Shown here: positions 1 through 64,000 of the stretch, piece by piece
Layout of the letters: each line of letters starts with the position of its first letter
How positions within the stretch are numbered: position 1 is the stretch's first letter
Origin: Takakia lepidozioides
Lineage: Eukaryota; Plantae; Bryophyta
Assembly: GCA_030704615.1 (NCBI GenBank)
Contig: CM060732.1
Location: 15,810,001 to 15,874,000 of the forward strand
DNA: 64,000 bases
Direction: 5' to 3'
Notes under the pieces: generated by a model
The model's input: only the letters and a program-made list of their open reading frames with translations
What the model was told of the DNA's origin: nothing
Databases searched by the model: none
Program-made: the position numbers and the translations under genes

Positions 1-2
1 CT

Positions 3-540
3 TCTCAAATGCATACACCCACAACAGTGCCAACCATAGAATCTACTAAGGTGTTGTGCAGTAACTGGCACCCAGTGCATCTCCCTAGAACTGTCAAGAA
101 AAAGAGTGCGATGCTCACACTGACATCCATCATCCATCCACTTCTCTGTGATTGGATAAAGACTTTTACAGCTTTGGTTTTGCCTGCAATCATGGAAAAA
201 GAAAGCAACCCTAAAACAAAAGTTACCACTGCAGGCAAAACCAAAGCTGCACGGCCAGAAGAGAGGAATGTAATGAAAAAAAAGACAATTTCAATTTGTG
301 GCCCGTTCGCAAAGTGAGTATCCCAGACTCTGAGCATTGCAGCTGCGTGTAATTCTTACCAAGAAGCATCCATTTTGTGTACTCCTCAAATGCATACACC
401 CACAACAGTGCCAACCATAGAATCTACTAAGGCTCACCCAGTGGATCTCCCCAGAACTGTCAAGAAAAAGAGTGCGATACTCACAGTGACATCCATCATC
501 CATCCACTTCTCTGTGATTGGATAAAAACTTTTACATCCA
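3..540. repeat. Direct repeat, two ~160-bp copies ~380 bp apart (may continue left of the window)
   Basis: ctcaaatgcatacacccacaacagtgccaaccatagaatctactaagg...catccatcatccatccacttctctgtgattggataaa occurs at ~4-167 and ~385-537; the second copy has a small internal deletion. Confidence 0.85.
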
Positions 541-1428
541 ATTGTTTCCTAGTTTAAAATGAAATCACCTAACTACAGGATACAACGGACAGGACAGCGG
601 CGGGAACTCAACTACTAAAGGAAAGAGTGAAAGTGAAGCAGAATCTTGAAATGCATCAGAATTATCTTCTTTAAAAAAGTCAGAAATTCAATGGTCATCA
701 ATAATAGCATCCTATGCATGCAGGCAGCCAGAAAATTGAACTGACCCCACTCCGCGCTCTTCTTCTGCAACCATCTAAACTGCCTGCCTAGTTACAACTG
801 ATTGCCCTAATACTAGATGCCGAGGTAAACAATTTGCCTCTACAGTAAATGTTGAACCAGCTGAGCCTCATACTCCTTTCCAGAGGTATTCGCCTAATCT
901 GCAGTAACATTGTAAAGCCTGCTACAGCACATGACAACACCCAAGCAGCTTCCCTTCACAATGCATTTCTCAGATGTACTACAGTTGGTGCCACCTTGAA
1001 ACAACAGTTGGAACCACCTATTAATATAACAAAATGTAACCTTCCCTCAAAACCCTTACCAACTTTCACTCCATAGAACACATGCAGAAACTCTTGGACA
1101 CCACCCCACCCCTTCACAGTTCTTGTAATGGGTCTGGGTTATCATGCCTATGTTTCCATCTCTCACATCGATGTGAAATAACCATACAGCACTCTCTGTT
1201 GTAATATTACTCTGTCTGCTGCATCCAGAACAGTCGCTGGCTACACACACAAGTCCCTGGCATCTGTTATGGGATTATTATTGTGCTACGCCAATATTCT
1301 CTCATGATCCGGAAGTATGAGTACCCCTAATGAAAACATCAACTTTACCCAGTCTGTAGTTGTAATATAAAAGATGTCTACAAGGTTCAACACAACCAAA
1401 CAAACAGTTGAATGTGCCAGGTGCTCAC

Positions 1429-4400
1429 CTAGGACACGACAATAGATGCTGCCGCAATGGAACTCAAGGAAGGGGAGGAGGTTGAAATAGACAGCGGATC
1501 ATTCTGATCCCTGCTTGAACCTGAACCCTCTTTCCCAGGTTTGTCCCTGGCAAGCTTTTCTTTGGCGCTGTGGAAATCATCAATGGTACGGAATTCCTCT
1601 GAAAGTAACCTCTCCAGCTCGGGATGCTTTTTCAGTGGCCTCTTATTCTTGTCCTTGCGGTAGAAGTGAAAGGCCCTGCAGCATAGTTCATCGTTGTTCA
1701 CATACTGTCAGTGACTGGGCAAGCAAGACATACCAGACGCAAGAAAATCACTGCAAACAACTAAGGAGCAATAGCGGTTCCCCTTACATGGAACCTCAGT
1801 GGGAGTACCAACACTGGTGGTGCTCGAGAAAGTACCTTCCTGCCAAAAATCTTCTGATACAACACGCTTCAATTCTAGCCTCAAATATATTGTAGACACC
1901 ACAAGGAGACTTGACAGACCAGATACCTTTATAAAAGCAACAACTATCCAAATAACAAACAGCATACCAATATTTCTCGATTCCATACAGGTTCCCTTTC
2001 TTGTATGCATCCAAAGTAAGTTTTTCGAAGTCCTCATACATATCCTGCTTGAACCTTTGTTCCAGGCCATAACTGCAAACCACAAAACAAACTCTGACAT
2101 CCACAAACCTAATATAAATACACTCATACTGAATTAAATTAATTATCTAATTACAAACAGGTAACACCCCGAGAAACTGTCATCACAACCACAGAAATTG
2201 ACTAAAATGGGGCTCAACAGAGAGAAGGGTGTGGACCCAGCGGCTCCTTTCATGGTTTGACATGGGCATGCTGGGGGGGCATCCATAAATGAACAGATTA
2301 TATCTCAGCATAAGCTGTGTGCAACAGATGCACTCCGCAATAGTTGCCTCCGCTGTATTTGACACAGATTGAGTTGAATATAGGAAAGCAATGGTGCAAA
2401 CAGACCTATTTGAAAGGTGCCCTTAAGAGTAGTAGACAGCCTATCATAAAACAGGTCACTTGGTGATGACTCCAGTGCTTTAAACCATGAGCATCTTTCT
2501 CACCTTTAGACAAAAAGAAAATGTGGACCCATAAATCTGCCGTCAACTTCAACCCCCGCAAGTAAAGGGTTGAATAAGAAGGTGAAACTTGGATACTTGG
2601 TAATATGGTCCCCTTGGCAGCCAATGGTCGAGCTCACACTCACACTCCACATGGTCTAGATTGAGAGAGCAATAGTCTTTTAAGGTATTTGGAAGGGTTG
2701 ACTATAGTCCTTCCAGGTGGTCTAGAGTGTTCTGCTGCAAGGCCCCACATGCTCTATATATATAATTCCTGCTCCAGGGTTCCTGCAGCCTGCTTCCTTG
2801 CCCAAAGGGAAAAGGGCAATAGTTGCAGAGGCAAAGGCCCAGCAAGTACTGCCAACCTGCAGTTTAAAAATCTCGTGACAAAGCAAGACACATAGTTTCA
2901 TCTCCAGTGTCTAGGACAATATGTCATAAAAAGTCCTTTCACAACTCCAGGTCTCACAATCTATTTACGTCAATAATTGGTCTAGACTTCAGTTTCCCAC
3001 CTGTAGAATCTGAAGAGGCATTCCATGCCATAATTGTAATTAGCAGCAGCATCCTCCTCTGCAAGCTTCAGAAACCCATTGTACATGGAGCGATTGAAGT
3101 TGGTCCGCAAGAAGTATGACCAGAACCGAAATAAAGTGTTTATTTCCTGCACAGAAACCAACAGCACCACATCCATACCTTAGCTTGGGTTCATAAAGAA
3201 CCGTCGTGTATGATTTTCAACATTTAGAGTTCTCGATTCTGTACAGATTGGGTGCAGTGTGGGATTAAGAGCACCTAATGGTCCCCCATAAAACACCACT
3301 ACAGAAACCTTCCGTGAGGGTATGAATACTGTGGTATAATCTGTTTCACTCATCATCCTAAAGGAGAGTACCTGCTTCACTGCTTTGGCCACTAAAATCC
3401 TTCCACTACACTCCTCCCAGCCATCTTTACCACATGTAATATATTTCACCCACAAATCATGCATTCTCAGGGAAGCAGAAAAGATGAGTATCTTAGTGTC
3501 ACCAAAGAAGGTACAACTCTCAAACCTGATTAGTATTCCTTACTGTTGTCTCCAAAGTTATTTGCCAGCAGGTGCTACACAAGAGTGTCTCAATGCCAAA
3601 AGTTTGAGATATCTTTAACAGCTGGAAGATTTTGAAAATTCTATTGAACAATTTATGAATCACGAACCTTGATGTATGGGCCAGCTAAAAAGCAGAAATG
3701 ACACCACTGATTGCAGGGAAAAAATGTATGACCTCGGACACTTCTACTACAAGGTTGAGTATTTCTTGTGCAGTCAGAATAGCTGCTCAGAACAAACTTG
3801 CTTGAATATTCTTGATGGAAAAGAATCTTGAGTTAGGACAACTAAAAATCTGTGTCAACAAGATTTCCTGCGGGTTTCCATGTGCAGGACGAGGTAAGTA
3901 AAGATGCAAAAAGTTGGGTTCCATAAATGCCCACCACTATAGAGAGCTAGGTGAAGTCCAGTATTAGTGAGAGCAACTGTTTTGGTAAGTCCAGCAAATT
4001 CAGCATTGACAGGGCCTGTTGTAAAGTATGACTGCAGACCGCAAAAGCAGGTAACAAAGAGAACTCACCTTGGACTCCACTTTTGTGGGTTAAGAGCCTT
4101 GACAATGGGTTCATGCCCGTGCACAAAGAGCATGATTGCTTAGGTTCCACATCCACAGGTTGTACAGTTATGGTATTGAGTAGTTCGTAGCTGTCAATCC
4201 ACTTGTGGACAAATTACCGCTTCCCTTCAGTGTTCAATAAGGTAGAGAACGACTCCATATATATACCAAATTCCCCTGATTATCACTTGACTCCAAAAAT
4301 AATAGGGTAAGCATAACCTCACAAAGGAGCTTTGGATCGTTCCAACAGTTATGTTCAACTCTAGATCATAGTGATGGTAGGTATTTTTTCATGTAAGTAC

Positions 4401-7400
4401 AAGTTATAGCTACAGAACATAAAACTTACTTCACTTTGACATTTGGTTTGGCTTCTTCCATTTGCTGGATGTTGATGGCTCAATGGTACTGCCCAGCTTA
4501 CTCTCCAATATGAAACATTTTTACACTGTATGCTTTTTCCTCCATAACAAACGTCCAACCCTGTAGCCCAAGAGAAAAAGAGGGAAAAGTTTGTCTGCCA
4601 GGGCAGAGAAGACGAAATGAAATAGAACTCCAGGGTTGTTGCCTCTGTGGTACATGTATTATCACCTCTTTGTTCTTGGTCTCTTACAAGCCGTTTTGAA
4701 CTGGACCAGTGAGACTGATACCAACAAATGCGACACAAACCCGTGGAATAAATCAGTCAGTGACCCAAGAGAAAATCATTCTCTCGTTTATGACTTGTGC
4801 CACAGCATAACCTCTCTTCAGACTCCCTTTTTCTCACTGTGTATTCTGAAGATGGGAAACCGAAGATTCAGTGATTGGCAACTACCCTGGTTCTCCAGTT
4901 CATAAAGGAAGGCTGGCAATTCATGGTTGCCTGTATTAGAGATAGTATTTATAAGACACAATTTAGAGTCTACGATCATCCTAGGTGCATAGTGGAGAAC
5001 ACATAATGGCCTCTGGTGGCCAGTGTTATGGGTCATGGCTTTCTTTGTGGATTCAGAAGTAAGAATTTATGTTAGAAAGGAATAACAGGTCCATGGCATC
5101 AGACCGTGACTACCCAGTACCTGCTTATTCCACATTTTGCCGTGAGTGCCCCACATTGCAGGGTATCCATGGTGCCACAGCCCAGAGGGCACTTCAAAGA
5201 AATTGAGGATCTGACCAGCAATAAAAGAAGGTACTGAAGACCACACCAACACAAAAGCTCAGAAATACGAAAAAAGGAAAGAATTACCTCACTGCAGCCG
5301 ACGCCTACCCGCTTCCGCTCAGCCAAACACCTCTTGTAAAACTTGGCATACCTGCACCCCCCATTACAGTAAAATAGAAATATTACATAAAAATTTGAGG
5401 AAAGGAGATCAGCAGGAGTGTGGCTTGGTTCTTGACTGAAATGATCCACCAACCCACTACCCCTTATCTCTCCAATTCTCTCCACTCTCTGCCTTGTCCT
5501 CCCCAAAACTTTGGTGACCCCAACTTGGTTACCAAAGATTTTGAGATGGCTCTGTCGACAGGAGGATGCTCAGTTGGAGAACTTGATACATACAAGGTAA
5601 CACACAAATCAAATGGGAACATATTTAGACTTAAACTGCATACACACCAGATGACCAATTATGCACAACCAGACGTACCTGCAAGGAGACAGGCATCACT
5701 ACCCTTGACTCTGATGAGGACAGGGGGTAAAAGAGGAGGAGGAGGGGATTGTTTAGTGCCGAACACCACTGTCACACAGCAATTCCAACAAAAAAAGCTC
5801 GGGGAACATGTCTATTGATGGATGAGGGCGCACTTTTGTTGTTTGAAACCATTGTCCTCAAGGAGTGCATGGCTGGGATGCTGAAAATGTGGGAATGATT
5901 TGGGCACGGATCCAACCGGTGGACTACTGCCTGGCACAAAGCTGCTCATGGGTGAAGTGCAATAGGGAGATGAACCCAACCGTGCTCCTGATCCAACAGA
6001 CGATGACAGATTCCCAGCGCTACTGCAAACACCACCACAAAGTTCATATTAATGTTCTGATTGATAGTCATCACTACCACTACAATATCTATGCAAGTCC
6101 CTGTCACCCTGGATACAAGAAACACCTGGAAATCATAAGATAGAAATAACCACCGATTTCCAAACATCCTGAAAGCAGAAGTCTATTTTCCACTCATGCC
6201 GTAATATATGGACAAGGCTGTTGAGCAACCAAGCACCCATCATGGCAAATAAGATAGCAGGATTCTCCAAGAAGTGAAAGCGCGGTGGTGAATTTGCATG
6301 ATATGCCCACTTGGGGACTCGTAACCTTGAAAAAAGAACTGGCAAAAAGGGAGATGCAAAAATCAGACATTGCCATATAAGCTCAAATCGGAACACGAAC
6401 CCCTCCCTTTCATCGCCCTTCCATTCGATTAAGCAGAAGATCGGATGTATCTACTTCCAGTGAAAAGACCAACCTCTGGTTGTCAGGAGGAGTTGAGCCA
6501 AAGAAGAACCCAACAGAATCACTAGGAGGGCTGTCATCGGTTCTTGATGTGCTGTGCCTACTGCGATGACCCGCTTCACGGGGGTCGCCTGGGAATAGGC
6601 GCTGCTGCTGCGTGAACCGAGACATCTTATATTGGCCCCTGGCAGGCCGCAGTGGTCCCTGGCCCTCGGAACCACTGCTTCCTGTTTGCAAGCGGCCTGC
6701 GCTATCATTCAAACTGGTGCCTGGGTCTGCACAGGCCACCTTGCATACCTGTCCTCCACTGTTGCGCTTCGATTGGCGCTGCCACAACTCCTGTGCATCC
6801 CATCACAAACAACCAATTCTTGTTCCTTGTGATGAGCATGGGTAAATCTGCTACTATCTAATAGCATCTCAAAAGCTAAACCACATCTCAGGACTTTTGA
6901 GGTTCTTTACAAGCATATATTGTTGTAAGGGAACCCAGCTAGAGAAAGCCCATGTGGGAAGCAGCCCTGAAAGATTCCACATATTGAGCATACAGTAGGA
7001 TGGAAAAGAGTGGCGCGAATAAACAAGGGGCACTCGCAGAAGAAAAAACTGCACACCTCTTCATAAAAGTAGAGGCCATCATTGATTACAGACACAAGCT
7101 CATCTGAAATGGCCTTTCGTCCATGGTCACGTCCATCCGGGCCTTTACGGTCTCCTCGATTTGGCTTCCGACTCTACACAAGAGCAACACCAATCAAACC
7201 GAATTGGACGAATGAGAATGACATCCTCTTGAATTTCATACTCCAAAGGAAGTTGGAGAGAAAACAGAAGGGGACGGAGAGGTCCAGCCCCAGAAATTTA
7301 ATCTAGCTTACAGCCTGGTTGGACTGCCAGTTTCAGTGGAACTTAGTGGGTAATACCACGTTTCTACTCGTGGCTTTGCATAAGCTTCAACACCTGACAG

Positions 7401-10400
7401 GGACCATACCTGGGTGACAATGATCAGTCGTTGTACATCACCATCATTCACTTCTGAGTTGTCATCCTCCTCATCACGACTGCAAGAAACACAGCTTATT
7501 ATGACCAGAACAAAACGAAGTAAACAACAACGACAGAAATGCTCATAACAAACTCAATACTTTTGCCTTACCAGTAAACTTGTAAGAGACACATAGAAAG
7601 CTAGAGCTAATCAGTGCTATCACTCAAGACCCAACGCCGGTAAAGAAAACCAACGCCGACTTTGCCCTCACCAGCTACTGCAGTGCACCTCTGTCAAACA
7701 CAGAAGTGTCCCACTGCCATTCCAGCAGGCAGAACTCGATAAAATGCTCCAGCCACCACAGCATCTCCATTGAACGTAAAACATCTTCAACAAAATAACT
7801 CAGAATCCTCAGAACAAATGCAGACGTAGTGCCTTATGTCAATTTGAACGCAGTTCTAAAACAGAAGTGTCCAATAGAAACCCACTAGAAATCAGACCTT
7901 TTGGTGAGAGAGGGATGGTCTGTAACAGATGACTGCCCTGGAGACTCAAGTTCTTCGTCTAACTGAAAAGTGTCCTCATCGTGACTGTCTTTGGCTTTAA
8001 ATGCAGCAGACAATCCCCCTGTTGTTTGCTGAACAAGCCGCGAAGTAGGTGGTCGCTTGTTGCTGGAGCCCCGCCGCTTTGTACCATGACGCAAGGAGAC
8101 TGTCAACCAGTCTCCATCATCAGCTGCAACACCACTCTCTAATTTGGTTTCGGATATGGAAGATGGAGAATCTGCATCTCCCTCAGTCTCCAGATTTGGT
8201 CTCCATCCATCCATTGTTTGTAGCATAATGTCCCTCCTTTCTTCACTCTCTGTTGAGACAGATGCATTTGCTACACCATTTCTTGTGTCTGAATATGGTA
8301 CAGAGTCTCCCTCAGGCTCTCCAAGAGAAACCACACCAACAAGATCCACTTGGGGCATATGATTTGCAGGAGCAACCCCATCTTTTGAGAGGGCCTCTTC
8401 AATGATTTGCCCCTCTTCACCACATTGCAACTGCACTGCCCTCTCTGCTCCTGCAGCATTATCAATTTTATCAAAATTTGGAGGCGTCCAGAAATACTGC
8501 TGAAATGCACTGGCAGATTCAACACTCCTGCGACATGCAGATATATGCACCCCAGAAAGTGAGAATTGTTTGCCAAGTTCGGAAGACACTTCAACAAATG
8601 CTTTATCAAGTTGTATACCTAGTTACAGAATTGGCAGAGCTAGACCTTTTGGATCAACTTCCAACTTTTACTTACAGACCTGCAGTTTTAGAGGCTGGAT
8701 GCCTCTCCCCCAACACCTTGGCACTGACAGACTCTGTCCTTGGGTCAAGATATGTTTGTGTTTCTGAGCCAATTGCCAGACTTCTAAATGACTCGTCCCT
8801 GTTTTCCTCTTCAACATGCTTGCTCTCAAACACACTTTTGCTTGGAGTCCTGATTGGAGGATCCTCAGGTCCAGCCTTCCCCGCATGAGCCTCGATCCCT
8901 CTACTAGCACAACTAGAAATCACCGTAGCTGCAGTGTAGTGACTGGGTGGAAGCAGCCAATTCGCCCAATCATTGCGCTTACGTAACTTATCCCCCTGCA
9001 TCACAACCCCTTCAGTTACTGAAAAACCATCTGCAACGTTCGCCAATCTTGTCAACAGTTGGGAATAGAGCGGAGACCAATGATGGCACAGAAGAGGTCC
9101 TTTGATCAAAGAATTGAGGCAGGGCTTTTCAGAGTGCATGATAACCTTGAGACAGTAAACAGAGTAATTTGCCACTCGGGATCGTCACCAGTAATTGTAG
9201 TCCAATGATTTAAAGAACACAATTTGAAAGTAGCATCATGTTAGTCTATTCTAAAGCCAAGTTGATAAGGACATGTCTACAACTCCTGGTCCTCTTCCCT
9301 GCTCACATAGATTTAGCTTGGGGTCCAAGGAACTTTGACACCCCACCAGATTGGAACAGACAGGGACATTGCTACTCCACAAACATCCGCTCCAAAAGAG
9401 AAAACCTCAAACTGATGAGAATACCTGAAGCCCCAGTTTCAGTCATTAGTTATCATATTAAAAAACCTGCAACTTCAGGGCAGATGCAAGAAAGCAACAA
9501 TCTACAAGAAATACCTGCAATTCAACAACAGCAGAATTGTGAAGGGCATCCAGGACGACAGCAATGTCCCCAGTTAACATGCGCACCTGCCATCCCTCCT
9601 TTCCATTCCATCAGTTGCACCTCCCTTCACACACACCGGTAAGCAATCAGCCCACTAAACTAGCAGGACACTTGACACTCGATGGTTCCACAACGCTACA
9701 GTCACAAGCAGCAACACTATTATAGATCAGGAGACTCTTTTGTAGCAGGATATACTGGGAATCATGCTCAGTGCAAGTCATGGAGATTTGAGTCTCAAGG
9801 GAGACAGTATTTGGTTGAACTTGAGGGAGCTGGCTGAATTGTATGGTAGAAATCAATCGTAGTTGTCTGGAAGTGTTAACTATAGACTGTGATTCCTTTC
9901 TTACATTATACAATGTCACACCTGATCCAAAATCAAGGACTCACATTATAGAAAATTTTTAGTGTACTAACCCTGTTGAAGCTTGCTATGACAGACACTT
10001 GGATAAACCCTTCCTCATCCATCTTGGATCGTAAAAAAACATCCCTGCATAGATTCTCAATGCTGCATACCAAAAAAACACCCCTTGGTCTTACTCCACA
10101 AGCAAATAACACAATTAGACGAGGATTCTACAAGACCAAACACAACTGTAACATCCGTGATCAACTTGTCAACGGCAAGCTGCTCCTGTGCAACTACACT
10201 TCACTTGACTAGCACATACAGAAGAAGCCCTTCAAAATGCATGACTTCTTCCCTTGAGCACCACACCATTATGGATGTAATCAATTGGTCAGAACATTGC
10301 ACTCCACCAATTGTACTCCACCAAGGCAGCTGATGGTCTGAACTCCATAGAGTGTCTCTTTCGAGTCCATGCACAGTACCTTGTATGCAGACTATCCTTC

Positions 10401-13277
10401 AGTGGCAATTGGCCTAGCCACTGATACTATGCCAACCTCAAGCATGTGACGGCTCCACAGTTCTACAGTATGGCTTGTGGCAGTTCAGAATTTGAAGTGA
10501 CAATGAGTCTGAGTGACTATACTGTTGCTGTTAACAACTGAAGATGCACATAGTCAAGAGCTAGTGCTTAAATAAAGGCAGCCTGGCTCACCTAGGCAAA
10601 TCAAGTCAGAAATTTGAATCCAAAGAAGACAGGGCAATATAAACAATTTGATCTACAACGAGTCACCCACCCAACCTAACTCGAATCCTTACCACCGGAC
10701 AACAGGAAGTACTTGCCTGAAGTAGTAGTCAATTTGCTTCACCAACATGCCTCGTAAAGGTGGGACAGGGTCAGCTACCTCTCCTGGAGATGCTCCAGGT
10801 GGGAAATATCCACGTCCACTTCCATGACCTGCTGGCACATAGTACATGTTTCCTGGCACACCTGCATTATAAGACTCATGTCTTGGTTTTCTGCAGTTGT
10901 GAGAATAAGAACATGGACAAAGCCAAAAGCACTTGGTTCATAGGAGGTGGAATTTGCATCTCAGATGCATGTATCTCTTGAGCTTTAGGTATTCTGAAAC
11001 CTCAGCAGAGACGTCTATGAAACCCTGAAAACCAATAGTGCTAGAGCTAGTCATAGGGAACTAGATCACAACATTTTTCACTCTTTGCTGGGCACCCTAG
11101 TAAGGAAAGGCAATGAAGAACTGTGGCGTCCAGCATTCAAGCATAATACAAGTGGGCACTGGCATGCTGTAATAGGAAGAACAGGCCTGACACAGGAGTA
11201 ACAATAGCCATTAATTAAAAGAAAAAACCTCCCAGATATATTACAGCACCTGAATAGGCTTATCTTAGTCGAAATTCCCTTGATACTATCAACCATTTTG
11301 TGCACCTGGATAAACTACTGTTTGCCAGGCTCTTCAGATCTGGGAAGCCACAACCATCAGGAAGCCATTGTCACAAGATCCATGGAGACCTCTGGCCACA
11401 ACGTACTGTGCTCTAGCTGTTCCCCCAGGAAATGGAGAAGCATTCAATTTGAAGGCACAATCACAAACCTGCAGTGTTGATAAAGCCTGCAGAGTTGTTG
11501 TTTATATAATTGGTGCGGTTGGGATAATTTCTAGGACCAACTCGCTGCTGCGCACCAGGAGCATTAGAGTCTCTCCCACCATTATTACTATTCACATAGA
11601 GGCGATGCTGGTGCCATCCATGGTTGTGGCCACCCTGACCCAGCTCTCGAAAGTTGCGTCGAGTACCAAAACTACCAGCAAAACTCCCGGCATTTCTATT
11701 ATGGTACAACCAACTTCGATCATTAATCCCAGCACTCCCAGTAGTTGACTTTACGCCCCCGTCACTGCTTTTGAAGGCTGTTTCAGACTGCGCCTCCCCC
11801 AGACTTGTCACATCTAGTTGAACACCAGCTGCAATGGGTGCGGGTGGTATTGAGCCATTCACAGAAGGGGCTGTCCGTGGGCCCTTTCTACCCACTCTCT
11901 GCCTGCTTCCTGTTGGTGCTATGTTATGAGAATTGCTGCTGCTGCTGCTGGTTGTCCTTCGCACCCCAGCTGATTCCTGGTCCATCCCCAATCACTCGTT
12001 CGCAAATAAATGTTTAATTTTCAAAACCCTAGGAAATAACATGCAAGGTACATACATCAATCCATCAGTATTTATATTTGAGTATTTGAGTATCGCCTGG
12101 AGTGGCAACCCTGCCAACCTGGCATCGCACTCCTTTCTTGGTGAGTTAGTGGCCTGGGATCAACATTTGAGTCAAGAAGCCCTATGTCAGCTGTGCTATG
12201 TGCTTGACAGCAGTCTGCTTGGATGAGGCCATTGTCGTCCAAATGTGGAAAACCACTCAGAAATCATGGACAACGTGGCATTAAATTTCATCCCTGCTTG
12301 GTAAACCTACAATCACATAGGTTGGAAGTAAAAAAGAAGAGAAAACAGATTAAAATCAGCCTTGCAAATCGCAAGACCAATGCTGCAACCTGTGGCACAA
12401 GTATAGACATCCTGGATGCAGTAAGAAAAATCGGGCCATTTAGGTACTTATTGTCAGGCTCTCAGGTGCCCTGCGTTCATTCAAGCTTTCGTGTGATGGA
12501 AAATGCAAGCAATGAAATCATGACGTAGAAGCAAACCTGCTCAGAGGGGCCACTGTCCAAGGGCATGGAAGGAATAGCAGGTTTGGAAGGCTCAGAGGGG
12601 GACTTGGGGCTGCGAGCATCAGCCAATGCAGGCCATGAGACTGCTCCCATCACAGGACCAACGGTGGGCACCTTCCCCGCATCAATGCTCGGTTTCTTCC
12701 AGGCAGGTTTGGTAGGCTTGACAGAGTTCTCTATGGTCGCGTGGGTAGTATTACTTGTAATGGGAGGTGGAGAATGTGAGTTTCCTTGCTCTCCTTTTCT
12801 GGTGAAAGCCTCCATCTGATTCAGTCCCTCAGTTTGTTGGCCGACCTCTGGTTGTGTGCTCTCCAGTTTCTTCTTGATCCCTGGTGACGAAGAGGAAGCC
12901 GCAGGGCCAGCGGATAGTGCGAAGGTGGACGGCGAGGGCTGCTCTGCACTAGGCAGAATCGATTGACCTTGAATTAGTCGCTTAGATGCAAGGTTCTCTC
13001 CATTAGCCGTGGTCGGACGAGGAGGGCCACTAGAGGACGGGTACGAGCCAGTGGCCACCTCAGGAGCTTGTGCCTCCACTTGACCGCGCACCACTTGAGA
13101 CCATGCCCCCTTAAGCCGTGTTCCTACCCCTATCAGCCGGCCCTTGGTACCGCCATTGCTCCTCTCACTCTGTGGCAATGAAGATGACGATTCTTCTGAA
13201 GGAGGGGCTGGCGCCGCTGTGGCAGCCTGGGTAGAGGACGAAAGCGGCGCAGGGGAGGGCGTGTTCGGAGACGTCAT
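1429..13277 (-). CDS. LARP1: La-related protein 1 (La motif + DM15/LARP1 domain), 15 coding exons, ~1226 aa
   Basis: Manually spliced exons with consistent phases: 13277-12537, 11976-11469, 10861-10717, 10062-9972, 9586-9515, 8995-8680, 8450-7898, 7479-7410, 7173-7057, 6790-6474, 6022-5834, 5351-5288, 3146-3001, 2072-1968, 1675-1429 (sum 3681 nt). La motif: [10 protein letters not shown]|[30 protein letters not shown]|VRMLT...|GDKLRKR. LARP1 hallmarks: [88 protein letters not shown]. The acceptors of exons 2 and 7 are the least certain. Confidence 0.95.
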
Positions 13278-13919
13278 ACCTTCCCCCCGCCCCGCCCTCT
13301 CGCCAAATGCAATGTTTCTGTCCCCTTTAAGTTTCTCCTCCCCTTTTTCACATATCGACCATCCTGATCCAGCCAGCCAGCTCCTCTATTCCTGCGGACG
13401 GGCCCCCCTCCGCCCTGCACTTCTCCTCATCTCGCTTCCCCTTCACTTCCTCTCCCCTTCACTTCCTCTCCGCTCTCCCAAATCCTCCACAAACAACTTC
13501 ACACCCCAGGGCTGCGGCCCGCCTCACAATAGCATCAATCTCTCTCAAATCCACACTCCAGGGCTCTCCGCGGGGAGCATGGGAAGAGGGGGCAGGTAAG
13601 CTACCTATCCATGATGCCTGCTTGCCTCGCTGCTGTGTCTTTTGTTGGCCTTGCCCTCCTAGAGGCAGGACTACGCAAAGGCTTTTGATGCTTAGCACCG
13701 ATACTCGCTATTAAGTTCGGAATTAGATGGTGACACGTGTAAGGGGAATATTCTGCCCATATTTGTAATGAATGAAATCCCTGGATGAATAGTTTCATGC
13801 ATGCGTCACAGGTTGTGCTAAGGTAGATTTCTGCAGCTCGTCAGGTGGCTATAGCGAGAAAATCTCCCGAGTGATTCATAAGGAAAACTTCTATAGCGAT
13901 TCAGAGGGAGTGTCCAAAC

Positions 13920-14691
13920 CAGTGTTGGCCGGGTACCATGTTTTGAGCCCTCTCCCGGTCCCGGTTATGGCGTACTCTTTGAAAAAAATGGATGGCCGGG
14001 GCAGGGTATACCAATAGCTTTGAAAAACATCTCGGTTACAGGTTCTCAATAAACACATGGATTTTTTTTTGTCCGGTTCTCAATCTATCAGTTATGCCAT
14101 CTTAAAAAATGCCGGTTCCATGGTACCGGTTATGGGATTCATCCACTTTTATTTACTTTTTACTTTTTCTAGCATTTTTGTGTATGTGTGTAAAACTATA
14201 CACAAAAGGGCTTTGGCCTGTGATAAGCCACTACAGTATTAGTTGTGGGTCTGGGGTTTCAAAGTTCAAACGTTCAACCATGTCATCTATCTCTCTACCC
14301 CTCTAATACACTAAGCTTACAACTTACAACTATTGTCTTAGCCAAATGCCAAATGCCTAACTAATTAATTTCCCACTTGGACATTCTCATTAATGTTGTG
14401 CACCTAATCTCCCCAACATTGTAATTTCATAACTACCATCACTAACCCTTACACTTGTATTATCTAGAACCGCCTCTACACCATCCACATTTGCTCCGGA
14501 TCTTGCTCCGGGTATAACACCCTTATAATCACCATGCCGGTTCTCTAGCCGGTTAGGAAGCTCGATTTTTTTTCCGGTTCCCTTCCATAGCCGGTTCCTG
14601 CGGGGGCTGCACTTTCCGGTTATGCACATGTGCATAACCGGCAAATAACCGCCGGATATTCATGTCAAGATGCCGTACCCGGCCAACACTG
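13920..14691. mobile_element. Non-autonomous hAT element (MITE), 772 bp, upstream of LARP1
   Basis: 17-bp perfect TIR cagtgttggccgggtac / gtacccggccaacactg; 8-bp TSD gtccaaac at 13912-13919 and 14692-14699; many subterminal ccggtt motifs; no long ORF. Confidence 0.93.
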
Positions 14692-15221
14692 GTCCAAACG
14701 TGTAAGTTTCATCGCGCATAAGGGATTTCATCTTTTTAGTGCTTGTACCGATTACACAGAGCAACTTGTTTCTACGTGTTTAGAAGAAACTAAGTTGCAG
14801 ACACAAATTCAGCATGTTCATGATCCTTTCTTACTTCTCTTGCTTCAGGCATGTGGACTCTCTACTTACTGTATCTCTGAAATATTTTAATACGGCTCAC
14901 TTGAATAGACTATTTGGAGTTGAAGATTTGAACATAATTTGTTGATGCAGGAGGTCAAATACTATAACCGGCTTCTACACGTAATAAGAGACTTTGTAAG
15001 ACTTTGTATCTCGAGCTCAAAAGATGATTGATCCAACTACTGGATTGAATTGACCGACAACACGTCATACATGGCCATCTCAGAACCGTAATTAAACTAG
15101 CTGACCCATGTACACACCAGCCTTCCTCGTTTCTAGTTCTCCCGCCATCCCTGTGCAGCTCCTGCCACAGACCAGCTCTGCTCGTCGGTTACTTAACTTA
15201 CTTAGATCCATGGTGCCTCCC

Positions 15222-15931
15222 TTATGCTGCCTCTCGCTGCCCGATCACACTCCTCAATGGTGTCAAGTGCGGGACCCCACGTAACTGCTCTCCGTGTGCC
15301 CAGGCAAGAGCCACAGTGACAAACTGGCTGCTATCTTCACCTGCCTTCTTTGCTCGACGTCGTCGTATTGCCATGGCCTGGTTATGCTTGCAGATTAGGG
15401 GTGTCGATCCACAGAACGGGGCATGGTGCCTGATAGGCCCTCCCGACTTCAACAGTGCATGCAGGCGATTGCCATAGTCCCCCAATGCCTTGTTTGTCCA
15501 CTATACGTCATACGTTTTTTTGGCTGCAGCTTCTGCCTTTCTGATCTGAGTTGCCTCTTGTTTGTCTAATTTCTCTGCCGCCCTCTTCTCTCGTGCAATG
15601 CGCTGGTCCTCTTGTTTCTTCTCTTTAGCTGCAACTGCTTCTGCTTTGAGTCGTGCTTTCTGCTCCAGGGAATTGACGTAGTCGTCGCTAGTCATAATTA
15701 TGGATTTAGAATAATCGATCAAAACTTGTCCATCTTGAGTCAATCGCCTTCTGTTGGGTGCAGGAGCCTCTGCTAGGGTGAGGAACCGTGCTATACTGCT
15801 CGGACCCATGTATGCAAGCATTGACAGTTCCCGATCGGGGGGAAGTGGTTGAGACTCCTGGCTGCTTGCAGGGATATCCTCATCAACAATCTCATTTGTG
15901 GGCTCCTCATCGTCCTCCATCTGCACATAAT
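15222..15931 (-). pseudogene. C-terminal fragment of a probable pogo/Fot1-like transposase ORF; continues at 22869-~22990 across the LTR insertion
   Basis: Charged tail with LIDYSKSIIMTSDDYVNSLEQK and one in-frame TAG at 15501. After removing the LTR element and one TSD copy, the frame reads through as ...PETQEECMHYY|VQMEDDEE. The family call is by resemblance only. Confidence 0.5.
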
Positions 15932-16657
15932 TGTCGCGCACCTCAATTCGGTAAGCTCCCCTTCAAGTCATAGTTACTCGCTTTGATGCGCGCGCCTGAC
16001 TCCCAACCTGGCCGCCCGGGCCAACTTGGAGCTTCGGCTGCTCACCGGGACATAACGGTCCCCCTTCGCTTCCCTCTAAACCCTCCACCTATTTGGGACT
16101 AGGAGAATTCCCTTTGGTAGATGGCAGTCCGGAACAGCTCCCCACTCTTTGGTCGCTTTCCGGCTCGTTCGCTTACTCACTAGTTTTTGGTCACCAACGG
16201 GCTTGCACCGTTCTCGGGGTTACTACTCCCTATATATACTTCTGTAGCTATCCGCGGGGGTTTAATAACCAGCCATGCCATTTTATGGCGAACCACCACG
16301 AAAACCCTCGACTCCCGGTGATGAGTCGAGGTGAGTCTTGGCCCACTCACCACGGCCCCTATGGACCGTGCTGAGTCCCAAGACTCCCCACGACTCCCAC
16401 CACGAGGTCTCCGCCCCCATGGTGAGTCCTATGCCACCCCCACTAAGTCCCGCTAAGCTACCACCACCCCTTGTGGAGCCACCCCCACCGCAACCCGGTG
16501 TGCGGGGCTCCACCTAGTGAGCGCCTCCGCCTCCTTCAGTGCCTTGGACACTCAAGGGTGCTTCAGCCCCCCATACCTATCGCTGTCGCTGCCCCCACCA
16601 CAGGGGCAGCCCCTCATGTGTCCCGACCCCCTGCCCTCAAGGCAAAGGGCCGCGACA
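15932..16657 (-). repeat. 3' LTR of the chromovirus (726 bp)
   Basis: tgtcgcgc...gccgcgaca; matches 22183-22863 except about 7 substitutions (counted by eye) and a 45-bp extra segment. Confidence 0.96.
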
Positions 16658-17510
16658 CACACCCCTACCAACAGGGAGTCGATGTCCTCATCGACTTGTC
16701 GTTTTGTAGAAACGAACATCCAAGTTGTGGCGTCCTACATCAAGGAGTTTGTTTCCGTACCATGGCGTCCCATGGCAAAGAACCAAACCCCACACTTGAC
16801 TCTACTCTCCACTAGCTAGTTCGGCCGACTTCCTCCAAGTCTCGGCCAAGGGTGGAGCCTCTCAAGCTCCTCCCAGTGCACTCTTCTTGGCCTATTTCAA
16901 GGCCAAGGAACGATCCTCCTTGAGGATCGAATCACCTTACTGCAACAACATTGCTTGCGACTGCTCATGATGCCGCTTTTGGCATCACCTTGAGCAAGGG
17001 TTCACCTGGAACCCTCTTTGACTAGGAAGATAACCTTGAACCAACCGTGCGCCCCAATCACTACAATTGGGTCCGCCTTGGAATGCTGGCCTGAGGTACG
17101 GGAACACGCCGAAGCCGCACTACGACTTCGTCCCGAGGCTACACGATTATAGTACGTGAACGGAAGCACATAGCTTCCGCGTTAGCCCGCACTACAAGGC
17201 AACCCCCTCGGTAGCACAGTTATAGTACGCGTACGCGCCAGGTGCGCACTAGCACGTGAACTCCCAAAGAAGTCGCAAGTTTCCTTGCCCCTTGGATGGG
17301 GGTCACCCGATTTCGGCACTACGCAAACACACGATTAACCCAATTTACCTCTCCCACTTTTATAAGCTAGCATGCATTCTACACACTAGCCAACCATACC
17401 ATGCATCACCATTCCAAACAAAATAGGACGCACAACATTTGGAACCCAGTTCCTTTATAACAAGTTTTTTTTGTACAATACAAGTTTTTGTAATCGGATT
17501 CCTAAGCTAG

Positions 17511-20500
17511 CTACGCCGGGCTAAGCATGCATTTCCTCCCCCACGCTCCAAGGTTGATGTCCCCATCAACATTTCTTCCGCTTTGAGGTCGCCCTTCGAA
17601 AGCTGCAACCGCCTCGGATGCGTTTCCTATTTCTGAGGCACGCACCCAAGATGCCTCCACATGATGATAGCCCTTCCATTTGACGAGATACTCCATTTCT
17701 CGGTTCTTGAACCTCCTCGACTTAAGTATTGCCTCCACCTCGTACTCAGGTTCATTTTCATGATCCAACAGCATAGGTGGCGGACGCAACACTTGATGTC
17801 GATTTGGACGCGCTTCATCTTTGAAGTAAGGCTTCAAAAGGGAGACATGGAATACTGGGTGCACCCTGCTGTTTGTCGGCAGCTCCAATTCATACACATC
17901 CTCATTCATAACCTTCCGAATGCGAAAGGGTCCCGCATACGGAGGTACGAACTTCGGACTCACTTCCGGAGGTAGTCGGAAATTCTTGATGTTCAACCAG
18001 ACCTCTGTGCCTGCCTCAAACTTCACTTCCCTCCGCTTCCGATTCGTCTGCCTTTCATACCGTTTCCTAGCTTTGGCAATGTTGTACTTTGCGAGCTTCA
18101 ACAAACGCTCGTGTTCTTCCAGTACCGCCGCTACTGCCGGTTCCTCAACGTCCTGGGCGGCCCAACTTGTCGGCACCAGAGGTGCTTTTCCATAGACCAA
18201 TACGAAAGGGGAAACTCCCGTTGCGGAGTGTTCTGTGTTATTATAGCAGAACTCTGCCGCGTCTAAGTGTTCCATCCAGTCTGATTGGTCTGCCGACACG
18301 TAATTCCGCAAGAATTGCTTCACTACGGAATTCACTCTTTCCGTTTGGCCGTCCGTCGTAGGTCGGAAGGCGGTGCTCATCTTCAGCCTCGTCCCCATTT
18401 TCTTCCAAAGTATCTTCCAAAATTTACTCGTAAACTTTGGATCGCGATCCGAGACAATATCCTTCGGGACTCCATGATGCTTTAAGACGTGGGCGAAGTA
18501 AAGTCACCCTGTCTCCTGCGCCGTTGCCGTCTCCTTGGTGGGGATGAAATGGCCCATTTTACTGAACCTATCCACCACCACCATGATTGCATCGAATCCT
18601 TTTGACAGCGGCATAACAGTCATGAAATCCATCGAGACGCTTTCCCAAGTCCCCTCTGGAATCGGCAAGGGTTGTAACAGCCCCGCTTGCTTTTTGTACT
18701 CGCTCCGGTTTTGTTGGCATGTGGTGCATGTCTTGACATACTCCTCTGCCTCCTCCCTCAGTTTGGGCCAGAAATACTCTTTCTTCAAAAGTGCCGCAGT
18801 GTGCTTGGCTCCGCCGTGGCCCGCAAGCGGGCTATCATGGCATTCTCTCAAGAGGCTATCTCTGATCCCTCCCTTTAGCACGTAGAGACGTTTTTGCTTA
18901 TACCGGAGCAGTCCATTTTGCAAGTGGAACTGCGATTTAACCCCCATCCTCAAGTCCTGCATCACGGACTTCACCAGCTCATCCTTTCGGTAAGCCTTCC
19001 GGATCTTCCTTTGGAGCGCCGTCTCGCCCTTGTACACCAACAAGAGCTGCTGCTTTCTACTTAAAGCATCGGCCACCACGTTGTCTCGTCCCGGTTTGTA
19101 CTGGATATCCACGTCGAACACCGCCAAAGTATCTTGCCACCTAAGTTGTTTTGGGGACAACTTGGGCTGCGTGGCAAAATACTTCACCGTGACATTGTCC
19201 GTGAACACCTTCACTGGGTTGGAACCAACATAGTGGCGCCAAAGCTCAAGACAGTGCACCACCGCCTTCATCTCTTTTTCGTGCGTCGGCCACCGTCGCT
19301 CCACTTCATTCAGTTTCTTACTTTCGTAAGTCACTGGACGTTCATCTTGCATAAGTACACCCCCAATCGCGAAGTCCGACGCATCTGTATGAATCTCAAA
19401 TGGACGATCGAACTCCGGGATTTTCAAGACTGGAGCTTCCGCCATCCGCTGCTTCAATTCAGCAAAAGCTTGGCCACAAAATGTGTTCCATACCCAGACT
19501 TTGGATTTACACAGAAGGTCCGACAGCGGCCCCACGATCTTGGCAAAATTTCTCACATACTTCCGGTAATAGGAGGCGAGTCCTAGGAAGGATCGCACTC
19601 CCAGGACCGAAGTCGGAGGCTCCCAGTCCAAGATCGCCCTCACCTTTCTGTCATCCATTTCGATCCCATCCTGTGTAATCACATGCCCCAAGAACTCCAC
19701 TTTCGTGACCCCGAATTCGCATTTTGAAGCTTTGGCGTACAGCTTCCCTTCCCGCAACTTTTGGAACACCCTTTTGAGGTGCTCCAGGTGTTCCTCCTTT
19801 GTTTTCGAGTACACCAAGATGTCGTCGATGTACACGATCACAAAGTCATCCAACCACTCCTGAAAAAGGTTGTTCATCAGCGTGCTAAAGGTCGCCGGTG
19901 CATTAGTGAGCCCAAAAGGCATCACCAAGAACTCATATGAACCATACCTTGTCCTGCACGCGGTCTTCTCCTCATCTCCTTCCGCCACCCGAATTTGATG
20001 ATAGCCGGAGCGCAAGTCGATCTGGCTGAAATACTTCGCTCCTGCCAACCGGTCGAAAAGGTCGTCGATCCTTGGCAAAGGGTACCGGTTTTTAATAGTC
20101 ACCTTATTCAAAGCCCTGTAATCGACACACATCCGCAGCGTCCCATCCTTCTTGTCTGCGAATAGCACCGGGGCTCCGTAAGGTGACTTACTCGGCCGGA
20201 TGTACCCCTTTGACATTAGATCCTTGAGCTGAGTCTTCAGCTCGACCAACTCTCTGTGGCTCAACCGGTAGGGCGCCTTGGCAGGCGGTTCCAATCCCGG
20301 TATCGCCTCAATCTTGTGGTCAACTCCTCTTCGCGGTGGCAAGCCGCTTGGTAAATCCTCCGGCATCACATCCTGGTATTTCTCCAAAATCCCCTTGATC
20401 CAATCTGGGCTCGGCTCCCCATCGCCTTCTCCTTTCACTTCTCTAATGTAAAGCAAAAACTGGGACTCGTGTGCCTCCTCCACGGCCCACTCCTTTGCTG

Positions 20501-22127
20501 ACAGAAGGTTTATTCGCCCTCCCACGGATTTGGGCGTTTCCGACACTCGTAAAACCTCGCCACCATTCCCACATGGCAGCGTGACTACTCTCTTGCGGCC
20601 ATCTATGACCGCTCCGGATTTGCTCAAAAAGGTCATCCCCAAAATGAGATCCACTCCATCGATCTCGTAGATAGTGAAGTTCTCACGTCCCTCCCAACTC
20701 CCCAGTTGAAGAGGAACATCAAACGCCAACCTTGTCGCCAACTGAGGTTCTCCTTTGGCAGAGCGCACCTCAATAGAGGCCCCCACGTCACTTGTCGGGA
20801 GTCCCAACTTTCGCGCCGCCGCCGGCGTCATGAAGGAGTGCGACGCTCCTGTGTCCACCAACAACGACACGTTAGTTCCGGATATTATCCCATCCACGAA
20901 CAATAACTGACTCCCTTTACGTAGGGCGCCAGTTTCCTGATACAACTCACAAGAATAGTTGCCTACCTTGCAAGTCCTGGCGACCACCGCTTCCACCAAG
21001 CGACTGATTGTATCTTCCGACAGCTCCGTGGTTGCACGAGTCATGTTCAATTGTCGAGGTTTTGTGCACTTCTTGGCCATGTGCCCGGGCTCCCCGCAAT
21101 TGAAACACACTCCATCAAAGGTTGCCTTCTGTCCGCCATAAGCCGCTCCACCCGCTTTTCCTTTCGAAGCACCGGGTGCCGCCTTGACGTGTGAAGGCCA
21201 TCCCTTCAATTTCCACGTGCCATTATCGCCGCGTGGCCTATCCCACTTCTTTTCCGGTCGGAAGGAGTCACCTTCCCGCCGGGTCTTCTTGTGGTTCAGC
21301 TCCGTACGGCCTTGTCTCTCACCCCTAGGGACATCCGAGAAACATTCAGCCCTCTCAATTGCCTCGTTCAAAGTCTTGGGTGGCTTCTCCTCCAACTTCC
21401 GCCTGGCCCATGGGGCCAGTCCCGCCACAAAGTTGAAGACCATTTCTGGTTCTGCCATGTCCGCGACTTCGAGCAACAGCACATTGAAAGCCTGGACATA
21501 CCCCCGAATGTCATCTGTTTGCTTCAAATTCCTCATCTTGTCCCGGGCAAGCCAGGACGCGTTGAGGGGCACAAACTGTCTTTTCATCAATTCCTTGAAC
21601 CCACTCCAGTTCAAGGTTTTCGGACTTGGACCTCGGTCGTGAAGGCGTTTCTGCCACCATTGTTGAGCATAGCCCCTCAAATAGGTGGGAACCACTTCCA
21701 CCCGATCCTTGTCACTCAACTTGGCCGCCCGGAAGTACTGCTCTAGCTCCAAGAGCCAGGTGTTGAGTGCCTTCCGATTTCGGACGCCCTCGAAGGTGTC
21801 GGGTTCCTTAGGCTTCACCTTAAACTTTGCCTTAGCGGAAGTGGCATTAGCCGCCTTCAACACGTCTTTCAACGTCCCGCCAAACTGCGCCAACAACCCT
21901 TCCCAAAAGGCTGCCGGCATGGGAGGCATCTCTTGGTTTGTCGGAGCTCTCAAGGATTCCTCGGGCTCCGACTCCTCGGATTCCTCCCGCTCTTGGGCGG
22001 CCTCGTTTTCGGAAACATGAATCGCTTCCTCAAACGGCCGCCTCGGTGACACGCCGCCCCCATCGGGCTCACCGAGATCATCATCTTCTGGGCCGTTCCG
22101 CTTTCGCTTCGGCTTGCCCGACCCCAT
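17511..22127 (-). pseudogene. Gag-protease-RT-RNaseH-integrase-chromodomain polyprotein with one premature stop
   Basis: Zinc knuckle [14 protein letters not shown]; protease LVDTGASH; RT YIDD; RNase[20 protein letters not shown]; integrase HHCC and TDGQTER; chromodomain EYEVEAILKSR...YLVKWKGY...SW. ORFs 18504-22127 and 17511-18398 share a frame and are separated by one TGA at 18504-18506 (probably from CGA). Confidence 0.95.
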
Positions 22128-22168
22128 GATGAGGCCTATCCCAAGGACGATCGCGTACTAAACTCTAA

Positions 22169-22180
22169 GCTCTGATACCA
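22169..22180 (-). promoter_or_regulatory. Primer-binding site complementary to tRNA-iMet
   Basis: Minus strand TGGTATCAGAGC, 2 nt inside the 5' LTR end. Confidence 0.93.
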
Positions 22181-22182
22181 AG

Positions 22183-22863
22183 TGTCGCGCACCTCAATTC
22201 GGTAAGCTCCCCTTCAAGTCATAGTTACTCGCTTTGATGCGCGCGCCTGACTCCCAACCTGGCCGCCCGGGCCAACTTGGAGCTTCGGCTGCTCACCGGG
22301 ACATAACGGTCCCCCTTCGCTTCCCTCTAAACCCTCCACCTATTTGGGACTAGGAGAATTCCCTTTGGTAGATGGCAGTCCGGAACAGCTCCCCACTCTT
22401 TGGTCGCTTTCCGGCTCGCTCGCTTACTCACTAGTTTTTGGTCACCAACGGGCTTGCACCGTTCTCGGGGTTACTACTCCCTATATATACTTCTGTAGCT
22501 GTCCGCGGGGGTTTAATAACCAGCCATGCCATTTTATGGCGAACCACCACGAAAACCCTCGACTCCCAGTGATGAGTCGCGGTGAGTCTTGGCCCACTCA
22601 CCACGGCCCCTATGGACCGTGCTGAGTCCCAAGACTCCCCACGACTCCCACCACGAGGACTCCGCCCCCATGGTGAGTCCTATGCCACCCCCACCGCAAC
22701 CCGGTGTGCGGGGCTCCACCTAGTGAGCGCCTCCGCCTCCTTCAGTGCCTTGGGCACTCAAGGGTGCTTCAGCCCCCCATACCTATCGCTGCCGCTGCCC
22801 CCACCACAGGGGCAGCCCCTCATGTGTCCCGACCCCCTGCCCTCAAGGCAAAGGGCCGCGACA
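22183..22863 (-). repeat. 5' LTR of the chromovirus (681 bp)
   Basis: Direct repeat of 15932-16657; followed on the minus strand by the PBS. Confidence 0.96.
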
Positions 22864-22990
22864 ATAATAGTGCATACACTCTTCTTGGGTTTCGGGAACC
22901 ATATTGCCAATCACCTCCTCAATAGCTGGATCTGGTCTCTGGTCCTCATCTGTTGCCTGATCGTCAACGCAGTTGGTGTGATCTTCATAT

Positions 22991-25885
22991 CACATTTCTA
23001 TGAAGAAAGAGAAGGAGAAATGGAAATCCTAGAGGAACCAGCCACTGTGAGTTTACAGGATGAAGTGGTGACTGGTTGGACAATCACAGCTGATGAGCAG
23101 GTGAGGGAAGTGAATGTGGGAACTAAAGAGGAACCGAGGATGGTGAAGGTAGGAGCTAATTTGGAGCCAGAATTCTTTGAAGAAGCTAAGAGTTTGTTCA
23201 TCAAATACAGAGATGTATTTGCTTGGAGCTATGAGGATCTAAAAGGGATACCACCTGAAATCTGTCAGCATAAGATTGAATTGGAATCAGGGTCAGTACC
23301 AATCAAGCAGGCAAGGTACAGAATGAATCCCAACTACGCACAGAAGGTTGGAGAAGAGATCAAGAAGTTGGCCGAGGCTAAGTTTATATACCCAATAGAG
23401 TATACAACTTGGTTGTCACCCATTGTGATAGTTCCCAAGAAGAATGGTAAACTAAGAGTTTGTGTGAACTACAAGAAGCTGAATGCTTGTACGAAGAAAG
23501 ATCCTTTCCCTTTGCCATTCACAGAAGCAGTATTGGACACTGTGGCAGGCCATGAGATGTACTCATTCATGGATGGCTTCAGTGGTTATAATCAAGTGCA
23601 AGTGGCAGAAGAAGACCAAGGAAAGACAGCTTTCATCAGAGACTGGGGTGCTTATGCATACAAAGTCATGCCCTTTGGACTTTGTAATGCACCAGCAACC
23701 TTTCAGAGAGTGATAAGTGAATCTTTTCATGAGTATCGGGATGATTTCATGCAGGTGTTCTTGGATGATTTCAGTGTGTACAGCTCTAAGAATGAGCACT
23801 TGCATAAATTGGAGTTATGTTTGGCCAGATGCAGGATGAAAGGTCTGGGCCTGAATCCAGAGAAGTGTACTTTCTGTGTGAACTCAGGGGTGCTTCTGGG
23901 ACACATTGTGTGTAAGAGGGGACTTCTTGTGGATCCCAGGAAAACAGAGGCCATTAAAGCCTCTCCACCACCAGTGAATGTTAAGAGTCTAAGGAGATTC
24001 CTTGGACAAACCAGCTATTACAGAGGATTTGTCAGACGGTATGCACAGATAGCAGCACCATTGAGCAAACTTCTGAAGAAAGATGCAGTGTTTGCATGGA
24101 CACATGAATGTCAACAGGCTTTTGAGGAACTTACATTGTCAGTAACAACTACACTTGTGCTGATTAATCCTCACTGGCAGGAAATATTTCATGTTTCACT
24201 GTGATGCTTCTGGAGAAGCACTAGGAGCAGTGTTAGCCCAAAATGTTACAGGAAGGATAGATTCACCTGTGTACTATGCTAGCCGATTGATGAACAATGC
24301 CGAAAGAAATTATAGCACAACGGAAAGAGAAGCATTGGCAATGATCTATGTAGTGAAGAAATTCAGGCATTACCTGTTGGGCAAGAAGTTTATGTTCTAT
24401 GTGGATCACCAGGCTCTGATATACCTGGTAAACAAACCTCTGATAAGCGGAAGAATAGCAAGATGGTTGATAATCTTGCACGAGTTTGAGTTCGAGGTTG
24501 TTTACAAGCCTGGGAGGCTGCATCTTGTGGCGAATCACTTGTCACGGTTATCAACAGGAGAACCAGCCACGGGAGTAGATGATCAATTACCAGATGCGAG
24601 TCTATTTGCAGTGGAGGTGCAGGGAAGTGCAGATGACTGGTTAGATTGGCAGTGGCCAATCAGATACTACCTTGTTCATGGTCAGTGCCCACCAAGTTAT
24701 GGAGAGAATTGTTATCAAGGCTCTACCTTACACTATGGTAGGGAGCAGAATGTATAAGCTAGGACCAGATGGAGTGCTGAAGCGATGCTTATACCACCAT
24801 GAAGTTAATAAAATTTTGGAGGAAGTTCATAAAGGAGTGGCAGGAGGTCATTTTGGAGAAGAGACTACCAGAAGGAAGATACTACATGCAGGTTACTGGT
24901 GGCCTACTTTGTTCAAAGATGTACACAAGTATTGTCAGAGTTGTGATGAATGTCAGAGGCTAGGACCTTTGCAGAGACCTGGGAAGATGGCTTTGCATCC
25001 TACAATGCCTACGGAACCATTTCAGAAATGGGGACTAGACTTTGTTGGACCAATTAACCCACCAGCCAAGAATACACGGAACATGTACATAATTACAGCC
25101 ACTGATTATACTACGAAGTGGGTGGAAGCTAAAGCTTTGAGGGACAACACAGCCAAGTCCACAACAAGGTTCCTGTATGAGAACATACTTACACGATTTG
25201 GCTGTCCCTTGGAATTTATCAGTGATCAGGGAAGTCACTTCATTAATGAGACCATTGAATTATTGACTAAAAAATTCATGATTGTGCATAGGAAAAGTAC
25301 AACATATTATCCACAGGGTAATGGACAGGCAGAGGCTACCAACAAAATACTATGTACTATCTTGGCTAAGATAGTCAATGCAAACAGAACAGATTGGGAT
25401 ACAAAGCTGCTGACAGCTTTGTGGTCATACATGACTTCATATAAAGTCACCACTAAGTATACACCATTCCAATTAGTTTATGGTATGGAAGCTTTACTTC
25501 CAATGGAATTCCTGTTACCTACCATGAGAACGGAATGGGGAAAGAGAATGGAATTGCAAGATTCAATTAAGGTCAGGAAACATGAATTTATACCATGTGG
25601 AAGAAGTACGTGCTGATGCAGCTGATAACATGACCAGAATTCAGATGAAGAGAAAGGAACAGTTTGATGAAGGCAAGATAAAGAATTTTAAGACGGGAGA
25701 TTTGGTTCTCTGGTTGCAGAAGAAGGGGAAGATTAAAGCTTCTAAGCTTAAATCACCATGGAAATGACCTTACGTCATACAGAAGATGTATGATAACAAC
25801 ACCGCCATGTTACAAACCATTAACAAAGAGATGCTGGGAAGAGTCAATGCCAATAAGTTGAAGGGGTACAGTGGTATCATGACAA
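22991..25885 (+). pseudogene. Frameshifted RT-RNaseH-integrase pol
   Basis: RT RYRMNPNYA...WLSPIVIVPKKNGKLRVC...FMDGFSGYNQ...VFLDDF; RNaseH DASGEALGAVL...YSTTEREAL; integrase GGHFG...CDECQR, WGLDFVG, SDQGSHF, PQGNGQAE. Frameshifts near 24195, 24680 and 25580, plus a stop at ~25765. Confidence 0.92.
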
Positions 25886-26009
25886 ACCATTGCAGCATGA
25901 TTTGCATGTTGAAACGCAAAAGCAGTCACGGGCTGCGCCAGTGATACCAACGGAGTATGGAGCACTTATCGCTAAGCCGAGCATATATGACCAAGGCGGG
26001 CAGAACAAG

Positions 26010-26222
26010 AGCGACACAGCCTATCACGGCCCATCACGGCGTGACACAGCCTATCACAGCCCAGCACGGCGCGACACAGCCTATCACAGCCTAGCAAGGC
26101 GCGACACAGCCTATCACAGCCCAGCACGGCGTGACACAACCTATCACAAACTACCACAGCGTGTCACAGCCTATCACAGCGTACCACAGTATGACACAGC
26201 CTGTCACAGCTCAACACAGCCT
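26010..26222 (+). repeat. Tandem ~30-bp repeat (gcgacacagcctatcacagcccagcacgg), about 7 units
   Basis: Visible in the DNA and as RRDTAYHSPA repeats in ORF 25890-26402; a related acacagcc array lies at 30360-30490. Confidence 0.9.
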
Positions 26223-26887
26223 ACTAGGGTTACACAATCCATAGAATCAGTGACAGGTGGACGCATGATAACTTCAGGGAAATGGCCGGCGGAAGAAAGG
26301 ACGGAAGCCAGTTTAGAAATGGACACGTGGAAGTCAGGGCACAACACACAGCTGAGAAGGAAGTGCAAGAACATGTGTCATCAAGAAAGAGGACAAGAAT
26401 GACCGTCAAAATACCTACTTAGCACGTCAATTCGGATGAATGGCGGGCCCATTAATGAATACGGAAAAAGGGCAACAGAACAAACGGCAAGTGCAGAAAA
26501 GCGAAATTCTTGTCACATGTGCTATTCTAGTGGACAGGCCAGCAGGGAAAGTCCACTAAAGAAAATTAAATCTAAAATCCAATCGCAGCGGTTACAGCCA
26601 ATCGAAAGCCAGAAAAGGGATCAAGAAATTGGAGGGAATTTAAGCGCAAGAGTCGGCGTCGTTCTAAGTAACGGGCGTCTCGACGGGACAAACCATCAAT
26701 GCTATAGCTTTGAAGCTATGGAGGAACTAACAAACTATACGCTCACAATATTACTTACGCAGTGGCATAGGGACAGAAGAACAGAGCGAATCTTTTCTCT
26801 TAATCGATGCTTGCAAGCCCCGCAGGCTTACAAGAAATTACCCATAGCTTTTTGTGGCAACCATACGTTTATGCTTTGTGCCCTGCA

Positions 26888-29800
26888 GGCATTTCTTCAA
26901 TTGTTACAGCCAAAACCTTTCTGTGGGTCTAGAATGAAGAGAGTGAGAGGAATGGAAGAAATCAGGGTGAAGAGCACCACAATCCTGCAGAAACAAACGA
27001 TTGCTACTCCACAGGCGGTAAAGTTACTGAAGGAGCTGCGATTGGAAGGATTGCAAAGCAAAGATTGGACATTGCACCATAGACAATACATGTTACAATT
27101 CTTGCAGAACTTTGAGCCTAGGACAGGAGCAACAACGGTGAAGGGAGTTGAATTAGAAATTACTCCCCTATACCTACAGCAATTGTTTCGATTGCCAGCA
27201 GGTCAGGTGCATGTGGAGGAGCACAGGGCAAGACTGCAAATAGGGGACTTATTCCAAGAAGGGAGTTTCTTTAAAACTCATGGTTATGCTTGTACGTTCT
27301 GTTTGCCATGAAACAGAACCAACAGTATTTGAGCAGATCCTTCACAGAGGAAATACTCAAAGCCCTGAGAGGAGAAGAGGTAGAATGGGCGGACATAATG
27401 TACAACGCACTGGTAGAGGAGATGAAAAGATTACAGGCACTGCCGCAAAGTCTCCTATCATAGTGTCTGGCCCAATCATTGCTCAAATAATTCTTGATTC
27501 TGGCATACTTGATGCTCGAGAAAGAAAGGAGATGAGAGTGTTTGAAACTGAAACCACTGCAATGGAAGAGCAAGGCTCTTCACACAGTGAGGGTGGACTG
27601 GCAGGGCAACCCCAGACTAAGAGACTGAGGCGGGGAAAGACTGTAGTGGCGGATCCACTGGCTTCACGGAAAACCGCATGATAATGTTTCCCAAGTTCTT
27701 GTGCAGGAAGGGGCACAGCAGCACAGAGAACTGCTATTATTGGAAGCGGGACCTTCAGAGAGGGAAGAGGAAGTTACTTCAGTATCACAGCCATCATAGC
27801 CAGATGATCGGCTTGTCACAGAGTTACCACAAGTTGTCCATGCAGTTCCACCAGAAATAATTGATTTGGAGAAAAAAGGGTTAGATATTCCCAGTACAGA
27901 ACAGGTGGTGGCAGAAATTGAGAAGGGGGACCTTCTCTATGAATATTCTGGTCTGGTCAAGGACACAGTGATTCCGGAGGTGCAACAATTGTACAGGGGA
28001 AACCCTGCGGTGCATATAATACACACACCTGTGACAGAGGTACCACAGGTAGAATGTCAAGACACTGCAGCACCGGTGACGAATGAAGTGGTTCAGGAAG
28101 AAAATCTGGTGGGGCAATGGCCTGAGTGGTTCGTGAGGCATCACACTGTTGAGGATCAGGGAGAACAGCAGCAAACTCACCATGATGACCCTCAACAGGC
28201 CATGCTTATGAGTTCCATAAGCAGGACACTTAATTTGTTGGGGACTTATGTCAAATCCCATGTTCCAACTTCCCAATTGGCAGCTTTGAGGGAGGAACTC
28301 AGGAAGGAGTTTGAGGCTCGACTTGCCACTGAGTGTGCAAACAAGGTCGATGAAGAGGTCACTCTCAAGATGCAGCAAGACTTAGAGAGTACAGAAGCGG
28401 CTTTGCAATTGGCCAAGGAACAATTGATTGAGGCAGGCCTCGCACAAGACCAGTTGCACGAAGCACATAAGCAACAGCTATACCAAATGCAGGTGAAGCA
28501 TGAAAGCAAGTTGCAAGAAGTGAATGCACTACATACGAAATTGCAGACAGTGCATGACATGATGGCCATACAATGTGCTACACTCACAACTATGCTTGAC
28601 CAAGCTACAATAGAAATAAACAGTCAAGCGAAAAGATGTACGAAGGCAGATGCAGAGAATGTTGAGCAAGTGAAACTCATTGTCGATATGAAGAATACAA
28701 TCTATCGCAATGAGAGTACTTTCAAGCAATACATGCAGGTTGAAGCTGACCAAGAGAGGTACATCCTTGAGTTGCAACAAACACTTATGTCCAATAAAAA
28801 TGAACTCTCTGTGGCTAACAAGGCTTGGAAGGAAGCCAATAATCTGGCTGCTGCCTATGCGAGTTTGGTTGAACCTCATGCAAAGCGCATGGAGGCTTTT
28901 AAGCAGCAGATAGATGTGTACAGGCTCACAGAGGAGCAGACTCTCAGGGGTGCCACAAGCAACTTGGTGGATAACCACCTTATGCAGGTCTGGTTAGCAC
29001 AAGGGCCAGTGGAGGGCAAAGCACCACGAAAGCTCACCCAAAGCGAGATGAATGAGCTCAGACTGCAAGTGCAGAACATTACCACAATTACTATAGACAA
29101 TGTCTATAGTAGGATAGCGGAGTTACAGGAGGATGTAGACGGCCTGCAGACTCAAGTTGAGGACATCACTTCAAATATCGACAAAAGAGTCTGTATACCT
29201 GAGGAACAGCTAATGGCTTCTTATTTACAAGCAAGAACTTTAGTTTTTCAGTCTTCTTCACAGGGGGTGCAGGAGATGCCAATGGTACAAGAGCCAATGC
29301 CACCAACACCACAACTAGTCACTGTGCCAGTAGCTGACCCTGTTGTTACTACAGCCACACCACAGCCAGCACAGCCTGAGGTATGTGGGAATGCTGCTTT
29401 TAACCCACCTAAAACTCCAGCCGCAAGGGAGTACAGTCAGACTATGATTATGCCCTTCAACCAAATTTTCATTGTGTTGGATTGGCTTGGAAAGAATTTA
29501 GTCCTCCGCAGTCATTGGCACATTACTATCAAATCATGCGCATTTGGCTGCCAGTGGCCACTAGGACTAAAGTTCTTCCGAACAATCGACCAATTGAGGA
29601 TCATCACTTTGCGCAGTACTGGCATGAGGCAAGTACCATGTTGAAGGAATTAATTGCCTTCCAAGTTGTACATGGATTCATTTATACCAAGACCAAAGAG
29701 ATAGCAAGTATTGTCATGGGCTGCGGGTTATACTACGCTGCTTGTTTTCTGGTACGTTATCACATTGAGCAACAAAAGATGCAAACGCGCTTTCTGAATT

Positions 29801-30513
29801 ATTCCAGTGGGGATCATTGGGTCTTACCTTCAGTGCCACCTCATATGTACCTATATGAGGCAAAAGTTATGATGCAAAAGGATTCTTAGATTCGTTCATG
29901 GTTTCATGCGGCCTGGAACAATTTGTCAACACAGAAATTCGGGCCTGACGATATTTTATTTAAGGGACATGAGGCATGGAAATATTTGCACAATTCACAA
30001 GTCATTGGTACACCACTCACCTGGATAGACAAGGAGCTCAGGGTCTTCACCAATTTTGCAATTCAGCGCTTACAACAAGTTTTACAATTTAAACTTCCAG
30101 ATATGGTGGGACAACATTGTATGCCCCAGAGAATTCCAGTTAAAGTTCGACAGTTAAAACACCTCAGGGGGGACGAGGATTCTGATACAACTGTTTCTTC
30201 AGCGGACTCTTTTGACATGGCAGAGGACTATGCAATTCAGATGGCAAAGAAGAAGCGAAGGGGGTCTCATATGCCTGAAAGATTACCTCGATATCAGCCT
30301 CCAGAGGGACTGACATATCCAGGTAGTGTTCAATCATCTCCCTCAACACATCCCGTCATAGCCACACAGCCAGTCACAGCCCGACACAGCCCGACACAGC
30401 CCAACACAGTCGCACAGCCAGTCACAGCCCGACACAGCCGGTCACAGCCCGTCATAGTTTCACACAGCCAGTCACAGCTTGACACAGCTGTCACGACCAT
30501 AGGGAACGGATAG
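26888..30513 (+). pseudogene. Extra 3' ORF(s) of the gypsy element: Athila env-like-type motif followed by a long coiled-coil; broken by stops and frameshifts
   Basis: YMLQFLQNF...TTVKGVELEITPLYLQQLFRLP resembles the FY..VRG..I.....LP motif of Athila/Tat extra ORFs. The 592-aa ORF 27866-29644 is rich in Q/E/L heptads. Further ORFs at 29482-29889 and 29923-30513. Confidence 0.55.
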
Positions 30514-31153
30514 CAGGACAGGGAACGACTGTGGGGAACAACATCTGCGAATGGAACATGTTAGTTCACGGATGACGATTAGTGAGGGAAACGGTTAGAA
30601 CAACGGGTAGGAAGATAAAGCCAGGAGCAAAGACTGGAAAATGATCAATTCTGGGGGAGCACTTCTTGGGGGGGACTTCGGACATCACTGGGGAAAATGA
30701 GGCAGAGAGCGCATCTCTGAGCAGAAAGAGGGAGAGCACGAAGTAGGAGGAGGACGATCTATTGATGCTTGATGAATGCAAGCAGTAGAGTTGTAATGTA
30801 CAGCAGATTAGAGACTCCATGGCTTCAGCCTGATACTTGATAGATATTAATCTGATACATACTTCATACTCACACTGTGTAGAGAGATCTGAGTGAAGCT
30901 GTGGAATGAATGGATGAGTTGATGGAATCCGATAGATTGCTGAAGCAAACTGATACTTAATTACCAACAGTAAGGTAACTAGCTAACATGAATACGAGAA
31001 GGAAAACAAATAGGAAACACCCCCATGATACACTAGCTGTAGGTCATGACTGATTGTTCTGAGCGGGTTGAGTGCTTAGAGATTTCCAACTCTTCTATCT
31101 TGGAGTTTCCGCCTCGGATAGCGAAGGGATGGGTGAGTAAAAGCCGCGCGACA
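30489..31153 (+). repeat. Probable 3' LTR of the gypsy element (left boundary uncertain)
   Basis: Ends in CA; closely similar by eye to the reverse complement of 63061-63720; candidate start tgtcacg at 30489. Confidence 0.7.
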
Positions 31154-32008
31154 GCAAGAGATTTGGGTTACAGGTGGGTGATGCCGCCATACCAGCACTT
31201 ATGAAGAGATCAGGCCTTATCAGGCCTTGGAGTACACATCTGTCGTGTGGGTTGGCCAACTCCAATCATGCTAAAACTTTAGAATCCATTCAGCTTTTGG
31301 TGCTCAAAGAGAGCATGTCAGCGCGTGCACCATAAGATGTCAAAGAAGGAAACCTTTGTAGAAGGAAGGTGTCGTTCTAGGACAGAGGTTTCCTTAGAGG
31401 TTTCTTTCTTTTTTCCTTCCTTGAATAGGCCAGCTCAGGGACATGGTTGACACAGCCCCCAGGAAGCCTGCCTCACCTTCATGGAAAACACTTCCAGACT
31501 CCAAATCAACCTCAAGATGGGTGTTTATTATCCTACAGAACAGCTTGCAAACTGTGGTAAGAAGTGTAATGCTACGGTAGTTCCTAGGCTATCATCTGTC
31601 ACCTCAGATTGACACTGACACCCTCTCTCCAGCGAAAGGGTATCATTTCAGTCTTCCAAATAAGGTCCCAGAGGAGTGCAAGGGCATCTACCATATGATC
31701 ACACCAGGCTTGACAATCGTATCAGACACACCAACTTTATAGCCCTTTAGATGTTCTATTGCTTCAGCAATCTCAGAAGAACTAACGGGCACGTTGTACC
31801 TCTTTGTGATGCACTCCAGTTTTTCAGGGTTGTCTTGGATTGTAGACAGTCATTTCCACTGTACCCTTCCATTCTTTAGAAGACTCCTCACTGTTATAGG
31901 TAGGTCTGACTGACAGGGTCTTCTTGCATAGGCCTTGGGCTTGCTTACCCACTAGGTTTGCCATCCCTAGTAGTATGGTGGTATTGTTTCTCATGTTTAT
32001 GTTGAGCA

Positions 32009-32655
32009 ATGTGTGCAGAGTTCAGTAAAAAAAGGAAGGGAATTGTAGGGAAGGATGCGAACGAGCATAAGTCTCTTACTCCAGCAAAGTGTGCACCAAC
32101 TATTGCGCCAACTGCTGTGATGAGTGGCGCGGTTGTTCCAACTTACGAAAAACCAGCCCCGCCCACTCCACAGACTGACGTTCCAGCTCCTTTGTATCCA
32201 CCAGTATCGGCTCCTCCCTCGTATCCGCTTATGTACCCGCAGTATCCTGCCATGTCAGGGTATAATCTGCATGGGCACATGCCGTATCCTCACTATCAAC
32301 CTGCAAACAATGATCCTCAGTGCCAGAATTACAATTCTTTTGCTCCACCTGCAGGCGCTCCAATGCATGATCCTAGTCAAGGTGGGTATTCCATTACCAC
32401 CATTATGGAATGCATCCCCATAGTATGTATCCTCCTCGGCCTATGTACAACCAACCTACTTCCTCCCTCTATCCTACCAGCCCTGCAAGACCACACCAGG
32501 GGCAGGTCCAGTATGGTGGCCACCAACCTTCAGGATCCAACTACAGTGGAGTACAACAGCCGGCACCTTCGAGCTTCACTGCACCGCGGCCACCTCTTTA
32601 TCCAACATCTCCAGGTACACCTAATACCCTGAAAGGGAAAGGCATTCTGAAATAG
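32009..32655 (+). pseudogene. Pro/Tyr-rich low-complexity coding fragment with a frameshift; function unknown
   Basis: Overlapping ORFs 32009-32632 and 32410-32655 share the same P/Y/Q-rich composition. Confidence 0.35.
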
Positions 32656-33508
32656 ACCGAGGATGCATTTGCTCCGCATCATCCTGTGGGGTGGGAGACA
32701 ACAGTCCAGCCCCAACAGAGTGAAGGTGGTAACATGCAAGGTACTGCTGAAACCTTGCAGGATTCCAGCCTTACTCCTGGGGGGACATCAGGTGTGACTC
32801 CTATAGAACTCAAAAATACTTTAAGGAGGGAAAGAAGGGCACTTGCAAAAGATCTGAGGGACTAGGCTGCTCAGAATGTGGCTGTAGGGAGGAGGAAATC
32901 TGCTGGACAGATGAAATGCAACCACGGCATGACGGCGACGCCAAGCGTGGTTCTGATGGGATATCAGTCTGGTCTGCTGGACTGTTGGTCTGTAAGGATA
33001 CAAGTCTGGTGTGGCGTGAGTCTGTTCTTCAGTGGACTACTGGGCCGTCACTGCCTGCAGAATTCCGAAGTGTCTTCTCTCGTCTTATCCCCGAAGTCTC
33101 TTCTCTTGTCAGTCTGTTGAACCGTTGGTCAGCTGGAAATCCGTCTCTTCGGATATGAGTCCGTTTAACTACTACATTTTAATTATCCGCATTGTCGTGA
33201 GTCTGCTGAGCCGTCGGACTGCTGGTCTGTCCGTCTCTTCTGATATCAGTCAGTTGGACTGTCACAAAGTCAGTCTACTGTGGCGCAAGTCTGTTTGCGC
33301 TAGGTCTGTTGAGCCGTGATTATTATCACGTGTAAGTCTGTTGGACGCGGCAAAAATTATCAAGCGAGGTCCCCTCACAGGTGGAGATCCAGGCTGTCGG
33401 ATCTGTGAAGGAGTGATAAAGACACTTAAGTAAATCAAGAAAAGAAGAATCCCATGAACAGATAAGGAACTCAATGACCTCAGAATCCCAATACATTCTC
33501 AAAACTAG

Positions 33509-34335
33509 TCACTTTAATATCCCATGTTCCACTTCCAGGGCCTCTAGGTACTTTAGATGTGCATCCCATTCCTCCTTGTTCTTAGGCCATGGAAAGTCCC
33601 AGCGATTAATGAATTTCACTCTAGCATCCTGAAAGTAGATATCCTTAGGTATTCCAAAAGGGTTCTGCTCATTGAAGGCCCAAGTGTCCATTTTTGAATG
33701 CCTCAACTTCTCCAGGTGGGGCTTTAGATGACCCATCATAAAATCATCCTTGTATGGATCTACAAGTGCTTCGTATTTAGGTAGGAAGATGACCAGGCTC
33801 AAAGGATTGAGGAAAGACTTGTACATGTTCCCAACAACGTCGATAAGCAAGGTGTTAGACATGTAGGCTTTAGAGCCGGGGTCTACGAACAAGTCGTAAA
33901 GTCGTTTGAAGTAGATTGGGGCCTTAGGTAGCGTAGGCCAATATGTGTTGAAAGTAATCTATGTTCCACACATTGGTCGGAACTGTAATGCATGACCTTG
34001 TGGGCGTTCCTCCCGAACAAGGCTAATTTGAAATCCACGACAGTCTCTTCTCTGCCAGTGTTCCATAAGATGACCCAAAACTTCTTGATGACCCATTTGA
34101 GGAAGTCTCCCACCTCATGTCGCATTGCTAACTTAAATCTTCCAGCGGAGATACAAGGCTGCGTTGCGGGAGGGGTTTTTGGCCCATTCTGGAGGTAGAC
34201 CTCACATAGGAACCCGACATCCAGAACCAGGACATAATATCCGGGCTGACATCCATTTGGACCCATTGGAAGAGCAAAGAAATCCGCGGGATTGATAGCT
34301 TGGGAATAGTCGTGTGGTGGATAGATCATATCATC
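33509..34335 (-). pseudogene. FCP1/NIF (HAD-fold CTD-phosphatase-like) domain; probably the last exon of reconstructed gene B
   Basis: VLVLDVGFL...RHEVGDFLKWVIKKFWVILWN...DQC...SNTLLID...KSFLNP...DDFMMGHLKPHLEKL follows the NIF motif order. The DxDxT motif is degenerate, and there is one frameshift near 33890. Confidence 0.72.
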
Positions 34336-34422
34336 CTGCCCATTAGGAAATAATTATTAATTCATTGGAAGTTTTTCGCAATGGAATGCAGAAAGGAAAG
34401 CAGAAGGCGGAGAATGAAGTAC

Positions 34423-35287
34423 CAGCTTTGGCGGCACTTGCTCCAAGCCGGATGAGGTTTCGCCGCCAATTCCCTCGGCGATGGGTCTTTCGCTGTCCGG
34501 TATGTTTTTGTCGACCCCTCCCATAAGTAACCTCGCGCGATCGCCCGCGGTTTCTGAAGCTGCCACCTCGGGCAAAGATATCCTCACTCTCAAGTCGTAT
34601 TGTTTCTTCATGGTACGCTGTTGCATGTCGTTTGTTCTAGTATGTGTCACTTCCTCCGTATTGGACTCACGGATCTACAGAAAATGCGGGTGATTAGACT
34701 TCTGTATAAATTTCGATTCATTTACGAGACTATCACAGAGCAATAGGTTATTAGTTCCATTGGTAAAAGATTCTGATGTTATATCAAGTTTGTAATAAAT
34801 TGGGTTTTACAAGTATCAGGACAGCTCATAATCTGAAATACTCACGTCAACAGAGTTTTGATCGCCGACCAATGCCTTAGATGCCTGACCATCAACGATG
34901 TCTCTAACTCGTTGGCTTAAACCTTGATATGGTGACATCCGTAATCGCATATCCCCCTCCACAAGACTGAATCCCACCCCTGAGTCTATTTCTGAAATCT
35001 CCTTATCGAAGACGTCTCTAGAATCAGCGTTATCCTTTACATTGTCTCCCCCCACTTCTTCAGTGGAGGAAGACAACACAGTTGTCTCGGGATTGTCTCC
35101 TTCACCGGTATTTGTCTGGGCCCGTGGATGGTGGTTTTCTTCTGGTACTACCCTCCCTGCTTGTTCAGCTGGTGGATTTCTGCCTTGCTCACTTTGTTCT
35201 GTCTCCTCTTGCAAGAAATTGTTGACGGCATCATCGTGTTGGTAGTCGCTCTTGTCTTCCTCACCTCCCTCTTCTTCATTTTTGTCC
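34423..35287 (-). pseudogene. Acidic linker exons of gene B, displaced by the 19.5-kb insertion
   Basis: Same frame as the NIF ORF. Phase-0 GT-AG introns 34845-34675 and 34422-34336 remove every intervening stop. Contains the element-B palindrome at ~34533. Confidence 0.68.
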
Positions 35288-35856
35288 CAACGACGCAATG
35301 GCGTGAGCCTTGCGCGTGAGCGTACGCTCACGCAGGAGTGACGTGGCGTGAGCATGATGTCTGCAGGCTGATATGGCGACAAATGCTGACGTGGCACTGC
35401 ACCGTCATCTGCCACGTCAGCATGAACATCATGCGCCGCCTATAACCAAGGATGGTCCTATGACCGTGGGATTAATGCAGAGAATCCTTGGCTGAATGCA
35501 ATCAAGACTACCACGAGATCTACAATTGTAGCATCCATAGAGGCTGCCATAGGAAGACCTTGCTCCCTCCCCAAATAACAATGAGAGTTAGGATCATCTT
35601 CAAAAGATGATTGCAGTGCATAGCGACAAGAAAACATGTAGACTTCGAAAGGTGCAATGATGCATGTGCTTTTAAAAGTTGTCACTCAGAGCTCACTCAC
35701 TATAGTTGGAAGCATAATGGAGGGATAAGGGACGCCATATCATTGCACCGCCGATGATGTTGTAAACGAATTGATTTGAATTGAATTTCCATGACAATGT
35801 TGCAAATTGCACATTTCATAGCATGGTCGTCCACATACCACATTGCATAGTTGATG

Positions 35857-38800
35857 CTACCTATGTGTTGTATCCCGCTGCAATAAAGTATCGACCTCGT
35901 TGATACTCAGAGTGGCCTGGTGAACGAAGTTGTCACGTTTGGGATCGCAAACCATCATCTTCAAAAATATGAAATACAAATGTTTGCAAGGTATGAATTT
36001 ACCTCTCTTGCCCAAACTGGTTGATAACATATTCACAAAATCAGGACATGTGCAATTGGGGAAATTGGAAACCGTGATGTCGTAGGCCCTGTCATGAACA
36101 ACAGATGTCGAAGTGATCATTGTGTACACCCGACCATATCCTGGATCGAGCACTTCCGTGGTGCTTGCAACATGAGCTTGGAGCATTCTTGCGGACTCCA
36201 CTTTGCCGAAGTGTTTAGCGGTTGGAGGGAAACGCGGAACCAGCTTTCCATCTCGTTTGGTTGGCCACAAGTGAGGATTTGCCGGAGGGTCCCGAGAGGA
36301 CGCAGAAGTAGAAGCACATGCATGCAGTTGGGGTTGTCTCGCAAGGGAAAAGCCTGCCTCCTCCAGCATTGCAATCTCCTGACTTGTGAGATGTGTTCCC
36401 ACCTTGACGGGCCAAACGGTTGGAGGAGCTGGCTTCATCACCATGGAAGGACGCACAGTTCCATGCACACATCTACCACAATTGTCTTCGCAGAACCAGA
36501 ACTTGTGGTTCTTGGCTTCTGGTTGGCCGTATGGACGCATCAAACCCGTGAAAGTCGGAGCAGGAGTCCGGGCACCGCCTCTGGATATAGATGAAGTGCA
36601 CTTCTCGAAATTAGTTGCTCTGATCGCTGTACATTTCACACGAGACCCTGCACTGGTGCGTTCTATGTGCCAAACGTGGTCGGGGCATGCGGACTCCAGC
36701 ACATCAAGGGGGTAGTTTCTCTCTTGCACCATTTCAGTGGCACTGTTTGATGCTGGAGCCTGCCGTCGTGTCGGAGGTTCCTCCAGAATGGAGGTTCCGG
36801 ACATGGATCTGTCATGCAGGGGAATACGAGGCTTTGAGAAGTTATCACGGTCTGCCCTGTGCGAATCGGAATCCGAACCAAGTGGGGTGTTCAATTTCCT
36901 CTTACAGGAGCCGAATCTCTCCTCCCCTTTAAGATGTGGAACTCTAGAAACAAGTGGCGTTCCCTGGGCATACATGCTTACCGCCCGTGCTATCTTGCTT
37001 GGATCCCCATATCTGTTTGCAGCACGCAACATCAACTCCAGTTTGTCCGGACCCTTGCCACCAACCCCACCTCGCAAAAAATCACGGTATCTGGTTTGTT
37101 GTTGCAAGGCACGTATCAGATCATCTGTTGTTGCCACATACAAATCCCGACCTCATTTCCCAGACTGTTGCAACCATACATTGTGCACAGTTTCTGCCAA
37201 ATTGCAAGATGGCATGTCCGCCATTTCTTCAATGGACATGTTCTGCAAAGTGGAGAACCACACTTCAAAACAGTGCACAGGGAATAACATAAAGAAAGCA
37301 AGGAGAGCAAAATTTGGAAAGTAAATGTATGAATAAAGCAAGCAATAGAAGCCTCACACCATTGTCATGGCTGCTCCCCACTGTCTGTACCGGAAGTGCC
37401 AAAATGCCAGCCAATCTTCCAATGCTCTCATACTCTCAAGCGATGCAGCTCCAGAAGAGAACCACCAGGCACGAATTGTCTGGAACAAAGTGTCCGCCTC
37501 CTTCATTGTTCTAGCATCTTTGTACTCTTTGCACAATTTACGGTGTTGTGTCTGCATCTCTGGTTTGATGTCCGACTTTGTATGTTTCTCCAGAGATTGT
37601 GTCCAATGGAATAGACATGTATGCTCTCTTCCCGACATTGACACTTTTGGGTCGCATGATCCGAAGACAATTCGAACAACATTGAAATTCGCCTGACCAT
37701 TATCTGCCATGAAACCAACAAAATTTGGAGATGGCACCCCATGGCAGCCCATATCAGGGAATTCCACATGAGCTTCTGGGATCTGTATCCTCGGATTGCA
37801 TGTCACAAACTGCAATTGTCATAACTCGTTGGTACACTGGATTGTAGACATGACAAGCCATTGTCGTCCAATCTTTCACTCATTTCACATGATCAAACAT
37901 AAGAAAACAGTTCTGCAGGTCCCCAGTCTTCTCCATCCGCTTCACGAGGCTAACCCCATTGCACTCCCCAGCAGTCGACATTTTGAAAAGAAATACTTTG
38001 ATGGCACCTTGACTTGGAAAAACATTGTCCTGGATGTAGTCATACTTGCTCAGTCGTTTCAATTCCAAAATGTTGTCTATGTAGCCTCTGATCCCAGAGC
38101 CCATTCTCAATGCATTGATTTGATGCTGAATGTTAGGTGAACTCAAAGTGGAGAAATGATCCATGACAATGTCCAATGATGCACCGTCAAGTTTAGTCCC
38201 CACAGAATCCCCTTCACTCAAAATATGGCTTTCCAAGAAGGACTTGCTTGCGCCCAGAGCAATTGCAGATGTTGTTGCGGATGGGTTTATCTCGTACTCC
38301 TGTTTAATCAACCTCCGCACAGCGCCAGGTAGGATGGTACAAGTTTGCAGAATTTGCAAACGAAAGTGGTTGCCGGTGGAGGAGCAGTCCCAGGCTTAAA
38401 TGGATTTTCCGCGACACCCTCCCACTCGCTTTGATTATGAACCCCAGACTGAAGAAAGTGTTTGCAATTGAAATTATTATACCTAAGGTGTCCATTGCAA
38501 ACTGTTCTCCTGAAAACAAGCTTGTCCTCATTTTGAATATAGGATGTTTTTGTTCTGCACCATGGGTGCCCGTCGTGTTTCTTGTCCATTCCGTGCATCA
38601 TGCTTGTAATACCTCCAACTCGCGGAGGAGGAGGCAGCTCGAATAGGATATCCCCATCAAAAGTCTCTGGCAGGAACTTCACAGGCACCTACTTCAAAGA
38701 TTCCCAATCAATTCCCCGCAACTCACTTTTGAAACCTGCCATTCCTCCCATCGCCCGTAGTTTTGGAATGACACTACAAATCTCTTCTTCATCCGCTTCC

Positions 38801-39209
38801 ACAACTACAATACAAAGGACTGGAGTTGGAATTTCACTATTGGAGTGGAGGACGTCTGTTCTTTTTTCACCAACACCTCTCTTTTGTCTTCAACGACTGA
38901 AGCAGCAGTCCCGGGCGTCACATATGATCCAAGGGACTTTCGCCGAGGCTCTCCAAGTACTCTGTATCTACCAGGGCGCACTCTCCACTGGCTCACATGA
39001 GCCGTCTCATCACGGTTTTGGAAAGAGTATTTCAATAACTTCCCGTCCAAATCGTACACCTCTTTCTCCAAGAAGATGGAGCCATTCTGAAGCTCAAACC
39101 GGGTAGCCAAGAAATGTTCCGGAACAATTGCGAATCCATTGTCAAGGGCTTCTTTGGAGAAAGGCACTGGTTTGTCGTCAGAAAAAAACTCTGCTTCGGA
39201 GGAAGCCAT
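35857..39209 (-). pseudogene. MULE/MuDR-like DDE transposase with Cys-rich N-terminal domain and C-terminal SWIM finger; decayed
   Basis: FLMFDHVK*VKDWTTMACHVY...FMADNGQANF...CLFHW (MULE D..D and CxxH motifs); SWIM finger CTCPDF...PCKHLY; N-terminal DGHPW...C.GHL...CKFC. Stops at 37880 and 37153 plus frameshifts. Confidence 0.8.
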
Positions 39210-40295
39210 GTTACGTCCCCGAGCGGGGGGTTCTCTTTCATGAGCTGCTCCTTCGCGAAATCAGATGATTCAGCTTTGCACCACACTGGATGCACATGAA
39301 ATGAGGCGGAAGCACCCGTTCCTTGAAGATTGTGCATATTCTGATATTCCATCTAATCACCTGTGAAGTTACGGAGGACGGTTCCTGGCAAACCGCCGTC
39401 AAATTAACGTATGTGACCAGCAGTCTGCATTGTCTTCTGAGCAATGCTGACAGATGATCCATCAAGTTCTGGGGGTCGCCCCAAAACAATAAAAACCCGC
39501 CGACTTCCTTGAAGACAGCCTGAGGATCCCATGTAGGGATGATGGGAAGAGAATTGAAGTACTTAGATCATTTGTCAGGCCATGACTAGATTCATTATGT
39601 CTGATCATGTTGATGCTTTCAAAATTATGCATGAAATGGCCTAGAACTCTCCACGTACGCATATTCCGTGAAATCCTTAGTAGGCCTCATGCTAAGTACT
39701 TTGAGAATCCTCATCCATGACGATGAACGGTGATATTAATGAAGTCGTCACAAAAAAGACACATGTCCATTTTATGTTTGCACACGCCAACATCCCAAAA
39801 CAGCAGCATAAAGGAACAGCTGTCCCAGTTAGGTTACGTTATTTTCACTAAAAACGTACATTCAAGTATCGGACACGCAAGAGGGAATCCAACGGTTCCA
39901 GGGACACTCCCAAAACGACGGAACCAGTGTTGGGAGGGTATATTGATTCTTTCTACCCTCAGGGTAAGGGTATACATGATTTTGGGGGTCAAACTTATCC
40001 TCAGGGTAAGGGTATAATCTATTTTTTGAAAACATTTACCCTCAGGGTAAGGGTATTGGGTGCCACATATACCATGAGGGTAAGGGTAATTGCACGGTAA
40101 TGGTATCATTTTTATATCCTCTGGATATCCCAGGGTAATTATAAAGGGTACTAAATTAATTTAATTTATGAATTAATTACTTAGAATAAAGCATTTCAAC
40201 CTGCAGCTTTTGAACCTGCAGCTGTGCATTAGCCATCAGCCAACAATAGCCATCTCAGTAGATCAGCGGAAACCATCTCAAACAAAAGACATTGT

Positions 40296-42920
40296 TCACT
40301 CCTCATTTTCATCAACTTCATCTTCAGGCAAACAACTCTCTACCAAGCCTTCCAAATCCTCTTCAAACTCAAGTCCAATCTCATCTAATAAATCAGCCTC
40401 GTTATCTCCAAACTCTTCCAAGTTTGAAGCATCCACACCCAAGCGAGGATCATCGGGCCAATTCTTCACTAGAGGAACAAGCTTATCAAGGTTCTTTGTT
40501 CCAAGCTGACATCGACGAAGGGATGTGAGCACACCCGCAAGCGAAAAAACCCGTTCGGTTTCAATTTGACTTCCAGGAATCCCCAAAATCTGCTTAGCGA
40601 AGAATCCAACTACTGGAAAACGGCTTTCATTCTCCTTCCACCATTGTAGAGGATTTAATTCACATGCTTTGGTATGCAATTGCAAGTTCCGAAAACATGC
40701 AAGCTCTTGTTTAACCTGCAATCATACGGTGAATCAATGATTAAATTAACAAATAAACTAATCTATGATATGTATATGTTTGACATTTAGGCAAGTCTAT
40801 AGTCCATAAATGATCACACTTCAATCGTAAATACACACTTACTTGCTCCATTGTAGTGTGAGTTTCGGAAGCTCCAATACCAAACACAGCATCACTCTCA
40901 AAAACCGCTTCCAAATCTGCATTTCCAGCAACATCCATGCCTTCCAACCCACTTTGTGCCCCATGGTTCTTTCTAGAGATCACAGTAAGCATCGGAATGA
41001 GCAAACGATGGTCATACTCCATGGCAATGTTCTTCGCCGCTGCCAAACCCACATACTTTGTAACAAGTGACAAATCTTTGAATCGAGGGTCTAGCATGAG
41101 GGCAAGCATGTTATGTGCTTTGTGGCGTGTAAAGGCATGCATGAAATCAAGGAAAGGAGCTAGAACATTCTTCACTTGCTCACGCATCCGCGCCTTGAGA
41201 ATCATCAACTTTTGACCAAAATCATGACGTGGGGCAGCCATGACTTGAGCCTCCAACTCGATACACTCGGTGTCCATTCTTACACATATCATCATCACCT
41301 CCCTCAATGCATCACCGAGCAACCAATAGCCTTGTCGTTGGTTGATTACACATGCAGAAACTACCGGTGACAAGGTGCTTGAGATTGCTTCAGCCACGGC
41401 CCACACTTCAGGTGAAGGAACTCTAGTTTGCAAAGCCATGGTTTGATTCATATAACATATGTGAATTGCTTCACGAAACTGCAAAGCTTGCTGGAACATA
41501 ATGACCTTCGAGGCAAAACTGGTCTTCACTGGCGTACTGAGCTTGCGCGGTCTGATTTTACATTCCACACATGCTTTGGCCCACTCCCTTGCCACTCTTC
41601 TTCGGCCAAGTTATGCATGCTTGGATTTTGCTTTGAGCAGCCTTGATGCTAACTGGGGCTAAGCCTTCGCCCAACTTATCATCTGATGTGGCATACTGAC
41701 AAGCTTTGGACGTGGCATGTCCGAAGCATGAGCCTACATATGGAATCAATAGGTTCAAGACATCACAAGATACAACCTGTTTCAAAGCAGTGGTCAAAGT
41801 GTTGGGATTGGCGCCCTCGTCCTTCACATAACATATAATCTTCTTGGTTAAACCAAATTTTTCGAGCAATTCACAGAGCTGTCTTGCCAAAGTAACACCT
41901 GTTGTATCATTGGCCTCAAATAATCCAAGCGTCACGTGTTTGGGTTCCCAGTCATAGGAGAGAAAATTGAGCACCAAACAGAAAGTATCTTGTGCCCCTC
42001 TACTCATCCACAGGTCAAATGTTGCGGTACAAGTAGCACAAGCCTCCAACAATGGTGTCACTCATTCTGCCAAACACCTCTCCACCATCTGAGGTATGAC
42101 CTCTTCAGTCATGGCCTTGCGAGATGGAAAGACACAACGATTATCTCGTCTCAATGTAAATCGCCTCACCCAAATATTCTCAGCAATGCTCAAAGGCATC
42201 AACCCCTTTGCACACATCAACACCAAATCCTCTAGAAAAGCTATTTGATTAGCATCATGTTTTCCATAAGGTGTGGAACTACCAAAAAATTCAAAAATGG
42301 CCCATGCTGCCACTTTACTCCTTTTTTTTTGTAGGCTGCCTCTCGGAAGTGGTTGAGGAAGCTTGAGCCTTCAACTCCTGGGACCATAAATCTAATAATT
42401 CCTTATGCTCAGCAACGACATGGTTTTTCAGATTATTGTTGCCCCAATTTTTGTTCTAAGTAACAAGACCTTTCTTACCCCTTGTTTTCTGAGAAGGTAA
42501 ATGTTGTGAAGCAGCTCTACCATGACATAGAATGCACCGCAAAACTTGACCCTTGCAATTTTCTGAAAGAACCCTCTCATCTGAATTGAAGGCAAAAAAT
42601 GCCCAAGGCTCGGACTTACGGCCATATGGAACCCAAAATGCTTGTTGTTGGCGAAGAAACACAAGTTGCTCCTGATACTGGCCCCCACCACCTTCAATTG
42701 ATTGATTCATCACGCTACTTGATGAAGCAGCAGTCTGTCCTGTTACAGAAGGAATATCTGATATGGTTGAATTTTGCTCCAGGCCATTATGTGGGTCCCG
42801 TATAAGAGGGATAATAGGAACAGTCGCATTATGTCGGTCCCCTTGAAGAGGGATAACATGAATAGTATCAGGCCCCGTCATGTCAAGGCCAAGACTCCAA
42901 TTGGGGTATCTGTCCATCAT
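40296..42920 (-). pseudogene. hAT transposase (BED-like finger, DDE core, hATC dimerisation domain) with stops and frameshifts
   Basis: RCILCH...LKNHVVAEH; TFDLWMS; VKDEG; CFGH; LMLDPRFK; PLQWWKENESRFP...IPGSQIETERVFSLAG. Intron at ~40851-40719; stops at 42456 and 42062. Confidence 0.92.
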
Positions 42921-43019
42921 AAGACCTAAAAAAAGAGCAAATCAACAAATCATTAATGTTATGGCATGCCCCACCATGCTGAGAGAGAAAAAGGGGCTGT
43001 CACAGGAGCATAAGACAAA

Positions 43020-43640
43020 GAATGGAGAGGGGAGAAGCACAATGCACATAAGAGGGAGAGAGTGGGGGCCCGCCATTGGAGCATAAGGTATAAGAGAGAG
43101 CAAGGCCCGACCAAGGTGAAGCACAAGGCAACAAAGACAGTGGCGGGGGCCGCCGCTGGAGCACAAGATGTACAGGAGAGAGAATGATAGGGTAGGGGTA
43201 GAGCACGAGGTCACAAAGAGAGTGGCGGGCCCACTGGAGGGCCTTGCAAGAAGGAGAGAATGAGCACAAGGAGACAAAGAGAGTGGTGGGGCCTGTTGGA
43301 GGGCCTTGCAGGAAGGAGAGAATGAGCACAAGGTGACAAAGAGAATGGCTGGCCTTGTAGGAAAGAGAGAGTGAACACAAGGAGACAAAGAGTGTGGTGG
43401 GCCCGCTGGAACACTTACACTTTGCATTAAGGAGAGAGTGGCGGGGATTGCCGCTGCTCAAGCACCGGCGCTGAAGGAGATGCTTTGCTTGATAGAGATA
43501 ATGGCGGGGACCGAGGAAGGAGACAGCGGCCGTGGCGCCGGGGACCACCGCTGAAGCACAAGCCCTAGCACACTCTTTTTGCAAGAAGAAGGGAGTGGCA
43601 AGGACGCAAGGACCGGTCTTGGAGCACAAGCTGAAGAAAA
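43020..43640. repeat. Degenerate ~60-70-bp tandem repeats in the hAT 5' region
   Basis: Recurring agcacaagg...caaagagagtggcggg(g)ccc...ggagggccttgca units. Confidence 0.7.
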
Positions 43641-44149
43641 CAAAATAAACAAATAAACAAATAAACATGCTAGTGTTTGTCGTTTGCCCTCTCTACTAGC
43701 AAATATCCTAGTTATCAAATTATTATACCCTTCCTTATTACCCGGCCATTGAATAGATTTACCCTGAAATTAAGGGTATCCTTCGAAATTTCAAACCCCA
43801 GGGTATAATCCATTAAGGGTATAACAAAAATAATTATCCTCGACAAGGGTAGGGTAAGGGTATTTTTGAATTTCCAGGGTAGGGTATATCCATATACCCT
43901 TATTGGGTTTTACCCTCAGGATATAATGGCAGAAAAAGGGTATCCTCCCAACACTGGACGGAACCCCGCAAGAAAGCAAGTCTGTTCATCTTTCTTGTTT
44001 CTGCACTTAGAGGAAGAGAGGTAGTCAAGCTGGAAAGGGTTCCTTGTTCGGTTCGGAAGAGGAGGAAGTCATTGTATTTTACATTGCTTAGAGAGAGAGC
44101 AAATGACAAGGCGTCGCATGCAAGATGCACTACAACAGATTGCGGCTTT

Positions 44150-44468
44150 TACGTCTCTGTGTTATGACTGCAAATGCAGTTATGGAAACGTAAAAGCCTA
44201 GTCAGTTGTGACATGGCAGATATGACTCTCCAGGCTGGCTGTGACGTGGCGCCTGAGCAGCTGTGGGGGTAGTCATACACGTTGGCTTTACAAATGACTG
44301 AATGGACAGTGTAGTCCATGTCAGCGGCTGTGCAAAAGTGACACGTGCTCGATACAGAAAATGACACGTGGCAGAGTGTTCGCTCTCCATGAGAGTGACC
44401 TATGACTACGAGCGTGCTAATCCGATTGCAACACGTGGCGTGTTGCAGTTTTTACACGTGGTCCCTCA
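44150..44468. repeat. Cluster of G-box-like (a)cacgtg/gacgtggc motifs, probably the subterminal region of the MULE
   Basis: tgacgtggc, gacacgtgc, gacacgtggc, aacacgtggc and tacacgtggtccct occur within ~320 bp. Confidence 0.45.
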
Positions 44469-45299
44469 GCAAATTGACATGTGTCATGATGGGTTATTTT
44501 GTCTTGGATATATTGCTTTTTTTTTACATATTTGTATTTCCACCACGTGGTGTAGCACTATTGGAGAGTGAAAATAGATGTAGTCATTATTATGACTGAT
44601 AGAAGTCATATACATGTCTATTACAACAATGAAATATAATATATAATACAAACAGAACAAGGCAGCAAAACATAACTGCAACAAGCTGAGCAAATCCAAG
44701 AGATTGTACACCATCTCTATTTATCAATCTATTTATCATTATTATTTTTGTCGCGATCTAAAAATACATAAAATAGTCACATGTTCTCATGTGAATTATA
44801 TTGTCTAATTGTAACACTTTGAAAAGTGTTCACCCAAATCTTCTAACTACTCGTGTATTCCATCAATCTGCAACCCATCAAAAACAAGGGCTTGCATGGC
44901 TTTAAGAATCACTACAACAAGGACATATGTTTGTTTTCCAAGTTCTTGCATAAGATGCACCAAGCAACATTGCATTGTGAGACACTCACTAACTATACTC
45001 CAAAGCGTCCAGGGAAGGTCACTGAGCAACCTGCCAAGGCGGAAACAATTAAGAGAATTATCTAATACCATATATGAAAAACCAATGCCACTGTTGTTTA
45101 TGGTAACTTCTATCCCATGGACTCCTAAACAAACCAAAGCAAACAGGTTGGGTGTGTTGGCGAAGTCAGATACTTCACAAAGAAACATGCACTAAAAATG
45201 AGAGCCAAGAGGATAGGAAGGTCACTCACGTTTATACGAAGACGTCTTGCCCACTGCCCAGCACCCTGCGTCACCCACACTCTATCTCTACTCCTTCAG

Positions 45300-46980
45300 C
45301 TATCCATGCCTCTGCACAAATCAAGCATTCATCCTTGCCTTGTTGCTAGCAAATGACAATGACAGCCTACATTTGGAATAGGAAACACCCAACTCAGCGG
45401 AGCACACTAGGCGCTATGCTGACATGCGTCTGCTACAATCTGAAATGTAGCAGGCATTCACCTTTCTGCCCCGGTTGACCCATCAGTGATTGGGATCATA
45501 TAAGTATTTGTTCCACAACTTCTCCTCATCTCTGTTACCTGTTTTTTGATACTTTCCTGTTGTCACATTGGCAGTATCATGTCAAAGTCACTCCAAACTA
45601 GATTCACTCAACCAGCTAACTTGCAGAATTGAACATGGCAATTTAGGGCCGATTTTGATAAGAGGGAAAAACAGGGTGAAATGTGTTGAAGAAGATGCCT
45701 TCATTAGCAGGGTACCTTCACCCCTTTCCCCATCATTTGCTTTCAGGTCTCCAAAGCCCCATCCCGCGCTCCTGCTCTGCACACCCTGCAAGCATCGCAT
45801 TCCTCGACAGCACATCTCGTTCAGCCATACTCCCTTGGCATCCTCAATGCTCCCACATTTAGCATACATGGCCACCAGAGCAATGTTCAGGATGACATCT
45901 CGTGCTTTTTTTTTTTATGTCACTCTAGTCATCACGGCCAGAGAAACAACAGGATTGCGCACTTGATTGTGCAGAGGTTCAGAAACACCGCTACCATGTC
46001 ACCATGGACCTGCCAGGCCAAGATCCATTCAACCAGCTAACTTGCAGAATTCAACATGAAAATATAGGGCCAAAAAACAGGGTGAAATGTGTTGAACAAG
46101 GTACCTTGATTAGCAGTGTCTGATTTTATCAATTGTGTCGTTGCTTCTGCAGCTTCCAGTTGATCATCTACCCATGCAGGACCTATGATGGACCTCTGTG
46201 CCCTTTCCCAGAGCTGCCAGGCTCACATTGGGCATACATGTCCACCTGGGCATAGTTCAAATGACATGTGGTACAATTCCAGCTTTGACATTGACACCAT
46301 GGATCTGCTCCATTTTCCAGGGCTGCCATGCTCGCATTTGGCATAGATGTCCACCAGAGCAGAGTTCAGAATGACATCTGGTACATTTCAGCTTTGACAA
46401 TATCACTGTGGACCTGTCCGTCCATTCCACAACTATCAGACTCACATTTGGCATACATGTCACCAAGGCAGTGTTCAAAATCAGATTTGGTGTACAGTTC
46501 CAGCTTTGACAATGTCACCATGGACCTCTACTCCCTTTTCCAGGGCTGCCAGGCTTGCCTAAACTTGTGTTCAGAATCACACATGGTACGTTCCAGCTAA
46601 TTTGACGATGTCACCATGGCCTCTGCTCTCTTTCCCAGGGCTGTTAGGCTCACATTTGGCATACATGTCCACGAGGGCAGTGCTCAGAATCAGATCTGGT
46701 ACAATTCCAGCTTTGAGGATGTCACCATGGACCTCTTTGCCCAGTTCTAGGGCTGCCAGGCTCACATTTGGCATACATGTGCTGCATGGCAGAGCTCAAA
46801 ATGACATCTAGTACAATTCCAGCCTTGACGATGTCACCTGAGAACTTTGCGCCCTTTTTCAGAGGTAGCATGCTCACATTTGGCATACATGTCCACCAGG
46901 GCAGTGCTTAGAATCATACCTGGTACAATTCGCGCTTTGAAGATGTCACCATGGAAGTCTTTGCCCTTTTCCAGCCCGCT
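45300..46980 (-). pseudogene. Degenerate, tandemly scrambled PLS-class PPR gene fragments
   Basis: Repeated LELGKEVHGDILKAGIVPDLILSTALVDMYAKC and MYAKCGSIEDAKGV units (about 8 recurrences of catttggcatacatgtc); many frameshifts; internal duplication at 45600-45710 and 46020-46120. Confidence 0.85.
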
Positions 46981-47844
46981 ACCATGCTCGCACATGCTTT
47001 GCCCCCACAAACCAACGTGATGTGGTCAGGTTGAAGTACACCTCTCCCCGTACCTGATTATAGGGGCACATAGAGGACCTTGAGGATGATCTGAAGGGCC
47101 TACCTCTACCCTTGACACTAGACCTGAAATTTAAACTCAAGTTGGGGAGTCTATCTTTGCACAATACCAGATGTAGAGAGGTAAAGGAGATAGTAAATGT
47201 CCGACATGCCAACGGCCTGAAGACGATATCCGTTCTCTGATACAATGCCTGAGTAACATCAAAGTCACTCCAAACCACCACAGATCCACCCAACGAGCTA
47301 ACTTACATGACCCATGGAGGATTTGACTGACCATGAACCCAAGAGGACCTCTTGTGTGTGCTGCTTGTGTCTGTAGTCAGGTAAAGTCGGATTGGTCAGT
47401 GAGAACCACCACGATGCAGCTGAGCGGGCAGAGATTGAAACATGGCCTGCTAAGACCAAGCTGACTCTCCCAAGAACTTTGTAAACATCAGGAAGAATAC
47501 CAAATCATGGTACTAACAGGAGCCAACAACCCACATTTGCAGAATGGACAAACTTCTTCACATCGTACATTAAGAAGAAGCCACACCTTGCGATTGCGGT
47601 TGTCCCACCATCGTGAAGGATCTTTAAGAAACTCATGCCAGCTCTGCTCCGTGCTACAAATTCAGGGCCGAGCGGGTAGAGATTGAAACACGGCCTGCTA
47701 AGACGAAGCTGACTCTCCCAAGAATGGCGAACTCCCAGCCGAAACCTCCTCGCACACATACCCTAGCGTTTCTAGGGTTGCTTGCTTCAGATGCGAAGGT
47801 TGCTCCAACTGCGGGCCTCCCATGCATGTTTGCCCTCCCTCCCA

Positions 47845-48000
47845 CTCGCTCGCTCTAAGTCCCAGCCCTCTCTCTCTCTCCCTCCCTCCCGCTCTTACGC
47901 TCTAAGTCCCAGCCCTCTCTCTTTCTCTCCATCCCTCCCGCTCTTACGCTCTAAGTCCCAGCCCACTCTCTCTCCCTCCCTCCCTCCCTCCCGCTCGCTC
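47845..48000. repeat. CT-rich tandem repeat (cgctctaagtcccagccctctctct) x3
   Basis: Three ~50-bp units are directly visible. Confidence 0.85.
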
Positions 48001-48079
48001 TAATTCTGTTCACGGCTATCGCGATGGGCAACTTTTTAAGTTTTTTAACCTTTTTACAAACCCTATAAGCAACTTTTTG

Positions 48080-48285
48080 ATTTCTTTTTTCTTTTATTTT
48101 TTATTTTAAAGGAAACCTTAGGCCCTTGAGGAGGGGGAAAAATTAACCCCCTTTCGTTTATGGGCCATGAGACCTACAGGACGATCAGCCCAGACATACC
48201 GTCACAAACAATCCCACACACGTGGTAGGGCAGCGGGTTTGAAACCCGAACCACTAGGGTGACATACTGTGCACTTACCAGCCGA
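48080..48285 (-). mobile_element. Possible tRNA-derived SINE
   Basis: Minus strand has an A-box-like cggctggtaag and a B-box-like gggtttcaaaccc at tRNA-like spacing, then a short body and an A-rich tail. No TSD found. Confidence 0.4.
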
Positions 48286-48700
48286 TGTGTTTTTTTTTTA
48301 ATCTTTTGCACTTTGGTTATTTTTATTTTTAATAATAATACTAATATTATTATTATTATTATTCATTCTAGTGGTCAGAGTCTCCGTTTTTCCAAATATA
48401 AATACTCATATATTATATATGTAACCAAAAAAACATACACGTGCAGTCATATAGTGATTCTTCCATGTGATGATTTGGCAGAATGCATTAGAGTGAGAGT
48501 CATAAAGTCATATGTCGGTCTAGCAATATGCACACGTCATTCCAGTGTAGCCATGACCGTGACTGGTAGTCATATCCGCCATGCCAATATTTGTGGTCAA
48601 ACATGTTTGACCTATGTTGCACAGAGTTCGGAGTCATGCAGTCGCATATACGCCTTTCCCTAGACCAACGTTATGACTTCAAAGGCATTTACGACTACAA

Positions 48701-51700
48701 ATGGCATTTCTACCACAAATCTGTCATGATTGCGCACCCATGGGAGTCATAAAAGCCGCAATTTGTTGTAGTGATGGTGCAGCGCTTAGGCAGCATGTGA
48801 ACTTCGAGACAGGTCAAGCAGAAGAGTATGTAGGAAGTGAGATTGAGGTCGCCGCAGTCGTAGCGACGGCTGGAGCAGTGAGCGTAGGTAACCAGACAGT
48901 GCCAGCCAAGTTCATGCCCGAAGACAAGAGAACAGGGGGAGGAGCAGTGGACGCCATACAGGGAGGAAGTCTGCAAACCCTACATCAGACAGAAATGGTG
49001 AGCACTCCATATCCATATACTACTGTTTTCATTAGTCTTGGTGTTCTCCCTTCTAAGTGGAATTCAATAACATGGTTTATCTTGTGTTCAGACCGATGAA
49101 AAATGGAAGAGGAAAGCAGAAGAGGGCGATCCGAGCGATGCAGCCACGAAGCCGAAGAAGACGAAGGGATCCGTAAGTTGTCTCAAACGCACTTCTCCCT
49201 CTTTACTGATGGTCCCCAGATGTGAGAAAAGCGATGATCGATGGCGATCATCGCTTTACAGAAGAATGTAGTTGGTGTTGTAGTTCAGCAGATTCAGGAA
49301 GGGAAGCAGGCAGGAAAGTATACGTTTCAAGGCGAAAGTGATGATCGGTGCCAACCATCACCTTCGCCATTGTTTTATTTAAGCATAGAATGCCAATTTC
49401 ATTGTGATGCAAGAGTGCCAAGGAACTAAAGTCGCATCTTGCAATGACGTAGAAGCGATGATCGGTAACGATCATCGCTTTAAGATCCATTCCCTTCTTG
49501 TTCAGATCAGTTTGGAAATGGCGTGGTCGTTCAGGAAAGTGATGATCGGTGCCGACCATCACATTCAGCTCTCATGGTTTGTGCATCCCTTGGCAGTTAC
49601 ATTGTGATGGTCGGTACCGATCATCACTTTCGGTAATGACTGGATATTACTTCAAAATCCAAACTCGCACTGCAACCCTTTGTAGAATGAAATGCTTTAG
49701 GTTGAAAAATGTCCATCGCACTTCAGATCTGGAATTGCAGTAACAGAAAAGCGATGGTCGGTGGCGATCATCGCCTCCAAGTCCATTTCTTTGCTCTAAA
49801 TCTCATACAATGAAATGCGGAATTATGCTGGAAAGTGATGATCGGTGCCGACCATCACATTCAGACCTCATGGGTTGTGCTTCCCAAGGCAGTCTGATTG
49901 TGATGATCGGTACCGATCGTCACTTTTTGAACGGATTGTCACTACACCAGAATCCAAAAGAGGAGACCAACCCTTTGCGTACTATAAAGATTTAGGATGA
50001 AAGAGGTCCAGATAATTCATAGGAGAAATCGCAATGACACAAAAGCGATGATGTGTGGTTGTCATCGCTTCCAGGTCCATTCCTTCGCTAAAAAGTTCAA
50101 TGAGTGAAAGAAGGGATTTTGACTAAGAGTGATGATCGGTGCCGACCATCACATTCAGACCTCGTGGGTGTGTGCATCCCAGTGTTGTCTTGTTGTGATG
50201 TTCGGTACCGATCATCGCTTGCATCATCCTGATGGTCGGCACCGATCATCGCAGTCTAGTGAGAACTGAGTCAAGGTGCATTGGGAAACCAACTAAATTT
50301 TCCATTCATTTGTTAGAAGACAAAGTGATGGTCGGTACCGATCATCACTGTTTAAAAATGTCTGTTTCCAGAACACCAGTTGAATGTTGCGATTGTGGGT
50401 TTTGGGTATGCAAAAAAATGTAAAGTCTAAGCAGGGAGAAACAGATGCAAAGGGCTCTGGAGAAGGGGACGACTCCACGAAGAGTTCTGAAAACAGCGAA
50501 GACACAGACGAGCCTGAATTGCACTACCTTGACAAGGTGAAAGAACTTATGTCATATCAAAAGGTAAATTCCCGGGAGGGTATTAGGGACATGATCGTCT
50601 CTGGAGGACGTCTTGAAATCCCTCTCTGCCGGATGATCTCCATGCCTGTTGTTCGTCCTCCACTTTTGCACGACATTACCAAGTTGGAAACAGATTTCGT
50701 GCACGGGTATAGAATGGGTGCACAAGTTTTCTACGTCTCACTGAAAGATACGAATGGTCACAGCACAAAAGTGAGCCCAGAGATTACGGACAACTGGGAT
50801 GATTGCTGGAAGGATGTGAATGACGAGTTCGAGGACTCTCTGCTACTTGGACATAACACCCAGCAGTTCTGCAACCACATGTTCTATGTCTAACCATCGC
50901 CTGCTAGCTTGGATGGGGTACATTGCAAAACACCATTCAAAAGACAAGAACAAGCATTGTACTGTGGAGGCAATGGTTCTGGATCCTGGGAACGACATCG
51001 CGAGACTTCTGACAGTTATGCATGACGTGAACAAGTAGGACATCCTAAAAACCCCATTGCCTTTCAAATTGCATGTTGTGCACATTTCAAGTCCAATCGT
51101 TAAATATTTCTTACCTATGCAATGTATATTCTCTGTTTGCAGATCGACAGAGAAATCGCATGTTACTACGAGCTTGGTCCACACACTATTCCGTATTCAG
51201 AGAATTGGTTTGATGAAGCTTGATGAGTTCCGCACAGTGCTACATCCTAATGTAATATTCAAGAAGTGCGAAACAGGAAGAGCTGCAGGGACCCGGTACT
51301 CGTTGACCCGAGATACATTTCTGGAGTACATGTATGTGGTATGGCCCAACCCACTTCTTCCTATCTTCTTCAATACAAATTTGCAATCGTATGTGTTCTA
51401 ATCCAATCGTTGTTACATGTAGCAAGGACTGGCAGAGGCCGCCGAGAGGGGGAAATCTGAGTACTACCGCACTACAGCAGAAGAGCTGAGGACTGCTAAA
51501 GGTGTTGGAGCAGCCATAAAGAAGGAGTACGAGATAAGGAGGAAGAAGCTGATGTCCGCCTTCCTGAAGCAATTGAGAATAGTGGATCCCGGACTTGAGG
51601 AGGAGTTCCTTCTCCAAATCAAATCCCACTACGACAAGCATGTACATCCAGAGATGCAACAGGAGAAATTGCACAGGCTGGCTCTCTCCATGGTCGACCC

Positions 51701-54300
51701 CCAGACAAAAGTTAGATGGCTTGAGATTTGGAACTCGGATCAGACGGTGAAGGATCTGAATCAGTTCCCAAAAAGCACAATCCAGCCTGGCACAAAGGTC
51801 GAGGGAATAAGTGACATTGTTTTTTATCAGTGGCTTCACAAGGCCACATTTTGGAGTCAGGTATTTGTGGATTCAAGTGCCTATTGTATATGAATTATCC
51901 TATAGCTTTGTCATGCGCAATTCTGATACATGTTCCCATTGCAGCTGGAGAAACGCGCCATTCTTGTCCTGGAGCATAATTTGAAGGACTTGAATATTTC
52001 GATGGTCTCACCACCACAGATGACCTTGGAGGCGTACATTAGAAAGTGGAAAGGTCTCACGTGGCGGTATTGTTTCTTCCACGAGTTCTCCAAGGATGGC
52101 AACATATTGAGGTCGAACAATTTTGACAGTCAAGTTGGAGGGGAGTGGGCGATGATGCATGTTGTGTACAGGTGCAGTACCTTAAGCCTATCCATCACAT
52201 TCTTTGAAATTTTGTCATGCCTCATTAAGAAAAGCTTAATATTTCTTTTCTGCTACATAGCAGTTTGGTGATGGTCGGTACCGATCATCACTTCCACTAC
52301 TCTGATATTCTCCAGTCAAACAAATGAATACTGCAGATCATGTCCATGTTTCCATTCTTAATCCTGCCTCTATTATCATAGGGAGTTTGTTTCTGATGAA
52401 TGAAGTGATGGTCGGTGCCGACCATCACATTTCCCAGTTGTGCAGTCTACATAATCATAAGGATTTGCCAACCCATGTTAAATTCTCTCTCATGTGAAAG
52501 TGATGATCGCCACCGATCATCACTTTCTGCTGTTTTTTGATATCTTGTTTTGGGGGTGGTGTTTGTTTGAGCCTCCGCAGGTACACTAAATATGTGCTGA
52601 TGGAAGGAAAACACCTGAGTGGAATCCCAGATTACCTGGACATGTGGTCCGACCCTGCCAACGATCCCACCATGTACACAGCTGGTATCTTGAGGGACTA
52701 GAGTCCTGCCCACTTCAGGGACTGTGGATGGTACCTCGACTGCCCTCCAGAACACACGACATTTCAAGAGCAGCATATGAAGTATTTGAACAACCATGCG
52801 GAAATGCTGGCACCTTTGAACGACGAAGAGTACCAGAGGAACATAGCTTCATTGGCCACCAAGGAGCCAGACGCGCAGGCAACTCCACAGAAAGGCAGGA
52901 AGGGGGGTCGCAAGGTGAAAGATCCAAAGGCTCCCCTCCAAAGGGAAAGACTCCATCCTGGAACAGATTCGATGAGAACTACTGGAGTTGGGTATTCGGG
53001 TTCTACAATAATTTCCTTTCAGATGCAGGAACGCTTTTGCTCTTCTAGTCATGTGACAAGGATAGTCGTAGGGGACTGGCATCATACATGAAGTCGTCTG
53101 GGTTTGAAATTCTGAGAACATGGAATTGTGTGAACATCCTGTACTTTCTGAAAGGTGGTTGCCCTGGACAGCTGGTATGGCACCGCCCTCCTCTGAACTG
53201 TTTCCCAATGTCTTTTCAGTTGTTTCTGCTGGCTTGCTCTACCACCATCTGTGATGATCGGCACCGATCATCACAAATACATTCCATTGTAGTTTTCATT
53301 TGCAGTCCATGTTTTGTTCTTTCCTGCGCCAGACTTCCTTTAATATTTCCATGTCTCACCCCTACCTTGCATCTTTTCCAGACAAGGATGTTTGAGGGAA
53401 TCTGCCTGAGGAGGATTCGCACCTCCAAAACACCATCCTCCGTTCGCAGCTTTGAAATTTCCGACCAGGGGTGTTTCATCAACCCTCCATATGAACCGCA
53501 TGTGGATGACATGCTCTACAATTTCATGCACTCCAGTCAGACAGCCAAAAGACCAGATGGGTTTCCGTGGAGAGGTGCAAGGGAGAGAATCCCAACGTTC
53601 ATGCAGACGCTCTTAGAGTCATGCAGCCACCATTCTGCAAGGGTGGTCGACCTCACACTATCCACATGTTCGTTGGTTCAATACTGTTCCCATTTTCAAG
53701 GTCTTTCACTTTGCATCTGAATATGCATCTTCTACAACCTTCTTGAGACTTTTTGTCTTGGCAGGTGCGACTTACCGTGCTTACAAGGTTGGCAGGAGAA
53801 GCCTTTTTGGCATGGAGGGCGACACCGAACTATTCAAGAGTGTCCTCCTCCCTCTTGTGTCTAGCTCTACGTCTGGCACACAGACTGAACAAATTCAAAT
53901 CAGAAATGATGAGGATACCGAGGATAAGTAGATCGACAACGACTTTTCATGTGAGTAAGTCGGCCATGGAATTGTCATTCCAGCTTGGATGCTTGTTCAA
54001 TTTCGCAGACATCAAATTTGCAATAATAACTATTATCATGCTGTGACTTGCAGGAACAGTAGCGATGGATCTTCAAGAGAAACCCCCATTTGTGCCAAGA
54101 TTGTTTTCGACAGTCCCCTTTCCACTTTTTTGCTTCCTGTCTATGCCGAAGCAATGGCACTTCAAATGGCCGAGGCTCTATCCCCTGACTTCTTATTGCC
54201 CGATCACAGGAGTAGCCATTGTAGATCCGGAGTTCTTAAATTCTTGGACTTGGATGCAGAGGACACGGGGATACATTGTACTGACTCTGAGTCACACTGA
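48701..54300 (+). pseudogene. Gene A: spliced ParB-like + beta-class N4/N6 methyltransferase-like protein; decayed
   Basis: ParB-like IPLCRM...VRP...KLE.DF..GY...MFYV[WDG]NHRLLAW, with an apparent 8-nt loss at ~50891 removing WDG. MTase-like PSWN...WSWVFGFYNNFLSDAGTLLLF*...GFEILRTWNCVN and PWRGARERIPTFMQTLLESCSHHSARVVDLTLST|.ATYRA...GRRSLFGMEGD. Several GT-AG introns. Confidence 0.7.
49231..53274. repeat. 17 copies of a 24-bp palindrome GTGATGRTCGGTRCCGAYCATCAC, all in predicted introns of gene A
   Basis: Starts at ~49231, 49338, 49455, 49539, 49604, 49751, 49835, 49900, 50045, 50129, 50195, 50229, 50325, 52268, 52405, 52500 and 53251. Nine lie in three ~295-bp tandem units. Confidence 0.93.
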
Positions 54301-54786
54301 ACTTCATATTTTTAATGTTCTGTTTATATCCTATTCGGAAATGATTGAATTCCCTTGCCTCATTGCAATTGTTCCGGCAGAAAAGAAAATGAAACAAACA
54401 ATCCACTCGGATTCAAATGTCAATCTTCATGAATCCATCCCACAAACCCCTCACAATTATTCAACATCCATCCCACATTCATCCATCTGCTTGCATTGTT
54501 CCCACACATCCATATATTTCTCATCCACTCTACATTCATCCATCCTGCATTCAACTGTTGCTTTAAGGCGGGGATGACCACGTCCTTTTATTATTTTGTC
54601 CAACTTGTTTCCGCGGTTGAGGGTGCTCTTCCGCGGAAATACACTCTACTTCTTACTTGGCGCGCATTGACGTGGCGTTTAAACTCGATGACGTGGAGTG
54701 AGCCCGTTGACGTGGCGTTCGCTCAAGGTGACGTGGCGTGAGCGCTACTGCGCTCACGCCACCAGGCTCACGCCGAGGCATCCCTG

Positions 54787-56766
54787 TTTTTGTCCAACGT
54801 TTCGTTTCCGTCACCTTCTTCCTGGTTTTGCTCTGTCTCCAGATCTCTTTGTCCGTCATCTTCATCGTCATCGTCATCGTCGTCGTCATTTTCTTCGCCA
54901 TTGTGCCTGTGGGTCTCCTGCCCTCCCAATGTGTCATCACCAACCTTGGTTCCGTCCTCATTCTCCGTGTGGAGGAGTGTGTAGTTAGTGGCAACCTTAT
55001 TCGTGCATAATTTCTTTTTCAGGTTGTGATTTATATCAAGGACTCGGACGTTCCTAGCCTAAAAAAGATACCAACCATTGAGTAAATAGAATGAACGCAT
55101 GATCGCGCGAGGTTCCAAAGATGTGTTTTAGAAATGGAAATGGAAAAGGAAATCGAATTGGAAATGGAAATGGAATTGCTTACGTGGAGAGCCGATGTTA
55201 ACATTACGCCTCCAAAAACGTTGACAGCCGCCATCCCTTCGCCACAGAACAAGGACGCAATGTAGTCGCTCGACTCTGCCCGCAATTCGTGTTCATAAAC
55301 GGCACAATCTTTCTCGTGTTCTGTGAGCTCAGTGTCCGGAGCCTTAATCACTGGTTTAATGTGGCTGAACATCAGCACTCCCTGCTGTAGCAGGAAATAC
55401 GTAATCAAGGCACATGAGTGGCCTTGAAAATGACTTTGGCCGGCTCATGTAAGGATTGTCGAACTCTCCAGGAAGATACAACCCCTGAAGCAGAATATAC
55501 TTGTCCCGCCCCTCGCCAAACCTTATGTATGAAACTAGATTGGAAGAGGACCTTTGCGTCGAGAAGAAAACAAATGCATTGGGACTGAGCTGATGTTCGC
55601 AAAACGCAACGAAAATATTCTTGTAATTTTTTTGCATGAAAACAGTTGAGTCATCGTCACAGACTGTGTTGACGAACACCATTGCGATGTTATTGAAATC
55701 CCTCTTTCTCACAATTTTCAACTGTGTTTTGGCATCCGTGAACCTCCGCTTCCCTCCTATGCACTGGTAATGTGACTTGAAGGTATCCTCGAGGTTGCCC
55801 ATTTCCTTCTCCATGTCTTCAACCCTTTTTTTACATGAAAGCACGTATTTGATGAAAGCGTCACTCACTTTCTCGGTCTTCATATTCATGTTCACTTTGC
55901 TTTTCATGTATTTGGCTCCCAGTTTCGATCGGAATGTCTCGAACTCCGACTTGTTGAACTTGTACCTTTTCTTCACTTCGAGCCATTGTGCTTTTGTGTA
56001 CGGCTCTGGATGCTGCTTGCTCCTGGCATCAAATCCCAATACCACCATGACATCATCGATTATAAACCGCCTGTCCTTTATTCGATCGATGTAATCGGAT
56101 AGGCAGAGAATCTTGGGGGTCTTTTCCCTTGTAAGGGCCATGAACACAGATCTTCAAGTCCAAAATCTTCTGCGCAACCTTCTTCATTTGAAGGGGGTTC
56201 AATCCTTGGAGTTTGCAGACTGCAGATTTTGTGAGGTGCGATTGTACACCCTTGTGCTTCTTTCCGTTAATGTCCAAGAGGTTTGCCTTCTCCCGCTCTC
56301 TGAAAACCTCCTGCCACTTCTCCCAAACAACGTCATTGCAAAGGACCAAGGTCATGGCCTCCTTAACGCTAAGCATCTCCAATATAAGTTGTGAGACTTG
56401 CAAAAATTCCTGGTCAACAGGAACAGCATGTCAAGCCAACACACAACAGGGACACACAGTTCTAGTGAATGTACAACAAAACATTAAACAATAAAAGAAG
56501 TCTAAATAATTACCTTCCACTGAACTGTTTCAGATTTGGAAACGTTATCGTTGAATTTCCTGGGCTTCCCCCTCAACTCATAGTACATCTTGGCGTGAGC
56601 AATTTTCTCCGGGAATGTTGTGTCGAATTTTTGGGCTTTATTTGGGTCGTTCAGGAGCTTAGAAATCTTCAGCAATCGATTATTGCTATCTGACCAGAGG
56701 ATAATTGATGGCCATTTGGCGTAGTAGTCCCTCTGCTCCCGGCCAGTAATCTCCTCCACAAGTTCC
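54787..56766 (-). pseudogene. Gene B, 5' part: putative ParB-like C-terminal half + degenerate methyltransferase-like fold + acidic region
   Basis: Exons 56766-56514, 56409-55184 (two frameshifts) and 55058-54787. YYAKWPSIILWS...LLKISKLLN; ELRAESSDYIASLFCGEGMAAVNVFGG..LTSALH|ARNVRVLDI parallels MTase motifs X/I/II; poly-Asp follows. Confidence 0.55.
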
Positions 56767-56854
56767 TGATTTGGAAAATGTTACATCGGCATAGAATTGA
56801 ACTAGAAAAGAGCACACGTGATCGCGCGTGCTTGCTTATCATGCTATGCATCTC

Positions 56855-57412
56855 TTAGAAACAAGTCGTCGATGCATCTGATATAAGGTGGCTAAAGTAT
56901 CCTATTGGTGAGTATTCTGGGGATCCCGGAGTATACCCTGGCGATGAGGGTGTATACTTTGGGGATGCCGGAGTGTACTCTGGGGTTGAGGGAGTGTACT
57001 CTGGTGATACGGGAGTATACTCCGGGGATCCGGGTGTATAATCTTGGGTATCTGGCGTATACATAGCGCATAAGTCATTTGATTCCGCCGATACTTCAGC
57101 TACAGGATCTCCGGAAGACCCTCCACAGTATTGTTCTAGAAAATAACTTAAAGCTGCTGACCCGGGAGGAACGTTGCAAAAATATACTATTGGTGAATAA
57201 TTGTCCTGATCGTCTGATTCAGGGGAGTAGGTGTCAGTCTCCTCTGTGGATGGAATTGTAGAAACTGGAGATGATATCACATGAACTCCTTCGGAAGGTC
57301 CCGTTATAATAACCGCAGCTCCGCATTCACCTTGTGAGGAGGGTGAAAGCGTTGCCTTGTGTCCGGCATGTTCCATCTCCTTCTCCTCCTTCATCGAACA
57401 CGAATCCACCAC
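56855..57412 (-). CDS. ORF with RNA Pol II CTD-like heptad repeats
   Basis: [52 protein letters not shown], with 21-bp periodicity at ~56900-57062. Confidence 0.6.
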
Positions 57413-57829
57413 ACTGGAAGAATCATCAAGAACTCGTGCTCAATTACAGACTGTACAAAAAGGATACATGCGAAGAATGCGCGATCGCGCGATCGCGCGT
57501 ATTTGGTCCACAATTTTCCCTCCAATAACGTAAAATCCGATTGTAAGCAACAACGAGATTGCTAAGCATGGCGAACAGAATCCATATACATGACTTTGTT
57601 CTTTCAGTCATATAAGAGTATCCTGACATCTATTATCCCAAGAAAATTCTTCTGAGCTGTAGGAACATCAGAACCACGCGCGATCACACGTTATTGAGTT
57701 GAGGCACAGATGAACTAATTTCATCCCAATGCGAGAAGTCTAACGGAATGACTATTAAAGTACATTGAGAACATTGAGGATTATCTAGCTGGGATATTTA
57801 TTTATATTTAGAATAAGACTGAAACGAAG

Positions 57830-58700
57830 AAGTCAAATTCGCGCTATTGCGCAAGGTTCAATAATTGCATAATCCTTAAAATTGAAAACAATAAGTTTAC
57901 TGTCGTACTAATGAATGATTTCTTCGACCCCGTACAGTTTGGTATTAGCTACTGTTCGTTAGTTCTCCTGTAGGTGACGACTTGCACTGAATGAAGCACG
58001 CGCGATAGCGCGCGCACCTTTAAACCATTCTTGGACATCACATCTTCACTGTCTAATCTGAAAGAGTGCTCGACATAATCGATGAACAACCTAAACGATG
58101 TTGACGACAAGTAATATTTCAAATTGCCCTGGATTTTTGGATTGATATTTGGATACTATAGTATATTATTGTGTCCACACTGAACACCTCCGCCCATCAT
58201 ACATAAGAGTGACAATGCCACCACATATAGGAATTATCATACTTTGTGTGCATGGCAAGACAGATAAAGTGCGGCGGAAGATTTTAGTTGACATTGTATA
58301 ATGTGAACTAATGTCTTCCGAAACACTTTACAGTTTTGAGTGTGCACTCAGACATATCCTCATATGTGTCATCTAATCATCTGGGTATCAATGGTGTTGT
58401 TGTGGTCGATAGAATACAAGTACCAACTAAATGAAGCACGTGCGATCACGCGTGCTTCTTCACGACATTCTTTCGCATCACATCTTCAATTTCTCATCCA
58501 ATGCAGTTTACTATGGAGTCAAATTCGCGCGATTGCGCAAGGTTCAATCATTGCATAATCATTTTAATTGAAAACACTGAGTTTATTGTCCTACTAATGA
58601 ATGATTTCTTCGACCCAGTTTGGTATTAGCTACTGTTCGTTAGTGCTCCTGTAGGTGACGACTTTTACTGAATGAAGCATGCGCAATCGCGCGTGCTTTG
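57830..58700. repeat. ~190-bp direct duplication (57830-58015 / 58517-58697)
   Basis: agtcaaattcgcgc.attgcgcaaggttcaat...agtttggtattagctactgttcgttagt...gtaggtgacgactt occurs twice. Confidence 0.85.
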
Positions 58701-59167
58701 TTCAGACCATTCCCTTGCTGAAAGTGCTTACTGGCCTCGCTCCAAGTCCTAACTAAACCATGTTTCACAATACTATCATTGAAATAAACACGGGCGATCG
58801 CGCGAGGTTTCTCTACGGCTTACGAAATCACTAGGAATCCCTATTTCGAGAGGCACGTAATGCAAATCATGGAAATAATGTGCATAACCGAATCGAGCCA
58901 AAAACACAGTTCGGTATCCAGAACTGTACATGGTAAAATGAGTTCACGCGCGATCGCGCGTGAATGGACTGTGTCATGGTACCTATACTGAGGCCTACAC
59001 CATAGGCTGCAAAACCTAAACAGTTGCCAGCTGTACCTACGAACCCTATGAAATCGAAATTTCTCATGTCTCGAATCCAGAGTCGTTCCTCAAGGAAAAC
59101 GTACATATCCCGAAATCTTCCACAATTCCCAATCCTTCTATCGACCATCCTACCTCTTTAACCTTGG

Positions 59168-59260
59168 AATCAATCCAAAAATCAAAACAACTAATCAAAA
59201 CAATCAAAACAAACAATCATTCGTTCAAACAATCAAACAATCAAACAAACAATCAATCAA
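59168..59260. repeat. (aatcaaaac)n-like microsatellite
   Basis: Directly visible. Confidence 0.8.
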
Positions 59261-61322
59261 GCATGCAACTTCTACATTCCTGCAATCTCTGCAGCCCACG
59301 GAAGAATCCCTCATTGCATGCACAAAGAAGACGGGAAATTTTTTTACTTGCTTGATGCCATTTCAGGCAAGGATCCTCCCTGCAGGGCTGGATGAGCTCT
59401 CTCACTTGGGTGCGCACAACAGCTTCCGGGATAGCGTACTCTTTTGTTTTGCCCTCCTTTCACTCTGTCACACTCCCCCGCACACGGTGAATTGCTCAAA
59501 CCCACACTCACTCCAACTCACGCTCCCTTGATCTCTCACTCTCTCGCTTCCTCGATCTCCACCTCTCTGCCTCTCTCGCTCAGTCGCTCTCTCTCGCACC
59601 TCTTCCTTGAGTCCAAAATTGAACAGGGGTTCCGCGTGTATCAGATGAATGCAAAAGGAGACTCCTTTCGGTCACTCCTCCTTATATGCCTTACCACCTG
59701 TGATCTCAACCGTCGGCGTTATGTCACATCCGACGGTTTGTGGCCTCGATGCATGGATGAATGAAAGGCGGGATGTTTCCCAACGGTTCGCTGAGGACCC
59801 CTAAATTTATGCAGGTACAATCAATGATGCGACATGACTGTCAGTAATGAATGGACTCCACTAGTTTGTCCAGAGCGTTACGGCGCGGCAATCCGACGCC
59901 TTCATAAAGTGAACACCCTGGAATTATTGCGGGTTCCCGTGACGGCGCTCATCCATGAGGGTAGTTGAATCATCCACTAGGGCCGTCATCTCATCCAGTA
60001 TACCTGTCTTTCATCCACGAAGGCTCTTAATTTCATCCAATGATAAAATATTATTCATAGAATCAATAATGAGGTGTCGGGACGTGCATCTGGGATTTGA
60101 TCGGTCTCACGTTTTCTCTACCTACACCTCATCTACGGCCCCACGTTCATTGCGGCTACTTAATGTCACCTTGCCATAGATGGCCGCCGGCTCATCACAA
60201 TGGCCTTAAGAGGCGGCCACTTTCGTCGCCGACTATTCCTTCTCTTGTATCATTAATTCAACATTGGATTTGCTGCTTCTCTGGTGCTTTGGATGTCAGA
60301 TTCTAGATCTCGAATCAGTTAATTATTCGCATTGGACGCAATAACTTATGGACCCATTAATGTTCGGTGGATTTCAGACTCCTACTTGAATTTATGCTCT
60401 GGAGGACACATAATAGCCACTAGATTACACGAAAGAGCATATCCAGGGCGATAATTTGTCGATCTATGACACTCCAAACACACCTCTGTAATGTGAACAC
60501 GTCGACCTCATACTGTTTGACAATCCGTATAAGAGCCTGCCCTGTGCACGCATGCCATTTTTTCCCTCTCAGTTGCTTTGGCTCGCTGATCTTCAGGACT
60601 GTCTGTTTTACGTTCATTCTTCCCTTTATACTCCTGTCAATATTGAGAGCCTCTCCACTTCATCTGGGTTTCTCTTCTGTCTCTCTGCTCCTCTGTTCCC
60701 ATCCACTGTCTGCAAAGATTTTACATACACACCCGACCGTTTTATGTACTTCGAATGATCACTCGCACTACAGCTGTTTCGTTCATCCATGTTTTCATTT
60801 ATTCATCCATTTTATTACTTGTCATCCGAAACTCGTCTACCATTATTCATCCATCCTTCATTTCATCCATCTGAACCACACGCGAACGCCCATCGATGTG
60901 GTTCTATTTATGTTATGGAGTCGTAGATAATGTTGTGCATTCGGGTCGTAGCTTTAGCAGATCCTTTAATTTTCTACAAATTTCTGTTTCAACCAATAGA
61001 GACCTACGTTGTACATTCTAGTACATTATCCGAGAGTCCAAGTTCTATTTTCAATTTCCAAATCATTATAACCCTAAACGCGGGCGATCGCGCGAGGTTC
61101 CGTTTCATCTTCATCCTCAGTTTTTCTAAACAAACTTCAGTAACTTATTGTTTCACTCTTTCTTAGTGTCCATCGATATAGTGCCGAATCACTAAACACC
61201 AGAATCTCTACTGTAGGATACACGCGCAATCGCGCGAGGTTCGTGGAAATGTCGTTGTTCCAAACTGGTCAACAAGTTTTCCTCACTCTTCAGGGCTCGA
61301 CCTCTATCGTCGCAACAACATA

Positions 61323-63060
61323 ATGTCTCAACGTGACTGGTTGCGGAAGTTGCCATGGACGACAGCTAAACGGTTCCACAATATCTGTTGTTATAGTGTC
61401 TTGCGATCCGGCCATTCTTCTGTGTCGTTGCCATATCCGCACATGGATGCGGACTCTTTGGGAGAAGCAATTGGAACACCTGTCGTTTGGGATGTGGTGC
61501 AAATTCAAAAAGATAATGGGACTGACACCAACACCAACAATGAGGTTCCTCGGTTCTCGGAGGTCGAATTGACATCTGCGACTGATTACCATCCAAAATT
61601 CAATGAACAAATTGAATCTGACATGTCAAGGCCGTCTCCGAATAACGATGTTGCTATGGGTAGAGACAGTTGGAGAAATAAATTGTGTATTCTCCTTGGA
61701 GATGAACAAAGTGCTTTGTACGAGGGCAGAATTCAAGCATGTCATCCTAACGAGGTGATACTTTGTGAGAAAGTTGGAGAACATCACGTCAGGGCGCTCG
61801 TTACAAGGATTTTGAATGGCGGTTCGACCAATCTCATGTGTCTCGTGAACTGGCCATTGACGCAGACTCGGTTGATTGATAGTGGCAGGACATTGTCACA
61901 TGAGCTTCATAGGTTCATCAATAGCCGGGAACAAACAGATAGTGGTCACAACGAGATAAGTGTGAAAAAAGCAGCATACCGACATTTCAACAGACCAAAA
62001 AAAAATCCGAAAAAAGACAATTCCAAAAAGATAAATACTCGCCTCTCTCTGCAGGCAGTTCGAGAAGTCAGCAGCAAACAATGTTGTAATTTACAGTGTT
62101 GCCAATATTTCGACTGGAGAAAAACACTCGTTATCCGGAACGCTTATTGGGGATCCTCTTACGACGAACGGAGAGAGCTCGGTTTTGATGTTCCCAAAAG
62201 ACTTCATCAAATCGACGGGGTTTCGACAAAGGCCTACATAACCATTGAGGGCGTTGATGTGTGTGAGACAGCTTGGTGGACAATTCACGGAATCGGTCGT
62301 TCAACCTACATGGAATACAAAAAACTAAGCAGAGAGGGTGTGGTTATATCGTTGCACGGGAATTCCAGAGTGAAACGGCCCCGTCCACAAACTCGTCAAG
62401 CTGAAGGAAACTTAATGTCGATTATAAACGGAAATTCCGATCTCATGCCTCATAAGACCCATTGTATTGGAGACGGGCGGAGAGATACTCTTCGAGTTCT
62501 GCCACCTGAACTAAACTGGAAAAAAATTCGTGAGGAGTGTAATGAGGTCAGTTCTTCTTCTTTTTACCACTTTCCGAATTCTATATTTTTTGGGACCTTC
62601 CCTGTTTTGCTTCTACGCAATGTATCAGACCTCTCACTATCAAAGCTCGGGCGATTGCACGAGGTTCATTTCCCCCTGTCTATCTTGCAGACGAATAAAA
62701 TATGTGGGTTGAAGCCTATATCCCAAGCAGCCGTCAACAGAATCAGACAACGGATTTTTCCCAATGTCGAGGTTAGAAAAAGTGGTAGCACGTTTGCCAA
62801 ATGCACAGACTGTGAGATGCTCAAAGACCTAATCAAGAAGTCGGTCAAACGTAGCGATGAGCAGGCCTCGCACAAGAAAGCACTTGAAAAGCACCTCAGG
62901 CTTCAGGAATCTTGCAGGGGACTCTATCACAGCTAGAGGAATGAGTTAGCTATGATGCCGTCCGCGTTCCTCTGTATCATTCATGACAAGATGGATCATC
63001 GGAAAACAACTATTCCAAGGTTGCAGACGACGAACAAGATGGACTCCGGCTTAGGTCAGC
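61323..63060 (+). pseudogene. Sola-like (DUF7869-type) DDE transposase, N-terminal part; interrupted by an LTR element
   Basis: CC...CC, VCETAWWTIHGIGRST, HGN, DLMPH, FPNVEVRK..TFAKCTDC, H......R.LY, IIHDKMD..KT.IP. In-frame intron at 62547-62690; TAG at 62934 (probably from TGG); the frame continues to GLGQL at the LTR junction. Confidence 0.72.
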
Positions 63061-64000
63061 TGTCGAGCGGCTTTTACTCACCCATCCCTTCGCTATCCGA
63101 GGTGGGAACTCCAAGATAGAAGAGTTGGAAATCTCTAAGCACTCAGCCCGCTCAGAACAATCAGTCATGACCTACAGCTAGTGTATCATGGGGGTGTTTC
63201 CTATTTGTACTCCTTCCCACATTCATGTTAGCGAGTTACCTTACTATCTGCAATTAAGTATCAGTTTGCTTCATAATTCTATCAAGTTCCATCCATTCAT
63301 TCCACAGCTTCACTCAGGTCTCTCTACACAGTGTGAGTATGAAGTATGTATCAGATTAATATCTATCAAGTATCAGGCTGAAGCCATGGTGTCTCTAATC
63401 TACTCTACATTACAATTCTACAGCTTGCATTCATCAAGTAACAACAGATCGTCACTTCTCCTACTCCGTGGTCTTCATCTTTCCACTCAGAGATGTGCTC
63501 TCCCCCCTATTTCCCAAGCCCTGATGCCAGAAGTCCCCCACCAAGAAGTGATCCCCCAAGAAGCGATCCCCCAGATGTCCCCGATTCTCGCTTTATCTAT
63601 TTACAAGCCGTTCTAACCGCTTTTCTAACTAACCGTTATCTCTGTAGTACACGTTCCTTTTTCAGATGTCGTTTCCCCACAGTCATTCCCTGCCAATGGT
63701 AACTGTTCCCCAGCTGTGCCGAGCTGTGACTGGCTGTATCAGGCTGTGGCGGGCTGTGACTGGCTGTATCGGGCTGTGTAGGGCTATGCGAAGCTGTGGC
63801 GGCTGTGTCGGGCTGTGACTGGTTGTGTCGGACTATGATGGACTGTGTCGGGCTGTGTCGGCTGTGACGGGCTGTGTTGGCTGTGACAGGCTGTGTTGGA
63901 CTGTGACGGGCTGTGACGGCTGTGTCGGGCTATGATGGACTGTGTCGGTCTTGTAAGCTACACCCATAGCTGGTCAATCACTTTATACCTGGGTAGTGTA
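63061..64000 (-). mobile_element. 3' end (LTR + tandem repeats) of a second copy of the Phygy-like gypsy family, opposite orientation; extends beyond the window
   Basis: Starts tgtcgagcggcttttactc, the reverse complement of the 31153 end. The ggctgtgtcg array at 63715-63950 mirrors 30360-30490, and HYPGIK* parallels TYPGSV. Confidence 0.9.

Follow-up and report, generated by a model that had tools for sequence, protein, structure and literature searches.

A 64,000-nucleotide stretch of the Takakia lepidozioides contig CM060732.1 (hereafter the window) probably carries, on its minus strand, a pseudogenised accessory gene of a large DNA transposon, ~1,000 codons and five exons long, that was split by a second transposon (Table 1). 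As reconstructed, the gene would run from ~420 residues encoded by exons E1 and E2, through an acidic linker of ~235 residues (E3) and the short exon E4, to a NIF/FCP1-homology HAD domain that E5 would encode as a single-exon member of the 'LVLDxNG ... LLIDDSPYK' NIF subfamily. The host would be an element marked by CGCGCGATCGCGCG-type palindromes and carrying this gene as an accessory, and in its intact family members all exons would contribute to one protein. A second, unrelated 19.5-kb DNA transposon landed in E3, creating a 9-bp target duplication. With this insertion, two frameshifts and no start codon detected, the copy is dead and cannot make the protein, and by itself it gives no information on function. 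What the locus does contribute is a clean, dated event, one element inserting into an exon of another, together with a near-complete exon-intron model.

Table 1 Features of the interrupted gene and its surroundings in the window. Slashes mark splice junctions, read on the minus strand.
Feature	Position	Strand	Description
Exon E1	56514-56765	-	84 codons; follows acceptor ...CCAAATCAG/
Intron I1	56410-56513	-	104 nt; AAG/GTAATT ... TTGACCAG/GAA; phase 0; GC 0.365
Exon E2	55401-56409	-	~336 codons; part earlier called 'ParB/MTase-like'
Putative intron I2	55059-55400	-	342 nt; TAC/GTATTT ... CTTTTTTAG/GCT; phase 0; GC 0.45
Exon E3, upstream half	54787-55058	-	Acidic, poly-Asp
Target duplication, copy 1	54795-54787	-	Last 9 bases of upstream E3 half
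Nested DNA transposon	35288-54786		19,499 bp; target duplication, terminal inverted repeat, subterminal repeats
Target duplication, copy 2	35279-35287	-	GGACAAAAA
Exon E3, downstream half	34846-35278	-	Acidic/low-complexity linker; in frame with upstream half after excision
Intron I3	34675-34845	-	171 nt; GAC/GTGAGT ... TTTCTGTAG/ATC (CTGTAG end); phase 0; GC 0.327; 3 stops removed
Exon E4	34423-34674	-	84 codons (coding status uncertain); holds 21-nt host motif 34528-34548
Intron I4	34336-34422	-	87 nt; CTG/GTACTT ... ATGGGCAG/GAT (GGGCAG end); phase 0; GC 0.379; 2 stops removed
Exon E5	33509-34335	-	Predicted NIF/FCP1-homology domain; stop codon 33511-33509
CTD-like heptad ORF	56858-57439	-	Seven YTPxSPx heptads, Pol II CTD-like
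Transposase-like open frame	61182-63059	+	584 codons plus 60-codon continuation; divergent orientation

The boundaries of the nested element could be placed to the base, because perfect copies of the 9-bp duplication GGACAAAAA (minus strand) flank it on both sides. Over 22 nt its termini are imperfect inverted repeats of each other (16 matching positions), and two subterminal motifs are grouped within ~120 bp of either end: GCGTGAGC, with eight of its nine window copies inside the insert, and GCCACGTCA, with all seven. In the upstream frame base 54787 is the second position of its codon, and in the downstream frame base 35278 is the third, so that the join reads ...TLDK-N-EEEGG...; once the insert and one copy of the duplication are removed, ...TTGGACAAAAA would be directly followed by TGAAGAAGAGG... 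in the rejoined E3. Both the insertion with its target duplication and the in-frame join, which the first-pass annotation had proposed, were thus borne out. Mutator-like elements are recognised by target duplications of 9-11 bp, terminal inverted repeats and a MULE transposase with a SWIM finger. The insert resembles them in its 9-bp duplication, its terminal inverted repeats and an ORF (35857-37143) whose C-terminus has a SWIM-type CxC...CxH zinc finger, a weak match that lies under the Pfam cut-off (E 0.008). It differs from them in that its terminal repeats are short and imperfect and no MULE transposase domain was detected; it also has palindromes of its own and a 'ParB-like' gene on board.

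Sequence on either side of the insertion is tied together by the host palindromes. The 21-nt motif within E4 is the exact reverse complement of 61078-61098, as had been noted on the first pass, and matches five sites in the window at ≤3 mismatches against 0.00 expected. Its core, GCGCGATC, occurs 12 times, at 34535 or between 55101 and 61086 in every case, and is absent from the insert and from the left 30 kb of the window. Taken with the open frame of the rejoined E3, this sharing of palindromes supports the earlier proposal that both flanks come from a single element and a single interrupted exon. The earlier classification of that element as Sola-like would call for a Sola/DUF7869-type DDE transposase and a short (4-bp) target duplication. 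The transposase-like open frame in the window is cut off at 63059, at the start of a 0.8-kb inverted repeat and before any catalytic core, and it had no family match in Pfam or in a search of 5.8 billion proteins.

We then considered the exon-intron structure. Four GT-AG introns match the frame changes along the gene, three of them well supported and one weaker. I1 exactly explains the change of frame between the two front open segments. Downstream of the insertion, ORFs 34816-35415, 34357-34650 and 33883-34329 share one frame, and I3 and I4 remove all five stops between them, just as the first-pass annotation had predicted; their GC content (0.33 and 0.38) compares with 0.47-0.54 in the exons. 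Because skipping of E4 would preserve the frame as well, the coding status of this exon is uncertain. In addition, the copy has two frame breaks that had gone unmentioned, one in the front half and one in the NIF-like exon. The first is a frameshift within 56153-56056, in E2; an intron was rejected as its cause, as no acceptor with a pyrimidine tract was found there. The second is a frameshift within ~33958-33886, in E5, where a 47-nt GT-AG intron fitted less well and was rejected because it would remove ~12 conserved profile positions.

Least certain is the junction between the front half and E3: I2 includes the host palindrome core at 55101, and its GC of 0.45 is without an intron-like drop. 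This is the point at which the locus could be read as separate minus-strand genes arranged head to tail, a gene at 56765-55356 that ends in TAA after ...ADVQPH and an acidic-plus-NIF gene, with no fusion between them. Besides the GC content of I2, such a reading is favoured by the 265-codon front frame, which stops at 55358-55356, only 14 codons past the proposed I2 donor, and by the fact that both public proteins related to the NIF piece are short and stand alone (318 and 348 residues). Against it, the acidic exon has no ATG at its start or in frame upstream of the linker and begins directly after the strong acceptor CTTTTTTAG, as an internal exon would, and all parts share strand and order. 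We regard separate genes as unlikely. Near its start E1 likewise has no ATG and reads as an internal exon, and these internal exons without ATG make a single fused gene across all exons plausible; that all of them lie on one transcript is suggested by the splice signals.

The C-terminal region, by contrast with the front half, could be connected to a known family. A phmmer search of 1.84 billion proteins with a 148-residue piece returned only two matches, P0001 (E 7e-6) and P0002 (E 1e-3), both of which are PF03031 (NIF) proteins above the Pfam cut-off; pairwise BLASTP of the window piece against P0001 gave 7e-14. When 2,015 window segments were scored with a profile built from 18 relatives and excluding the window sequence (A2), the best was 34353-33886, which matched profile positions 61-155 at E 4e-11, and the next was 33958-33512, which matched positions 160-244 at E 0.026. 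These two best segments are adjacent pieces, collinear with the order of the profile, and when A2 was aligned with the second piece by hhalign, 95 columns were covered at E 6.6e-4. The Pfam PF03031 model itself did not match either NIF piece, even at E up to 10, when the domain, split by its frameshift, was searched as halves. An AlphaFold model of the first half of the domain, built with an alignment of bona fide NIF proteins as guide, reached pLDDT 83-92 in the core; the top 13 Foldseek matches of this NIF-guided model in the PDB were all CTDNEP1, SCP1-3 or Fcp1, at weak scores (E 0.04-0.4, TM 0.3-0.37). Together, the PF03031 relatives, the independent subfamily profile and the fold model support the earlier assignment of a NIF/FCP1-homology (HAD) domain, and with this locus the NIF-like nature of the domain gains its first independent statistical support. 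E5 is predicted to encode the complete domain, including a C-terminal extension specific to the subfamily, in a single exon. A second or third NIF-like domain was not found in the front half by hmmsearch with filters off, and hhalign gave E 0.47.

The catalytic motifs of the domain are degenerate in this copy. In motif I, LVLDV-GFL, the first Asp is still there, but a gap of one residue has removed the +2 position and left the nucleophile and general-acid aspartates of DxDx(T/V) incomplete; the nearest subfamily has DxNG. Motif IV reads LLIDVVGNMYK against an invariant LLIDDSPYK in the 18 relatives, so that the DD / DxxxD Mg2+-binding pair is absent. Compared with the PF03031 HAD phosphatases (SCP1-3/CTDSP, CTDNEP1 (Dullard), Fcp1, UBLCP1 and TIM50), to which it is linked by whole-domain homology via intermediates, the window domain keeps motifs I, II and IV in the same order and yields a fold model that matches these proteins best in the PDB, but has LDV-GF in place of DxDxT and DV in place of DD, sits at the end of a predicted transposon protein of ~1,000 residues and escapes the Pfam model. 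The changes in motifs I and IV suggest a domain without catalysis, comparable to TIM50, a non-catalytic NIF fold. Its closest sequence relatives, at 28-32% identity, are the 'LVLDxNG ... LLIDDSPYK' proteins (P0001-P0021, e.g., Vitis vinifera CK203_009508, labelled TIM50-like), with which it has in common the RPH..FLxW, VVWST, DQxxC and NTLLID..YK blocks and a C-terminal helix region. Those proteins, unlike the window domain, are stand-alone, 200-400 residues long and retain the DD of motif IV, whereas in the window copy motif I is one residue shorter and DDSP is gone. It may be that only this decayed copy lost its catalytic residues. Because motif I has no general-acid Asp and motif IV no Asp pair, the NIF-like module is more likely to be a phosphopeptide-binding or pseudo-phosphatase module than an enzyme.

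As the NIF domain is the sole part with detectable relatives, and as the copy combines frameshifts with degenerate catalytic motifs, one might hold that only this exon is meaningful, a fragment of a host NIF gene taken up by Pack-type capture and decaying without function, and that the other 'exons' are chance frames in repeat DNA. We consider this improbable. The front half has long frames (of 84, 118 and 251 codons), and a precise phase-0 GT-AG intron accounts for the frame change between them. Moreover, the reading frame of the acidic exon continues through the target duplication, and the domain lies in one exon with its subfamily-specific C-terminal extension and is no partial fragment.

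The front half of that gene had been described as ParB-like/methyltransferase-like, a label that found no support. Region 56780-55359 had no match in Pfam, PHROGs, NCBIfam, PDB sequences or the ESM atlas, and a 263-residue front piece had none among 5.8 billion proteins. Searches of Pfam, PHROGs, NCBIfam and PDB for ParB, Srx or methyltransferase families on the front half returned nothing at E up to 1-10, and a single-sequence AlphaFold model of the front piece was unusable (pLDDT 35). The region also showed no similarity to the 'ParB-like' gene that the insert carries, and paralogy of the two was rejected. More broadly, Pfam, PHROGs and NCBIfam gave no match for any piece of the locus save the chain through NIF relatives, and PDB sequence searches with individual pieces, exact look-ups of the encoded proteins and metagenome scans gave none; each query in these searches was one exon or one stop-free piece. 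The original reading of a functional ParB-like/methyltransferase-like DNA-handling module fused to a CTD phosphatase can draw on a real C-terminal NIF homology and on motif impressions such as ...GEFDNPYM, which resembles a DPPY-type motif, but it is very improbable given these null results, the missing paralogy, a gene with three or more breaks and the degenerate phosphatase motifs.

Finally, we considered what a NIF-like module might do in the five-exon accessory gene. The CTD-like heptad ORF lies on the same strand and ends ~90 nt upstream of E1, and it may be an upstream exon of the gene or a neighbouring gene; a clean in-frame splice into E1 was rejected, as none of the many fitting combinations was persuasive. 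A possible partner of the module would be the Pol II CTD, or this heptad ORF, and such a partnership could favour transcription of the element or blunt its silencing, although any role in Pol II CTD biology would be pure inference. Speculatively, and with little confidence, intact members might carry Pol II CTD-like heptads and a NIF/FCP1-type (pseudo)phosphatase as a paired module, in one protein or two adjacent ones, mimicking or capturing the host CTD phosphorylation machinery to drive their own transcription or escape silencing. If true, this would be a transposon strategy so far undescribed, and intact copies, if expressed, would offer a handle on how a mobile element might interfere with CTD phosphorylation or silencing pathways. 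A literature search returned no description of a NIF/FCP1-type phosphatase-like domain in a DNA-transposon accessory gene beside a Pol II CTD-like heptad ORF. Transposons are known to acquire host domains, and in plants host-derived domains occur in accessory genes of DNA transposons, as with the Ulp1-like protease of MULE/CACTA 'Kaonashi' elements and with gene capture by Pack-MULEs. The window gene resembles these cases in having a cellular-type domain in frame inside what would be the second gene of a transposon, and differs from them in that the domain is a NIF/FCP1-type module and adjoins a CTD-like heptad ORF.

The minus strand carries a predicted transposon accessory gene; this copy is dead and has been split by a second, nested transposon. 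The target duplication GGACAAAAA (minus strand) is present at 54795-54787 and 35287-35279, and the block between the two copies is exactly 35288-54786 (19,499 bp). Its ends, CAGGGATGCCTCGGCGTGAGCC and reverse-complemented CAACGACGCAATGGCGTGAGCC, are identical at 16 of 22 positions and have subterminal motifs in common: GCGTGAGC has nine copies in the window, eight of them within the insert, and GCCACGTCA has seven, all within it; most of these insert copies are no more than ~120 bp from the insert's ends. The block is a single DNA transposon, flanked by a target duplication of 9 bp. The length of this duplication and a weak SWIM finger liken the insert to a Mutator-like element, although no MULE domain was detected. 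The finger, C-terminal and of the form CxC...CxH, belongs to an ORF of 428 residues that lies immediately inside one end of the insert (35857-37143, minus strand); its Pfam match is weak and under the cut-off (E 0.008), and a search near this ORF found no MULE transposase domain. Tandem or dispersed repeats, 73-80% identical, occupy 46188-46992 and 49534-50220 inside the insert.

Removal of the block together with one copy of the duplication gives an in-frame ...TLDK-N-EEEGG..., the sequence on either side of the join being acidic and of low complexity. Base 54787 is the second codon position of the upstream frame and base 35278 the third of the downstream frame. The first-pass annotation had claimed that excision joins the halves in frame, and its observation, as distinct from its reading, is confirmed by the exact duplication and the fitting codon positions. 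Its two predicted phase-0 introns are also supported: the three ORFs downstream of the insert lie in one common frame, and introns of 171 and 87 nt with canonical ends remove all five stops. Their GC (0.33 and 0.38) makes them clearly AT-richer than the exons (0.47-0.54).

A search upstream of the insert yielded two further predicted junctions. At the first, a phase-0 donor, AAG/GTAATT at 56514/56513, follows a frame-2 segment ending ...VQWK, and the next open segment starts, again in phase 0, after the acceptor TTGACCAG at 56410/56409; the intervening intron is 104 nt long and T-rich (GC 0.365), and it accounts exactly for the change of frame. The candidate junction between exons E2 and E3, from TAC/GTATTT at 55401/55400 to CTTTTTTAG/GCT at 55059/55058, would bring the acidic exon into phase with the long frame of the front half; it is the least secure of the junctions, because its GC is no lower than that of the exons. 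No ATG was found near the start of E1 or E3; this is what internal exons would show, and it speaks for a single long gene over several separate ones. The model sums to ~1,000 codons, and fusion of all exons into one putative protein is plausible, with the balance tilting somewhat in its favour.

Predicted exons of the gene split by the nested transposon
Exon	Position	Strand	Remark
E1	56765-56514	-	
E2	56409-55401	-	
E3	55058-54787 + 35278-34846	-	interrupted by insert
E4	34674-34423	-	
E5	34335-33512	-	stop codon 33511-33509

The C-terminal part carries a NIF/FCP1-homology domain that is genuine but degenerate. Its pieces had no direct match in Pfam, NCBIfam or PDB sequences. When a 148-residue piece was searched exhaustively with HMMER against 1.84 billion representative proteins, only two matches came back, P0001 (E 7e-6) and P0002 (E 1e-3), both of them bona fide PF03031 (NIF) proteins that score over the curated cut-off (2e-13 and 8e-15). 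For P0001 we gathered 18 relatives, of which 17 carry PF03031; the set includes a Vitis protein labelled TIM50-like. They were aligned with the window sequence left out (alignment A2). Run against all 2,015 stop-free window segments on both strands with all filters off, the A2 profile placed 34353-33886 first (E 4e-11, profile positions 61-155), followed by the adjoining 33958-33512 in a different frame (E 0.026, profile positions 160-244); no other segment scored. Aligned by hhalign, A2 and 33958-33512 matched over 95 columns (E 6.6e-4), the C-terminal helix region of the subfamily among them. The two halves lie side by side in collinear order and thus represent a complete NIF domain in one exon, broken by a frameshift. 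The FCP1/NIF-like domain of the first-pass annotation is therefore borne out by PF03031 relatives and by profile matches on two collinear pieces, the PF03031 assignment coming through the profile of relatives and not through a direct Pfam match.

Modelled with AlphaFold (from A3, a further alignment of NIF proteins), the first half reached a core pLDDT of 83-92, and the best 13 Foldseek matches in PDB were CTDNEP1, SCP1-3 and Fcp1, with weak E-values (0.04-0.4). Motif I reads LVLDV-GFL in this copy, in contrast to LVLDxNG in the subfamily and DxDxT in classical enzymes, and motif IV reads LLIDVVGNMYK, whereas LLIDDSPYK is invariant in the 18 relatives; the catalytic signature of NIF phosphatases is absent at both motifs. 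Sequence and model mark the domain as NIF in descent and predicted fold, and this copy would encode no competent phosphatase.

The frame break in E5 falls between ...DQCVEHRL and ...LPKAPIYFKRL. A 47-nt intron at this point was rejected, as it would delete ~12 conserved positions. A second break lies in E2 (56153-56056), where a search for an acceptor with a pyrimidine tract showed that none exists. Frameshift mutations are the best explanation for both breaks; counting the insertion, this copy is interrupted at three or more points.

The front half (56780-55359) had been labelled ParB-like/MTase-like, and this part of the claim is unsupported. Searches of Pfam, PHROGs, NCBIfam, PDB sequences, the ESM atlas and the large protein collection gave no match. 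Comparison with the rest of the window, the 'ParB-like' gene in the insert included, showed no similarity, and the front half does not resemble NIF. Fold prediction from the single sequence was unusable.

Ending ~90 nt upstream of E1 on the same strand is an ORF (57439-56858) whose seven YTPxSPx heptads are similar to the CTD of RNA polymerase II, although its match to Pfam RNA_pol_Rpb1_R reached only E 0.1. Because E1 has no ATG, this ORF could be the first coding exon of the gene; a search for an in-frame splice into E1 found no convincing or clean one. The literature searched appears to contain no description of a NIF-type domain that sits in a DNA-transposon gene beside CTD-like heptads, which makes the gene family moderately interesting; this copy says nothing about function.

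The first-pass annotation had also tied both flanks of the insert to one element through a palindrome, and the 21-nt motif at 34528-34548 is indeed the exact reverse complement of 61078-61098. The palindrome core GCGCGATC (CGCGCGATCGCGCG-type) has 12 window copies, found only at 34535 and within 55101-61086; the insert and the leftmost 30 kb of the window have none. This confinement to both flanks, together with the motif match, assigns them to one element family. One tandem triple of the core lies at 57479-57498, and single copies fall in predicted exon E4 and predicted intron I2. A transposase-like frame (61182-62933, plus strand, 584 codons) with a CCNLQCC cysteine cluster is directed away from the gene; it runs on after one stop to about 63059-63116 as ...FLCIIHDKMDHRKTTIP and ends where a 0.8-kb repeat starts, truncated by that right repeat copy. 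No relatives of this frame were found in Pfam or the large protein search. The repeat (63059-63858) is an inverted copy of 30346-31155 (82% identical), and the pair, with short tandem arrays of 9-10 bp (CCGACACAG-like) at both outer ends, brackets the whole host element. The pair may represent long terminal inverted repeats, in which case the host element would be a deletion derivative of ~14 kb, not counting the insert.

For the right part of the host element (54787-63858) the CpG observed/expected ratio is 0.89, against 0.53-0.57 in the left flank, left host part and insert. CG-rich palindromes explain part of the higher value, and less methylation-driven decay may contribute too. The window is repeat-rich eukaryotic DNA, and includes a Ty3/gypsy element with full gag-pol domains and LTRs (15929-16657 and 22180-22863) that are 98.8% identical. 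This young element has an intact gag-pol ORF of 1,207 residues, after which comes an integrase/chromodomain ORF, and a second RT/integrase element adjoins the first on the opposite strand at 22582-25616.
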